A DNA stretch of 64,000 nt from Blasia pusilla (lineage: Eukaryota): contig CM114271.1 of NCBI GenBank assembly GCA_050084515.1, positions 31,620,001-31,684,000 of the forward strand, given 5' to 3'. The notes below the pieces were generated by a model. The model was not told where the DNA came from, ran no database searches, and saw only the letters and a program-made list of their open reading frames with translations. Both the position numbers and the translations under genes were made by a program. This document shows positions 1 to 64,000 of the stretch, piece after piece (positions within the stretch are counted from its first letter, which is position 1; every line of letters starts with the position of its first letter).

Positions 1-149
1 ATCAAGAGGGAATTCTCCAATAAAATAAAAAATAAATAAGTAAATCCACGTTGGAAGAAAAGATATCCACATATCCATCACTATGCTAACCCTAAACACT
101 CACAAAAGGAGTGTCATCTCAAAAAAAATCTCATACTATATTCAATCAC

Positions 150-1640
150 AAAGTATAAATGGAAACTGGAGTAATGAATGCTTACTTCTGAAAATGCTTA
201 ATATGGAGCCTTGTACTCATCCTTGGTGGAAGATATATCCATTATAGTTTGTTTCTTGTTGACCTAAGATTGAAAAAACTCGCGATCTAACAAAAAAACC
301 ATAGCTATAAATAGATCTTTTGGAATCATAATCTTATGCCTAGCGTGAGCCACAATAACTTATCATACTAAGCCTTGCTCTAGTCGACATAAACTATCTT
401 AGATATCTTTCTACACACAAATCATTACTCTGCAACGGTCTCACAAGACTTAGTTGACTACTACTCAAGACACCAACTACTAAGAATACATACTAATCTC
501 TTGTATATATTTTATCAATTGATGGTAAGATATCTTCAATTGAGAGTTTCATATCCACTCCATTGGCGAGACCATTTCCCTATATACAATCATCCTAAAT
601 ACAATTATGTTGTGTCCAATATAGAAGTATTTCTATTGAGAAAGAAAGATGTATCTTGGTCATTGCCAATTCTTAAGGCCTATGAAACAATGTAAGAGAC
701 CTGAATTTATCATCTTAAATTTATATTTCAACACCTTACTCTTTCCCTTAGTTTCTTGTCATGTTCTCCAGTAATGATGAGATCATCCATATGAAGAAAA
801 ATCAACATGTACATGTTGTCTTTGTAAAACACATAAAAAAAATTATTTTGAAAAATTTATTGTGAGTCCATTTTCTTTTAAGGATGTATCTATTTGACAA
901 GGTTGCACAGAAACGGACAAGTCCATCTGTGGGACGGATATGCCCAACAAGTTCCCGCTCACACCTTAGCTTGCTGAGCCTGTAATATAGATCCAGGCTG
1001 GCCGAGCCCGTACCCATTTTGTAGCTTGTATGAAGCCTACGTGCGGTTCGCATGAGGGCTGGCCCCCTTTGGACGGGCTTAGGCCTACGTAGGTCCCATG
1101 GTTGAGCTTGCATAGGGCCTTGAGCTAGCATTGTGCAAGCCCAAGGCCTGCCCTGCAAGCCTACTATGGGCCGTCCGCACATCAAAAAATGGGTGTGGAC
1201 TCGGCCTGCTCGTGTCTATATTACGGGCTCGACATGCTCAAGGGCGGGCTCGTGTGGGGGCCACAATTACCTAGGCACCCACACACATGTCTGTCTTAGG
1301 GATTGATATAAGTTTGTGTGCAACCTTGCTATTTGGTGGTACCATACCTTTAGGGATTGCTTCAGCTTATATAATATTAATTGAAGAAATAAAAGCTTTG
1401 ACGTGGTTGTCTTGAGACTTGGTGTTTTTCATATATATATATATACATACATACACACCTTTTCCTCCAAGCTGATGCTCCAATTCAATAATAATGATTT
1501 CATACTATAATGGCTGATATCCTGCCTTCAACCACATCTAGAACAATTCAAATAATGGCCATCTTTCTTGTATAGGCAAAGATCTGATGGTAGTCAAATT
1601 CTTCAATCTTTGAATAACCACGTGCAATCAATAATATTGC
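150..1640 (-). mobile_element. Degenerate Ty1/copia RT-RNase H remnant, interrupted by a hAT MITE
   Basis: Minus-strand translations give decayed copia motifs: LYKLKQSLKVWY (~1335-1375, cf. LYGLKQAPRAWY), HMDDLIITG (~765-793, cf. YVDDLIITG) and SSTKDEYKA (~207-236, cf. SSTEAEY). No open frame; boundaries approximate. Confidence 0.65.
898..1328. mobile_element. Non-autonomous hAT element (MITE), 431 bp
   Basis: 17-bp TIRs CAAGGTTGCACAGAAAC / GTTTGTGTGCAACCTTG (1 mismatch); 8-bp flanks CTATTTGA / CTATTTGG (7/8 TSD); GC-rich interior in AT-rich context. Confidence 0.9.
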
Positions 1641-1664
1641 TTTAAGTTTATTCCATGTACCAAC

Positions 1665-2514
1665 TAGGGATGAGAGGTCCATACTCATTATTTTGTGAGC
1701 ATTTTTTCCCACAATCATAACTAGTTATTATTCGAGTTTGTACGAGTCATTTGTGACTCAACTTTAGTTCATGATTGTCCCGAACTTTGCGAGTCAATTT
1801 GAGTTGCAAAGTTTAGAACAAGTTGCAAGTTTCAAGATTTTCAAGTCCTACAAGTCGCAAAATATTTGCAACCACCTTGCATTCAGATTTGCAAGCGTGT
1901 CTGCCAAATTACTCATGAAGTGCAAGTAGTGGGCAATGCAATTTACAACTTCCAAGAGACATAATTGACTTGCAAAGCTCTCACGACGCAAGAATGTAGG
2001 TATACTTGCAAGTCAATTATATAGCATTTGCAAACAAGAAACCTCAACTATAAATTCCCTTTTGCCTTCAAACTACTCAATTTTTGCTATTCCTTCTAAG
2101 ACTCCTCCCTTTTCATGTTGTAACTAGTTAATTTTTATTTACAATGGAAGTAATTCTTGAGATTTTTTGAGTTCTTTTTTTTATATTGGAAGATATGTAG
2201 ATAAGTGAGGTTTATAGTATTACACTTAGTTCCAAAAAAATGTTTCATAACTATAAGAAATGACTGAGAAAAAAAAGAAAAGTAAAGGCATCCCAAAGAA
2301 GAATTTTGGAAAGAGCCAAATTCTTCACTTTTCATTATAGAACTAGCCATCTCCACCGCTAGTTTGGTTTTGATATTAAAAAATTATTTTCCTTTGTGAT
2401 GTAGTATTGTGGTCAACTATCATTTCTTGCTCCATCAAGTATTTGTTGAATTGTTTGTGATAAGAATTTTCCTCCTTTATTTTGTTAACGATTCCACATC
2501 TTACTTGTTATCTT

Positions 2515-2545
<31 letters not shown>

Positions 2546-4533
2546 ATTACTTCTAGCATACTTAAAATTTTCTAAAATCACCAGCACTATCCTAAAGAAA
2601 TACGCATTTATCTTCTTGCTATAATCCTAGAAAAATTTAAATAAAATAAGAGCTATCTAATACCACAATATCCATTTTCCCTTACAAATCTACATGAACT
2701 AGGTCTAGAGGAAACTTTCCCTTATTGATTGATTGTTGTGAAAACACTTATGGCTTGTTGATGTTGGTTCCCTATCATAAGAGTTTCATAAGTATTTGAA
2801 TTTTCATAAATTCATGGTAAATAATGACCATTCTGTTTTTTTTTTGCATCCGATATAATAAAGGTAGGGGATAACGTATTTCATGCCATCGCTTATTTTG
2901 GGCAAGATAAGTACTGACACTGTTTCTAAAAGTATATAACTTATAGAAGTTGTTGATGTTCCCATGATGAATGGCCTCTCTTAGGGTGATGTGGTGAAAA
3001 AGGGAGAAGTTATTAAGGTTGCTTTCAAGCAACCTTTGCATGCTCTCTTAAGAAATTTCTCCTCGAAATTTGAATGTTTGATTCCTTCATCTATTTTTTT
3101 ATGTAAATATAATATCATTATACTCTTTAAGTTTGAAGCGTATTCGAAGGTGAATGTTGTGGATATTGCTAGGTTATTCAATCTATATTGGAGGCAAAAT
3201 GCATATGCATCTATAAGTCAAATCTTCATTTTGACTTCAATATTCCCATGGATGTCATTTGATCTTGTAGATTCTTGATCATAATCCATATTTTTTCTAC
3301 TCTTCCACCTTGAATTTTTTTTTTCAAATATAAATGAATTATCTAGATTTGGAATAGGAGACTCATTCCTACTCCGATACTAATTCTTAAGGATGTTCCA
3401 TGCCTTAACAATAATGATTGTATGTTGAATAAGAATCTTAATAAATTGAAGTAATTAGATAAGACATTTAATTTAGCATCCATATTTTTCTAAACTATTG
3501 TTATTATAAGATCAGATCAATAGATAACAATGTAAGTATAGAGGTCATGTTAGCATATCGAATCTAATTGACCATTATGTTCGTAAGAAAACTTATAATC
3601 TTGAACTTACAAGGTGTATAATTACACCCATGTAATTTCTTTTCACCATCAAGAGGAAGTCTGGTAAGGTTTAGGCAAGAATACAAACTCGCGAAGATTT
3701 AACCATGTCATGCTATTTACCATACCTATAATTCTATCAAACTCACAAGAATTTAGCCAAGTCAAGTTATTCACCATAACTATAATTCTATCATCCAAAA
3801 ATTTGTTACGGCCCAACTTAAAATCCGTATTTTTTGGTTCCCTCTTAAGTGCATGGAGAATACAATATTTTTTGCTATCACCATAATGCTCCAAATGATC
3901 CATAATATGACGTGGAAAAAGGTTATTGGATGAATAGGATTATGTTCTCAACATATTCGTCTTAATGTATTGGGAATATTTATGTATAAGTCGTAATTCT
4001 TAATTCTTACACTCTTTCTAGTTGTGGGGATTCATATTGATTGGGTATGGGCCATCATTATGTATTTTCCGAATTATGTATTTTCATATTAATGGGCATG
4101 ATTCTTGTTTTGATTGGCCCTCATTTAATGCCAAATTTAATACCTCTGTATTGATTTGTTATGTATTGTAGCATTTCATTGTATATCATTTTATTTTTAT
4201 AATATTATTTTAATGTCCCCAATTTGCAATTAAACTCAAATCCAATTTTTATCAATAAGGAACCTGTAATTTACATTATCAACCCATAAGTTTGTATTGT
4301 GAATTAATTTGTATTACATTTACACCCCCTACATCCTTCATGTATCATTCATTTTGCATCTCAGTTTGGGAGGCTATCTTTGTGATTGCCTTTTGTGGAT
4401 GAAAATTTTAGCATATCTTTAATGACTTGTGAATTAAATTCATGTGATTAAATTTGTACAATTTGATCTGAAATTTGGGAATGGTATGAATTAAATTCAT
4501 ACCCAATTCGTACTATTTGCGTTTCATCCCTTA
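1665..4533 (-). mobile_element. Decayed Ac/Ds-like hAT element
   Basis: Ends TAGGGATGAGA ... TTTCATCCCTTA resemble the Ac-type TIR TAGGGATGAAA. Flanks GTACCAAC / GTACCCTC (6/8). Subterminal TTGCAAG-type repeats at ~1790-2030. The interior is only faintly transposase-like. Confidence 0.55.
2512..2545. repeat. (CTT)n microsatellite
   Basis: About 11 consecutive CTT units. Confidence 0.9.
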
Positions 4534-6704
4534 GTACCCTCTCCTCGTATATAAACATATAAGTCCTCTCCCTCCCTCCTATACAAATCTTCCTATACAA
4601 ACATATAAATCCCTTTCAAAAGTCTTTCGTATTCTTCCTTCATAGAAGGCATGCATAGCTAATGGTTTGTATTTCCATCCTCTCCCGGTGAGGCAATTTT
4701 TAAGTATCCATAACTAGTGTGCCCAAACTTCTCCTCCCGGCCTGATCTAACATACTTTATATAAAAACTTAAAGAACTACAAATGCGTCTTTCTCCCATC
4801 TTTCCAAAGGCCACATATTAGTTTAAAATTATAATATTAGATCAATATATATACAAATATGTGTCGTGTATACTATAATATTTTTCTCTTCGTGGGTTTA
4901 TAAAACTCACAAAATTGGTTTGGTCCATGTCTCTCTCCTTATCTATTATTTTTTTATATTGTGGGTCTATGGGTAGGAGACCACTTACATTTTCGTATTA
5001 TCGTCTTTTTAACAATACCCCACGTTTGGCTTGCTCCGACATCTTCATGTTTAGCCGAGAGTGGATTAGATACGTGGGTAAAAAAATATGCAAATGAGTT
5101 TGCGCGTGGAGGACATGGCACAAAACGCAAAATAGAGGCCCAGTGACCAGTCCTTCGATGCGAGACTCGGAAGTACGGTTAGGAACGAAAGAGACAAGAA
5201 GGGGGGAGCGCGGTAGACTCAAATTTGAGTCGAGCGATCGATGGAGAGCGCGAATCGTGCGAAGGATTGGATGCGATCGCGGCTGCAGGGGATCTCACAG
5301 AGAGGCGGGAAGGGAGTAGAGACACGAGAGTGAAGGGTGTTTCAGGGGGTTGTTTTTAAACCCGTTTTTTTCTCTTGTGGTCTTTCAATCGGGAGAGGGC
5401 AGTTGCGCGCATGCTGTGGGGCGGCGGTTCTCACATGGCGAGCTGCGGGAGGGCCCACTGCGAGGAGCAGCACCAATTGAAGTGGGGGACCGTTGCGTGG
5501 GACCATGCGATGGCAGACTGCTGCTGGTGCGGATAAACAAACTCCGCCGAATTGGCAGTAAAGGGCGGACCGAGCAAGCAAAGGTAGACTCCCACTGATG
5601 GTGGGGAGACAGAGTGAAGGTCCCCCAGCCATCCGAACAAACGAGGGAAAGAAGAATAGGTTGGCCAGTACAGTGGTCGGGTGGATGAATAGAAGCGATG
5701 GTCGGACACGGAGAGTACGAGAAGCCCAGTTAGATTGACGGATGACATGGATCGGCGGGATTCAGGGATAGGCCGACTAACATTGCACAGGGAAGTCCGA
5801 GCGAGTGGGAGGTAGATATCTGTCTTTGGCTTAGATGGTGGCAGGAGGAGGGACGCTTGAGCCTGGCTGTAACTATGACTTGCTTGACATGCGTTGCAAC
5901 GAGAGCGAGAGTATGGGAGGTCGTAGATATTGGATGGGGAAACGTCCTGTGGTTTGGGATATCAAACATGACCAAGGATCTGGTATTTGACTTGAAAGCT
6001 TGAAGGAATGCTGAAGGTTCGTGTCGACTACAGAGGGAGACGAAAGGTTCGACAATCAGGAAGAGGGCCACCTCAGAGCTTTGTGATAAGGGAAGGGACG
6101 AGCCCAGTTAAGCAGGTTGGCTGGAATGACTGCTCTGGATGGCGAGAGAGATTGTCTGAACTGAGGGGAAGAGGGCACACGCACGGTGATAGGTGCTGGG
6201 AGCTCTTGCTGCGGGGCTAGTGGGAGTGAGGAACTGTCTGTGCGTATGGCGAATGAAATGCAAGTGCTGCTTGTGCGTCATGACTCCGTTTGTTGAGAAT
6301 TCTTTCGTCGGGATCCTTGAGTTGCGTCTCACAGATCCTCCTCTGGCGCGCACGAGTTTGAAGCCGCCGGGCGAATCAGGCGTCAGTGTCGAGTCCGGAG
6401 GTTCTTTGGTATTCGGATGGATGGCGGCATTGCAATGTCGTTGAAGAAGGTTTCGGAGAGAGCCGGGGAACGCAACTGCACCTAAACCAAGGACATGACC
6501 TTTTGTCGTCCCATTCCCATGTCGGCCACGGATGCTGTTCTGATGGCCTCCTTGCATTTGGATACGAAGTTTGTGGGGAGAGGTCGCTGCACGAGTTTCC
6601 GGCAGTAGCTACGCGAGGGACCTGTCGGATCAGAGCCGGTATGCTGCAGGATTTAGCCGCTCGACTTGACACATTCAAAGGTAGAATTTATCGGAAGAGT
6701 GAGA

Positions 6705-9585
6705 ATGAGAGTCCAGCTGCAGTGTGGCACTCAAGGGATTGTGCAGTGGTTGTGGAGGTTATGGGCGCTCGTTTTGCTTCTGTTGAGCCTATTCTGTAGA
6801 GGAGAGTCCCTGTCGGAGGATGGACAATCTCTTCTGGACTTCAAGCGAGAGATCTCAGCGCCCAGGATCCTGGATGAAAGTTGGGTAGGTGAGAACGCTA
6901 CAACACCCTGCGGATGGCTAGGAGTTACCTGCTCCAACGTGACTGGGTCTGTCACGGAGCTGGCACTCAGGAGTTTGGGATTGCACGGCTACATTTCTCC
7001 CGCAATCTGTCGCTTGAGTAACCTTGAGGTTTTGGATCTGGGGAACAATAACTTCACTGGAGAAATTCCTCCGGAGCTTAGCAATTGCTCGAAGCTTCGA
7101 GTGCTGAATGTCGTCAACAATCAGTTGACTGGTAAAATCCCATCGTCCCTGGGATGGATATCCACCTTGGAGGAGCTCTACGTCAGTGGGAATCTACTCA
7201 ACGGTAGCCTTCCAAAAGCGCTCGCCAACTGCACCCGTCTTCGAGAAGTACATACTTACGACAACTCGCTTGTGGGCATGATACCGCCGGAGTACGGCAG
7301 CTTGATCTACCTGGAAGTCTTCAGAAGCGGAGGCAACAAACACTCTGGTTCCCTTCCGGGTTCCTTGGGCAACTGCACCAACTTGACTATCCTAGGAATG
7401 GCGTACAATCCCTTGACTGGTGTGCTTCCACCAGAATTGGGCAAACTTGTAAAGCTCCAGTCGATGGTCCTCATAGGCACACTTATGAGTGGGTCCATCC
7501 CACGAGAGTATGGCAATATGACTTCGCTTGTCACAATGGCTTTGTACAGCACCTACATCTCTGGATCCATACCTCCCGAGCTCGGCAAGCTCCAAAATGT
7601 GCAGTTCTTGTGGCTCTACCTCAACAACATCACGGGGACCATTCCACCGGAATTGGGCAATTGCACCTCCCTCCAAAGTCTTGATCTGTCCTACAATCAG
7701 CTCACCGGAAACATCCCCGCGGAGCTGGGGAATCTGCAGCTGCTGACCGTCATCAACGTCTTTGTTAATAAGTTGGAGGGCAGCATTCCTGCGGGGCTTT
7801 CCAATGGCGTTAGCATCACAACACTGGAGCTCTACGACAATCGGCTGAGTGGTCCTATTCCCCCCGAGCTCGGGAATCTCCCGAATCTGGCGGTGCTAGC
7901 TGCTTGGAAGAATCGTCTGTCAGGAGTGATCCCTTCGAGTCTTGGCAACTGTTCTGGCCTGAACATTTTGGACATTTCTTTAAATCGTCTGGAGGGGCAA
8001 ATACCTGCAGAGGTTTTCGGTCAAGGTAGTCTTCAGCGACTGTTTCTATTCTCGAACCAGTTGACGGGTCCCATTCCTCCTCAAATCAAGCTAGCGTTCA
8101 ATCTCACGAGGATCCGTCTAGCCAGGAACCAGCTTACTGGCAGCATTCCTCCGGAGCTCGCACAGCTCTCTAACCTCACCTATCTAGACCTCCAGTCTAA
8201 CAACCTCACGGGGTCCCTTCCACTCGGCTTTCTGCAAAGCAGATCACTACAGGCCCTCATCCTCGCTGACAACCTCCTCACCGGCGATTTGCCTCCTCAG
8301 CTGGGGAACGTGCCTTCGCTTATCGAGTTGGACCTCTCAGGAAATAGACTCACTGGTCCTATTCCTCTCGAAATTGGAAACCTCAAAAGGCTCATTAGTC
8401 TCAATCTCAGCCGCAACTATCTTACAGGAGGCATACCCCCAGATTTGAGCGCCTGCCAGTCGTTGAATGAGCTCGATCTTGGGGACAATCAGCTTGGGGG
8501 CCAAATCCCACCAGAGATGGGCAAGCTGACAAGTTTAGAAATCAGCCTCAACCTGAGTTGGAACAACTTCACTGGACCCATCCCATTCACGTTAGAAAAT
8601 CTTACCAAGCTTTCCAAGTTGGACCTCTCACACAACACCCTCTCTGGGTCAATCCTGCAGCTCGACAGCCTTGTTAGTCTCACTTTTGTAAATATCTCCA
8701 ACAATTTCTTCACCGGGCCATTGCCCGAGATCTTCTATCGCGCCCTGATGACTGTCTCCTACTACGGCAACCCCGGGCTTTGCGATGCAGATTTGGCCCT
8801 CGCCGCTTGCAGTGGTAAAGGTCCGGGTGGCTCGAGACCTAGGAGTCCCAAGGGAGATCTCACCTCCGGTCAGAAGGCAGCGATTTGGGTTACGCTGGCC
8901 CTGTTCTTTGTTTTGGCAGCATTGTTCGTGTTGCTAGGCATGTTGTGGTACGCAGGACGCTACGATAGAACTTGTCAACACTACGTGGACCCAGCGACGT
9001 CATCTCAATGGACTCTCATTCCTTTCCAGAAACTCGAGGTATCAATTGAAGAGATTCTCTTCAGCCTCAATGAAGCAAACGTTATAGGCCGCGGTGGATC
9101 TGGAACTGTATACAGAGCTTTTGTTGAAGGAGGTCAAGTCATAGCTGTAAAGAAACTGTGGATGCCTGGTAAGGGAGAAATGTCTTATGATGCTTTCTCA
9201 GCGGAGGTCGAGACGTTGGGGAAGATTCGGCATGGCAATATTCTTCGACTTCTCGGGAGCTGCTGCAACAAGGACACCAAACTACTGCTCTATGATTTCA
9301 TGCCCAACGGAAGCCTGGGAGAGCTTCTTCATGCCAGTGAAGTTAGCTTTCTGGATTGGGGCACCCGTTACAAGCTTGCAATAGGGGCTGCCCATGGCTT
9401 GGCCTACCTCCATCACGATTGTGTTCCTCAGATTCTTCACCGTGACGTGAAGTCTAACAATATCTTGGTCAGCTCCCGGTTCGAGGCTCATGTGGCGGAT
9501 TTCGGGTTGGCGAAACTTATCTACGCTGCTGAAGATCATCCTTCAATGTCTCGTATTGTCGGATCCTACGGATATATTGCTCCTG
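6705..9585 (+). CDS. LRR receptor-like kinase, subfamily XI (RGI/RGFR-like), exon 1
   Basis: ATG at 6705; hydrophobic signal peptide; LRRNT (CGWLGVTC); >20 plant LRRs (LxxLxLxxNxLxGxIP); GNPGLC cap; TM helix; kinase motifs GRGGSG, VKKL, HRDVKSNN, DFG, GSYGYIAP. GT donor at 9586 is the usual LRR-XI intron position. Confidence 0.95.
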
Positions 9586-10254
9586 GTAACCTTCCCACTC
9601 ACTTCTTGAGTTTAGCTCGTGTATCTTTCTTTGTTAGGCCTGATGAGTCTGCCATGACACGGGAGTTACGCAGGCAAATATAATGGCACTGCTCACTTCC
9701 ATGTACTGAAAGTCCAGTGTCTTCTGTCCCGTGCGGTGTAAAGTCTGACGTTCCTTCCCAGCGAAATAGGAGCGAAGGATAGTACCCAAGTGGCCTGGAG
9801 GTGGCACTAGTGTGTAGCTCTCCCGATTGCCCTCCATGCCCTCTACGAGAGACATGGAGACATGGTGCAGGACTAGGATGGCACGTTTTGGCCAGAATTC
9901 CTTACAGCGTGTGTGCCATTTGAGTTTCCCAACTGGCGTCCAGGGCACTCCAAGTTTCCTAAGCTGCCTAGAAGGCTGCTTTAATCTCGCGATGTCAATT
10001 TCATGTCTATCTCTTGTAGACTTTCTGCTGTGCGTGGCTGATGCCAGTTGAAGCCAGAGTTAAGGTTTTGGGTTCAATCCTCTGAATTTGTTGGATAATG
10101 TGCTGTCCTGGTGGAAGGTGACATCTATTAGGTTCTCAGGACTTTGAGGTGCCCCCGTCAATTTGTTCTTACGATTAGCAGTCTCTGAGTGCTGTAGATA
10201 CTTGCTGGATTTTTAGGAGATTGTTTTACAGATGGTTGATTGGGCTGCCTGCAG

Positions 10255-10682
10255 AGTACGCGTACACAATGAAGATAACGGAGAAGAGTGACGTTTACAG
10301 CTTCGGAGTGGTCTTGCTGGAGATCGTCACCGGTCGGAAACCAGTTGATCCAAGCTTCACCGATGCGGTAGATCTAGTGGGTTGGGTGCAACAACAGGTG
10401 AAATTTGGCCATTGTGATCGCCGCATTTGTGATCGTCGACTGGAGGGTCTGCCTGAATCTCTGTTATGTGAGATGGAGGAAATGCTAGGTATCGCACTGC
10501 TATGTGTCAGTCCTGGGCCGAATGAAAGACCGACCATGAGAGAGGTAGTGGGTATGCTCGAGGCTATCCAGCAAGATACAGGAAGCTGGATGAAGTGCAA
10601 GTCGTTGAATGATGCATGCTCCAAGCAGCCTATTCTTTCTATATCCCCAGATTCGGATGACTCCTCTTGGTCGAGAACTTAA
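10255..10682 (+). CDS. LRR receptor-like kinase, exon 2
   Basis: CAG acceptor ends at 10254. The phase-1 splice restores [30 protein letters not shown]...RPTMREVV. Stop TAA ends at 10682. Confidence 0.95.
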
Positions 10683-13600
10683 GCAGTCCTGGACCTTTGG
10701 TTCACTGGGGTTCGACAATTCTGAGTTCTCAATGCCGTCGATGCTTTTGTACACGGTAGGTTAGACCGGGGCAAGGGGATTGTGTTAGGGGGGAGGAGGG
10801 AAGGTAAGTAAGCAAAGAGCGGCAGTTGCTGTAGCAAATTTTGGAAAAAAGGTCAATGTTATTTGTCCTAGTCGTGATTGTAGCTTCTGAAAAAGAGGGC
10901 CCAATTTTAGCATAGACTTCACCGCTGCTCAAGGTTTCCAGTCGATGACCATCTCTACAGTCACTCCAAATTTAGACGCGGCGTCTGGCTCCAGTGCAAG
11001 CGGTGGAGGAGTGAGTTGATATTCATTATTCTTGGCGGCTTAGTATGTAGATCAAATTCTCTGTACATAAACAGTGTCCTCATCTTTGGACGTCTCAAGG
11101 GCAGTGTGGCAGTTCTGAAGATCGGTATAAAGGTCACCTTGCGGTGTCGACTTTTCTTGGAACTCAGGCAATGACTAGCCCCAGTGCAGACCAAAATGTC
11201 ATCAAACTCCGTCATCGTGCCTTCGTTAAGGTCGTCTGTATGACATCGTCTAAACTTTCGATTTTTTGATGTGGAGAATCTTTCGAGAGGTCACAAGCTT
11301 GCCAAAACATGGAAACAAACATCCACCACTTCCACTCAGGGAGCGAAAGCAAAGCTAGCCCGGCATGAGATGTGATGTAAAGATGAATGATCGAAGAATC
11401 AACCCATGGATTCATTGATTTAAGAATGTAGTCTAAACAGGCTGAAAGTTGCGGACGAACATGTCGTTCAGGTTGCGTACACATCCAAGCGCACTCGTCT
11501 ATCTGGATTTCAATACACATGAAATTCTTTTGTTACACGTAATACACGCGACGAAATTTTAGATCTTTAATTTTCTATGTATTCGTATAATCAGTACATC
11601 GATCTTCGTGGACATTTTCTGTACACTTCAGTAGAAGTGGTCTTCAATAAGCCCCAAGAGGCTCAATGATCACTCCCCGGTCGACTGGTTTGTAAGAGAA
11701 CCAGACTGCGAAACTTGATGAGACTGTGGACGCTTCAATGATGCTTGAAAGCTGAGGCAAAGAAAATACTGATACGAATCCATGGCCGACTTCGGAAACA
11801 AACTGAAACTGTGGGGAGCCAAGTGATATTGTATGTGGATAATGAGTGGATTGTCTTTAGTGGTATCGGTGGTTCCTTCCAGGATTCAACAGAAATAAAT
11901 AGAGAATCCGTGTGTACATCTGGTTTGGAAAAGTGATGCAACTCGATAGGACCCCTGTGGTTGATGTGGCGTGTCTAAATGACCACTCTGGAAAGGACCT
12001 GCGTTCTCTTGTACTTTGTACCCCCACACTGCAGCACTTTGGTTGGTTTGGTAACCTCCAGAGGATGGATGAAATGCTTTAGTTCTCCGTACAAATATGC
12101 TCATGACATCCTCGTGGAAGGCTTGGGCGCGCTGGAATCTAGATGTGACGGTCATACGGTCGATAGGCAACCAGGCCATCATAGGGAATGTACATCTTGG
12201 GAATATACTTTGAGCAGTACCATACCGACAGCTTCCTCTACTGCAGATCTTCTGAACTTCTGAAGAGTCCAACAAACCCCTAATTCCATTCGCTGGGTCT
12301 TGTAAGTCGAGAGGCACGAAGCTCACCGAATGACTTTTAACATGTTTGTTTAGAATTAGGAGCCCTGCAGGTGGAAAGTCTTATGAGCTAACTACTAGAG
12401 ATTCGCCAGGGAAGTTGGTCTCACATGTGAAGTACGATAGCTGTTCCTTTTAGTGGCCATGTGGCTGGGATGCGCTGACATCAGACTGCCCAGCTATGAA
12501 AGTTACATAGCCTGATCTTGTAATCTAATTTTTTGAAGATGGTTTGAGTAAACGACAGTTGGTCCAACTAAGATGCTGATGCGCTTTACTCATGATATCT
12601 CGAGGGTTTGGAAGCACACCCAAGGTATATAGGAATGAAAAGGTCATCGGCACACCTCATAGTAATTACTTAACCTAAACCCAACTTGGCACATCCAACA
12701 GAATTCAACTAAACCAAAAGGTCACATGGGAGAAACAAACCTCCGTCCCTCCCAAGACAATGGGATCCCTCCTCCTCTCGGTTGAGTCCATGGCATGGAC
12801 AAAAAGTATTAGTCTAGATACATATTTTTTCTCACATAATGTATTAGTATCGAACATAGTATGGACTCCTTTCATCTAGGAAAATACGAGGAAAACACGA
12901 GCATAAGAAGATTTTTGTTATGAGAGTATGTCCGTACGTAGAGGGCAATAACTACTCAATCAATGAGGTCACATTATTCTTGTCGATTGTTATCATGGAA
13001 GGAGACCATATCATGGTTGCGCGACTATTCACAATCTCAACCTTTAGTCTTACTACTTCGATGTTCGAGCATCCCACGATTTAAGAAATTATTTGATGAA
13101 TTTTAAAAGGAGGGTATATTAAAAAATAAGAAAATTTGACTTCAAAAAGATCTCTTTATGGGTGTATAATCTCCTTCTTCACTTGAATGTGCATGGCTTC
13201 TTCACTATAATGCCGATCTAACTCCCATGGCCCATTCTATATATGTATAAGTGCCAAAAAATATAGGCAAATAAATTTCAGTTTTTTTAAAAAATTTGAC
13301 TTAAAAAATTAATTATACTCATCACAAAAGTTAGATTGATAAAGAGCATATTCAAATATAGATAGATTAAAAGGTAGTTCAAAGTCAAATGTAATCCATG
13401 GGATACATGGAAAGAGTCACGACATGATATAGTCTTATTTTGGGCATGATAAGTATTCATAATTCACTCTTTTTTGGTGTCAAAGAGGAATTCCATGTTC
13501 CCGATTTACGAGGCAAGTATAATGAATGACCATTGTGCTTGTCTTGTATGTACCTTGAGTGACATACGTAATACACAAATTTCTAATTAGCTATTAAAAC

Positions 13601-14008
13601 CAAATTTGGGATAAAGGACAAAGTGAAGATAAGGAGGGATACAAATATGAGAAGAAACTGCTCCCACTTATAGTTGCAAGCTCATCTTCCAAAAGTGGAA
13701 ATCTTGTCAAACATGTGGCGAACTATCTTCTCTCCTCTACTCCAACGGTGTCTTCTTAGGAAGGATTGAGTCATCGAAAGTTCCTACAGGCTACTTTGGT
13801 GAGTTGAGAAAATATGTGGTGAAGAGAAGATTAGGCACACACTTACCCTAGGCATGCCTTTATCCAACATAATTTTCCAGTTTTCATTCATGGTTTCATG
13901 ACCAAAGAGACGAGGACCACAATTATGAGGATCATTTCATAGAAAGTTTGGGACACACCACAATATATAGCCAACTTCAGGAAGACATGGTTACAAAGAT
14001 TTTCTAAC

Positions 14009-14117
14009 CTTGTGTCTACCAGAGATCCATTTCCCTCAAGCTTTTTTTGATGTGATGATCCACCTATTGCTTCATGTTGTGGATGAGTTAGATCTTTGTG
14101 GGCTAATTATACAAGGT
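14009..14117 (+). mobile_element. CACTA (En/Spm) transposase remnant, DUF4218-like motif
   Basis: Translates LCLPEIHFPQAFFDVMIHLLLHVVDELDLCG, matching the conserved TnpD block FPPSFFDIMVHLLVHLVEEA..GGP. The remnant probably extends upstream to ~13400. Confidence 0.7.
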
Positions 14118-14298
14118 TCAACGGACCTCATGACTAGTCCTATTGCAGCATCTTGCCTTCTCTAGCTAGCCGTGCCTTGTGCCCTTGCACGACTTCGTAC
14201 CTTGGGAGGTCCTTTATTGGCAACATGAGTTAGCCTATTGCTCACTCTCCTTAGACCCTTACTATCTCTTGTAAGCAAAGTTGCATGCCGGGCGGCAT

Positions 14299-14624
14299 CA
14301 AGGTTGCATGTGGACAAAGTCCGTGTCCTTGGACATGCCCATGTCCGTCCTATGGAAGGACTTGTCCCTATAGGCCCCACCTTTCCCTTCTTTCTCCTTC
14401 ACCCTACTTGCCTTCATGTTCCATACTCCCCCGTTTCTTCCTCCCTCCACCTCCAATCCCTCCCCCCTCATTGCTCCATTCATCCTTGCCTTGCCTTCCA
14501 TCATGGACTATAAGTGTGGGTCCTACCTCTTAGAACCCACGTCCGTGGACATATCCAGACTTGTCCGTCTATGTCCATCCATGTCCTTCCTAAGGAAGGA
14601 CTTCTCCATTTTTGTGCAGCCATG
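14299..14624. mobile_element. Non-autonomous hAT MITE, 326 bp
   Basis: Ends CAAGGTTGCA ... TGCAGCCATG with a perfect 8-bp TSD GGCGGCAT (14291-14298 and 14625-14632). Confidence 0.9.
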
Positions 14625-16439
14625 GGCGGCATGCACAGTTACTAGTGACAAGCAAGTTTTGGGATCGACGATGCCTAATCTTGATGACACCCACTAACTA
14701 CTCCGACACACTTAATCTTGGACTCTCAAATTGTACTATCCGTGGACATCCTAAACTAAGTAATCATGGACCTTGCAGACCATGGACGATGGACCTTGCT
14801 TGGTGATTAGTGGTATTCATTCCCAAGGGCAGATGTTGTTCTAGCCCTTAAACAATAACATTACTTTGAGACTCAAGGGTTACCAGGTAACTTCGTGCAT
14901 GAGTCTCGTGATGGGAGGTGGCTTGCCAAAATATCTTGCTACAATTATGGCGCCACAATGGACGTGTGCACCAACTACGGATAACGGTGTTTAGAGATAA
15001 CTACGTGGTGCTAAGGGTTCGCTAGCTGTCTCGCGTATTGGAGATTGGAGATTGGGCGCTTGGATGCCAATCGAGTGCGCCTAATGCCTCCTTGAGGTGT
15101 TGGGTAATTAGAGATTGGGCTTTGGGATGATTGGAGGCTAGAGGCTAGAATCCAAGCACCAATCTTGGGCATCATACGCCTACTATTAGAGATTGGGTGT
15201 CCAGGCGTTGAATGAGAGCGCTGACGACGCGGCGTCGAGCACCAGATGCTAGCCAAGGACATTGGGTGCCAGTGATCTGGGCATCAAAAATAAATAATGG
15301 CATTGGAACCCTTATTTTTTAGTGCCAAAATTAAATTTTTTTGTGTTCAATTTTTTGGGAATTTTTTGGGAACAAAAGGGGGTAAACCTTGCGATTAGAT
15401 GTAGCTCGATGTACCTTTTTGAAAGTTATATGGGAATCATGAAAAAATATATGAGATCAAAAGCTCGCTCATAATTTTTCATTGATGAATGATAGGTATT
15501 TTTTAGATGAAGCTTTTAGTTTTCGTGATAGAGCACATGAGAAGGTTTGAGTTGGTCAAATCTTGAGTGTGGGATGATGGTGTTTTCTGAAAAAGAACTA
15601 GAGGGTATGAGAGTTTAGTTTGACTATCACAATATATGATCAACGTGGCACATCAAAACATATAGTGAAGTGGCACAAGTAAGCATTTGCATCCTTTCAC
15701 TTATACTCTTAATGTATGTCGCCATCAAAGAGTGAACATAAACACATAGTTGTTACTCTGGGCCAATAGTACTATTTTTAGGTTCATAGTAATTGACATC
15801 CTTTTGATATGGAGGCTCTTGCTCTTTCTATACCTCCAACTGTTATAACTAAAGTCCTATCCTACTAGAGCATGAAAGCTTGTGACAACCATTTAAGAGT
15901 GGAGGGTCTAGGATCTACAAGACTACATACAACCTTCTCCACTTATGGTAGCGGTAGAGCAATTTTGTTTTTGGAGGACACTAAGCTCCAAACATCCCCA
16001 TGAATGTGTTCTTATTTAGATTTTAGCTTTTGAATTTTAGATTTGAAGAAAATCTATAAATCTTATGCCCAATCGATAGGCTAGGGTAGATTGGTACTCT
16101 TGACGTCCATATATGAAACATGACGCAAGAGGATTTCTCCTTGCTAATATAAGATTCTAAAAGACAATAAACTTGAAAACTACCAACCATTTGTTTTCCC
16201 TTCATAGGCAAAAGAAGTTTTCTATAGTGATGTTGGTGATGGATCAATGGTAGTGATTGGAGAATAGTCATGAAAAAGAAGCCACATCTCATTGATCTAG
16301 CTTCCTTTTTTAGGAGTGATGTCACATCTGAGTAGCCGATAGGCCGAGATCTATCGTGGATAGGGCGTAGGAGCCAGTGGACCATCTTGAGTGTAACTTT
16401 GTCCCAAGGTGTCAGATGAGGTTGAGGATAGGTCTATTG

Positions 16440-16932
16440 TGTCAGGAACGTCGTTTCTGATAACTTTCATGTTGAGGTCTTTCACAACCGGGTGACTTGT
16501 TGACCAGGTCATCCGCCCTTGGTAACTGTGCCACAGTTACCAAGGAAAAACTATTTTTAGGGGAAGAGCCTTTTGGCTCTTCCCAACCCTATATAAGAGA
16601 GGAAGGTGGATTTCCTAAGTCATCTTTCTCATGTTGGGCCGTTGGAGCACCTCTCTTGCATGTGTGTGAGATAGGACTAGGGTGCTAGCGTCCGGATTCC
16701 TTGATAGCACAGGTGGACGAGGCTCGATATGTCGATGTAGATTGAGGAGTGGAATTTTAGGCTGGGTGTGCCGTTTTTACTACTCTTTATTTTTGTTGTG
16801 TGATCTCCATGTATATGTATGACTTGATTTTTGTACATGTGTGGATCGACCCGTATGTGGAGAAGATCGGTGTTGTGTGGTGTAGATGTTACCAGCGATG
16901 TATGTTGTGTAGCGATATGTATACGCACGACA
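16440..16932 (+). mobile_element. Probable solo LTR (family 3)
   Basis: Begins TGTCAGG and ends ATACGCACGACA; internal TATATAAG. The last ~60 bp are homologous to the B segment of the gypsy terminal repeat. No TSD found, so the left edge is uncertain. Confidence 0.5.
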
Positions 16933-18145
16933 GTGAAGATAATGATCCAAATGAAAATATCAAGGATTTCTTCGGATTGCAAGTTCCTTGAATTATTCCA
17001 AAAATTGCTCAAAACCAATTTAGAGTTTAGGGTATAGAACTAAGTAATGTTGAAATCATCATAGTAAAGGAGGACCACACTTATGTAAAGGTAGTGTTAA
17101 CTTCCAAGGACATGGGTTTCAATAGTTCAAAGTTTAAACTAAGACAATTTGAGAGTGGATGATTGATTTTACATGCCTTGTATTTGATTGCCATGATGAA
17201 AGTGAGAATATATTTAATTTGTATTCATGGTAGCTTTTTTAGCATCTCCAAAATATAAGCATTTGACCATACATAAATATGATACCATTCAATGTTTGAG
17301 AGCATTTTGGGATTTTAAAGTGTCATCAATTAGTGGCCAACTCAACCTATAGTATTCTTTGAGCTTTCCTTTAAATTCTGGAAGTTTTAAATCTGCATGT
17401 AATACAATGGGAAGGGTTGGATGGGGTTGCTTGAGATGGTTGTTAAAAAGGCAGATTTTAGTGGATTAAGAGTATGTATGTAGTTTGCCTTGGTTGGGAG
17501 GAATCTAGAGGATATGTACATGGTTATGTGTGGAGAGGCCAATAGTGACCCATTGACCTCCCTTGGTGACTTGTATGCACAAGTCACCCTTTGGGACCTT
17601 CATGGACATTTCTTAGAAGATTTTGTTTTGTTAGAAATGTGTTGTGCAAGTTGAGGTGATCTGGATACATACGTTACCTTCTTGGAGCTTTGGGGGCCTT
17701 GAGAAGGTTATATCCTAAGGGGAGGCTTGGAGACGCTCACCTTTCCATAGTTGAGCCTTCCAAGAATAGGCTAGGGCAGGGTGTTACCGATGTGCATTAG
17801 ATTTGTCTTCCCTCACCTTGAGAATGGGTATGGTTCGATTGTTATTCGATGTAATCAAATAGTGGTATGTTTCTCATCAGAATTTTACTATGGATAGTCT
17901 CAAGCAACATGAATACGTAGGTAGGAAGTAATGGAGTAGTAGATTGAGTGTGAGATGTGAAGGAGAGTGAATAGGTACATGGTTTAATAAAATATTCAGG
18001 GTCGAATTTTCGATAGTAATGTGATTTTCAAGAAATCTTTGAGAAAATTTAAAGAAACAATTTGGTTTTCAGTTTCCACCTCAGTAAAAAAAATAACAAG
18101 GTGCCATGTCAATTGTGGGATGTCTAACAAAAAAAAAACCTAACA

Positions 18146-18568
18146 TCTATATTATTATGGGAGAGTGCCTTCTTGATTTGCAAACACCTCTTAGCTTGAC
18201 ACGTGGCAACTGGGCAACGAGAAAATGTTTCACATGCTACGGTCAACAAGAAAAAAAATTCGAATTTATGTGCAACATCATTAATCTCTTCACTTCACGG
18301 GTTATACATTAGCTCTTCAGACACTTTTTTTATTTCCCTTGCATCCATCATCTATATTATTATGGGAGAGTACCTTCTTGATTTGCAAACACCTCTATGC
18401 TTGACACATGGCAGCCAGGTAGCCAGAAAATGTTTCACATGCTACGGGCAACAAGAAAATAAATTTGAATTTATGTGCAACATCATTAATCTCTTCCCTT
18501 CACGGGCTATCCACTAGCTCTTCAAACACTTTTTTTATTTCTCGCATCTCGCACGGGCACCTTACGAG
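18146..18568 (+). mobile_element. Tandem pair of short Helitron-like units (~205-bp period)
   Basis: Two direct copies starting A|TCTATATTATTATGGGAGAG at 18146 and 18351. The second ends in a degenerate GC hairpin (..GCACGGG) followed by CGAG|T, resembling the Helitron TC...hairpin-CTRR signature. Confidence 0.5.
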
Positions 18569-20243
18569 TTTTGTTTATGTAAAACCTTGAATAGGTAGGT
18601 TATGGTAGCATGCTTATGTAGTTTGGAAAATATAAAATATTTTTTTTGTTATTATAGACTAGATTAGAGACTTTTTTTGTGAGCATTATAGCTTGAGGTT
18701 TCTGATAAAACATAAATTTTTTGTGAGCAAATTTTATGTACAGGCGAGAGCGAAGTTTTTCACGACAACAATAGAGGTGCAGAGTGGATGTGCAACGTGG
18801 TGACGAGATCATGGTCATGAGCGATTGGTACACATTGCTCATGTGATATTTTGTATATGTGTGTGATATCGTTGTAGATTTTGATCTCTAGCTCTACTTC
18901 TCCTAGCTTCGCCCTGAAGCACTCATACCTTAAGCTGTGCAAGGGCAAGACTTAGGTTGAGTTCCAAAGGCTCAACCAATGGCCAAGAAATCGCATTGCT
19001 AATTGGGTTGAATCTTCCCAAGTGGGTTTAATTCCCTAGGTAACCTCTTCCCCAAGCCTCAAATAATCTCCCCAAGTTACTCACCTATATCAAAGCGTGT
19101 CGATTTGAGCTAATTAAATAAGGGATGCCCAAGGTGCGTCCCTCAGTTCAAACCTGAAATACAATCAAACGCGTGTCATGGTTAATTCCTTGTTCAAGGA
19201 CTTGAGGAGATAGGGAGGGGTAGTATCCCCCTTTATAGGTACTTTTGGTGCTTTGCATGGGAACCCCACCTTCCCCAATATCCCCCTTGGCCCTTGATTT
19301 TGGCCCTCAACCCAAATGTGGTTTGCAACCCACGGATCAATATTTTACTTGTTATCCATCAAGATGGCTTGGCAAAATCTTCTTGTAGATTACACAAATT
19401 TTCACCTCTAAAATGCATCTCGGAACTTGGACTTGTGTTTTGTGTGTCTTATAACTAGTGCTTATCTCGACTCTCCATTTGGATTTTTATGGTTTTTTTT
19501 CCGCCCATCTTATTTCATGACTAATCTCGCCAATCTTCACTACTCACATGTTCCTTGCCCTTGACTTGGTGATTGGCTCTAAGGTCTCAAACCTTGCTTG
19601 CCTTGCCTTTTTCATATGAGTAGCTATGCCGCTTTCTTGCCTACGAATGGTCTCAAGACATATGCATATCTTGCCTAGCATTAGTCCCAAAGTCAATTTC
19701 ACCACATTTCCTAGTCTTGTGACTAGTTAGTCTATGTTTCGACTTTGGTGGGTTACACCAAGGTCTTTCCTCCTTGGATCCATGATCATGACTTTCCCCT
19801 TCGGGATGTATGGTTGCGATTATCATATGGTATGGGGGCATATGTATGGTAGTGAGTCTCATTGTGAGACACTTTTCGTATCCTAGTATGGGATATTTAG
19901 TAGGAGTTTGTCAAATGATGTACTTGTACGTATTATATCCTACTTGGGATATGTGTGGACTAAATGGAATCAATGGGTTGTATACCTATTTGTGAATCAA
20001 ATCGTCCCTAAGGGTGGCTAGTGATAGTGGTGGTTGTTGGATTTTCTTCAGACTCAATAAAGTGAGTAGACAATATCCACGCCCATGATAGATGGGGCAA
20101 GAGACCTACATATGTAGTGTGACCATTTTCAATGTCTAGGTCATTCTCATGAGTGATATTTTTATCTCCAACCAAAGATGAGAGTTAGTAGAGCGATAGC
20201 GCCTGATGGTGGACCAAGTGGTGGTAGGGGGCATGGTGTAAGA

Positions 20244-20760
20244 TATCATATCTTTTAGGATAGATCGAGGAGATCAAGCAGAGAGCCTTTGCGGGTAGTG
20301 GAGGACAACCTCAAAAGGTCGAGGAGGACCTGTTGAGGCTACGAGGAACCTGAGAGAGCAGGTTTCCCCTTCGTTTCGGCTTAGAGCAACTCACTATTTT
20401 GGGTAAGTTTTCATTTTGATTGTAGTTAACTTTCTAGTTTGGGAAGTTGCCCTTGACCTCCTACACCAGATCAAGAGTGAAGGAGGTGACCTGCAAGCAT
20501 AGATTACTATGGAGACAGCTTGGGAGAGGGAAGGGGGTATACCTCCCAGAGAGGGAGAGAGCTTGAGAGCTCATTCTTTCTTTGTTGAAGTTCTTGGCAT
20601 GAAGCGATGGAGCTATGGTCCTCCTTGCCTTGTTTTTACCCAAACCTCTTATTAGGAGAGTGGATTTGATTTGACATGAGAGAGAGAGAGAGAGCATCAC
20701 TTGATTTAGATTGGAAATATTTTGGCACTTATCGTATCGATGATTGGAATTCAATGAGAG
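20244..20760 (+). mobile_element. Diverged copy of the gypsy A+B terminal repeat
   Basis: Colinear similarity to 47398-47940 (TTAGGATAGATC, CTGAGAGAGCAGGTTTCCC, GGAGAGGGAAGGGGGTATACCTC, TTTGACATGAGAGAG, TTGGAAATATTTTGG). Preceded by the purine tract TAGGGGGC. Confidence 0.75.
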
Positions 20761-22903
20761 GAAAACAAAACATGTGAGAACACCCCAATCCCCACTTATA
20801 AATACACGAGAATATTTATGCCCAATTTGGCTTTGTAACAAGGGTTCCACTTCATCTCATCTTGAAGAGCCTCAAGATCCAGCCAAAAGCTGGATGTGGT
20901 GCTAGGGGGCCACTAAGCAGCCTTCAACGTTTTAAGGGGGCCGTCGAGCTATGACTTTTTGAACGGGGGCGAGTTGATCCTACAATAATTTTGCATATTC
21001 CAACAGAGAGTTCCCATGACCTTCAGTAACATCTTTAGAGACTCCGTTGGCCCCTATCACAGTTTTAAAACGCTAGTGGGATCACAATTCAGTGGTTTCT
21101 CCTGATCTCGAAAAGTCAGAATTGTCCATGCTGAGCATATCTTACACTCAATGATGCTGTGTGAGTTTTTTTCGTTACCCTTGTTCCCCCTTTTCTTGTC
21201 CTGCTGCGTGAGTGACGAGATATTAATTTACCGTCAAAAAGTTCGGTAGGGAGATAAAAGACAACGTGGGCTACGAGAAAGATTTTGCGAGCATCGGAAA
21301 GAGTGCAGGAGACTTCAGCGATCAATCAATTTGTTTCTCACTCATGGGGAATTCTCTCCTGTAGTTTGTAAATGCAGAAAGTTTTGTGGCAGGTCCTTAA
21401 TGGCACAATACAAAATTGAGTTAAAAGAGTAGAATTAATACCTCCGGAACTTCGATAAGCAGAGCTCAAGCGATTTGGTGCCTCCAAATATTGTGAGATT
21501 AAAGAAGTACAAGAAATTTTATAATGTAGAGCTTGTAGATGCAAAATTATGCTGAGAGCTCAAGGTTTGCAACGTGCGGCTTACTCCTGCAAGGCAGCAA
21601 ATACGTATCTTGGGGGTGAACTCTAGAGGATAACATTGAGACGCCGGAGGAGCCTCACGAATCTGTGCACTTCAGCAGCACAAGATAAGAGGTTTTCACT
21701 CGCGTCTAATCCGACGGATCTGTGCCAGAAATATCAAGATCCCAGTCTTCTTCCAATCCATATTTCCGGATTTTTTCCGGAAATATGGATTCATCCCGTC
21801 CTCATTCGCTCTGTTAGCGGTTCGAAGGGAAACCCCTCATCCTTACAGGGTAGACCTGAAGCTTGATTGGTCCTCTCAGAAGCACAAGATGGGACTCATT
21901 TCATAAATGGGTGGACACCCTCCAATCAACACTCCTCAACATGTGGCTGGGGATCAGTCCTTCCTTGATTCTTATCACGGCTCAATTCTTGCGTTCAAGT
22001 CCTAAACTCGGAAATCCGTCAAGGTATGGCCAACGGTTATGGAAGACTTGACGTGCTGTGATCACCACATTTCAAGATCTCTGGAAGAAGAAACGAAATG
22101 CAATCGAAGGTTCTCCTGATCATTTGAAAGTGTTCGCAATCTGGTTATGCTTTTCCACTGAACTTCTTGCGTATTACATGAATCGCTGCCACCGGACCAC
22201 TGCTTAATACACTAACACTGGTCGCGGTTGCTTTCAGGATCCCGTGGAGAGCATTCCACATACGCAAGTTGCCAGTCAATTAACGAGAGGACCATCCGAA
22301 TAGCATGACCCGCGCATGCTCATTCGGAATACTCTCGGCCTCTTCTCTTTCTTCAACCGATCCGACCAATTCGTCTATGGAATCTCCTCTCCCTGCGTAG
22401 CTGACAACAAAACACCCCTTTCCATTAATCTTTCGCGATCCTTTTTGGGTATTTCTTTTTCAATTATTTCTTCACTCACGGTTGTACTTTCTAGAAAGAA
22501 ATACAGACTTAACAATCCTTCTCCGAATTTCCTCCGCGAATGGATGGAAATGAAAGAATAATTAAGGGCTAATGGTTTGCGCTTAATTTAAAAAAGAAGA
22601 AGATACATGTAGGTGCCCATTGGCAAATATTACCACTTCAAACCAAATAAATCCATCCATCCCGTTTCTCATTGTAATTGAACTTCTTCATTCTTGTTAT
22701 TGCTTTGGCCATAGAACATTTAGTATTGGGGCCCCTGACACACCAAGTCAGAACGTGTCGAACTGGCAACCACCACATACAACCTTGAGATATAACATGA
22801 TTCCTTGTGTAGAATGTAGGACATGTAGTTGCTCTTGCCCAATGCTCTAACATTGTAGTAAAGAGCCACCGATGCTACCTCCTCTCTAATCACATCATGC
22901 ATC

Positions 22904-23172
22904 TATGGTTGCAAAAAAATAGATATGGATGGAAAATTTTGGATATGTCCATGGACATGGATTGCAAGAGATGGGACCAATACTTATAGTTCATGATGAA
23001 AGACATTAAAAGGGCGAGTGGGAAAATAAGGGGGAAGGCATAAAAAAATAATAGAATATGGAACACGAAGGGAAGTGGGAGGAATGAGAAAGAAGTGGAA
23101 GGTCCACATGGATAAGTCCTTCTATAGCATAGACCTAAGTAACGGTAAGTCTACGGACATGGACATGTCCGC
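22904..23172 (-). mobile_element. Left portion of an inverted copy of the 14299-14624 MITE
   Basis: Begins TATGGTTGCAAAAAAAT and shares ACTTATAGT(T/C)CATGATG and other blocks with the reverse complement of 14330-14624. It is cut off by a second CATGGTTGCAC end at 23173. Confidence 0.65.
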
Positions 23173-24410
23173 CATGGTTGCACAAAAATGGACGTGTCCA
23201 AACATATCCGTGAACATGCCATCCCGCACTCGACCCCCCACTCATTCTCGCACCTTGGCATGTGTCCCGACTCCTTACAACAACCCCCACCTACGTTCGA
23301 CCCACTCAGCTTGCCCCTAGCCCGCGTCCCTACTACGTGGGCCACATACACGCTAGACGAGGACCCATAAATTATTTTTTAAAAGAAAAAAAATGTGACG
23401 TGCGTTCCTCTAGATCTTGCGCATACTGGATGCGGGCCAGATGCAGGCCGGACGCCGACCCGAAGCACGCCACGTTCGCGGGAAGGATGCGGGCTAGGAT
23501 CGGATGCGATGCCGGATCGGGTACTAGGGTGCGAGCTCTGGAGCCCGCGTCCGGGTTGCTTGCGGGCTTCGGGGCCCGCGTGTGAGCTAGGTCGCAAGCC
23601 TCCGAGCCCGAATGCGGGTTAGGGTGCGGGCCCTGAATCCTACGTGCGGGCTGATTACGAGCCGCTTGCGGGCCCTGAAGCCCAGCATGCTTTCGAGCCT
23701 AGAAGCCCGCATGCGGGCTCGCGGGCCGCCAAGCCCGCCTGCATGCCAGGTCGCGGGCCTTTGACCCCGCAAGCGCGGGCTAGTTGCCGTCCTTGGAGTC
23801 TGCGCACGAACTCCAAGGCCCGTAGTGCAGGCTAGGGCATGGGCTCGCAGGCAAACCGTTGAGCCTGCCCGCGGATGGCGCGCACTGTGCGCTCTCAGCC
23901 TGCGTGCGGGCCTTGGAGCCCGCATGCGAGCTAGGGCGGGAGGTCACGCACGGGCTCCTTGTGGGTCGTGCGGGCCAGGGGTTGTGGGCAGGCCCTATGA
24001 TTTAAGTGAGATATTAAATAAATTCTGTCACTATTATGGTTTGGGTGATTGACGGGTTGAGAGGTTGGAATAAGGTTTTTGTAGGAGAATATAGGTTAGT
24101 TAGAAATGAGAGTAATTGATGAATTTGGGATCCTAGCCGTGGAGAAAGGAATGAAAATATTAAAATAGATTTGAACAGGGTGGTTGTATTGCAAAATAGG
24201 TTTGTTGGAAATTGAAAGTAGGTCAAGAAGGAATCTAATAGGAGAATAAAAGTAAGTTTATTAAAGAAAATTAATGGAGATGGTTTAGTAATCAATTGTA
24301 AGTGGGGGTAGATGATTTGGGGATTTAGAAGGATTCATTCTCTTCTTTCCATCCTCCCCTATATAAACTTGCTCAATTTTTGTATACCCTCACAATCTCA
24401 TTCCTCCCTT

Positions 24411-24441
<31 letters not shown>

Positions 24442-24646
24442 AGATAGCTGAACTTGATAAGTGAGAATATGTTTTGCCACTAGATAACCCTGATACTAAA
24501 GGTATTTCGGTTATCTAAGTTAGCATATTGATCTTTCTTGTTCATAGAGAGTGTTCCAAGTTTTTTTATTGGAGCATTCACGGAAAATATTTATTATTGC
24601 AAATTTTCCAAATATTGTTGGGTGGGGTTAGTGAGTGCATGTAGTG

Positions 24647-27034
24647 ATGACCAAAGCCAGAGAACTCCAACAGATTGTGAAGGAACATTGGGAAGAAGTA
24701 CAGATGGAAGGTGAAACATCAAGCAGATGGCAATGCAAGTATTGTTCATATTCTATGAAAACCTATCATAGCACGCGGATGATGGAACATTTTAAACGAG
24801 AGAAACGAAAGACAAAGGATGGGAATTAGGATATCCATCATGCCAAATTATGTGTGAAGGTCCCTCCCAACGTGCAACCGGATCTCTGAAACAGGATTCT
24901 AGTGGGAAATGGACAAAGAAGGGAAGAGAGACCTTCGAGTGAAGTGGAAGAGACTACTCCATTACAAATAGTTTTGCAACAAACAGGAAATCATGTTTAT
25001 GTTGTACAAAATATTGATGGGGTTGTGAACATGCCATGGAGTGACAGTCTCAAGGAATGCAGAGGAGTTGTTGGGCCCATTCGAGGGAGTAGTAATTTTG
25101 GGAAGAAGCAAGCTGATCTGAGGGATTCTTTCAACATCCAAGGAATAGAAGTTGCAAATGACATGTGGGCAAAGTGTTTCTACGAATGTGGAATACCATT
25201 CAACGAAGTACGGCAAGATGCTTTCAAAGAAGCAGTATTGGCAACAACAAAGATGAAGGGTTACTCAGGTCCTAGTTATAATTTATTGCGCACCACCCTA
25301 CTTGAGAAACATATGGGGAAGGTGAAGGAAAAGGTGGATGGCATATTGGAAAATTTGCGTTTGGGGGCCACGATCAAAACGGATTCTTGAACTAATGTGA
25401 GAAGCAAGTGTTTGGTGAACATAATGGTCTCTTGTCCACAAGGTGAGGTCATGATTGAGTCGATAGACACCAAAGGGGAATCCCAAACGGCGGAATGGTT
25501 GGCAGGTCACATAGAGAGGACTATCATGAGCATTGGTCCAAAGAATGTGTCGCAACTTGTGACAGAAAATGCTAGCAATGAGCGAGCAATAGAGAAACTT
25601 ATCGAAATAAAGTTCCCTCATATTCTTTGGGGTGGATGCGTATCACTTTCTCTTGATCTAGTCTGCGAAGAGTGGGGTAAATGGCCTTGGGTGGACAGGA
25701 TTTTTGCACAAGTTCGTGAGATGGTAGTATTTGTGAAGACTAGAACTTGGGTGATGGCCAAATTTATGGAAACCAATCCAATGAAGAGACGATTGTTGCT
25801 TCATGCAAATACATGATTTGCAACAAATTTTATCATATTGGGAGGCATCTTAGAATTGAGGGAGGTGTTCCACGCCATGGTTGCCACCATTGCTTTTAGG
25901 GAGTCTTTCAATGGCAGGGATGCGAGGCAAAGCAAGAAGGCACAAGAGATTGAGACTATTGTGGCCAATCACGATTTTTGGATGGAGGGTGAGGAGTCGT
26001 CTGCTACGGCTCAACCAACTATTATTCTGTTGAGAGAGTGTGATGGTCATAAAGCAAGAACTGGGCGTATTTTTTGCCGTATTTTTGAGATAATGGAAGA
26101 GACTCGTTCTTTTCCTATGACTCCATGGCTTGGTATGGGCGGAAGGCATCATGGTTATTTTGTCACAATGTCTAGAGCTATAGAGATGGTCGATGTTATT
26201 TCTAGGCGGTGGACACTTATCCACAACAAGTTACGTGCAATAGGCTACATTCTCACCCCTTACAATCTTCTTGATAGTGTTCAAGACGTCACTTCAAATG
26301 CTCAGTGCATGAGGGATTTCAAAAAATATCTAAAACTACATGCAACGGGGGTGGATGGCCTTAATGTCATCGAGGCTAATTCTTATGTGGCAACTTGCTT
26401 GCGAGAGTTGGGAAAAATTGTGAACCATCAAGAAATATTTGTGGATGAATTTGGTAGGGAAGTTGTTGATTCACTATGTCCCTCTGATTGGTGGAGCATG
26501 CACGATCAAGGTGCACCAACATTGCGCTCTGTGGCTAAGTTCATATTAGCACAAGTGGTTTCATCTTCTTCAACGGAGAGAAATTGGAGTAGTTATGGTT
26601 TCATCCACAACAAGCACAGGAAAAAATTGACCAACAAGTGTGCCAGGGATTTGGTTTATATCTACACAAACTCAAGGTTTGGAGACAAGGGTGTTTCTTG
26701 GAAATCAAGACAAGCGCTCTTGTACGAGCAATACTTTTCAAAAAGGGATGGACAAGAACAAGCTAGAAGGGTAGTAGAAGATGGTAGTGAATCTAGCTTG
26801 CATTCAAGAAACCGTGATGGTAATCTTGAAGATAACCTTGACTTGCAAGATGAGGATCTAGGGGAGGTGGATGTGATATGTGGAATTCATGGCACTGAAG
26901 GGAGAGAGGATACTCATATCGGCAACATTGAAAATTTTGATTTCGAGGGGCTTGGAAGAGATGAAGATGATGTTGAAGTGGAACATTGGATTCGAGAGCA
27001 CGAAGAAGAGCAACGACGGAGGATTCAAGCGTAG
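24647..27034 (+). pseudogene. hAT transposase pseudogene (BED finger, DUF659-type core, C-terminal dimerization domain)
   Basis: WQCKYC...TRMMEHF BED finger; WAKCFYECGIPFN; GYSGPSYNLLRTTLL; TDS*TN (DxW); T*FATNF (TRF); WWSMH...PTLRSVAKFILAQVVSSSSTERNWSSYGFIH. In-frame stops near 25390 and 25816 and a frameshift near 24830. Confidence 0.9.
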
Positions 27035-27564
27035 CCAATCTGCCCGGCACTTCTCCTAACATGACCTACGACCCTCAGATTGTTGCACCAGTAGGAGTTC
27101 AGAATTATTCCACGGAGTCTAGTGAACCTAAGCGGGATATTGCTCCACAATCTTTGAGCGTTGAAACGGTGGACTTAGTTGATGAGCCTAATGATAATGA
27201 TGTTCTCATATCTATGGTTCCAGACTCTCAACCCATCAATCATGGCATGGATAGTTCATACATTTCCTCCGATGATGAAATAATTGCAAGAGGAACTCGT
27301 CGCCGATCCACCCAACTTCGAACTATTGAGCGGCCAAATTACCGCTTACATCTTAATCCACTGGACCCAACCATAGACCTAGACTAGAAGAGAGATTACA
27401 AAATTTAGTGAGACGGATCAGTAGATAGTTGTTGCAAACTTGTTTTGTGTTGATTATTGTAAGAATGTAATTTTTATGAAAATCCTTTTTATATACTTCT
27501 AGCTAATAAAGCATTTATTTTTACATTGAAGGTGAAATTGGTTAGTGTGATTTTGAGCTCATGG

Positions 27565-28377
27565 TCACAACGCCATTTTGCTCAAAACTTTGCAAGAGTG
27601 CTACAAACGCAAGTTGGGAAAGTTTGACATGATGAAAAATGAAAAAAACGTCATTTCCATTGAAGGTTTGGTGGTTCGGGGCCAAAAGTACAATTTCCAT
27701 CGAAGGTTTGATGGTTCGGGTCCAAAAAAGAGTTAGAATTTTTTAGGGTTTTGCTCACAACTTCATTTTGCCTAAAACTTGGTAAGAGTGCTAAGGCCAC
27801 CTTGGGGACCATGTTGGCCAAATTTCAACTCAATATAACAAAGTTGGACAAGATGAAAAATGGAAAAAGCTTATTTTGGTAGAAGGTCTGATAGTTCGAT
27901 TCCAAAAAGGAGTTAGAAATTTTTGAGCTTTTTCTCACAACTTCATTTTTCCTCAAACTTGGCAAGAGTGCTAGATGCACCTTGGGTACAAATGTGGCCA
28001 AATTTCAGCTCAAGATGAAAAATTTGGACAAGATGAAAAATAAAAAATTCTTTTTTTAATAGAAGGTTTGATGGTTTGGGTCCCAATAGGACTTGCCAAA
28101 TTTTTAGCTTGTGGTGTGAACTCCATTTTTCTTGAAAAATGGCAAGACTTCTAGATGCATCTTGGAGACCATGTGGGCCAAATTTCACCTCAAGATGAGA
28201 GAGGTGGACAAGGTGAAAAATCATAAGACCTTCTTTTCATTCAAGGTTTAATGGTTCGGGTCCAAAAAGAGTTAGTTACTTTTGAGATTTTGCTTACATC
28301 TCCATTTTGAATTAAAATTGGCAAGACTACTAGATGCACCTTGGGGACCAATGTGGCCAAATTGCAACTGAAGATGA
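27565..28377. repeat. 180-bp tandem repeat array, segment 1
   Basis: Repeating unit AAACTTGGCAAGAGTGCTAGATGCACCTTGG...GGCCAAATTTCAGCTCAAGATG...TTGGACAAGATGAAAAATG...AGAAGGTCTGATGGTTCGGGTCCAAAAAGGAGTTAG with a 180-bp period. Confidence 0.9.
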
Positions 28378-28802
28378 TGTGAGAAAACAGAAAGTGACGA
28401 AATCACTAAAATCTTTATAAAACTTAGAGATACAAAGTGGCCTAGTCCGTCTGTACGCTCACACAAGAGCTTCGATGGAACCTGAACATGGAGATAACTC
28501 AACATACGAGAATGCGCTACCGCTGTGGCTCCCGACTATTTCACTACTCGGGAAACTAGGATTTTTACCTAATTTTCTTCATTTCTATTAATAGAAAAAG
28601 TTTGCCGAGGGCTGCGCCCTTGAAGCCTCGCGACGCATATAGGGTTAGATAATCCTAGTAACGCTACTCCTGAAACCACCTACGTCATATTACTATGACT
28701 CCTTCGACGTCTAAGTCGGAACCATCAATCTAGGCTTCTCCTCATACAAGGGGGCCGATCGGATTAATGGTGCTCAGAGAAGTGGATGTTGAGAATTCAA
28801 CA
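28378..28802 (-). mobile_element. 3' LTR of a Ty1/copia element (425 bp)
   Basis: On the minus strand the polypurine tract GAGGGGGGG (28803-28811) immediately precedes TGTTGAATTC ... TTTTCTCACA. It lies downstream of the copia RNase H. Confidence 0.75.
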
Positions 28803-28828
28803 CCCCCCCTCAATATCCACTCTCATGT

Positions 28829-29612
28829 TGTCGTGCGCCTACTCTCCTTGAACGTTAATCTTGTTGTTGCTGAAGCGTGCGTTCAGTAGGTCACGCTCTC
28901 AACGTTGATTTGCATCCAAACACGCACTCTGGTTATTCGGGTCTTGGATCAATCAGAGGGCTAAATTTCCGAGTTCTCGTCTCGGACTCTCATCAAGCTC
29001 AACCTTCCTAGTTTCGCGGTTTACAACACGGGCAAGTCTCGCAAGACTTGGGACAAACTTTTTGGTCGGTTCAGGAACCTCAAACGGCGTTTCTCGCTTG
29101 GCGGTTCCAACTGTCCGATGGACATCCAATGAGTCCCTAACCAAGACTCGCACGAAGTGAATCTCGGGTTAGAATCCAAGTGTGGCGTACAAAGTCCACT
29201 CCCTTGGATCAGGTTTGGGTTTCGAGTTCCAACGCCAAACTCCCGTTCCATCCCGTGCCTCAGAGACGCCGTTTGACGCTCAAATGGGGGATTCGTGTTC
29301 CAAGACATCTTGGAGAGACTCCTCCCTTACTAGTACTTCTGGGGATGTCCGGGGTCCCCCTACCTTTAGGGAAAGACACCCGGGCCTCTCCAATTGGCCC
29401 TCAACCCCATTGCTCTAACAATTGTTTTCGGCCAATATCTCAGTCTATACTTATGCGTTTGCTAAGATCTTTAGTGCGTTGGAAGCGTCTCAAGATAAGC
29501 TTTCCATTGCATCCTTATTTGTTCCAAACTCATCTTGAGACTAAAATTTATGATCCAAAACACAGTAAAATTCCCCAAACGCTAGTCGTGTTCCAAAACT
29601 GGTTCTCACCTC
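28829..29612 (-). mobile_element. Truncated copy of the ~1-kb LTR (family 2)
   Basis: High similarity to 52171-52940 and to the reverse complement of 42355-43130. Has the TGTCGTGCGC terminus. Confidence 0.85.
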
Positions 29613-32600
29613 CTCAAAGCTTTCGTGAAGATGTCTGCACGGTTATCCTCTGTTGGACAATAGACTAACTTCAAAACCTCTCTCTCGATCAATTCACAAA
29701 CAAAATGATTCTGGATCTCTATGGGCTTCGTATGAGCATGAAACACAAGATTATGTGCTATGACAATGCAACTATGATTGTCACACCACATTACAGTAGC
29801 ACTTTCTGGTGCTTCTCCTATGTCCTCCAATATCCATCTCAACCATACTGCTTCACAAGAAGCATAACAAGCTGGCTTGTACTCTGCCTCGGTACGAGAA
29901 AGAGCCACTGTAGTTTGATTCTTGTTTACCCATGACACCACACCTGATCCTACCAAGAAGCAATAACCCGAAACTGATCTCCAAAAATCTGAATCTCCTG
30001 CCCAATCTGAGTCACAAAAAGCTGCCATTTCCATCCCTGTTCCATAGGTGATGTCGTACTCGATAGTGCCTTTGATGTACTTCAACGCACGCATCCCTAT
30101 CTTCCAATGGTTCTCACAAGGCTTAGTTGAGAACCTACTCAAAACTCCCACAGCAAAGCTAATGTCTGGTCTAGTGTTACACAAAAATATCAAACTGCCT
30201 ACAAGCTTTCTGTACAACTTTTCATCTACCAATGGTGAAACATCCTCCATCGAGAGTTTCAACTCTACCTCCATTGGCAAGACCATTGCCTTACACTCGG
30301 TCATCCTGAATGCCTTCAAGATTTCTCTAGCATACTTTTGTTGAGAGAGAAAAATAGAATCTCAGTGTTGCCAAATCTCCAGCCCTATAAAGTAGTGCAA
30401 AATACTTAAATCTGACATTTCAAACTCAGATTTCAACATTCCCTTCATTTCCTCTATTTTCTTACTGTGGTCTCATGTGATGATCAGATCATCCACATAT
30501 AGGACTATCAACATATACCTTCCATCTTCGCAAAACACATATAAATTTGCTTCTAATGGACTCTTGATGAGACGCTTCTCTCAGAAGAATGTATCTATTC
30601 ATTGATACCATACCCTTGGGGCTTGCTTCAACCCATACAATGCTCGATGAAGTAAACACACTTTCTCTTGTGATCTAGGTGTCTCAAAACTTGGTGGTTG
30701 AGATACATACACCTCCTCCTTGAGACTCCCATTCAGAAAGGCAGACTTCACATCGTATTGGCATACATGCCAACGTCTTGTTCTTGCAATCGCTAGAACA
30801 ATTCGAATGGTTGTCATCCTTGCAGTAGGAGCAAAAGTCTCATAGTAGTCGAAACCTTTGATTTGTGAGCATCCTTGTGCAACCAACCTCGTTTTAAATT
30901 TATCCAATGTATCGACCGACTTGTACTTGGTCTTGTACACCCACTTGGTGCGTATTATCTTCCTGTCCTTTGGCTTCTCAACCAAAGTCCAAGTTTCATT
31001 TCTTTGAATAGCGTCCATCTCTATGGCCTCTCTCCATTGAGGATGAGTAAGGGCCTCATCCAAGCATGATGGCTCTTCCACCTTCAAGACCTCTGTCATA
31101 AAGGCCATGTTGACGAGATATGCGGAAGCTCTATTATGCTCCTCTAGTCTCTTGGATCTCCTTGGATGTGTAACATCTTCATCAATTGCTAGTGGATCCT
31201 TACCATCCAAGAGCTGCTTTATCCACCTAGGGTATGACGACCGTAGTGGAAGAGGAGGGTGCTCTTTGTAATCATCACCAAATTCTTCTTCTTGATGATC
31301 TGGTGTAAACATTGGTGGTGTGCTCTAGTGGGTTATCTCTTCGTTTGATGATAATGTGGATGAACCACGGATATCCACCACTTGCGCTTTGGAGTGGCGT
31401 TTGGAAGAGTCTCTTGGAAAAGTAACGAGTTGTGCGTTTCATGCGGAACACAACATCACGACTCACAAGTATCTTCTTTGCCTCAGGACACCATAGGCGA
31501 TAAGATTTAGACTCATCACTGTATCCCATAAAGATGCACTTCCTGCTCTTGGACTCCAGCTTGGTCCTAGATGCTTCAGGAATATATACAAAGCACTCAC
31601 TACCAAAAGTCATGAAATGTTGGACTGATGGTACCTTACTTGAGTATGATTGATGAGGAGTCATGCCTTGCACTGACTTGGTAGCACTTCTATTTAGAAT
31701 GTCTGTCCCAAACCGATGTTGAAAGAAACTAGGAAGGTTGAGCTTGAAGAGAAGTCGAGCGAGAACTCGGAAAGTAATCCGCTGACGTGTTTGGATGCGG
31801 ATCAGCGTTGAGCGTGACCCTGCGCTTCCGCAACAAACAAGATTAACGTTCGGACCAAAATCCTTCTGTCAAACCTTTTGCTTTTATCATACATCTTGCA
31901 ATCTCCACCTTTGTACGGTTTTGACGCTCAAAAACTCCATTTTGTTATGGTGTATGTGCCATGGTTAACTATCGCTTGATTCCATGCTCCCCCTAATATT
32001 TATTGAATTCTGTTGATAAGAATTCTCCTCCTCCATTGGTGCGAAGCTTCTGTACCTTCTTTCCTCTCTCATTCTTAACGAGTTGGCTAGGTAGCAGGCG
32101 GTTGTTTACAAATAGTGAGTGAAGTGTTGTGCCATACTTTAAATTTTCCAAAACCACTTGCCTTATCACCTAAGACTTAAGGAAATACACCCACATCTTC
32201 CTACTATAATCATCACGACCCTCATAACCAAACAACTTCGACAACTAAAAAGAAGTAGGAAGAACCACCTAATGCCACTCTTCTCATTTTACCATAGAGG
32301 TTAGCATGAATAAGCTCTAGAGGAGCCTTTGCTCTATTGCTCGACTCTTGTGGAAATGGTTGTCGGTATTGCTAACCCATCATACAAGCTTCACATGTAT
32401 CCGACACTCCAGAAAATTGTTGGTAAATCAACAACCATGCCAGATTCTGCATCTGACTTAGTAATGGAAAGCTTAGGTGACAAAACCTTTCATGCCACAA
32501 CTTTATCGCTACTAAGATGGTGAGGAACTCATTGGATGTTCATCGGACCTACACTTGTTGCAAAAGCATACAACTCGTAGATATTTCCATGTCGTATACC

Positions 32601-33300
32601 TTCACCCGGTACTTTTCCATTGGCATCCTCAATGACTCCTCCAATTTTCTTGAAACAAACTTCTAGGTCACTTGGAACACACATAATATCTTCTTTGCCT
32701 CAGGACACCATAGGCGATAAGATTTAAATCAAATTTTGCTTCAACTCAAAGCTTGGTAAGATATATACAAGCACTCACTACCAAAAGTCATGAAAACATG
32801 AGTTAACTTCTTTTCATCTCCTTTTTGTGAGACTAAAGAAATTTTGCCTTTCCCTTCTACAGGGCACTTTGCATTATTCCCAACACTAACAATGATGGGC
32901 TCCTATAGATGCTGTAAGGAGCTATACCAATCCTATGATTGGTCATATGCCTAGATGCTCCACTATCAAGCACCCATGCATCTTCACTCTTTGACTTAGT
33001 GGAATGTTCTGCATGTGTGCAAAACTCTTCGATTGCTACCCAAGCATCTACTTCATGTTCTCTTAGTTCTATAGAATTTTCAGACTCCTTAGGTCTTAAA
33101 CAATCGTTTTTCTCATCCTGGCTCCTCTTTCTACAATCTTTGATAAGATGACATAGCTTACCACAATAAAAGCATTTGAAGGCTTTCCTTGGAAATTTCT
33201 TCTTGACATTTGAAGTGTAATCCTGATTTCTACCTCTATGTACATTGGCAGTAAATGCTGCATCAGTTCCCTCTCTTGCTTTGAAGTGAAGGCTTGGATG
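29606..33300 (-). pseudogene. Ty1/copia gag-pol pseudogene (zinc knuckle, protease, integrase, RT, RNase H)
   Basis: CFYCGKLCHLIKDC; WVLDSGAS; integrase tail KLESKSRKCIFMGYS..YRLW; RT motifs KWVYKTK, DYYETFAP, LYGLKQAPRVWY, YVDDLII; RNase H CDSDWAG, ADIFTKAL. Copia domain order, with many stops and frameshifts. Confidence 0.92.
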
Positions 33301-34092
33301 AGACGCGGCCAAGGGGTGAAAACCGGACTTGAGACGCGGGCAGCGTTTGGGAGTTTCCGACTATACTTTTGACCATAACTTTGAGTCCCAAGAAGCGTTT
33401 GGGACAAGTAAGATAGCGTTGGAAAGCTTATGTCAAGCCACTTCTAATGCACCAAAGATCTTTGCAAATTCTTGGGCAGAGGTTGAGATATGGGCCAAAA
33501 CCGCCTGTAAGAGGAGTCGAGTTGAGGGCCAAAAAGAGGGGCCCGAGTGGTCTTTCCCAAAGGTAGGGGGACCCCGGAGTTTCCTAGGAGTACTAGTTAG
33601 GGGGAAGGTCTCCAAGAGTGCTTGGACCTCAAACCCCACTTTGGGCGCTGCGGGGCGACCCAAGGCACGGAACGGATTGTGAGTTTGGTGTTGGGCTTCA
33701 AAACCCAATCCAAGTTTGATAGAGGGATTTCTGAGATCCCTATTGGATTCCAACTTGCAACTCATATCGTTGAGTCTTGGTTAGGGGCTCATGCGAGGTC
33801 CGTTGGACAATTGGGACCGCAAGGCATGCAAATGCCATTTCACGTGCCTTGACTAACCATAAAGTCTGTCCCAAGTCTTAGAAGGCTTGCCCGTGTTGGG
33901 AACCTAGGAATGAGGGAAGGTTGAGCTTGATGAGATGCTGAGTTGAGGACTCGGTGGGTTGGAAGGCCGCTTGACCCAAACCCATACTAACGTGAGTGCA
34001 TTTGGGTGCAGGTTGGCGATGAGAGTGTGTCCTACTGAACATACGCTTCCGCAACACTAAGATTGACGTTCAAGGAGAGTAGGCGCACGACA
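33290..34092 (+). mobile_element. 5'-truncated, diverged family-2 LTR
   Basis: Colinear with 42330-43130. Ends GTTCAAGGAGAGTAGGCGCACGACA directly against the 180-bp array. Confidence 0.8.
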
Positions 34093-36397
34093 TGATGGTT
34101 CGCGTCCAAAAAAGAGTTAGAAATTTTTAGGGTTTTGCTCACAACTTCACTTTGCCTAAAGCTTTTTCAGAGTTTTAGGGCCACCTTGGTGACCATGTTG
34201 GCCAAATTTAAGTTCAAGATGAGAAAGTAGGACAAGATGAAAAATGGAAATACCTTATTTTTGTAGAAGGTCTGATGGTTCAGGTCCAAAAAAGAGTTAG
34301 AATTTTTTAGGGTTTTGCTCACAACTTGATTTTGCCTAAAACTTTGTAAGAGTGCTAGCGCAATCTTGAGGACTATGTTGGACAAATTTCAGCTTAAGAT
34401 GAAAAATCGAAAACCTTATTTGGGTAGAAGGTCTCATGGTTCGGGTCCAAAAAGGAGTTAGACATTTTTGAGCTTTTGCTCACAACTTCATTTTTCTTGA
34501 AACTTGGAAAGAGTCCTAGATGCACCTTTGGGACCATGTTGGCCAAATTTCAGCTCAAGATGACAAATTTGAACAAGATGAAAAATGAAAAAACCTTATT
34601 TTGGTAGGTCTCATGGTTCGCGTCCAAAAAAAGAGTTAGAATTTTTTCTCACAACTTCACTTTGCCTAAAACTTGGTAAGAGTTCTAAGGCCACCTTGGC
34701 AACCATGTTGGCCAAATTTCAGCTCAAGATGACAAAGTTGGACAAGATGAAAAATGGAAAAACTTTATTTTGATAGAAGGTCTAATGGTTCGGGTCCAAA
34801 AAATGGTTAGAAATTTTTAGGGTTTTGCTCACAACTTCATTTTGTCTAAAACTTGGTGAGAGTGCTAGCGCCACCTTGGGGACCATGTTGGGGAAATTGC
34901 AGCTGAAGACAACAAATTTGGACAAGATGAAAAATGGAAAACCTTATTTTGGTAGAAGGTCTTATGGTTCGGGTCCAAAAAGGAGTTAGACATTTTTGAG
35001 CCTTTGCTCATAACTTCATTTTTCTTGAAACTTGGAAAGAGTCCTAGATGCATCTTTGGGACCTTTTTGGCTAAATTTCAACTCAAGATGAAAAATTTGG
35101 ACAAGATGAAAAATGAAAAAACCTTATTTTGGTAGAAGGTCTCATGGTATGCGTCCAAAAAAAGAGTTAGAATTTTTTTTCACAACTTCACTTTGCCTAA
35201 AACTTGGTAAGAGTGCTAAGGCCACCTTGGCAACCATGTTGGCCAAATTTCAGCTCAAGATGACAAAGTTGGACAAGATGAAAAATGGAAAAACCTTATT
35301 TTGGTAGAAGGTCTCATGGTTCGCGTCCAAAAAGGAGTTAGAAATTTTTAGGGTTTTTCTCACAACCTCATTTTGTCTAAAATTTGGTAAGAGTGCTAGC
35401 GCCACCTTAGGGACCATGTTGGAGAAATTTCAGCTCAAGATGACAAAGTTGGATAAGATAAAAAATGGAAAAACCTTATTTTGGTAGAAGGTCTCATGGT
35501 TCGGGTCCAAAAAGGAGTTAGAAATTTTTGAGCTTTTGCTCATAACTTCATTTTGCCTAAAACTTGGCAAGAGTCCTAGATGCACCTTTGGGAACATGTT
35601 GGCCAAATTGCAGCTCAAGATGAAAAAGTTGGACAAGATGAAAAATGACAAAACCTTATTTTTGTAGAAGGTCTCATGGTTCGGATCCAAAAAGGAGTTA
35701 GTAATTTTTGAGTTTTTTCTCACAACTTTATTTTGCATAAAACTTGGCGAGAGTGTCAGGGTCATGTTGGGGAGCATTTTGGAAAAATTTCAGCTCAAGA
35801 TGACAAAGTTGGACAAGATGAAAAATGAAAAAACCTTATTTTGGTAGAAGGTCTGATGGTTCTTGTCCAAAAAGGAGTAAGTAATTTTTGAGTTTTTGCT
35901 GACAACTTCATTTTTCTTGACACTTGGCAAGAGTGCTAGATTCACCTTGGGGACCATGTTGGCCAAATTTTAGCTCAAGATGACAAAGTTGGACAAGATG
36001 AAAAATGAAAAAACCTAATTTTTTTAGAAGGTATGATGGTTTGGGTCTAAAAAGGAGTAAGTAATTTTTGAGCATTTTCTCACAACTCCATTTTTCTGAA
36101 ACTTTGCAAGAGTGCTAAATCCACCTAGGGGACCATGTTGGCGAAATTGCAGCTCAAGATGACAAAGTTGGAGAAGCTGAAAAATGAAAAAACCTTATTT
36201 TGATAGAAGGTCTAATGGTTCAGGTCCAAAAAGGAGTAAGTAATTTTTGAGAATTTTCTCACAACTCCATTTTTCTTGAAACTTGGCAAGAGTGCTAGAT
36301 GCAGCTTAGCGACCATGTTGGCAAAATTGGAGCTCAAGATGATAAAGTTGGACAAGATGAAAAATGAAAAAACCTTATTTTCATAGAAGGTCTGATA
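34093..36397. repeat. 180-bp tandem repeat array, segment 2 (~13 units)
   Basis: The same phase recurs at 35221, 35401, 35581, 35761 and 35941. Variant monomers recur at ~530-bp spacing. Confidence 0.95.
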
Positions 36398-36576
36398 TGT
36401 CACGACTGTTAGGATAGATCGGCGGTATCTAGCAGAGCGTTTGCACAAGTGTATGGATGCCATGAGTTAGCATGGGATCGTGTGTGCTTGTGTGTGTGTT
36501 AGCGGTGTATGTTTTGTAGCGATGTATGTTTTGATAGCGGTGTATGTTTTGTAGCGATGTGTATGCGCACGACAAC

Positions 36577-37087
36577 TCTCACGATTGTTAGGATAGATCG
36601 GTGGGATCTAGCAAAGCGTCTGCACGAGTAGTGGAGGACAAGCCCATGAGATCAAGGCTGACCTGTTGAGGCCCCGATAAATCTGAGAGAGCAGGTTTTC
36701 CCTTCGTTTTGGCTCATTTGGAGCCATATAGAGAAACTTACTATTTCGGGTAAATTTCCATATTGGGGATAGTTGATTTTCCACTTTGGGAAGGGGCCCT
36801 TGACCCGCTACAACAGGTCAAGAGGCAACGAGGTGACCTGCGAGCATAGGTTACCGTTGAGAGGGCTTGGGAGAGGGAAGGGGGTATACCTCCAAGCGAG
36901 AGAGCTTGAGAGCTCATTCTTTCTTTTCTGAACCTCTTGGCATAAGGCGGCGGAGCTGTGGTCCCTTGCCTTGTGAGTGTAACCCAAGCCTCTCATTAGG
37001 AGAGTGGGTTTGGTTTGACATGAGAGAGTGCAAACTTTTGAGAGCTATGGTGTGAGATAGTGTAGAGAGAGATTGGATCTTACTTTA
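36577..37087 (+). repeat. Terminal repeat segment A1 (511 bp)
   Basis: Direct repeat of 47398-47909, highly similar along its whole length. Confidence 0.9.
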
Positions 37088-38749
37088 CAAAGAGAGAATG
37101 AGAGAAAGAGAGAAAGAGAGAAAGAGAGAGTGAGAGAGCTTCATGGGGGAGCTCACCGGTCACTCGCTGTTTTTGCAGGTTGGGGACCGTGTTCCCCGTT
37201 CAGCGGCTCATGGGAGTGCTCACCGGAGCAAGGGCTGCTTTGATTGTTCTTTGCATTTGTTGATTTTTCGTGTGGAAGAGTGGTGCGCGGAAGCGCTGCC
37301 CAATTTCTGATAGGGATTGATTATGGGGGTGGGTTGCCCCATGTCGGCGCTCTTGGGATCACCATGTAGCTTGCTGATTTGTATTTTTATAGGTTTTACA
37401 TTTTTGTTGGGAGAAATCAGCGCGCAAGTGCTGCCAAATTTTGTGTAGGAGAAAGAGACATTGGGCTTTACGACAGTCCCCGTCAGTTTCTACTGGAATG
37501 TCCGATTCTAAATATTTTTTGACATTGTTGTAGATCATGAAGCTTTGCACGCTGTGCAACAAACAATGCATAATTTGGAGTTGCAAGCAAAAATTTATGG
37601 TCAATCTTGCAAAACTGCCATTGCTAGGCGATTTTTAGGGTTAAATTGTTCAAACCCTAAACCAGCCGTGAAGCCGGCGGCGACTGTCGCCGTCATAGTC
37701 ACCATCAACGGTCCGCCGTCAAAGGTCAACTGTCACCATCAATAGTCAACCATCATCGTCACTGGTTGGCCATCACCATCAACGGTCAACCGTCACTGTC
37801 AATGATCCACTGTCCGTTGTCCACCCTTTGGTTGCCATTTCCGCCATTACAGAGTGGAGGGTCTTCCATGACGTTCGTTGATTCTTTGACTTGCGTCGCC
37901 ACCACGTACTTTGTTTTGGCCGCCACCGTCATCGCAGTGTCGTCATTAACCAGTGATGGTAGATGACCTCTGGTTATGGTGTCTGAGTTTTGATTTCATG
38001 CTGCTATGTTGTGATTGGTAGCCGCTCGACGACGATCGAGTACCGTGCCGTGACGCCTGTAGTCGCAACGCGCCACCGATTGCTGCGCCATACCGTGATG
38101 CCCGTAGCCGCAACACGCCATCGATTGCTGCGCCGTGCCGCTCGTGGCCGTACCGCACCGTCTCGATCGTGGAACATCTCCTTCACTAAAGAGCAGAGCG
38201 TGTGAGTTGCTGATTGAGGAGGGTATATCGTCAAGTGCCACACCCCATTCCCGAGTGCCGTGCTGTCTGTAGCAGTTCTGTGCCGCACCGGACCACTCGA
38301 CCTGCATCGCACATCGCGGAGGTTGAGCAGCGTCAGTACGAGAGGAGTACGACTAGCTGATTGGAGGAGTTGTCTTCACGACCGAGGTGGGGTCGAGATT
38401 TGCAGTAGTTGCTGAGGAGCGACATCGACATGTGTTCAAGTAACCCATTCTGGTCCTTTACCCTGCATGTGTGAGGGATTCTGGGATTTGGGTAGTTTAT
38501 TTGGGGATATTGGGTTGTGTGGATGCTGAGAACATCATTCATGTATGTGGTTTAGGGGACATAGACATGTGTGGGATGTCCGGAGTTGAGGGTAGGTTGT
38601 CGATGAGATGATAGCCTAGTCAATTTTCCGCACCACGCCGCGTGTTGCCGTACGCTACACGTCTTGGGGAGGGACAGTGTAGATCGAGTGGCGCATGTTT
38701 GGGATGAGTGATTGAGGGATTACTCATGAGGCTTAGAGTGATTGCGTGA

Positions 38750-41460
38750 GAGGGGCACGAGGGTCATCATGGCATCCATTCGGGACTTTGAGAGGCGAGG
38801 TGGTGAACCCGAGAGTAGCTTTAGAGGTTTTATGCGGAGTAGCATGAGGTTCCAAGGGTCTCCACGTGAGGGACCACCTCGACCTCCTTTTGTGTTATCG
38901 TCAGACGAGGGGGAGGGTGTAGAGGAGTTTGTGAGCATATCGCCACACATTGTGAGTGGTCCTACGAGTTGGGCGTACGAGATGGACGACCGGGGTAGAG
39001 GACCACGTAGGTTTCAGGTGCAGCAGGCACGATTGAGTTGCATGATTTCATAGCAGAGTTTAGAAGTTGGTGCGACTCCCAACGGGCCAGGAACTCTAGA
39101 GAGTTCAACCCATTTACAGCGTGGAATGGTATGTTCCAACATTTAGAGGTGGCGCCATGGACGATTACCATGAGTTCTCTCAGAGATATGCACGTGAGAT
39201 CAAAGCGTGGAGGCTCTACTATGACCTACATTATCTGTCATAGACGGAGCCGTTCCCAGAGGAGGAGGAGGAGGAGTCAGGAGAGGCTACTTCCTCTTCC
39301 ACTACTGACATTTTAGGAGGGGTCACTCGCATTGGAGCAGTTGCATCGTCTAGTCGGGTTCGTCCGATGTTCAACCCTGTGGTTGAGTTCTTTGCTGAGT
39401 TGAGGGCGAGCTACCAAGGGGTACGAACGGAGAAGTTGAGGAGCATCCACGACTTCTAGAGGCGTCCAGGTGAGAGTTTGCGTGAGGCTTACACTCGCTT
39501 GCGCCGGTTGATCAATGTCACTCAGGGGGTGACAGAGGCTCAGGCTATCCAATCATGGTACGCGATGCTGGACCAGACCCTGCGGACACGGGTGCGGGAG
39601 GGATGCTTCTTATGAACACCTCCCCTACGTTGAGAGATTTTTTTAGGACCACCGAGAAAATTGAGCTCAACATGGCGGAGGAGAGCGTAGCCACCATGGG
39701 TTCTAAGCGAGAGCAGTCACGATTGGTTGCACCACTTGTGCAGCAACGCGGACTCCGAGATAGGTCGACTGTGGCACCACGAGCTCAAGGAGTATAGCGA
39801 GAGGCAGTGCCACAGAGACCTGCGCCTTCATATGCGGCTCACCAGCAGCCGCCTACGATTACTTGTTGGTCATGCGGTGGAGCCCATCATCAGCGCGATT
39901 GCACTCGTTAGGGTCATCGATGTGTGCCTCAGCATGGAGGAGGAGGAGGAGATAGTGCTGCACCAGGAGGTTATCAGTGTGACTATGGTCAAAGGTATGG
40001 TCATACATGCACCAGATGTTTCAGCTTACATCCTGACTTACGTCCGGACCGAGGGCCAGAGAGGGCATCAGAGCGAGTAGCCGGTCCGGGTGGGCCTAGA
40101 GATTGTGCACCAGGTGGTCCCATTGGGGGACGAGGAACTGGAGTTTCCTGACAGGGTGGTGGATCTGCCCATGGAGGAGGTAGAGAACCACCACCTAGAT
40201 GCGCCGAGGGAGACGTCGGACGTGAGGCTATGATGGCTGCTCAGATACAGTAGCTATAGGAGCAGATTGCCGCTATGGCATTGAAGTTACCCGATGCCGA
40301 ATCCGTGGCATCAACATCATATGGAGCAGCCAGAGATATGGAGGATCCTGGTTGGATGTGTAGGGTTGCCCAAATGGAGGCCGCCGTAGTTGTGACGCGT
40401 TGAGCAGCTGTAGAGTTGGATCCACAGCGAGGGGAAGCCAGAAAACAGACTAGGCTTCCCCAATCTTTCACATTGTTCAAAGCGATGAGGACCCCATCGA
40501 TGGGTCCTCATCAAAGTTCTTGGAGAGTTGGTGATGTTGTTGGTGTGCAGGCACGGAGGGCGATGGGAGAAGCGAGTGCGATGACTCTTATTGTTGATGC
40601 TTAGGAGGGGCATGTGTCGAGCACGTTGTTGGGGGCGGCCACCGTTGTGTACCGCACTCCTTTATTTTCTACTTTCGATGTTATGACGTTGGGGGGTACG
40701 CCCGCCGAGGCTTTTTGGCTGGCCACTTTACTATGTGAGCACGGAGTTGGAGTTCCTACATCACGTTCAGAGGTGATTGCAGAGGAGGTGATGGACCTGC
40801 CCTTGGAACAGATGCTTAGGCCGTCCACGTCAGATTCATGGCAGGCTCTGGCTGCTAGGATGGCAGGATGCCCGCTAGACCCACGATAGAGCGTGCCATG
40901 GCTTCTCCTGGTGTTGTGTTTTTGGATAACCGAGGAGAGGTCTTCCAACTCGTGAGTCCCGGAGGTAGAGCTTTTAGTCCGCAGCGTGTCTTGTTGGATT
41001 CAAGAGCGCAACCCCTGATGTTGGGGAAAGCGTCATTTAGAGGATTGGGTTTGACGAGAGCGGATGTGGAGCGTTGTCTATTCCGGATACAGACGTCCTT
41101 GGGTGGAGCGAGTACCACATAGTATATCATCCGACAGAAGGTCTTGGTGAGGATTCACCCGGGACATCCTACAGATGAGTCCGTGGTGCGAGTCAAGGAA
41201 ATAGTGATTGATGCAGAGTCCTACGACGTCTTGGTTGGTGGAGCAGTGTTATACCCGATGGGATTTTCCCTGGATTACTGGGAGAAGTCAGCGTCCTATA
41301 GACCAGGATGGCACTCAAGTGATGGGCGCCTTAGCTTATTACCGGTTCGATTCAAAAGTGCAGTGATCGAGCGACGGCCAGGAGAGGTGGCGACTTTAGC
41401 AACATTTAGCAGTGCCATCACTTGGCCTAGTGATTTGATTGAGGGACATGTCCATGCATA
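38750..41460 (+). pseudogene. gag and aspartic protease region of the gypsy element
   Basis: Gag-like core (EKLRSIHDF*RRPGESLREAYTRLRRL, ~39430-39510); zinc knuckle CWSCGGAHHQRDC (~39864-39903); protease VLLDSRAQ (D-S-G-A type, ~40988-41010) and YDVLVG. Many stops. Confidence 0.8.
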
Positions 41461-41710
41461 GGATACTCCCGTTCCTAAAATTTCTATGGAGAGGATTGTT
41501 ATGGTAGCCGCATCATTCCGTGGAGGAGAGGTGCCATTGTGGGGTTTTATTGAGGAGCTTCGACGATTGGCTGATGAGCACGTGCACACAGTGTGGAGCG
41601 AGGCGTTTGCACCAGTGTGTGACGGGTCTGAGGAACCCGAGGTAGCAGGGAGTGCAACGATGACACCCTTGGATACCACACCGATTGTGTGGTGTATCCC
41701 GGAGGAGGAT

Positions 41711-43680
41711 ATTCGAGTGTTAGATCTCTTTGGAGGGATTAGCACTGGGTTAGCTGTTGTTTTGCAAGCAGGAGTGCGAGTGCAGCAGTACCTCTATGTG
41801 GAGAGTGATGATGTTGCGAGGCGCGTCTCACTATGACATGTGGTGCAGTAATGCCTATGTTTTCTTGACTTATTGTTTGTGTCCATGGTACACGGGTACC
41901 AGAGTTCCCTACCAAGGGATATTTCATTACTGGGGGCGCAGGACTTAGAGCGGGTAGGGACCATTGATTTGGTCATTGCCGGTTGGCCATGTCAGGGCCA
42001 ATCGAGTGCTAGACGAGGCAGCGGGTTGGTTGACACTCGGTGTAGGTTGTTTTGGGAGATGTTGAGGGTCTGACGGCAGTTGCAAGAGCACCAATCACGT
42101 TCTCCAACTTTCGCGACCCTCATAACCAAACAACACCAAATATGCGCCAAGCGAAACATCAGAACTCAAAGGAACTCACTCCGCGAGGTTTGCGCTTTGG
42201 AGAGGCGTTTGGAAGAGTCTCTTGGAAAAGTCTAAGAGACGAAACGCGGAACAGAGTTGTGTGTTTCATGCGTTAGTGGTCGCGACCAGGAAACCTAGAC
42301 CAAACGCGAGCCGAGACTTGAGATGAGTTGAGTCTTGGGAGGTTGGTTGCCAAAGAGGTGAGAACCAGTTTGGAACACGACTAGCGTTTGGGAGAATCTG
42401 ACTGTGTTCAGGACCATAACGTTGAGCTCCGAGATGAGTTTGGGACAACTAAGGACGCGTTGGAAAGCTGATCTTGAGACGCTTTCAACGCACCAAAGAT
42501 CTCAGCAAACGCATAAGTACAAGCTGAGATATTGGCCAAAAACGATTTAGAGAGCAATCGGGTTGAGGGCCAATTGGAGAGGCCCGGGTGTCTTTCCCTA
42601 AATGTAGGGGGCCCCTGGAGATCCCCAGAAGTACTAGTAAGGGGAGTACCTTCTCTGAGATGTCTCGGGAAACGAAACCCCACTTTGGGCGCCAAACGAC
42701 GTTTCAGAGGCACGGGATGGAACGGGAGTTTGGCGCGGAAACCCAAAACCAAACCTGATCCAAGGAGTGGACTTTTCACCACACTTGGATTCCAACCGAA
42801 TTCGCCGTGCGAGTCTTGGTGAGGAACTCATTGGATGTTCATCGGACGATTGGAACCGCTTAGCGCGAAACGCCGTTGAGTTCTGAACCGACGAAAAGTC
42901 TGTCCCAAGTCTTTCGAGACTTGCCCGTGTTGGAAACCGCGAAACTAGGAAGGTTGAGCTTGAAGAGAGAGTTCGAGACAAGAACTCAGAAAGTAATCCC
43001 GCTGATTGATCCAAGACCCGACTAACCAAAGTGCGTGTTTGGATGCAGATCAGCGTTGAGGGCGTGACCTACTGAACGCACGCTTCCGCAACAAACAAGA
43101 TTAACGTTCAAGGAGAGTTGGCGCACGACACCAGCCTACATTCTAGAGAATGTGCCGATCTTAGGAGACTACAAGTCACGAGTGGTGATGAGTGCTCATC
43201 AGGTGCATGCCTGGATTGGCCCAACAATGTTCTTGGATGCGGCAAGTGTAGGTTCTAGAGCCCATCGCCCGCGTCTATGGTGGACCAACTTGGTGCCCCA
43301 TGCAGTGTTACGGAGGGCATATGCGAGAGTGGAGCGCGCCTCCTATTTGTTAGTGGATTCCATTCTAGATCCAAGTCGTCGATCACAGGCAGTGAGGCAC
43401 GATGATCGACCACCGTTGACTATGGTCAACAGGGTAGGCAGGCCACGGGTAGCCTTGCCCATGTTTGTGAGTTTTCTCGCTTCCTATGCATACAAGGAGG
43501 CCGGTCCTGGCTTGGTTTGGGATGACGAGATTCAGCGGTTGGTGGAGCCCAACGCGAACGAGAGAGAGCGAGCGATGGGATTTCCCACAAGAGTGACGGG
43601 CGTACCGTCAGTGTCAGAGGCATCACGACGCCAGTCTTGGGTCAGGCAATGGACTTGAACTGCTTCACATGGATCCTCAA
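41711..43680 (+). pseudogene. DNMT3-like C5 cytosine DNA methyltransferase domain within pol, split by a solo LTR
   Basis: Motif I IRVLDLFGGISTG; motif II YLYVE; motif IV DLVIAGWPCQG (PC at 41987-41992); motif VI ILENV (ENV at 43146-43154); motif VIII DAASVGSRAHRPRLWWTNL; motif IX ERERAMGFP; motif X RRQ..LGQAMDL across a frameshift. Confidence 0.92.
42109..43130 (+). mobile_element. Solo LTR (family 2, 1022 bp) inserted in the MTase domain
   Basis: T(T)TCGCGACC ... GCGCACGACA termini; 5-bp TSD CCAAC / CCAGC. Removing it rejoins ...QSRSPAYILENV in frame. Confidence 0.92.
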
Positions 43681-44049
43681 CTTGGGAGCGGTTGAGCAAC
43701 GACGTATGAGATCGCGACAGATCATAGCGGTATTGTTGGTGAGCCCCATGCCTACCGAGACGGTGGAGGCAGTGGCTGGGGGCAAGACCCAAGGAGATCC
43801 ACACACAAGGGGAGATCGAGAGAGACACCCTTGGACTTCTTGGGATGTTTTGCAAGTACGCTAGGAGATGATAGCCCCAACATCAAGGGTGGTTCTGGGC
43901 ACTGCACGTGAAGGAGATCAGAGTTTGCAGTCGGCTGCAGGAGAGCGGCCGAGTGTTGTTGTTCGAGACGGGATTGCACCATAGCAACCACCGATACCCA
44001 CGTCGGAGAGTCCTACCGTAGTCAGGATGGAGACTTGGGAGCCAAATAT

Positions 44050-46930
44050 GGGCCCTAAGTTGAAAAGAGGAGAGCAACGCAAGATACATCAGTTCCTCAG
44101 GAATTATAGGAGCTGCTTTGTGTTTAGCATGGAGGATTTGGGTACGTTGAAGGGACCGGGGATCCGCATTGAGTTGTCGAGTGATACGCCAATCTTTCGA
44201 TGACCCTACAGGTACAGTAATATGGAGAGGTCTCTGATTCACAGCAGGAGCCAAGACTTGGACGGAGCAGGACTAGTGGAGATGTTGCATGGGGAGTATG
44301 CATCTCCCACTGTCATGCCCGCCAAGAAGGATGTGCATGGCAACTAGACAGATAAGCGGATGTGTGGGGATTACCGACTTATCAATTGGCAGACAAAGTC
44401 CGATAGGTATGCCATGCCCACCTCTGAGGAGATCTTTGATGCGATTGGTCACATAAAGGTCTTCAGTTCATTGGATTTGCGAGCCGGATACCATCAACTG
44501 CCTAAACGATTGGAGGACAGGCAGAAGACGACATTTTTGGGCATCGATCCTCACGGGAAGGATTGTTTGTACTAGTGGCGGTTCTTACCATTTGGGTTAA
44601 AGAACGCCCCGGCTGAGTTTCAGAGGGTCATGGATAGGATCTTGGCTGGTCTGAATTTTGCTAGGTGTTATATTGATGACATTGTAGTCTTTAGCGCCAC
44701 GGTTGAGGAGCATGAGCGACATCTAGAGGAGGTATTTTGACGATTGCAATTACATGGGCTGAAGCTACATCCAGGCAAGTGCAAGTTCTTCTATGACCAG
44801 ATTGAGTACATGGGTTATACGATATACCCATGGGGCCTTGGTGTTTAGCACACGAAGGTAGAGGCTATCTCACGCATTCCACGCCCTACAGATGTGAGTT
44901 GTGTTTACGCATTCATGGGATTGGCGAACTTCTATCGTCAAGGGATTCAGTTCGATTGCAAAGCCGCTAACGTTGCTGACCAAGGTGGATCACGAGTGGC
45001 ACTAGGGAGATGAGCAGGAGCAAGCATTTCAGTTGCTCAAGGACAGGTTGACTTCCGCGCCCATCTTGAGGAGACCGATCACGGGGCGTCCTTTCCAGTT
45101 GCACATAGATTGGAGCATGTTGGGACTTGGAGCGGTGCTCACCCAACATGATGATGAGGGTAGAGAGTTCATGGTGGCTTACGCTAGCCGCTCAAACAAC
45201 GCTGCACAGGAAAAGTGCAGCTCGTATGAGGGTGAGTGCTTGGGTGCAGTATGGGCTGTCGCGCATTTCAGGTGTTACTTATTCGGCAACGCCTTTACCA
45301 TCATCACTCATCATCAACCACTAAAGTGGTTGATGGAGTCCGACAAGCTTATAGGGAAGCTTGCGAGATGGGCTCGGTTGTTGCAGGAGTATGATTTTCA
45401 GGTGGTACATAGACTTGGGACGCTCAACGAGGATGCAGATGGGTTGAGTCGTAACCCATGCCCAAGTCAGCAAGATGCAAGTAGAGCTCGATGGCATGGA
45501 GAGAGTGATAAGGAGTCAATGCCAAGATGGCACACGTTAGCCTATTTAGGCATGTTGGCTATGGAGAGCCAGAGTGTGGAGACTTCGATGGCGAGGTCTA
45601 GTGGAGAGTCCTTGGATCCTGAGGCCAGTGAGGAGACGACAGGTGGTTGAGATATTCATGATGATGGAGTAGTCTTGGAGTACCTTCATACTCGCAGCGT
45701 TGCGAGCACCGTGGGTGCTAGAGAGCCGAATCGGATCCTATAGCAGGCCAGACCGTTCCGTTGGGAGGGGATACCTATTTTGAGGGTTTGGGAAGATGGT
45801 AGAGTACGCGTAGTGCCGCATCCTTTGCAGAGAGCACAACTAGTGCAGCATGCCCATGAGGAGTTGGATCATTTTGGGGTGAAGCAGACGTACAACTTGC
45901 TCCAGATTCAGTATTGGTGGCGAGGCATGCAGACTGACGTTCAGAAGTTTGTTGCCAGGTGCATGGTGTGTAATCGGGTCCGAGCATCGTTCAATGCTCC
46001 GACTCTACAGTTGCATCCATTACCAATCATGGGCTTAGGGTATAGATGGAGTTTGGATTTTGCAGGACCTTTGCCTTTGACGGAGTGTCACAGTCGTTAT
46101 GTGTTAGTGATGGTTGAGCACTTCTCGAAGTGGATCGAGTTGGTTGCATTGCCTGACGAAGCGAGTGAAGGAGTAGCTTATGCCTTCCTTGAGAGAGTGC
46201 TGAGTCATTATGGCGCACCGGCTGAGGTGTTGACAGGGAAGGATACAGAGTTTCACGGTGAGTTCCAAGCCTTGTGTGATAAGGCGCTGATCGACCAGTG
46301 CACGACTTCGCAAGATCATCCCGAGGTGGATGGATTAGCGGAGAGAGTTGTGCAAACGGTGAAGAGGGGTTTACGCAAGTATGGCTTGCAGAGAGGTCAC
46401 CTAGGAGATTGGGACCTCCAGTTGTCGTGGTTGGCCATGGGATACAGATTCAGCACGCATGCATCCTTAGCGTCTTTTTCACCGTACTTGCTACCTTATG
46501 GCCGAGATCCAGATTTACCTACGGCCATTTGTTGAGATGCTGGTGAGGTGGTGGACATTGATGACCCACATGTATGGATGCGAGCATGTTCTCAGAGGGC
46601 TGAGTTGTTTCAGAGAGTGATGCTCATGGCGTTGGAGAACCTGGCGATTGCATAGCATCGAGATACGTTGAGGTATGCAACTATTCGGGGTGGTGGTTAT
46701 CAACCAACATTCTGGAGGTTTCATGAAGGAGATTATGTCTACTTGCAGCAGACGACACCGACAACGTTGGATGTGACTGCAAGGCACACTATCCTGAGAG
46801 TGCGTGACGTTTTGCCATCCGATGTTCACTTGCTGAAGGGACGCGATGGTATGGTATGGAAGGACCATGTGCGTAATTGTGCGCCATATCACCTTCATAA
46901 TATTGATGGTAGAATAGTCCGAGCTCAGCT
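44050..46930 (+). pseudogene. Gypsy reverse transcriptase, RNase H and DDE integrase
   Basis: RMCGDYR, DLRAGYHQ, PFGLKNAP, YIDD; RNase H (IDWS..GLGAVL, YASR, DADGLSR); integrase HHCC (HEELDH...CMVC) and core WSLDF, VEHFSKW, DGLAER. RT-RH-INT order indicates Ty3/gypsy. Confidence 0.95.
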
Positions 46931-46951
46931 GTAGTTCTTACAAGCTTGCGT

Positions 46952-47092
46952 TGTATGTTGTGTGGTTCTACTCATGGTGCAGCCACGATGCTAGTCTGTG
47001 ATGGATGTTTGAGAGGTTGGCATATGGCATGTCTGATGCCACCTCTCACTAGGGTTCCTTGCGGACGATGGATGTGTCCCAGATGTACATAG
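46952..47092 (+). other. PHD finger (C4HC3) at the end of pol
   Basis: CMLCGSTHGAATMLVCDGCLRGWHMACLMPPLTRVPCGRWMCPRCT* has all eight zinc ligands and the conserved Trp. Not listed in the ORF track. Confidence 0.92.
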
Positions 47093-47280
47093 AGGAAATA
47101 CTAAGTAGGTTTCAATTCCGAATTTTTTTTGTGACATGGATGACAAGAAGGCGACTAACGATGGGGCCACATGAGCACTCGAACTTTTTGCTCTTATCAT
47201 CATAGAGATGTATGTTGTGGTAGGTAGGGATAGATGGCTATCTGGAGTTAGAGGGACCTAACCACCGGCTAGGGGGGCGA

Positions 47281-48026
47281 TTGGAGATATTTTGGTACTT
47301 TTCGCCTCTATATATTGATGCCATGAGTTAGCATGTGATCGTGTGTGTTCGATGACAGCGATGAATGTTGTGTAGCGATGTGTATGCGCACGACAAATGT
47401 CACGATTGTTAGGATAGATTGGTGGGATCTAGCAAAGCGTCTGCACGAGTCATGGAGGACAAGCCCATGAGGTCGAGGATGAGCTGTTGAGGCCGTGGGA
47501 AATCTGAGAGAGCAAGTTTCCCTTTCGTTCGGCTCATTTGGAGCCATATATAGAAACTTACTATTTTGGGTAAATTTCCATATTGGGGATAGTTGACTTT
47601 CCACTTTGGGAAGGGGCCCTTGACCCGCTACAGTAGGTCAAGAGCCAAGGAGGTGATCTGTGAGCATAGGTTACCGTTGAGAGGGCTTGGGAGAGCGTAG
47701 GGGGTATACCTCGAAGCCAGAGAGTTTAAGAGCTCATTCTTTCTTTGTTAAACCTCTTGGCATAAGGCGGCGGAGCTATGGTCCCGTGCCTTGTCAATGT
47801 AACTCAAGCCTCTCATTAGGAGAGTGGGTTTGGTTTGACATGAGAGAGAGTGCATACCTTTCCGAGCTATGGTGTGAGATGGTGTAGAGAGAGATTGGAT
47901 CTTACTTTATTGGAGATATTTTGGTACTTCTCGCCTTTTTGTATGGATGACATGAGTTAGCATGTGATCGTGTGTGTGTTCGATGATACCGATGTATATT
48001 GTGTAGCGATGTGTATGCGCACAAAA
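47281..48026 (+). repeat. Right terminal repeat block B1 (47281-47395), AA, A2 (47398-47909), B2 (47910-48026)
   Basis: B1 and B2 are direct copies (TTGGAGATATTTTGGTACTT ... GATGTGTATGCGCAC) and A2 copies A1. The purine tract AGGGGGGCGA precedes B1. Confidence 0.9.
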
Positions 48027-48620
48027 GATGGTTTGGGTCCAAAAAGGAGTTAGTAATTTTTGAGCATTTTCTCACAACTCTATTTTTTGTGATACTTGGC
48101 AAGAGTGCTAGATGCATCTTGAAGACCTTGTCGACCAAATATCAACTCAAGATGAAAACGTTGGACAAGATGAAAAATAAAAAAGCCTTATTTGGATAGA
48201 AGGTTTGATGGTTGGGGTCCAAAAAGGAGTTGGAACTTTTTGAGCTTCTGTTCACAACTTCATTTTTCCTGGGGATCATGGTGGCCAAATTGAAGCTCAA
48301 GATGACAAAATTGGACAAGATGAAAAATGAAAAAACATTGTTTTGATAGAAGGTCTGATGGTTCGGGTCCAAAAAGGACTTGCCAAATTTTGAGCTTGTG
48401 GTCCCAACTCCATTTTGCTTTAAACTTGGCAAGAGTGCTAGATGCACCTTGGAGATAACGTGGGCTAAATTTAGCTCAAGATGGAAACGTTGGACAAGAT
48501 GTCCGGTTAAAGACTTTTTTTTTTTCCATTCAAGGTTATCTGCTTCGCATCCAAAAGGTCATTTTAAACTTAATTTGGGATGAGACTTTGCCAGAGTGAT
48601 AGATGTTACTTGGGGACCAT
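48027..48620. repeat. 180-bp tandem repeat array, segment 3
   Basis: Same monomer, resuming at GATGGTTTGGGTCCAAAAAGG and decaying toward 48620. Confidence 0.9.
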
Positions 48621-49400
48621 CTGCACTATTCTATATAATGTTAGAAGAGTTATTACATTTCACTCTTGTAAGTAATTACACTCTTGCAATCAAATGTAAA
48701 TGATATCCTACTCCCTAGAGTAAATTCATCCTTCCATAAAATTCAAACCAAAGCTTTTCATTCTCCATTTAAATTCAATTTCCCTTTCCATTACATATGA
48801 ATCAAAGCACCTCTGAATTTATTTATCTAACATTCTCAAATCTATGCAAATTTAGTAATATTTTTATTCACCTAGTATAGTATTAAATAAATTAATAAGT
48901 AAATTTGGTTTTCTATTCCACCCAAGTCCCTTTCAAATTCTACCCCATGGAATATTGGTCAGAGGGATAAAATTCATACATTATTTTCCTTTACAATTCA
49001 ATTCAAACATATATTTTCCTTCATTAATTTTGGAAAAAAAATTCATCCCTTTTCCAATCCCTTCTTTCAATAAATGAAAGAAAATCGCTTATTTTTCTAA
49101 GTTAGTGATTTTTTTGGAGTTACTTAAAAAGATAAAATTTATATCAAACAAATCATTCAATTATGGTAGCTTCCACCTTATCCAAGGATTTATAACCCAA
49201 GAGAACAATTTCATCAATTTCATGAACTCACTTCATGGACAACATTCGTGATCCGCTCACAGTCACAAGTTTCCTTACTGGAATATTATGATTTTTTTTG
49301 AAAATTTTTTACAACAAATGAGGAGTACCCCAAAAAAAATCTGGATTGAGAGGAATCTACTTATGTACATTACAAAGATATAAATATCAACTCATTCTCT

Positions 49401-51600
49401 CTAACCTGATTCATTGTCTGACATATGTAACACCTGTGCCGACGTCTCACCATTTCTTCCTCCTCTTCCCCTAGCTCTAGTCATGTGCATCCCACCTCCA
49501 CGAGGAATAGTCCTTTCCAACTCAACATCAGCTTCACCATCATTAGTGTTCTTGTTTTGGCTGCGTTGGAAACATCTCCCACTCTCTCTCGAAGAATCCA
49601 AAGAGTTCCTCGTGCATTCGATGAGGGTAATAGTATGTTCGAGGATATCCGCCTTCAGTCCTTTGAGGAATGTCTTGCCATAAGAAAGGTGGCAAGATCA
49701 ATTCGAGTCTCCTCAAAACAAGCTAATCCATCAATGGATTTTGATGATGGTTTAGCACAAGTTGTTGAGTTGTGTTGAGGACGTCTCGAACTTCTTGTGA
49801 ATTCAACCCTTGAGCAAAGAAGAAGTTTTCCGCCTCTCAATTTTGGAGATCAATGGTTGTTCCGTGGATGAGCTCTCCTCGATTGTACATGTCAATGAAG
49901 CAATCCAACCATGCTTGCATTTCCCGATCAATCCTCCGCTGGCGAGGGATTTCCACTTGAACCACCCCGTCTATGTTCGGGGTTATAGTTCGATCGGGGG
50001 CTACAATTTCCCAAACTGAAAGTGAAATTTTCTTACTCTTGGGTTAATTTGCGATAAGTGCATTTCCATCAGGAGCGCAGAAAGATATGCGGAAAAGGTG
50101 ATAAAGTCTTCCTGATCAAGCTTGTCTACAAGTTGGACACTTGTGAGATAGTAGCATGGCCTTTTGAAGACAATATGGATGTCAATAACAAGCTTTACAT
50201 GTGCCTGTCACGTAGCAATCTTCTGCAACAATGGGGTTGAAGCACATCATGCATTTGGGACAATTTTTTGGCATGAGGGACCCTCCTTCACATATTGTGA
50301 TTTCCTTCATCCAATCCAAAAGATGTTGCACTTTTGTGTTTGGATTAAGAGGTGTTGGTGCTAACATCATAGAGGCATAGTTTGCAGCGTTTGGATCCAC
50401 GACATTGTCCCATGCTGCGCGTAGAGCTGGAGGCCACAATTGCTTGATAGGTTGAAATAAGATCATATTAACCTCCTTCACGAGACAAACCTCAAGTAGG
50501 GCTGTCTCTGGGATGAGTTCTCCCACGTTACCTCTTGCTCTCCATCCTAACAATTCATCCATCTCTTGCTGTCGTCTTGCCATGATGTTCTTGTATGCTC
50601 TCCTCCATTGCTCTGTGTGGTCAACCATTACAACTTTTTGCCTTCTGTGGAGGTCATCTCTGGCAATAGATTCATTCAAAAGCCTCTCCATCTCTTTCTT
50701 CAATTTTATGTGCTCCTCAGATAGCTGTTCATACTTCCCCTTCAAAACGTTGAATTCCACGGCCAAATCAAAATTACGTTGGAATTTGTTATTAAACTGT
50801 CCAAGTGTGATAGATGAGACATTACCTCGATATTATCTGGAGCACTCTTCCCAGGAAAGGTTTGGGGAGAAGCACCGCTATGTATAGGGCGATCAGAACT
50901 CTCCCCGGGCTCATCAAAGCTTGCACTACGACCTACATAGAGGTCATTCAAACCATCTCGTCTATCCTCTGCCCCCATCTGTACTCGCCCTTCATCTCCA
51001 CTCTCATCTTGTATATATTATTGAGCACGACTATTTCTTCTTTGACCATCCAAGGAAGATAGTTTGGCTCTAAGGCTCCTTGACAATCCACATTGCTGAC
51101 AATGGCATAACGACGCTCGTGGTGATGAAGCTTCCACTCTTGCTTTTTAAAAGTGTTGCCGTGGGGTTCTATTGTCTTCTTCTCTTATCTCCTCTCAAAG
51201 ACCCCTCATCCACATCGCCATATTGGACCTCTATATCCTTCATCAACTCCGCGACTTTGAGCTGAACAAATACCTTAGTCACTAATTTCATCTTTCTCTT
51301 GGGGAGGTCTTCGTACTTTTGGACGCCATTGAGTAAAGCCCAATCCTTTGTCCAGTCATCCTCTTCCACTTTCCTTGTAAGTTCTCCAATTGCAAGCTCC
51401 GACCACTTCAGCCCCGACTTCTTGAACTCTCCTTTCAAAACTTGTGGGTCAATGGTGCTATCCAAGTGCGCCTTCAATTCATCTTCCGTGACAAATTGCG
51501 AGACCGTCTTCTTGTTCACCTTCGGAGGGATCTCTGGTGTTGGTGTATCTAGGGGTTCTTACCCTCTTCCGTCGTCCTGATCGATGTGAGGGCTACGGTC
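49401..51600 (-). pseudogene. Decayed gene with a coiled-coil region and a RING-like finger (candidate transposon cargo)
   Basis: Co-oriented ORF fragments (51169-51519, 50182-50766, 49655-49840, 49401-49601). Reading through TGA at 50182-50184 gives CMMC-x14-CKACY*HPYC-x9-CPTCR (50128-50253). Confidence 0.6.
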
Positions 51601-51815
51601 TTCATGAGGTGGCAACTCCATCTTGTCTTTTACCAAAATACAAAAATAAAGGTGATTTAGAAATGATTCCAATAATAGTGATACCATGGCACATGATACA
51701 TCCGCATATCAATCAAGATTCATTATTCACAAAATTTCATAGTAACACATTCATCTTTTTGAACCAAGTCTTTCATTTCTCATGAAAAATATCCAATCCT
51801 CAAACGGGTTTACAA

Positions 51816-54380
51816 TCATACTACCACTGCTATTGGCCTTAATCCCGAATCTACATCGTCTATACCTAATACTTTTGCATTTGCTCTGATATATGCAATA
51901 AGAAACTCTAAGCTTTTGCGAACATAGGGATTCGGAGCTAATTCCCACTTTTGAATCCTTTCCAAATAAGTAACTCTCACGTTCGCTTGGGCATTCTTGA
52001 CAGAGAGGTTGTATGTCACATAGTTCAAATTCTTCACAATCATTCATAGGGCATAGATTTCAGTGGCCTTGCTAAAAGGGAGATTCTGAGGCCCTACTTT
52101 CAACTCCAGTGCTATATGACCTACATGGTTTTTTTGTTCCTACTGCCACCATGTATGAGGAGACACTAAGTGTCGTGCGCCTACTCTCCTTGAACGTTAA
52201 TCTTGTTGTTGCGGAAGTGTGCGTTCAGTAGGTCACACTCTCAACGTTGATCTACATCCAAACACACACTCTGGTTAGTCGGGTCTTGGATCAATCAGCA
52301 GGCTAACTTTCCGAGTTTTCGTCTCGGTCTCTCATCAAGCTCAACCTTCCTTGTTTCGCGGTTTACAATACGGGCAAGTCACTCGACTTTCTGGTCGGTT
52401 CAGGAACGTCAAACGGCGTTTCGCGCATGGCGGTTCCAACTATCCGATGGACATCCAATGATTCTTTAACAGATACTTGCACAAAGTGAATCTCAGGTTG
52501 GAATCCAAGTGTGGCTTACAAAGTTCACTCCCTTGGATCAGGTTGGATTTTGAGTTCCAACGCCAAACTCCCGTTCCATCCCGTGCCTCTGAGATGCCGT
52601 TTGGTGCTCAAAGTGGAGATTCATGGTCCAAGACATCTTGGAGAGACTCCTACCTTGCTAATACTTGTGGGGATCTCCAGGGTTCCCTACATTTAGGGAA
52701 AGACACCCGGGCCTCTCCAATTGGCCCTCAACCGACTGCTCTCATAGTCGTTTTCAGCCAATATCTCGGTCTTTACTTATGTGTTTGCTAAGATCTTTGG
52801 TGCGTTGGAAGCATCTCAAGATCAGCTTTCCAACGCGCTCTTATTTTTTCCAAATTCATATTGGGGCTAAACATTATGGTCCAAAACACAATCAAATTCC
52901 CCAAACGCTAGTCGTGTTCCAAAACTGGTTCTCACCTCTTTGGCAACCAACCTTCCAGGACTCAACTCATCTCAAGTCTTGGCTCACCTTTATTCTAGGT
53001 TTCCTAGTCGTGACCACTTATACATGAAACGCACAACTCTATTCCACGTTTCGTCTCTTGGACTTTTCCAAGAGACCTTTCCAAATGCCTCTCCAAAGCG
53101 CGAATATCGTAGCGTGAGTCCACTTGAGTTCTGATTTTTTGCTAGGCCCCTATTTGGTATTGTTTGGTTATGAGGGTCGCGACACTCACCCCTCCTTAGA
53201 AATTTGATGTCCTCATCAACGCAAACCTTTTTAATGTTAAGTTTTGGGAAGCTGACCCCTTAACACTAAATCGCGTTCTGGTAGCTAACCTGCAATTCCT
53301 CTTTTGGCTTAAGTGTTAGGTTGTCGCTATGTGTGTTCCAAAACTGGTTCTCATCTCTTTGGCAACCAACCTTCCAAGACTCAACTTATCTCAATTCTTG
53401 GCTCACATTTGGTCTAGGTTTCCTAGTCGCAACCACTAACGCATCAAACACACAACTCTGTTCCACGTTTCGTCTCTTGGACATTTCCAAGAGACCTTTC
53501 CAAATGCCTCTCCAAATTGCGAACATCACACTGTGAGTCCACTTGTGTACCGATGTTCCACTTGGCGCCTATTTGGTGTTGTTTGCTTATGAGGGTTGCA
53601 ACACTAAGACTTCATCAGTCCACATGGCATTCCCCCAATCTCCAACGCCGATGTATGGGCTAGAGTTGGATCGAAAATGGATGAATATGTTTCTAGCATG
53701 GAGGTCGGTATGAAAAACTCCACGCTTGTGGACACTCTCCATGGTTCCAAGAAAGGCAACCACAAGGTTGGTGACCTTTGATGCTATTGCAAGATATCTC
53801 ATCTTTTCCAACTCTCCTAGATTACCCCCGCCGTTCTTCAAGTTATGACATGCTCGCAACCAATATTCAAGGTGTCCACCATTCCAATATGGAAAAATGG
53901 CACGTGATGGATCCTTGATCAACCTTCCCACCATGCGAACAACACCACAATGTAAAATACTAGCAAACAACTCCTCTTGCATCATCAATTTTCTAGATCC
54001 TGATAGAGATGATTCCTTATACACCTTCATGCAATAATACATTTCTTCCCTAAAGCCACGGGTTCCGTTATTTTATAACGATACACGATTGTGTGTAAAT
54101 CGGTTCCCACAATATCGCTCGGGTCATGTCCTATTACTACATTCTTATGGCAAATCAAAGTTATTACACATGGAACGGTCAATGTCAACCCTAGAGAAGT
54201 ACTACGTCCCTTGAAAAGACTTTGAGCACTTCTTAACTCTATACAAAATCTTTCTAGGAGAGCCGACTCTGCAACATTCTGCTTCTCATCCTTATATGTC
54301 TTGAGATGGACATATGCTCTCTCCAGGTTAACATCTTATTGGGCAGAAAATTTAGTCAACCTATCAGCCTTCGCGGCATC
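51816..54380 (-). pseudogene. Protein kinase pseudogene, split by an LTR-element insertion
   Basis: CMKVY (subdomain II), HTDLHARN (VIb), GDWG (VII). Beyond the insertion: HIALE (APE-like), FSKATEIYAL*MIV (IX) and PNPYVR (XI). Confidence 0.8.
52171..53603 (-). mobile_element. Internally deleted family-2 LTR retroelement
   Basis: Complete LTR at 52171-53184; polypurine tract GGAGGGGTGAG on the minus strand (53185-53195); ~150 bp internal remnant; partial second LTR at ~53331-53603; perfect 5-bp TSD CTAAG (52166-52170 and 53604-53608). Confidence 0.92.
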
Positions 54381-54839
54381 CACAAGGGAGAGAAATGTAC
54401 GGGTTGAGATAAGAAAATATCAAAAAGAGAATGACGTGAGATGCTAAAACAATGGCTCGGAATGTACTAGCACCTGAATGATGGAAGTTTAGGGTTGGGC
54501 TCTCAAAGGGAATAGGGCATGTTTAGACAAGGTTTGTTGATCACCTCCATATCCCCGATGTGCTAAGGAGAACCAATGGAACAAGTCAAAACACTTGGGT
54601 CTATGAATCAGAAATCTCAAAATCACCAAACAAGTTTAGTGAAACAAGAGATTTCCACACTCACAAACACTCACCTAATGTGGAGTCAATTGGAGTTTAT
54701 TTTAGATACAACAAGGAGCGGAAATATCCAAGTTGGTCCCAAACAAAATCCAAGTACCCCCAAAAGGCACCCAAGGGATTTCTCCAAAATTCCTAGTAAC
54801 CTTGAAAGCCCTTAGCTCTCAAGGCACCATAAAATGCCT

Positions 54840-55080
54840 TACGGGGCCGTAGAGCCTGCATGTGGGCTAGGCCCGAAGCGTGACGCGACCCAATTTGTTT
54901 GCGACGCGGGTCCGATATAGAAACAGGGGACGGGCATGATGCCAACTGGCCAAGAAAGGGCGGATTGCTCGGTGTGCACGGGCCTGACTGCGGGCCGCGA
55001 GCAATGCGGGGGCATGGAGCCAGCACTCGGGCCCGTACTAACAAGTCCGTAGACACAAACTTTGTCCACGTGCAACCTTG
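54840..55080. mobile_element. Additional hAT right end with a GC-rich subterminal block
   Basis: Ends ACTTTGTCCACGTGCAACCTTG, the reverse complement of the CAAGGTTGCA terminus. Confidence 0.7.
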
Positions 55081-55217
55081 ATGCATGCGGGCTAGGGCGC
55101 AGGCTCGTTGCGGGGCTTGGAGCCTGCACGCGGGCTTTTTACGGGCCTTGGAGCCCGCTTGTAGGCTAGGGCGCGGGCCTCAAAGCCCGCGTGTAGGCGC
55201 GTCGCGGGCCATGTGAA

Positions 55218-56425
55218 TCCTCGATCAACCTTCCCACCATGCGAAAAACACCGCAATGTAAAACACTCTTCGCGCATCATCGATTTTCTAGATCTTGATA
55301 GAGAGGATTCCTTATACACCTTCATGCAATAATGCATTTCTTCCCTAAAGCCATGGGTTCCATTTATTTTACAACGGTACATAATTTCGTGTAAACCGGT
55401 TCCCATGATATCGCTCGGGTCGTGTCCTACTACTACATTCTTATCAAAATCAATGTTATTGCATATGGAATGGTCAATGTCACCCCCAGAGAAGTACTAA
55501 GTCCCTTGAAAAGACGTTGAGCACTTCTTAACTCTACAAAAAATCTTTCTAGGAGAGCCGACTCTACAACATTCTGCTTCTCATCCTTAAAAGTCTTGAG
55601 ATCGACATACACTCTCTCTAGGTTAACACCTTGTTGGGCACAAAATTTAGTTAATCTATCAGCCTCTGCGACATCCACTTACCAGTCAAATGCCTTTGCC
55701 TCTCTATTGGAAAATCTCTGAAATTCCAAGGTGTAGTCATGAAAACCATCCATACCCCTCAAAATGTAGGATCATCTCTTATCTAAAGAAATCTGGAAAA
55801 ACTAGTCTAACCATGCCTCTCTTACAGCCATGTTGAAATCATTCCTCGAATTTGCTCTTTGCCTCTTGGCACCAACATTGGACTCATTTCAGTTCTCTCC
55901 CGCTCTGGATGACCCAGCCCCACTAGACATTTCCCTCATATGAAGAAGATACTAAAATCTTTTAAAAATATAAGGGAAGTAAATGTACGGGTTGAGATAA
56001 GTAAATACCGAAAAGATAATGATGCAAGATGCTAAAAAAAGGCTCAGAATGTATGGGCAGATGAATGATGGAACGTCAGTCTAAGTTTAGGGTTGGGCAC
56101 TCAAAGGGAATAGGTAGATATGGGCGTGTTTAGATATGGTTCACATCCCCGATGTGCTAAGGAGAACCAATGAAACATATCAAAACACTCGGGTCTATGA
56201 ATCGGAAATCTCAAAATCACCAAACAAGTTTAGTGAAAAAAGAGATTTCCACACTCACAAAGACTCACCTAATGTGGAGTCAACTGGAGTTTCTTTAGGA
56301 AGCAACAAGGAGCGCAAATATCCAAGTTGGTCCCAAATAAAATCCAAGTATCCCCAAAAGGCACCCAAGGGATTTCTCCAAAATTCCTAGTAACCTTGAA
56401 ATCCCTTAGCTCTCAAGGCACCATA
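55218..56425 (-). pseudogene. Second, diverged copy of the kinase 5' half and upstream region
   Basis: Direct duplicate of ~53912-54832, with an extra ~295 bp (55678-55972) that is missing from the first copy. Encodes MGTGLHEIMYRC...CMKVYKE. Confidence 0.85.
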
Positions 56426-57299
56426 GAAATTTGGAGCCTAATCCAAAATGTCACCAAAAAACTGATAAAACATGAAAAAATAGAGATAATTAGGTAAATT
56501 AGCGCTTAATTCCCTTTCATATATGCATTTTGGGGGCCCCTTGTGGGCCTGTCCCTTATGGATTTTACCCAAAAGGGGAAGGGAGGGGGAAGGGGAGGGG
56601 AGAGGGTGGGGCCAAGTTCAAACGTGGCCCCAGCCACTCCCAGGACGCTACGTGTCCTCGCGGGGTTTGCCGGACGCGGGCTCCATGTAGGCGCCACGTG
56701 AGTGCCACCGATTGGGCCATTAACGGCGGGACCAACGGCAAGCTATGGAGGGGGCAACGATTGGAAAGCTACGGAGGGGGCAACGATCGGCAAGCTACGG
56801 CGGGCGGCGCCACGTGGCGCATCGCAATCGGGGGGGCGGGCTCGCAGGCCCGATCGCAGTCGGGGGTGTGGGGGGGGGGCTCACAGGCCACGAAGCCCGT
56901 GTGCGGGCTAGGGCCCGAGGCGATGTATCAGAGGGCGCGACGCTGGCGCGACCGAAAAATGGGCACCAGGCAACGATGGAATTCTCAGTATGCGCAGGCA
57001 CAGGTGCGGGTCGTGGGCAACGCGGGCTCATGGAGCCCGCATCCGGGCCCGAACGAACCTGTCCATCCTTGGGACGGACATATGTCTGCGGACATGGACT
57101 TTGTCCGCGTACAACCTTGATGTTTGTAGGTACGGACTTTGTCCGCATGCCACCTTGAATATGTCATGTTTTGTTCTCTATAATATACACATAGGAGAAT
57201 ATAAATTAAACCCTTTGCATCTATAGGCACCCCTCCCCACATACACAATTTGATATATCTAGTACAGAAGGATGAGCATGGATGAGAAAGTCCAAGGCG

Positions 57300-57871
57300 T
57301 AAGAGTAAAGTTAGGATAGATTGACGAGTTTATAGTGGAGCACCTTTGAGGATATTGGAGGATAGCCTCAAGAGGTTGAGGATGACCTGCTCAAATCTTT
57401 GATAACCTGAAAGAGTAGGTTTCTTTTTTGTTTCGGCTCATGGAGTTATATAGAGAAATTAATTATTTTTGGCAAGGTACCATTTTGAGTAGAATTGAGT
57501 TATTTCCATTGGAAAATAGTAGTGAAGAGCCATGGAAGTGACCTGCAAGCATAGGTTACCAAGGATAGAGCTTTGGAGAGGCAAGGGGGTATGTCCAAGG
57601 AGAGAGAATTTTGGAGCTGATTCTTTCTTTGTTGAACCTCTTGGCATGAGGCGGCAAAGCTATGGTCCTCCTTGCCTTGTGAGTAATCCAAGCCTCTGAT
57701 TAAGAGAGTCGGTTTGGTTTGACTTGAGAGACACCTTGATTTATTGGAGATATTTTGATACTTGATCGTCTCAATGTTTAGATGCCACGAGTTAGTATGG
57801 TATCTTCTGTATTTTTGTTTGTATTCAATGACAGTGATGTATGTTGTATAACGATGTGTATGCGCACGACA
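57300..57871 (+). mobile_element. Solo A+B terminal repeat of the gypsy family
   Basis: Colinear with 47398-48026, including the TTATTGGAGATATTTTG junction. Ends GTATGCGCACGACA. Confidence 0.8.
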
Positions 57872-59896
57872 CCCCGCTCCGATGAGTGGTTGCCTTCGGT
57901 TATATGTAAATTTTATTCTCAATTTATTTCATTTGGTATTTGCCATCTTTGCATGTATGTCTCTATTTCTTGTTAGGGTAGGCATTAACTTAGTTTGTTT
58001 GTTTATACCCATTGGTGATTAAACCATTTTCCATTGGTGAGAAGTGATATGGTTTGTTATTCCTCCTTGGTATTCAAAATATTCCTCCTTGTAACCTTAA
58101 ATGCTACAAATCTAATCCTTTTGTTATCCTTAAAAGACCACATACTAGTTATGGAGGATATGTCTCTAGAGCTTAGCATACACAAATTTAAACTAACTTA
58201 GATGATAATCACACAAGCATATTTCCATTTAAGTAGTTTTTACCTAGAAAAATCTAACTTGAAAGCCTTTTCTTTGAAAAAAAATCTTATTATATGCCAT
58301 CATTCTAGAAATATTTTTTTGAATTAATTAATTTTCTGAATATAACTCAAAAAAATATTTCCCTCCCAACAAAACTTGAAAATTCATCGACTTTCTAAAT
58401 TTTTTAAGTTGCTATTTTTACAATATGGGAAAAAAAGGAATAAAAGGGCAACTTGGAAAATTCTTGAAAAATGTGTGAAAAACTTAATAACTAAATATGT
58501 CCCTTGTCCTTTTCCATTTCCACTTAGCTCTATGGGTGGTTTCTCTAAAATCCCCAAAAAGGAAAATTTATGATATCTTTTTTGGAAATTTTGAATTTCA
58601 CTTTTCATTTGACTTTATTACAATTCATAAATGGAGATAAGAAGAAGGTTTATCATAATATTTTGGGGAAAATACATTCGGTATTTAATTTTCAAGAATT
58701 TTTTGTTAATGAGAAAACAAGATAAATCATGGAGCAAGAAAAACTAGATATTATCCTAACTAAGTCTTTTATTACACAAAAAACCTCTTGTTGACAAGTT
58801 CACCTAACTATGTCTCAAGGTGACTTTTGTTTACTGGGGGATGTGGTATTTGTTGATCCTATATGTTATGGCTTCGTGGGTTGTCTTATATTTACTAAAG
58901 GTTCTATGGTTAATGCAAAAGCAAGAATCAAGGAGTTAAGTTATATGGTTATATGGCTTTGTCCCTTTTGTATTGGAAGTTTTTGGGAACTTACATTTGT
59001 CTTTTGATACTTTCTTGGAAACACGTGCTCATCATGCCTTCGAGGAGTGAGTTTCACCAAGTTGCCCCTTCTTGTAGTCCTTTTTTTTGCAGTCACTACA
59101 ATAACTTATTATTGATAATGTTTTTTGGTGGTTCTCCAAGGTGGACAAGCATTGAAGTTCATACATTATTCATCTTGTTGTCCATTCATATTTGGGCAAC
59201 CACAAATGTTTGTGACAAATTTAAGGAATTAATTGCATATATTTTTTGAGTTATTTTTAATAGAGACTAAGTTATTGTCATTTTCTCATTGCATTCTTTT
59301 TTTGCATTACTTGCATCTTTTGGATTCTAGTGATTTTCCTTGTTCTTTTAAGAGGTTTATTTCTTAATAAAATGATTTTTCAATATAATTTGTTTTTTGA
59401 ATTTTATAATATACTTTTCACTTAAATTAGGTATCTTACTGGGTATATTATGTAATTGCACTTAAATTAGATATCTTAATAGTATTATGTACTATTCACG
59501 CTATCGCTATCCTCATTCATTTACTGGGCAATAGAGGTAGTATCGATAGCCTTTATTTTTTTTTGCAATAAATGTTGTTTGCTTTTCAAGTCCCGAAAGG
59601 GTTAGAAGAAAAATTACCCCATAAAGTGGAACTATATCATATTCAAAACGTGGTGGATATTATGGTAAATTTACTATGTGGATGACTAGTCTCCAGATGG
59701 TCAGGGATTTGAAACTAGGCATGGAAAGATTGAGGTGATGCCATTTCCATGTGGAATGGTTCCACATTTTCACAAAATTTGGGACTTCCCATGGTAAACA
59801 TTAGCATCCTAAACAACACTGAATGTTGTCGGTACTAGGGATATCGCAGTCCCAATTGTGTCCACCCTCATTTGTCTCCACTTAGACTTAGTTTCC

Positions 59897-60144
59897 TTCT
59901 CCATTTCATTTCCTTTTCCCGTATATCGCATGGAATAATTTAAATCAATTAAATCAATAATCATGGGATAATTCAGTGATTTATGATTTAATTGACCCCA
60001 AGAATTTTAATTGATTTTTAAATCAATTCTCCATTTAATTTCCTTTTCCTATGTATCGCATGGAATAATTTAAATCAATTAAATCATTAATCATGGGATA
60101 ATTCAGTGATTTATGATTTAATTGACCCCAAGAATTTTAATTGA
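59897..60144. repeat. 130-bp tandem duplication with internal inverted repeats
   Basis: Near-identical copies start at ~59897 and ~60027. Each contains TCAATTAAATCA ... TGATTTAATTGA. Confidence 0.85.
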
Positions 60145-61687
60145 GTTTTGAAACAATTTGAATCAAATATAAAATCTGAAGCTAGTGATCAAAAGGGGTG
60201 CTATTCATTATAATATAAATTTTGTATATATTATAAATTATAAGCTAAAAGCATTAGATCGCTATCCTCATTCTAAACGAGTGTACGTGTGTTGTGAGAT
60301 CAGATCGGGACGGTCCCTTCTGCATGGTGGCCTCAGCCTGTGTTATAACTTCCAATGACTTACCAAACGTTGGTGGGATGCGTGACCAGTACACATAGAT
60401 TTGATTACCTCGTACTAGTGTAACACACTGAAAACATGATTATAGGTCCGGTGCTCTGCAAGGACCAATAATCATGCTGTAAGAAGAAGAAGAAAATTCT
60501 GTCTCCACTACGAAAACCTTCGCTTGTGTGTTTTTTGAGAGGTTTGCATATAAAAACTACAAAACACTCTCACTAGAATGGATTTATTTATACATGAGTG
60601 TTCCATATGCCATCCTAGCGATGATTCAGAAGTGATGATGGGGGAGAGGGTGTGGAGTTTGATCGAGACTCTACTACGTTCTAAGGAAGTGCCAAAGACA
60701 ATGCAAGAATGCTGCAGGTCCTCCGCGAATCAGAAGTAACCTTTAACCTTGTAGTTAATGGGCTCATGATTTGATGAAGACCCGGAGAAAAGCTTAGAAA
60801 GGCTGCAATTGACAAGGCACGTGCACGTGGAGTGGTCCAGCAATTTTGGTGCCGTGACATATATACTGTGATGCCGTGACATATATGATCGGATGAGTAC
60901 GAGAGTAATGGTGTTTCAAGTGCCGACTTTCACGAGTGTGCATCGAATACGGAAGAGTCTACGTTATTCCAAGGTGAAGCCTCCGTCCAGAAACATGCTC
61001 CATGAGGGCGATTTATTTCGTATAATGTTAAGCACGCGTCTGTCCCCAGACAGCGTAGATCGGTGGACAACTGCATGTTCTGCTGACTCTATGTGGCATC
61101 CATGGTGGTGCTGGGGCTTACGTATACACTTTCATACCCAGCCGCAAGCTTGATTAGTAAAGTTTTCGGTCATCATGATATATAAATCACTAGCCGAAGA
61201 TCCGGAACTGCCCACCGGTTTACAGAACGGATGGATCACTTCGATCATAGAATCAAATTGCAGTATGTCACTCGTCCCAGAAGTATAAAAGCCCGTGAAT
61301 TTATGCACCTTCCACTCGATCTCACTATTGCACACCATAGAGCATTTCTATCGCGCGTGTATGTATGTTGACCACACAGTTTTATTCATGACGTATAGTT
61401 TAGCAAGAAATCGAGTACCGATCTCTATTACATGTTGATCGTCGGAGTCTAGCTGCGCGTACGCATAAACTGATAGTCGGTGTACGTGAGCGCTAGCACC
61501 CAGTAGTTTGAATGTGAGAAGTCCGACGGAAAATTTATTGTCAAGTTTTCCTAGAGTGAGTACTTATATTAGCTGAACATTCGTTACTCCAGGAGGACTA
61601 TTACGGACTTCTCCTGCTATCTAGCTCAGACTCAGAAACAGCAACTTACGGCGAGCTACACACTCGGCAAAGGTGTCATTAATCATA

Positions 61688-61942
61688 ATGGGGAGGTCCT
61701 TTATTTTCGCTGTGTTATTGTTGCTCCTCACTACTTTCGAGGCTTCAATAAATTCACAATCTGTAGACGTAGACTCTGGAGTAGCCTCTTCTACTAGTAC
61801 TGATGGTGCTGGTACGGTGACGGGAGAAATTTCCAACTTTGAGGGAGAGACGTATCGTGAAGAAGATGAATTAGCCGCGTCAACGGAGTACAACGTGTTG
61901 GATTATGGGGCGGTGGGGGATGGCTCGACGGATGACTCTCAG
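61688..61942 (+). CDS. Polygalacturonase (GH28), exon 1
   Basis: Signal peptide MGRSFIFAVLLLLL; acidic pro-segment; YNVLDYGAVGDGSTDDSQ; phase-0 GT donor at 61943. Confidence 0.88.
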
Positions 61943-63048
61943 GTATGCGGGCATGAATTGTGAGCTCCAGCTGGAATTGTGTGTGTGCGCCTGTGGACGT
62001 GCATGGATGACCACCTGCAAACCTCATAACGTTTGATTTTGGTGAATTTTGACTCAAGGCTTGCTAGCGACGGCTTCGAATGGATCGAAGACATGAAATT
62101 CAAACGTCCAGCTCAAATATGGAACCCTTGTTATGAACATGTAACATATATCTGTGGATATGCTTCTGTGATTGGTTGTTGGGTATCCCAACTTACAACG
62201 ACCCAGCGACTTGCCATGGACTAATTCGATTTGGACCTGGGCAGAATTCGTTAACATCACAGACTTGTAAACATCTAACAGTGCCCATCGCGAAATGACA
62301 TGACAAGCCAACGTAGTTAAATAAGAAGTGCCTATATATAGTCGGTTCAGTCGGGTTTATTCGGTGACTCGAATCGTCTATGGTGCGAAATTTTTATTTT
62401 TATTTTTGTATTCTCGAATGGTTCGAAATAGATATAATGTCACAATCGAATCGAGTTAATATGTTTCGTTGTACCTGTCAGATTATTCCAGTCCATCGTC
62501 CTGATTCCAAAACAAAAAAATACCCGTACGATCGCTAATCAGTATTAAGTAACCTCTCGTTCTTTAGGTATGTGCTTGATTAAGATCTGATACAACTACG
62601 TAGGCTTGCGGTGCGTTGATCCCTACCACTGGCACGACTATAGTTTGTTAAGGGGATCAAACGCTTCTGACCTTCATTCAATAGGCAAGTCTTCAAACAC
62701 ACGCAGGCTGAACTCCAAGACTTTCGATTCTACTTCAGTCCTGGATCGATTTGTAGCAGGAAAAGTTATCTGACCTGCAATTCACTCCTAGGTTTTCCTA
62801 TCCTACGCAGATTTTCTCCGATCGTTTCTTCGATAATTCGATTTTACACTTAACAATTGTAAATTGTAGTTGTAGATTCGACCAACCTTGGATCCACCAG
62901 ATCTCTGTCATTTGATTTCGTCTAGCATATCACGTTAGCGCTGGATGAATTATGATAACCTGGTACACGTACAAGTAGCGTTACTTTTGATTACTTTCAT
63001 GGCGTTTCAGCGTACTAATATATTTTCTTGTTTACTGTTTTGGAGCAG

Positions 63049-63177
63049 GCATTTTTGGAGGCTTGGACTGCTGCATGTGCTACAGCGGCCGCTTATGTGC
63101 ATGCACCGTCAGATTATACCTTCAAAGTGTACCCAGTAACCTTCAAAGGTCCTTGCTTGGCGAACATCACTATGAAG
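63049..63177 (+). CDS. Polygalacturonase (GH28), exon 2; gene continues beyond the window
   Basis: CAG acceptor; AFLEAWTAAC...VTFKGPCLANITMK (cf. AFxxAWxxAC...FxGPC of plant PGs); 129 bp; GT donor at 63178. Confidence 0.88.
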
Positions 63178-64000
63178 GTAATAGCCATCATCTCATAATA
63201 CACTGCTTGCATTTGGCCTTACCTTCTCTTCGACTCAATTTTGAAACCAGATGCGCAAGCCGTCTCAATCAAAGCTGAAATCTCTTGTGTCTAGAGCTCG
63301 ACTGACGCGTGAGAGATGCTGTTGTCGTACGTAGTCCAATCTCTTAACCAGTGTCGGGTTCCCGTGGCTATTCCCTGTTTTCTTCAGTTTCTGCACCACT
63401 CTTCACCATCCAGGTGGGAGGGCGTCCCCGTTGCAGCGGCCACTGGTTCCTGAAGTATACATGTTAGTTTGCTGTCAGTTCACGCTCAAGTTGACACGTA
63501 CAACCGCAAGTATTGTGTGGGTAGTCATCAGCCAATCATTGGAAACTACAATCTTTGAAATAGGGACTGTCACACTACGGTTCCGTTCATATATGTGCTG
63601 TGAATTAGAATTCATGCATGTATCCTCTAGAAAGGTGACAGAGTTGTAGTCGCCAATACGTTCGCGAATATTGCAATGGGCAGTTAGGGTCTGTGTATCA
63701 GTACTCATCGTACTTCCGTGCGTTTGATTCTTCTCTCGAAAAACCTCATGCCAACCTCGGCCAACCAAGCATGTGGAAGCTTATATCCTAGTTCATGGGC
63801 AGTTTATTAAATATTAATTATGTCTGATTGCAATGGATGTAGATAATTCATTCTATGGTATCATCTTGACACTGCAAAGTACTTGGTCTTGTTTAGTGTA
63901 TGATCCTATGAGCTTATATTATGTGCAGTACGGCGATCGTTCAGGGGATCTTGGACGGTCATGGATATGAGATACTGAATGAAGAATCTGTCCATTTGTT

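Follow-up and report, generated by a model that had tools for sequence, protein, structure and literature searches.

A probable compound hAT-family insertion, enlarged by later retroelements, in a MITE of its own family in Blasia pusilla

Results

The window, by which we mean the whole stretch of 64,000 nucleotides analysed here, contains an interval at 23173-57119 that is bounded by hAT-type ends and flanked by the two parts of a MITE. The left end, CATGGTTGCAC, starts at 23173 (TIR 23173-23183) and the outer right end, ...GTACAACCTTG, finishes at 57119 (TIR 57109-57119); compared as inverted repeats, the two are identical at 9 of 11 positions. Each of them agrees at 23 of 27 nucleotides with the opposite end of a 326-bp MITE at 14299-14624, which bears out the likeness claimed in the preliminary description of this DNA. 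That MITE, used here as the reference, has a perfect 8-bp TSD (8/8, GGCGGCAT), and a related MITE at 898-1328 has an 8-bp TSD with 7/8 agreement. Allowing at most one mismatch, the end motif CAWGGTTGYAC is found 12 times in the window, where 4.07 occurrences are expected; 0 of 100 shuffles attained the observed number.

The outer flanks, ATGTCCGC (23165-23172) and ATGTTTGT (57120-57127), agree at 5 of 8 positions (chance probability 0.027) and each of the three differences is a C>T change, as had been noticed before; they are a decayed 8-bp target-site duplication. The left copy closes the larger part of the host MITE (22905-23172, minus strand), and after the right copy come the final 30 bp of the same MITE, ending in ...CCACCTTG (57120-57157, minus strand). 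When 22905-23172 and 57128-57157 are joined, the resulting 298 bp align from end to end, across the join and in reverse orientation, with the 326-bp reference copy, which belongs to the same family and in which the target 8-mer occurs a single time. The earlier claim that the joined flanks rebuild a MITE is thus upheld, and the evidence supports assigning all of 23173-57119 to a single hAT-type insertion domain by which a MITE was split.

A second right TIR, overlooked in the preliminary description, is present at 55070-55080 (...GTGCAACCTTG) and has no mismatch to the motif. The interval is compound and cannot be described as a single element with a single pair of ends. Of the single giant hAT element proposed earlier, the single insertion domain stands; the single element does not, because a right end at 55080 lies inside it and is followed by another element. 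We call these two elements E1 (23173-55080, about 13.1 kb without its nested retroelements) and E2 (55081-57119), the latter being a second copy of the right arm, truncated and internally deleted, that supplies the outer end. The right arm of E1 (53908-55080, plus strand) begins with a unit A (53908-54835), continues with a GC-rich subterminal block and finishes at the internal right TIR. E2 opens with a GC-rich piece of 133 bp (55081-55213, plus strand, 70% GC) that resembles the left subterminal block; within the window it is similar only to 23503-23977, in several registers and at 65-78% identity, and we read it as a remnant of the E2 left arm. The E2 right arm follows (55214-57119, plus strand), with a unit A' (55214-56430), a GC-rich subterminal block that is expanded, and the outer TIR.

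A' is 89-90% identical to A, and 53908-55080 is colinear with 55214-57119 as far as the TIR. A segment of 293 bp (55679-55971) is kept in A' and lacking in E1; in the reads the bin containing it has a depth of about 70, and one contig has a joint 54383>55682. E2 therefore cannot simply duplicate present-day E1: the segment was lost from E1 at a later time, or E2 derives from another member of the family. The kinase frame described below runs unbroken over 53907/53908 in E1, and the homology of E2 halts at the equivalent point, at GC-rich arm DNA, which is the signature of an internal deletion derivative. The left TIR matches the internal right end at 10 of 11 positions, against 9 of 11 for the outer one. 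The flank after the internal right end, ATGCATGC, agrees with the TSD at 5 of 8 positions (p 0.027), which we take as weak evidence.

The left arm (23173-24000, plus strand) contains the TIR, GGAC..GTCC palindromes near the tip and a GC-rich block. The subterminal blocks, which the preliminary description had rightly called GC-rich at both ends, have 68% GC at 23401-24000 and 61% at 56431-57119, against about 30-43% in other segments of the interior. Both contain clusters of GCGGGC motifs, and such blocks are found almost nowhere else in the window. The last four bases of ATGCATGC may belong to the arm repeat, and ATGCGGGCTAGG recurs at 23487.

A hAT transposase pseudogene occupies 24635-27031 on the plus strand. 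Its Pfam matches to DUF659 (2.5e-24, 86.1 bits) and Dimer_Tnp_hAT (5.3e-9, 36.2 bits) both exceed the cut-offs, and the same pair, DUF659 and the hAT dimerisation domain, is present in its distant relatives; a weak BED-like finger at 24635-24826 (zf-BED, E 0.011) is below cut-off. The presence of a transposase had been predicted; its in-frame stops had been missed. In fact, the frame at 24890-27031 is broken by two in-frame TGA codons, at 25388 and 25814, the start of DUF659 being found in frame upstream of the first.

By repeat comparison, a tandem array of 180-bp units is present in three parts, at 27610-28377, 34093-36396 and 48027-48501, the last of which abuts an AT-rich spacer (48502-49400, 30% GC). 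The parts sum to 3547 bp, or about 19.7 units, so that the satellite array claimed earlier is present as 3.5 kb of repeat. In run X2 a 219-nt contig spanning 48470-48680 has a depth of 32, compared with 2.4 for a unique-flank contig.

Three nested retroelements interrupt the interval. A Copia-type LTR element (28380-34092, minus strand, with RVT_2 and an integrase SH3-like domain) is flanked by the TSD TGATG/TGATG, and its left-side LTR-like segment, 28829-29612, is inverted with respect to the right LTR. A Gypsy-type element (36397-48026, plus strand, with RNase H and integrase) has a degenerate TSD and an LTR pair 90.7% identical over 558 bp. A solo LTR of the Copia-type family (52171-53603, plus strand), with the TSD CTAAG/CTAAG, sits within the kinase-like domain; it has an internal duplication of 420 bp, and 901 reads of run X9 have unrelated sequence ahead of 52171. 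The array continues across all three nested insertions, two of which have perfect 5-bp TSDs, and for these reasons we regard the three as later insertions. Subtracting them leaves about 15.2 kb, in agreement with the approximately 15 kb estimated before.

The remaining coding region lies on the minus strand. Its proximal part (53604-54400) encodes an N-terminal region and a kinase-like N-lobe through the catalytic loop, HTDLHARN, followed by GDWG in place of DFG, with a frameshift near 54030-54072. It passes the cut-off for PK_Tyr_Ser-Thr (30.3 bits, cut-off 23.1) and misses that for Pkinase (30.8 bits, cut-off 31.7); the best PDB matches (E-value 0.0047) are kinase domains, and in a further comparison (0.96) the clusters are all kinase. 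The distal part (49400-52170) is decayed: a remnant of the kinase C-lobe lies just below 52170, followed by frames at 51172-51558 and 50185-50832 (coiled-coil-like) and, C-terminally, by a RING-like arrangement of Cys and His (about 50100-50260) that is interrupted by an in-frame stop. Pfam found no RING family, a 216-aa frame has no homologue in the protein libraries searched, which appear to lack plant proteins, and the ESM Atlas gave weak leads only (0.78-0.85) for the distal part.

We read the kinase-like and RING-like frames as one decayed kinase/coiled-coil/RING-like gene, split by the solo LTR. The convergent kinase and RING genes of the preliminary description, in which the in-frame stops were overlooked, are instead co-directional pieces of this minus-strand gene. 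Between A and A' dN/dS is 0.65 and the wrong frames likewise give 0.63-0.71, so that the comparison of these two copies reveals no sign of past selection. In E1 as well as in E2, the 5' part of the gene adjoins a hAT right arm. Inverted termini of another DNA transposon were not found within 48400-55300, and profile searches matched the gene region to no known transposon protein family.

Copy number was estimated from raw reads of the same species label (runs X2, X9 and X10) by mapping over 47900-59900, counting reads at least 85% alike. With X9 and X10 and both strands summed, depth averages about 0.45 in four low bins of unique flank and about 103 over 49504-51909; it ranges from 49 to 112 over 53514-54716 and from 13 to 22 in the GC-rich arms. 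The gene region is thus about 200 times deeper than the unique flank, a figure that is rough because in X9 21564 of 27184 mapped reads fit only partly and 16642 are less than 90% alike. The arms are 3-8 times shallower than the gene region at the 85% threshold, probably because they decay faster: in the E1/E2 pair of the window they are 68% identical, against 89-90% for A and A'. It follows from the roughly 200-fold depth that the gene region is repeat-borne and not a single-copy host gene captured here; where the preliminary description saw a gene cargo, there is a high-copy repeat. A possible alternative source of the reads is an unrelated repeat family that did no more than donate a segment.

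Discussion

On balance we favour an old, dead compound hAT-family insertion in a MITE of its own family, made of E1, a duplicative E2, later retroelements and a repeat gene of the hAT lineage. A cut-and-paste insertion at the target ATGTCCGC would first have placed E1, a long element of autonomous type, with a left TIR and GC-rich arm, a transposase reading inward, the 180-bp array, the kinase/coiled-coil/RING-like gene directed inward from the opposite end, and a right GC-rich arm and TIR. E2, a copy of the right arm that is truncated at its 5' end and has an internal deletion, would then have arisen directly behind the right TIR of E1, probably because hAT transposition, or the repair of a gap, went awry and duplicated the arm, in the manner of compound Ds elements; it would finish in its own TIR beside the right TSD copy. 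Insertion of two LTR retroelements and one solo LTR would have enlarged the domain from about 15 kb to 34 kb, and C>T decay would have broken all reading frames. The kinase/RING-like gene would be interior DNA of the hAT lineage, part of a high-copy repeat, rather than a single-copy host gene acquired at this site. The sequence of events, the origin of E2 by duplication and the hAT-borne nature of the gene's high-copy relatives are inferred, and linkage of the transposase half to the kinase/RING half is known from this one copy.

Possible, but clearly less probable, is that the kinase/RING-like region, perhaps with the array, is a fragment of an unrelated high-copy family trapped in one hAT lineage, in which case most of the approximately 200 relatives in the reads would not be hAT-borne. 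hAT elements normally code for transposase alone, and the excess depth of the gene over the arms points the same way, although the faster decay of the arms (68% against 90%) could by itself explain that gap. Filler of high copy number and untraceable origin is described in Ds-like elements by Du et al. (PMC3260210); here, however, the segment has neither termini nor a TSD of its own within 48400-55300 nor a match to a known transposon protein family, and the 5' part of the gene abuts the hAT right arm in two diverged copies.

It is rather unlikely that E1 and a fractured neighbour of the same orientation, E2, moved together from a donor site into the MITE in one step of about 15 kb, the transposase using the left end of E1 and the right end of E2, although such a macrotransposon is the nearest surviving form of the giant transposon first proposed. 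It would account for a TSD on the outer ends, for flanks that rebuild the MITE, and for an unused right end inside followed by an element without a left TIR. The Pack-TYPE model likewise uses the outer ends of two adjacent elements in the same orientation (PMC8903248), and an Ac/Ds precedent moving about 100 kb is cited in PMC3260210. Against it, though not strongly, the internal right end pairs better with the left end, and the flank that follows it resembles the local TSD (5/8), which is unexpected for a donor-site junction.

Less likely still is that E2, as a short deletion derivative, entered the MITE first, that E1 then inserted into its left arm in the same orientation, and that recombination between the direct left arms deleted one of them. 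The junction of 55081-55213, which is like the inner left arm, straight to A' would suit a Ds-like deletion derivative; given the 293-bp segment present in E2 alone, both may be independent family members, and a Ds-like element within another was reported by Du et al. (PMC3260210). This order, however, requires an additional traceless deletion, only one left TIR being present in 23173-55080, and it predicts that the DNA following 55080 is a TSD made by E1, with no relation to ATGTCCGC, where a 5/8 match is observed.

That two unrelated MITE/hAT ends merely happen to lie opposite one another, with 34 kb of ordinary repeat-rich DNA in between, is hardly credible: such ends are common in the window (12 motif matches) and the TSD is only 5/8, but the outside flanks are two parts of one MITE, colinear across the join, with an 8-mer found once in the reference, and both arms have GC-rich blocks with GCGGGC motifs that are almost absent elsewhere in the window.

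Among known systems, compound Ds elements, macrotransposons and Pack-hATs are the closest precedents for the compound insertion that we favour. Ds-l4-483 of maize is described as a compound Ds-like element with an extra TSD copy (Du, Hoffman, He, Caronna and Dooner 2011, PMC3260210). In both systems a hAT element is complete, with its TIRs and a TSD, and ATGCATGC after the internal end resembles that extra copy, though here at 5/8 only. In contrast to the 1-kb Ds-like element described there, the first element here is 13 kb long with a transposase; the truncated copy follows directly, without intervening trapped foreign DNA; and the family shares no more than the superfamily with Ac, having other TIRs and a transposase matching Pfam DUF659. 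As here, Ds-type elements described in the same study are enlarged by nested LTR retrotransposons, Ds2-13 for example reaching 12.7 kb (PMC3260210).

As in Ac/Ds macrotransposons (PMC3260210; macrotransposons and alternative transposition also in PMC4270019 and PMC9910405), the ends of two neighbouring copies in the same orientation bound a block acting as one insertion; the block here is known from sequence alone, and its internal flank, resembling the local TSD, is a better fit to duplication in place. The locus shares with Pack-hAT and Pack-TYPE elements hAT ends around non-transposase coding DNA and fits the fusion-of-neighbours model, whereas those elements are described as short and non-autonomous, with low-copy gene fragments that have identifiable donors (PMC8903248). 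The carrier here has a transposase, and its gene, about 4-5 kb long and covering a kinase-like domain in full, is highly repeated, with no donor identified.

MuDR of maize, of the Mutator superfamily with a 9-bp TSD, has convergent mudrA and mudrB genes, and resembles our element in layout only, with two genes reading inward from the terminal arms; the superfamily is different, and the gene here is kinase-like, which mudrB is not. Finally, Tetris of Drosophila virilis is a DNA transposon whose internal tandem repeats seed satellites (PMC4079207), and it likewise has a tandem array between its arms. Tetris is an insect foldback element, whereas here a 180-bp repeat of about 20 units lies between two genes of a plant hAT.

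Terminal structure and insertion site

hAT elements are textbook one-gene cut-and-paste transposons, typically of a few kb, and their terminal inverted repeats (TIRs) are short and usually start with YARNG. The preliminary description proposed that paired hAT-type ends lie about 34 kb apart and that their flanks rebuild a MITE, and this part is confirmed by the end matches, the target-site duplication (TSD), the alignment of the joined flanks and the GC-rich arms. The left end, at 23173, reads CATGGTTGCAC, and the outer right end, at 57119, reads ...GTACAACCTTG; the left TIR pairs with the outer right one, CAAGGTTGTAC, at 9 of 11 positions, and with an internal one, CAAGGTTGCAC, at 10 of 11. 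CAAGG conforms to the hAT start and CATGG is off by one base. With at most one mismatch allowed, the window has 12 occurrences of the end motif where 4.07 are expected, and no shuffle out of 100 gave as many. The MITE at 14299-14624 carries both end types of the large interval, whose ends match the corresponding MITE ends at 23 of 27 nt each.

The interval 23173-57119 lies between the flanks ATGTCCGC and ATGTTTGT. The 8-bp TSD of the hAT superfamily is perfect (8/8) at the reference MITE 14299-14624, GGCGGCAT, and 7/8 at a second MITE, while the flanks of the compound element agree at 5 of 8 bases, the three differences being all C>T; the reference MITE contains the target 8-mer a single time. 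When 22905-23172 and 57128-57157 are joined, the resulting 298 bp and the 326-bp MITE, taken as its reverse complement, align over their full lengths, unbroken at the join. A chance juxtaposition of the ends is ruled out, because the flanks are two parts of one MITE and the alignment runs straight across the join. Both arms of the element are GC-rich (68% and 61%) and dense in GCGGGC motifs, which are scarce elsewhere in the window.

Several copies or ends of this hAT-type MITE family are found inside the 64 kb. Besides the reference copy and the interrupted host copy (22905-23172 with 57128-57157), they include the 431-bp copy at 898-1328, with the 7/8 TSD CTATTTGA/CTATTTGG, a MITE-like copy at 22477-22787 with end-like motifs and no TSD, and single ends at 13012 and 18589.

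A second right end inside the element

An exact CAAGGTTGCAC was found by motif search on the minus strand at 55070-55080 and forms a right end that lies 2 kb inward of the outer one. It closes a long form, E1 (23173-55080), which measures 13132 bp without its nested elements, and separates it from a second right-arm piece, E2 (55081-57119). The stretch 53908-55080 is colinear with 55214-57119 up to the TIR: the units A (53908-54835, in E1) and A' (55214-56430, in E2) are 89-90% identical, and the GC-rich subterminal parts 68%. In the first copy the kinase frame is unbroken across 53907/53908, whereas in the second the homology ends there against arm-type DNA, namely 55081-55213 (70% GC), which within the window resembles the left GC-rich block only, in several registers. 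The homology stop and the left-block-like sequence together indicate that E2 is an internally deleted derivative, which also lacks a left TIR.

The 8 bases following the internal end, ATGCATGC, match the TSD ATGTCCGC at 5 of 8 positions (chance p 0.027), and half of them may belong to the arm repeat. A 293-bp segment, 55679-55971, is present in E2 and absent from E1 and has neither a TSD nor inverted ends; its read depth of about 70 is at the family level, and a contig joint connects 54383 with 55682. Depth and joint thus point to a family sequence lost from E1, not to an insertion in E2. A 24-nt block conserved between A and A' gave no match in metagenome contigs.

Two ends of the same polarity (55080 and 57119) with a truncated second copy, and no second left TIR, give the layout of the compound maize element Ds-l4-483, described by Du et al. 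(PMC3260210) as a complete element with its TSD and, behind it, a truncated duplicate that has a TIR and a further TSD at its end. We favour, as the probable origin of the interval, a compound hAT insertion inflated by LTR elements, in which a truncated second right-arm copy lies behind a long element. The target of the long, transposase-bearing element would have been a MITE of the same family; the outer TIR and TSD copy would be borne by another right-arm copy, truncated and internally deleted, directly behind E1; and LTR retroelements would have enlarged the whole later.

Two other histories deserve consideration. The two right ends of equal polarity could belong to neighbours moved together by their outer ends, as in the Pack-TYPE model outlined in PMC8903248 and in the macrotransposon cited in PMC3260210; we regard this joint move as unlikely. 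Still less probable is that E1 was nested in E2 and that the left arms then recombined. A simple tandem duplication of A plus the right arm was rejected, since nothing after 57119 corresponds to 55081-55213 and the homology begins inside the kinase frame.

The transposase

E1 encodes a hAT transposase on the plus strand, in a 714-codon frame (24890-27031) with two in-frame TGA codons, and is therefore not an autonomous (active) element, for which an uninterrupted frame is expected. Profile searches identified PF04937 (DUF659; E 2.5e-24) and the C-terminal hAT dimerisation domain PF05699 (E 5.3e-9; 36.2 bits, cut-off 21.4), a pair also held by distant relatives. An N-terminal BED finger, PF02892, scored under its cut-off (E 0.011; 16.2 bits against 20.6); the frame 24635-24826, upstream of the main one, shows a C-x2-C...H-x6-H pattern. 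In protein libraries, the transposase frame matched only DUF659/hAT relatives 24-34% identical to it; a scan of metagenome contigs gave 81 pattern matches, none of which was confirmed.

Satellite array and nested retroelements

A 180-bp tandem array starts at 27610 and ends at 48501, with a total of 3547 bp or about 19.7 units. Two retroelements interrupt it, one of Copia type (28380-34092; minus-strand RVT_2; TSD TGATG/TGATG) and one of Gypsy type (36397-48026; LTR identity 90.7%; degenerate TSD), and it resumes after both. The third insertion is a solo LTR at 52171-53603 (TSD CTAAG/CTAAG); before 52171 about 900 raw reads per run show unrelated sequence, as expected of an LTR terminus. Without these three insertions the large interval measures 15171 bp.

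The Copia-type element is unusually built: the right LTR, 33342-34092, is in minus orientation, and a left LTR-like segment, 28829-29612, is inverted, in plus orientation, and preceded by 449 bp of other sequence; a perfect 5-bp TSD surrounds the whole despite this. Another Copia-type LTR copy, of the same family as the solo LTR, lies inverted inside the Gypsy-type element (42111-43131). Within the solo LTR 420 bp are duplicated (52906-53186 against 53325-53605); many reads and contigs from other LTR copies do without this repeat, their joints jumping over about 420-429 bp. The host MITE is bracketed by two pieces of the Gypsy-type LTR family in the same orientation and 77-82% alike, one at 20255-20686 and one at 57518-57731 (by depth, to about 57924), possibly the two LTRs of a far older element enclosing the whole nest.

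The Gypsy-type LTRs differ by 9.3%, and A and A' by 10-11%, which places the whole nest far in the past. At the substitution rate commonly used for grasses, 1.3e-8 per site per year, the insertions and the compound structure date back on the order of several million years.

The carried gene

The kinase and RING frames, which the preliminary description called convergent genes, are both on the minus strand (49400-54400) and point in the same direction. The frame 53590-54072 is a weak kinase match (PF07714, PK_Tyr_Ser-Thr, 30.3 bits against a cut-off of 23.1; PF00069, Pkinase, 30.8 bits against 31.7), with HTDLHARN in place of HRDxxxxN and GDWG in place of DFG. Its best matches in the PDB are kinase domains (lowest E-value 0.0047), and a protein-language-model search of the ESM Atlas returned kinase clusters only (0.93-0.96), the ten best family-bearing hits being all kinases. 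Across the solo LTR the frame carries on into a C-lobe-like stretch with two stops, and the LTR thus interrupts what was a whole kinase-like domain. The kinase-like frame is unrelated to the neighbouring receptor kinase (E 1.8), and a capture from that gene was therefore rejected.

Two more open stretches lie downstream on the minus strand: 51172-51558, and 50185-50832, which resembles a coiled coil. The supposed RING gene did not hold up: in place of a profile match and eight ordered Cys/His ligands, a partial RING-like Cys/His pattern, interrupted by an in-frame stop, is found at about 50100-50260 on the minus strand; Pfam gave no RING family in 10 frames at E up to 1, and the leads for this region in the ESM Atlas are at 0.78-0.80. 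For a 216-aa frame no homologue was found in protein libraries that seem to be without plant proteins, so that this blank is uninformative. No termini of a separate DNA transposon were found within 48400-55300.

We read the kinase, coiled-coil and RING-like pieces as one decayed gene of about 4-5 kb, running inward from the right arm and convergent with the transposase. Between A and A' dN/dS is 0.65, equal to that of wrong-frame controls, a value uninformative or neutral as to selection on the carried gene. For annotation, the lesson is that the "kinase" and "RING" frames of this interval are transposon debris and not genes.

Copy number of the carried region

Beside the window sequence and published papers, the analysis draws on a single mapping of public reads, which covered 47900-59900 at a likeness of at least 85%, with depths summed over both strands. 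The mapped data were two contig sets and two raw-read WGS runs under the same species label (X9 and X10, each sampled at about 1 in 100 reads); the runs X1-X5 contain just 0.11-0.22 of the sampled words. The mean depth was about 0.45 in four low bins of the unique flank and about 103 (X9) over 49504-51909; it was 49-112 over 53514-54716, 16-69 in the bins of A', 13-22 in the GC-rich arms, about 500-860 in the solo LTR, and highest, about 1130, in the LTR fragment 57524-57924. By these depths the genome has on the order of a hundred copies or more of the carried gene region, the ratio being rough since 21564 of the 27184 mapped X9 reads fit only partly and 16642 are less than 90% alike. Because the arms decay faster, as the pair inside the window shows, a lower depth is to be expected there.

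An X2 contig of 219 nt with a depth of 32 (the unique-flank contig has 2.4) spans the junction between array and spacer at 48470-48680 with 7 differences; this single contig, with 32 nt on the array side, hints that array and gene region are joined in several copies. Loose ends of 19 X1 contigs suggested a repeat boundary at 49358, which was rejected as only local divergence, since the window has homologous, mutated sequence there. Over 47900-57900 the window has A/T against G/C in the X9 reads at 377 places, and the reverse at 210. This excess fits C>T decay of the present copy, the signature of a methylated repeat, and agrees with the right TSD copy, which differs by three C>T changes.

Relation to known elements

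Compound, nested and gene-carrying hAT elements are known. Du et al. (PMC3260210) report Ds-type elements that reach 12.7 kb through nested LTR retrotransposons, and filler DNA that is present in many copies and of unknown source. A Pack-hAT has no transposase and holds a fragment of an identifiable host gene; in contrast, E1 has a transposase pseudogene, and its carried region occurs at about 200 times the unique depth and is unrelated to the neighbouring receptor kinase. What is unusual is the combination, in one transposase-bearing hAT, of a 3.5-kb satellite, of a whole second gene running inward from the other arm, and of a gene region that is highly repeated and attached to the hAT right arm in two diverged copies. 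A non-exhaustive literature search, covering main texts, found no description of a hAT with a second gene and a satellite, or of giant hATs, and searches with sequence strings returned unrelated primers only.

These features may reflect a two-gene hAT family, a reading to which we give clearly less than even weight. Its units, of about 13 kb, would consist of a transposase and a convergent kinase/coiled-coil/RING-like accessory gene, each running inward from a GC-rich arm, with the 180-bp array between them; they would have multiplied in a large plant genome to the order of a hundred copies or more, and would have spawned Ds-like deletion derivatives, such as E2, and the MITEs seen five times in the window. 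Should the repeats be hAT-borne units with this layout, they would form a new two-gene hAT variant; otherwise the interval is one more decayed compound element holding trapped repeat DNA. If real, a multiplying hAT lineage with a whole second gene and a satellite would show how DNA transposons grow, how a satellite rides inside one, and how a signalling-type gene becomes repeat-borne. The compound structure would itself be a fossil of the kind of aberrant hAT event, with a duplicated end and an extra TSD, that breaks and rearranges maize chromosomes.

Surrounding sequence

The window is plant DNA. On its plus strand lies an LRR receptor-like kinase gene (6657-10682), with a 1008-codon frame (6657-9683) containing LRRNT_2, many LRR repeats and a kinase domain that, interrupted by a gap, resumes at 10179-10682; no other stretch outside the transposon interval has so high a GC content (51-53%). 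Short local tandem duplications are also present at 18144-18541 (193 bp twice, 90.7%) and at 59897-60158 (132 bp twice, 93.9%).

Follow-up and report, generated by a model that had tools for sequence, protein, structure and literature searches.

In textbook LTR retrotransposition, the substrates of integrase and the boundaries of the repeats coincide, and DIRS-order elements integrate without target-site duplication. In Klebsormidium, the repeats of the Gypsy-type element KnitGypsy-Dnmt3 are arranged A-coding-B-A-B, DIRS-like, according to a figure legend (de Mendoza et al. 2018, PMC5890265, Fig. 4c legend). Cleavage of a palindromic LTR-LTR junction by integrase is described for foamy virus and HIV-1 in the accessible portions of two papers (PMC1180852, PMC1905944). 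Within the literature searched, the split arrangement on a Gypsy element is in print once and unexplained, and we found no account of how split repeats would operate in an element that carries an integrase; further detail may be contained in the supplements and figures of PMC5890265. Here we analysed an element of this kind in a 64,000-nucleotide stretch of DNA (the window). New here are the polypurine tract at B1, the predicted self-priming site with its TATA motif, the ends at the B/A joint, the 4-bp target duplications and the variable A2/B2 joint.

Positions 36398-48026 of the window are a single insertion within a 180-bp satellite, namely an old, inactivated Ty3/gypsy-type retrotransposon copy of about 11.6 kb whose features all lie on the plus strand. 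The strandless target-site duplication consists of GATA on the left (36394-36397, where the local satellite consensus is GATG) and GATG on the right (48027-48030), and the flanks read GATA/TGTC... and ...AAAA/GATG. The empty site was present in satellite contigs from DNA runs, which connect 36393 straight to 48027 with 3 shared letters (8 contigs in run X2 and 2 in run X3). The element boundaries that had been proposed from the letters alone agree with both the satellite break and the empty-site contigs. The family is extremely abundant in the sequencing runs of the organism, with 259,106 contigs matched in run X1.

The 5' internal region (37088-40616) opens with a GA-rich tract of about 50 nt and gave no protein-family or relative match. 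It is followed by a degenerate polyprotein (40617-47089), for which Pfam matches and colinear tblastn alignments revealed an N-terminal part/protease, a C5 cytosine methyltransferase (about 41162-42112 and 43134-43637), a reverse transcriptase (RT, 44036-44950) followed by RNase H, an HHCC and DDE integrase ending at 46916, and a PHD finger (46946-47089). The Pfam E-values were 4e-7 for DNA_methylase (PF00145), 1e-12 for RVT_1, 1e-31 for RT_RNaseH, 7e-17 for Integrase_H2C2, 8e-10 for rve and 3e-10 for PHD. The pol order protease-RT-RNase H-integrase is of the Gypsy type, and liverwort and algal polyproteins align colinearly to 40617-47089. The closest proteins came from liverworts, Klebsormidium and Closterium, the named relatives being those of Calypogeia, Riccia, Marchantia, Klebsormidium and Closterium; identity reached 48-58% between the methyltransferase part and a Marchantia polyprotein, and 53-59% between the RNase H region and Klebsormidium retrotransposon proteins whose family name is not given. 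The element belongs to a streptophyte Gypsy lineage whose pol includes a cytosine methyltransferase and whose integrase is followed by a PHD finger. No tyrosine recombinase was present, as judged by the absence of a Phage_integrase match among the reading frames scanned (93 on the plus strand, 32 on the minus strand), and tblastn of the element reading frames found no second coding copy in the window.

The methyltransferase domain is split by a nested 1,027-bp insertion (42104-43130, plus strand), which belongs to a related family, has the form TGTC...GCGCACGACA and is flanked by CCAAC/CCAGC. Neither RNA reads nor other DNA copies contain this insertion, since the joint 42103 to 43131 was found in 18 RNA reads with 14 starts (one RNA run, picked by species label) and in 1 contig each of X2 and X3. 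The window copy also carries frameshifts and stops, and the second catalytic D of its integrase is replaced by G (LTGKD, versus LTDQG in relatives), so that it is inactive. The nested insertion, the frameshifts and stops, and the loss of the catalytic aspartate would all be later events in the history of this copy.

The repeat order of the window copy is A'B'-A1-internal-B1-A2-B2, and blastn self-comparison together with a repeat finder reproduced every repeat that the sequence-only reading had named. On the left, A' (36398-36449) comprises the first ~51 nt of A with the integrase-type start TGTCACG, and B' (36450-36574) runs from position 32 of B to its end, which reads GACA, and includes ~45 nt of additional tandem sequence; global alignment resolved the unit in the same way, with A positions 1-51 fused to B positions 32-end and about 45 nucleotides added. 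After the spacer AC (36575-36576), A1 (36577-37087) starts with TCTCACG, a mutated TGTCACG, and by inference contains the remainder of U3, a TATA-like GGTATAC (36883-36889), the predicted start and self-primer site (36914-36926) and R-U5. On the right, the polypurine tract TAGGGGGGCG (47270-47279) lies directly 5' of B1 (47280-47395), which ends in GCGCACGACA and is followed by the spacer AA (47396-47397), A2 (47398-47909, start TGTCACG) and B2 (47909-48026), whose terminal GACA is mutated to AAAA (48023-48026); the A at 47909, the last of A2, might just as well be counted as the start of B2. Direct inspection of the sequence bore out three further statements of the earlier reading: no B follows A1; B1, AA, A2 and B2 follow the internal region, as self-comparison also showed; and the head-to-tail junctions are GACA-AC-TCTC (36571-36580) and GACA-AA-TGTC (47392-47401).

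The B' tail with A1 (36532-37087) matched the B1 tail with A2 (47353-47909) in a single colinear blastn alignment (90.7% identity over 558 nt, E 0), so both B/A joints are homologous. B1 (47280-47391) and B2 (47909-48022) were 89.5% identical over 114 nt (E 4e-36), A' (36397-36457) was 85% identical to the first 60 nt of A2, and B' was 83-90% identical to B2. The extra, internally shortened A'B' is peculiar to the window copy and sits inside the GATA/GATG duplication; because it lies within the same target duplication as the rest, the precursor would have carried three B/A sites.

Two solo A+B copies elsewhere in the window had been explained by recombination between A1 and A2. Both are real, but they are diverged, and one holds only a fragment of B. 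The first (57310-57871, plus strand) is a contiguous A+B unit of a related family, which ends in GCGCACGACA and shows 66-80% identity; the second (20244-20735, plus strand) consists of A and the first ~50 nt of B, starts with TATCATATC and is 77% identical to A2. Upstream of the latter, no homology to the 3' internal end of the element was found (the score of 30 lay below the average of 35 for shuffled sequence), so this unit cannot show an internal-A-B order. Recombination between A1 and A2 is a plausible origin for such solo units.

We compared the window copy with relatives at 79 metagenome loci, with near-identical locus pairs merged for distinct counts. B-A-B directly after the PHD finger was present at 22 distinct loci, 10 of which also showed A1. 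The ordinary AB-internal-AB order, which the sequence-only reading had set against its own proposal, was seen at none of the related loci (0 loci). Likewise, B before A1, that is, A-B-A-internal-B, was found in 0 of the 18 relatives with a visible A1 upstream flank. Within each locus, the A1/A2 and B1/B2 identities were alike (83-92%), so both duplications date from the insertion. The normal integrated form of this lineage is A1-internal-B1-A2-B2 with a 4-bp target duplication, not an accident; A-internal-B copies also occur in the lineage. All split-repeat relatives examined were degenerate, with none intact enough for gag annotation, and long open frames (at least 700 aa) occurred in distant loci without detected split repeats; activity is thus suggested by abundance and RNA reads alone.

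At the ends of the units, B terminates in ...(C/T)GACA and, after a 2-nt spacer, A begins with TGTCA, which together form a near-palindrome. The TGTCA.../...TGACA termini with the 2-nt spacer were present at the B1/A2 joint of 16 out of 16 moss-type loci. A 4-bp duplication around A1...B2 was compared in 10 full-length copies (the window and 9 related loci), where it was exact in 4, matched at 3/4 positions in 5 including the window, and at 2/4 in 1; chance gives at least 3/4 in about 5%. Two identical terminal LTRs with TG...CA were absent, the left end being A only and the right end B-A-B, and it is the A+B unit that TG...CA delimit, whereas the unit defined by the primer sites is B+A. The templated B1/A2 spacer was invariant in length and only the A2/B2 joint varied: in 8 of 17 distinct moss-type loci its length departs from that of a precise A-end plus B-start junction by between -3 and +1 nt, with additions that include a single T, C or G. 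This pattern suggests that the A2/B2 joint is created anew in each cycle; its context is AT-rich, and later slippage there could add to the length variation.

The reverse-transcription signals were equally consistent in position. A G-run polypurine tract lies directly 5' of B1 in the window and in every related locus examined, and the earlier observation that the purine tract adjoins B1, not A2, thus extends to all of them. Inspection by eye of the 330 nt after A1 at 9 loci found no tRNA-type (TGG...) primer-binding site, again as had been noted for the window, because a predicted self-priming site stands there instead. This site, AAAGAGAGAATGA (37089-37101, plus strand), forms 12 Watson-Crick pairs and 1 G-U pair with 36914-36926, a score reached by 0 of 206 control windows. 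The same number of pairs (12 and 1 G-U) was found in L011, and in L034, L066 and L003, which use three different sequences, the complementarity between the post-A1 nucleotides and their partner site within A is complete (13/13). The scan took 21 offsets at each locus and compared them with single control windows; the scores of 8 of 12 loci exceeded those of all 206 controls, and 2-4 of the 206 reached the scores of the other 4; in L009, L042, L051 and L065 the score was only in the top 1-2%. The post-A1 complementarity covaries across four sequence-divergent families, and in all four a TATA motif begins 29-31 nt upstream of the self-primer site. In one RNA run, molecule starts were listed only at 37413 and 38424, with none at the predicted 36914, and the read alignments contained no rows across the B/A or A/B joints. 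Apparent read joints that go back or skip ~10,820 were accounted for by alignment of A1 with A2 and of the B copies with one another.

From these sequence features, our best reading, which we consider reasonably probable, is that the cDNA has B+A repeats, that its termini are joined, and that integrase opens the B/A palindrome of the 5' repeat. The transcript is predicted to start inside A, about 30 nt downstream of the TATA box, and its first ~13 nt are the complement of the stretch that immediately follows A, which would permit Tf1-like self-priming. Since the polypurine tract precedes B, the predicted start lies in A and the predicted self-priming site follows A, ordinary reverse transcription should give B-A-internal-B-A. 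The sequence-only reading had already suggested B+A as the reverse-transcription repeat and TGTC...GACA as the integrated ends, and the polypurine tract, the self-priming site and the 4-bp duplications agree with it. A primer-binding site at the start of A was discarded, as it predicts B-A-internal-B, an order not observed.

The integrated order would then equal the cDNA order with the left B shifted to the right end. This shift may be achieved in two steps, in which the cDNA termini (A-end and B-start) would be joined to each other, and the DNA would be opened at the B/A site of the 5' repeat to give CA-3' ends that are inserted with a 4-bp stagger. The joining could occur before integration, in a two-repeat circle cut by integrase, or afterwards, if integrase cuts the 5' B/A site and inserts both new ends while the host joins the old termini. 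The A-internal-B copies would result if a B/A site were cut in both repeats or if a circle with a single repeat were cut; they could equally be derived from recombination between B1 and B2. Because the terminal repeats are split, integrase seems to use ends inside the reverse-transcription repeat. The central inference of the earlier reading stands on each point that sequence can address, including that the DNA looks as though a circle had been opened inside the repeat, with the correction that random cutting is contradicted. A two-repeat circle cut at random at either B/A site would give A-B-A-internal-B equally often, and its absence from all 18 relatives means that the opening must be directional; the asymmetry might arise if, for instance, the 5' repeat were completed first or lay close to a DNA end. 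The broader proposal, that a streptophyte Gypsy lineage uncouples reverse-transcription ends from integrase ends by means of an obligatory end-joined cDNA, circular or equivalent, that a DDE integrase opens at a palindrome built into the 5' repeat, is more tentative, and we rate it slightly below an even chance.

The joint between A-end and B-start might instead be made by reverse transcriptase itself, if the plus strand jumps from A-end to B-start without a circle or host end-joining. B would then be copied to the B/A site to give a linear B-A-internal-B-A-B, from which integrase trims the outer B end and the 5' B/A site. The lack of B before A1 in the 18 relatives is accounted for, since an extra B would arise only through run-on of the plus strand, at the right end; the single non-templated nucleotides and small losses at A2/B2 suit template jumping, and a matching minus-strand jump could explain the A'B' of the window. 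However, displacement synthesis must stop, or be cut, at the B/A site, and the A'/B' joint, with ~460 nt of A and 31 nt of B missing, is no clean end-to-end jump; we regard this route as unlikely, though with a real chance. We give somewhat less weight to a mechanism like that of tyrosine-recombinase split-repeat elements, in which integrase would merely replace the recombinase at the final step. There the transcript would run from A1 into B2, and the outer parts would be copied from a B1/A2 "bridge" to form DNA of greater than unit length. Such copying yields A-internal-B-A-B directionally without any choice of site, in a repeat order identical to that of DIRS-order split direct repeat elements, yet the polypurine tract before B and the primer site after A are canonical LTR-type signals that predict B+A repeats. 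A templated bridge also implies an invariant A2/B2 joint, whereas 8 of 17 vary, and the RNA depth over B2 and its flank was the lowest bin (11.9, against 136 for the B1 bin, a comparison blurred by multi-mapping).

Two further explanations concern the locus itself. The region is repeat-rich with nested insertions and the extra A'B' is unique to the window copy, as might be expected of a one-off accident, whether nested or tandem insertion or recombination between ordinary AB-repeat copies. Nested or tandem insertion as the source of the A...BAB order, the alternative that the first reading had allowed, is rejected, since the order recurs in 22 distinct loci; A-internal-B-A-B spans at least 4 sequence-divergent families and, going by the part of PMC5890265 available to us, Klebsormidium. 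Moreover, the entire structure lies under one target duplication and there is no internal region with its own repeats, which together make an accident hardly credible. Mis-assembly could affect the left A'B' alone, if a separate A+B fragment had been collapsed onto the left end of the element. The great abundance of the family (259,106 contigs in X1) would favour such a collapse, none of the contigs listed spans 36450-36650, and no such unit exists in the 18 relatives. Against it, the B' tail, spacer and A1 are colinear with the B1 tail, spacer and A2, the start of A' coincides with the break in the satellite and shows both the expected TGTC and the 4-bp duplication, and A'B' has mutations of its own together with a private deletion and duplication, so we judge a collapse very improbable.

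In this lineage, the integrase substrates appear to differ from the repeat boundaries, and the difference is maintained across charophyte algae, liverworts and moss-like genomes. Because standard LTR finders seek two identical terminal repeats, they mis-annotate or miss split-repeat elements. If the route through end-joined cDNA is true, it would represent a third integration strategy besides linear-LTR and tyrosine-recombinase insertion and would connect LTR elements, DIRS-like elements and pararetroviruses mechanistically; it might also be the reason that split direct repeats arose twice. The sequence signals, namely self-priming, TATA and start, the internal palindrome, the 4-bp duplication and the variable A/B joint, make this replication route testable, and such tests could also bear on how tyrosine-recombinase elements came by their split repeats.

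Among known systems, KnitGypsy-Dnmt3 resembles the window element in its Gypsy-type pol enclosing a Dnmt3-like methyltransferase and in its A-coding-B-A-B order, as far as the consulted part of PMC5890265 describes it. Its host is a charophyte alga and that of the window element probably a liverwort; that part of the text is silent on mechanism, primer sites, ends and target duplications, and the extra A'B' is found only in the window copy. The A1-internal-B1-A2-B2 order is also that of DIRS-order elements (Ngaro, PAT-like), but these use a tyrosine recombinase, whereas the window element has a DDE integrase, TG...CA ends, 4-bp duplications and the Gypsy RT-RNase H-integrase order. The sequence-only reading was thus right about the DIRS-like order of A...BAB, but not in reserving it for tyrosine-recombinase elements (PAT/Ngaro/TOC1) as opposed to Ty3/gypsy, given the precedent of KnitGypsy-Dnmt3 in the legend cited above (PMC5890265). 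Tf1, sushi and Tcn1, as covered in the consulted part of Neumann et al. 2019 (PMC6317226), share with the window element the lack of a tRNA-type site and a sequence immediately after the 5' repeat that is complementary to the first bases of the element's own transcript, which are a prediction here; they have ordinary LTRs and a chromodomain at the integrase C-terminus, in contrast to split repeats and a PHD finger in that position. The two-LTR circle junction of foamy virus and of HIV-1 in vitro, in the accessible portions of PMC1180852 and PMC1905944, offers a similar ...CA-NN-TG... palindrome that is cut internally by a retroviral-type integrase into ends competent for integration. The retroviral palindrome exists only after end ligation and is a side path at most, whereas that of the window element is permanent and transcribed, and the route through it would be obligatory. 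With canonical Ty3/gypsy elements, finally, the window element shares its domain order, polypurine tract, TG...CA termini and 4-bp target duplication, but its integration ends differ from its reverse-transcription repeat ends, and for this reason the integrated copy lacks two identical terminal LTRs.

A repeat finder and a blastn self-comparison both recovered the arrangement described in the sequence-only reading, A'B'-A1-internal-B1-A2-B2, where A and B are the two sections of a split terminal repeat. Positions 36532-37087 (B' tail, 2-nt spacer, A1) and 47353-47909 (B1 tail, spacer, A2) form a single alignment block of 558 nt at 90.7% identity. B2 (47909-48022) matched B1 (47280-47391) at 89.5% over 114 nt (E 4e-36) and B' at 83-90%, and the first 60 nt of A2 matched A' (36397-36457) at 85%. 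The head-to-tail junctions GACA-AC-TCTC (36571-36580) and GACA-AA-TGTC (47392-47401), the purine tract TAGGGGGGCG immediately 5' of B1 (47270-47279) and the absence of B after A1 were all found on inspection of the sequence, as first read.

The host site is a 180-bp satellite, whose array at 34396-36393 (11.2 copies) picks up again at 48027. Satellite contigs from two DNA sequencing runs, X2 (n = 8) and X3 (n = 2), carry the empty-site joint 36393 to 48027 with three shared letters, and the element is flanked by GATA|TGTC... on the left and ...AAAA|GATG on the right. This places the insertion at 36398-48026 and makes the flanking 4 bp a duplication of satellite GATG, one copy of which is mutated (GATA vs GATG); the final four bases of B2 are altered from GACA to AAAA. 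Arrays of the ~180-bp satellite occupy 27702-28377, 34396-36393 and 48027-48620, with a 150-bp variant at 48146-48416, and the insertion site is a single monomer. Other short tandem repeats, at 18144-18541 (205-bp unit) and 59897-60158 (130-bp unit), have about two copies each and are unrelated to the element. The repeat-rich character of the whole window suggests a (peri)centromeric or heterochromatic setting.

Every plus-strand frame of 35 aa or longer (93 in total) was scanned against Pfam, which gave, in order, DNA_methylase (4e-7), RVT_1 (1e-12), RT_RNaseH (1e-31), Integrase_H2C2 (7e-17), rve (8e-10) and a PHD finger (3e-10). The 32 minus-strand frames gave nothing relevant, and neither set contained a tyrosine recombinase. 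Used as a protein query, the RNase H frame matched 210 proteins, many of them with DNMT and PHD domains; named matches came from the liverworts Calypogeia, Riccia and Marchantia and from Klebsormidium and Closterium. Six of these proteins aligned colinearly by tblastn over 40617-47089 with a few frame changes, covering the N-terminal part/protease, methyltransferase, RT, RNase H, integrase and PHD, and the second catalytic aspartate of the integrase is lost in this copy. By its domain content and repeat order the element belongs to the streptophyte Gypsy-DNMT3 lineage. Its 5' internal region (37088-40616, 3.5 kb) had no match to protein families by Pfam or to relatives by tblastn, and gag was not located in the element; the region opens with a GA-rich tract of ~50 nt, and a 45-bp unit occurs twice in tandem at 38043-38132.

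The methyltransferase domain is interrupted by a nested insertion of 1,027 bp (42104-43130). Other copies exist without it: 18 RNA reads (14 starts) and two DNA contigs, one from each of two runs, pass over exactly this stretch. The nested unit ends in TGTCGCGACC...GGCGCACGACA, an end motif that it shares with B of the main element, and its flanks, CCAAC/CCAGC, hint at a 5-bp duplication; it may be an A+B unit or solo repeat of a sister family. Related copies lie at 28826-29612, 52170-53182 and 53325-53596 on the minus strand and at 33342-34092 on the plus strand.

For the census of repeat order, 18 aligned RT-integrase-PHD proteins served as the query against metagenome contigs and yielded 79 loci. 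To these we applied self-blastn (the 50 long loci), queries with A and B, and a closer look at three window-like loci; near-identical locus pairs were merged before counting. B-A-B lay immediately 3' of the PHD finger in 22 distinct loci, and 10 of these also showed A1 (L003, L009, L023, L034, L037, L042, L051, L052, L065, L066). B ran directly into unrelated DNA (A-internal-B) in ~11 loci, three at full length (L016, L044, L063) and 8 with the 3' end only, and one locus (L032) had B-A with the final B missing. AB-internal-AB, the outcome that the sequence-only reading had set against its own claim, occurred in 0 distinct loci. The split order is not an accident, and it also appears, for KnitGypsy-Dnmt3 of Klebsormidium nitens, in the Fig. 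4c legend of de Mendoza et al. 2018 (PMC5890265), passages of which offer no mechanism for it. Within each locus A1/A2 and B1/B2 identities were similar (83-92%), as expected if both duplications date from insertion.

Two X3 contigs continue after the polypurine tract (window 47280) with GTTGTGGTACAC..., the B-start of L003/L009-type relatives, so a sister subfamily with a different B is present in the same organism. In L023, a B-A-B fragment from another copy stands in inverted orientation at 2867-3344, ~200 bp upstream of A1, and in L041 an inverted A-B unit adjoins B of that locus's main element on the 3' side, which suggests family clustering or nesting. Two distant relatives, L057 (1-123 = 9049-9171) and L077 (1-187 = 8236-8422), lie on contigs with identical ends, and the L057 polyprotein frame appears to cross them; these may be genuine circles or LTR elements whose assemblies only look circular. 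Words of the element occurred at small shares in several 'air metagenome' runs, which would fit airborne spores or host-plant fragments and is no evidence of habitat.

In every locus printed, a G-run stands directly 5' of B1 (e.g. TCTGGGGGGGG), and the window shares its tract with L003/L009. B terminates in ...(C/T)GACA and A begins with TGTCA, forming short inverted repeats of integrase type, and the B1|A2 spacer is exactly 2 nt in 16/16 moss-type loci (one group among four sequence-divergent families). Target duplications of 4 bp bracket A1-start and B2-end, exactly in L003 (AAGG), L051 (ATAA), L052 (AACC) and L066 (TTTG), at 3/4 in L023, L034, L042, L065 and the window, and at 2/4 in L037, the chance of a match of at least 3/4 being ~5%. 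The entire A1...B2 was therefore inserted as one piece at a staggered cut.

No tRNA-type primer-binding site was found on inspection of 330 nt downstream of A1 in 9 loci, in line with the TGG-type site reported missing there. Instead, the ~13 nt at the A1 end can base-pair with a site within A. The match is complete (13/13) in L034, L066 and L003, which use three unrelated sequences; the window (37089-37101 with 36914-36926), L011 and L052 each reach 12 pairs plus one G-U, and L023 reaches 12 pairs. Scored as the best of 21 offsets per locus, which somewhat favours the observed value, the pairing exceeded all 206 control windows in 8/12 loci and was reached by 2-4 of them in L009, L042, L051 and L065. 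All four families have a TATA motif that begins 29-31 nt 5' of the A-internal site, which makes this site the likely transcript start; the motif is TGTATAAAAGG for the moss-type loci, GATATAAT for L066, GGTATGAAG for L003 and GGTATAC for the window. RNA reads covered the internal region throughout with a sense bias (depth 16-179 for one mate orientation vs 1-23 for the other), and the starts listed in the RNA run were only 37413 and 38424. At 45158-45306 and 46911, 77-128 reads per site depart from the window and go on with other letters, so expressed members differ from this copy there. Judged from the sequence, the combined signals would delimit a reverse-transcription repeat of B then A, with U3 as B plus the first part of A and R-U5 as the remaining A; this is the B+A repeat proposed earlier, bounded by the polypurine tract and the predicted primer site.

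Ordinary reverse transcription from these sites would give B-A-internal-B-A, with cDNA termini (B-start, A-end) lacking TG/CA. The integrated A-internal-B-A-B would be this product with its left B shifted to the right end, a shift that would need A-end to be joined to B-start and the 5' repeat to be opened at its B|A site. The A2|B2 joint equals A-end plus B-start in 9/17 distinct moss-type loci and deviates in 8/17, by -1 (2 loci), -2 (2), -3 (1) or +1 (an added T, C or G; 3), and the templated B1|A2 spacer is of constant length in moss-type loci; the A2|B2 joint behaves as if remade each cycle. Cutting at B|A in each repeat, or in a one-repeat circle, would produce A-internal-B, and two of the three full-length copies of that form have matching duplications (L044 TTTT, L063 AGAT/AGAC), with none in L016; recombination between B1 and B2 could also produce it. 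Random cutting of a closed circle with two identical B|A sites predicts A-B-A-internal-B as often as the form observed, and we rejected it because 0/18 relatives have that order; the route would therefore have to be directional. In one candidate route, integrase acts on the 5' repeat of linear cDNA while the 3' repeat is still unfinished, and the host later joins the old termini; in another, the plus strand runs on from A-end onto B-start. The overall mechanism is what we infer from these features.

No B was present upstream of A1 in the 18 distinct loci with a visible A1 upstream flank, so A'B' is a peculiarity of the window copy. By global alignment it consists of A positions 1-51 fused to B positions 32-end, plus ~45 nt of additional tandem sequence. 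Missing at the A'|B' joint are about 460 nt of A and 31 nt of B, which were either absent from the outset or deleted later. Because A'B' lies within the same target duplication, it came in with the insertion. Three B|A sites would in that case have been present in the precursor, as would follow from three repeats in a circle or run-on at both ends, for instance. With low probability, the unit could instead be a mis-assembly. The 'solo' units at 57310-57871 and 20244-20735 belong to diverged relatives (66-80% identity) with unreadable duplications, and would be compatible with A1xA2 recombination or with an A-B fragment that was inserted directly.

Split repeats of the Gypsy-DNMT3 lineage were noted in 2018 (PMC5890265). 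Within a limited literature search, what appears new is the spread of this architecture to liverwort-like and moss-like genomes, the self-priming site with its predicted transcript start, the putative internal palindromic integrase site, the 4-bp duplication and variable A|B joint, and the A-internal-B form alongside the split form. The candidate primer site fits the self-priming scheme of Tf1/sushi elements, in which the primer-binding site is complementary to the 5' end of the element's own transcript, and Neumann et al. 2019 (PMC6317226) include a prediction of self-priming for the Tcn1 clade of mosses. The B|A site has the look of two-LTR circle junctions, a ...CA-NN-TG... palindrome, and cutting of such junctions by foamy-virus and HIV-1 integrase is the subject of published papers (PMC1180852, PMC1905944). 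Unlike DIRS-order elements, this element has an integrase, TG...CA ends and target duplications and is without a recombinase, which rules out membership of that order. It departs from the canonical LTR definition on one point, the two identical terminal repeats.
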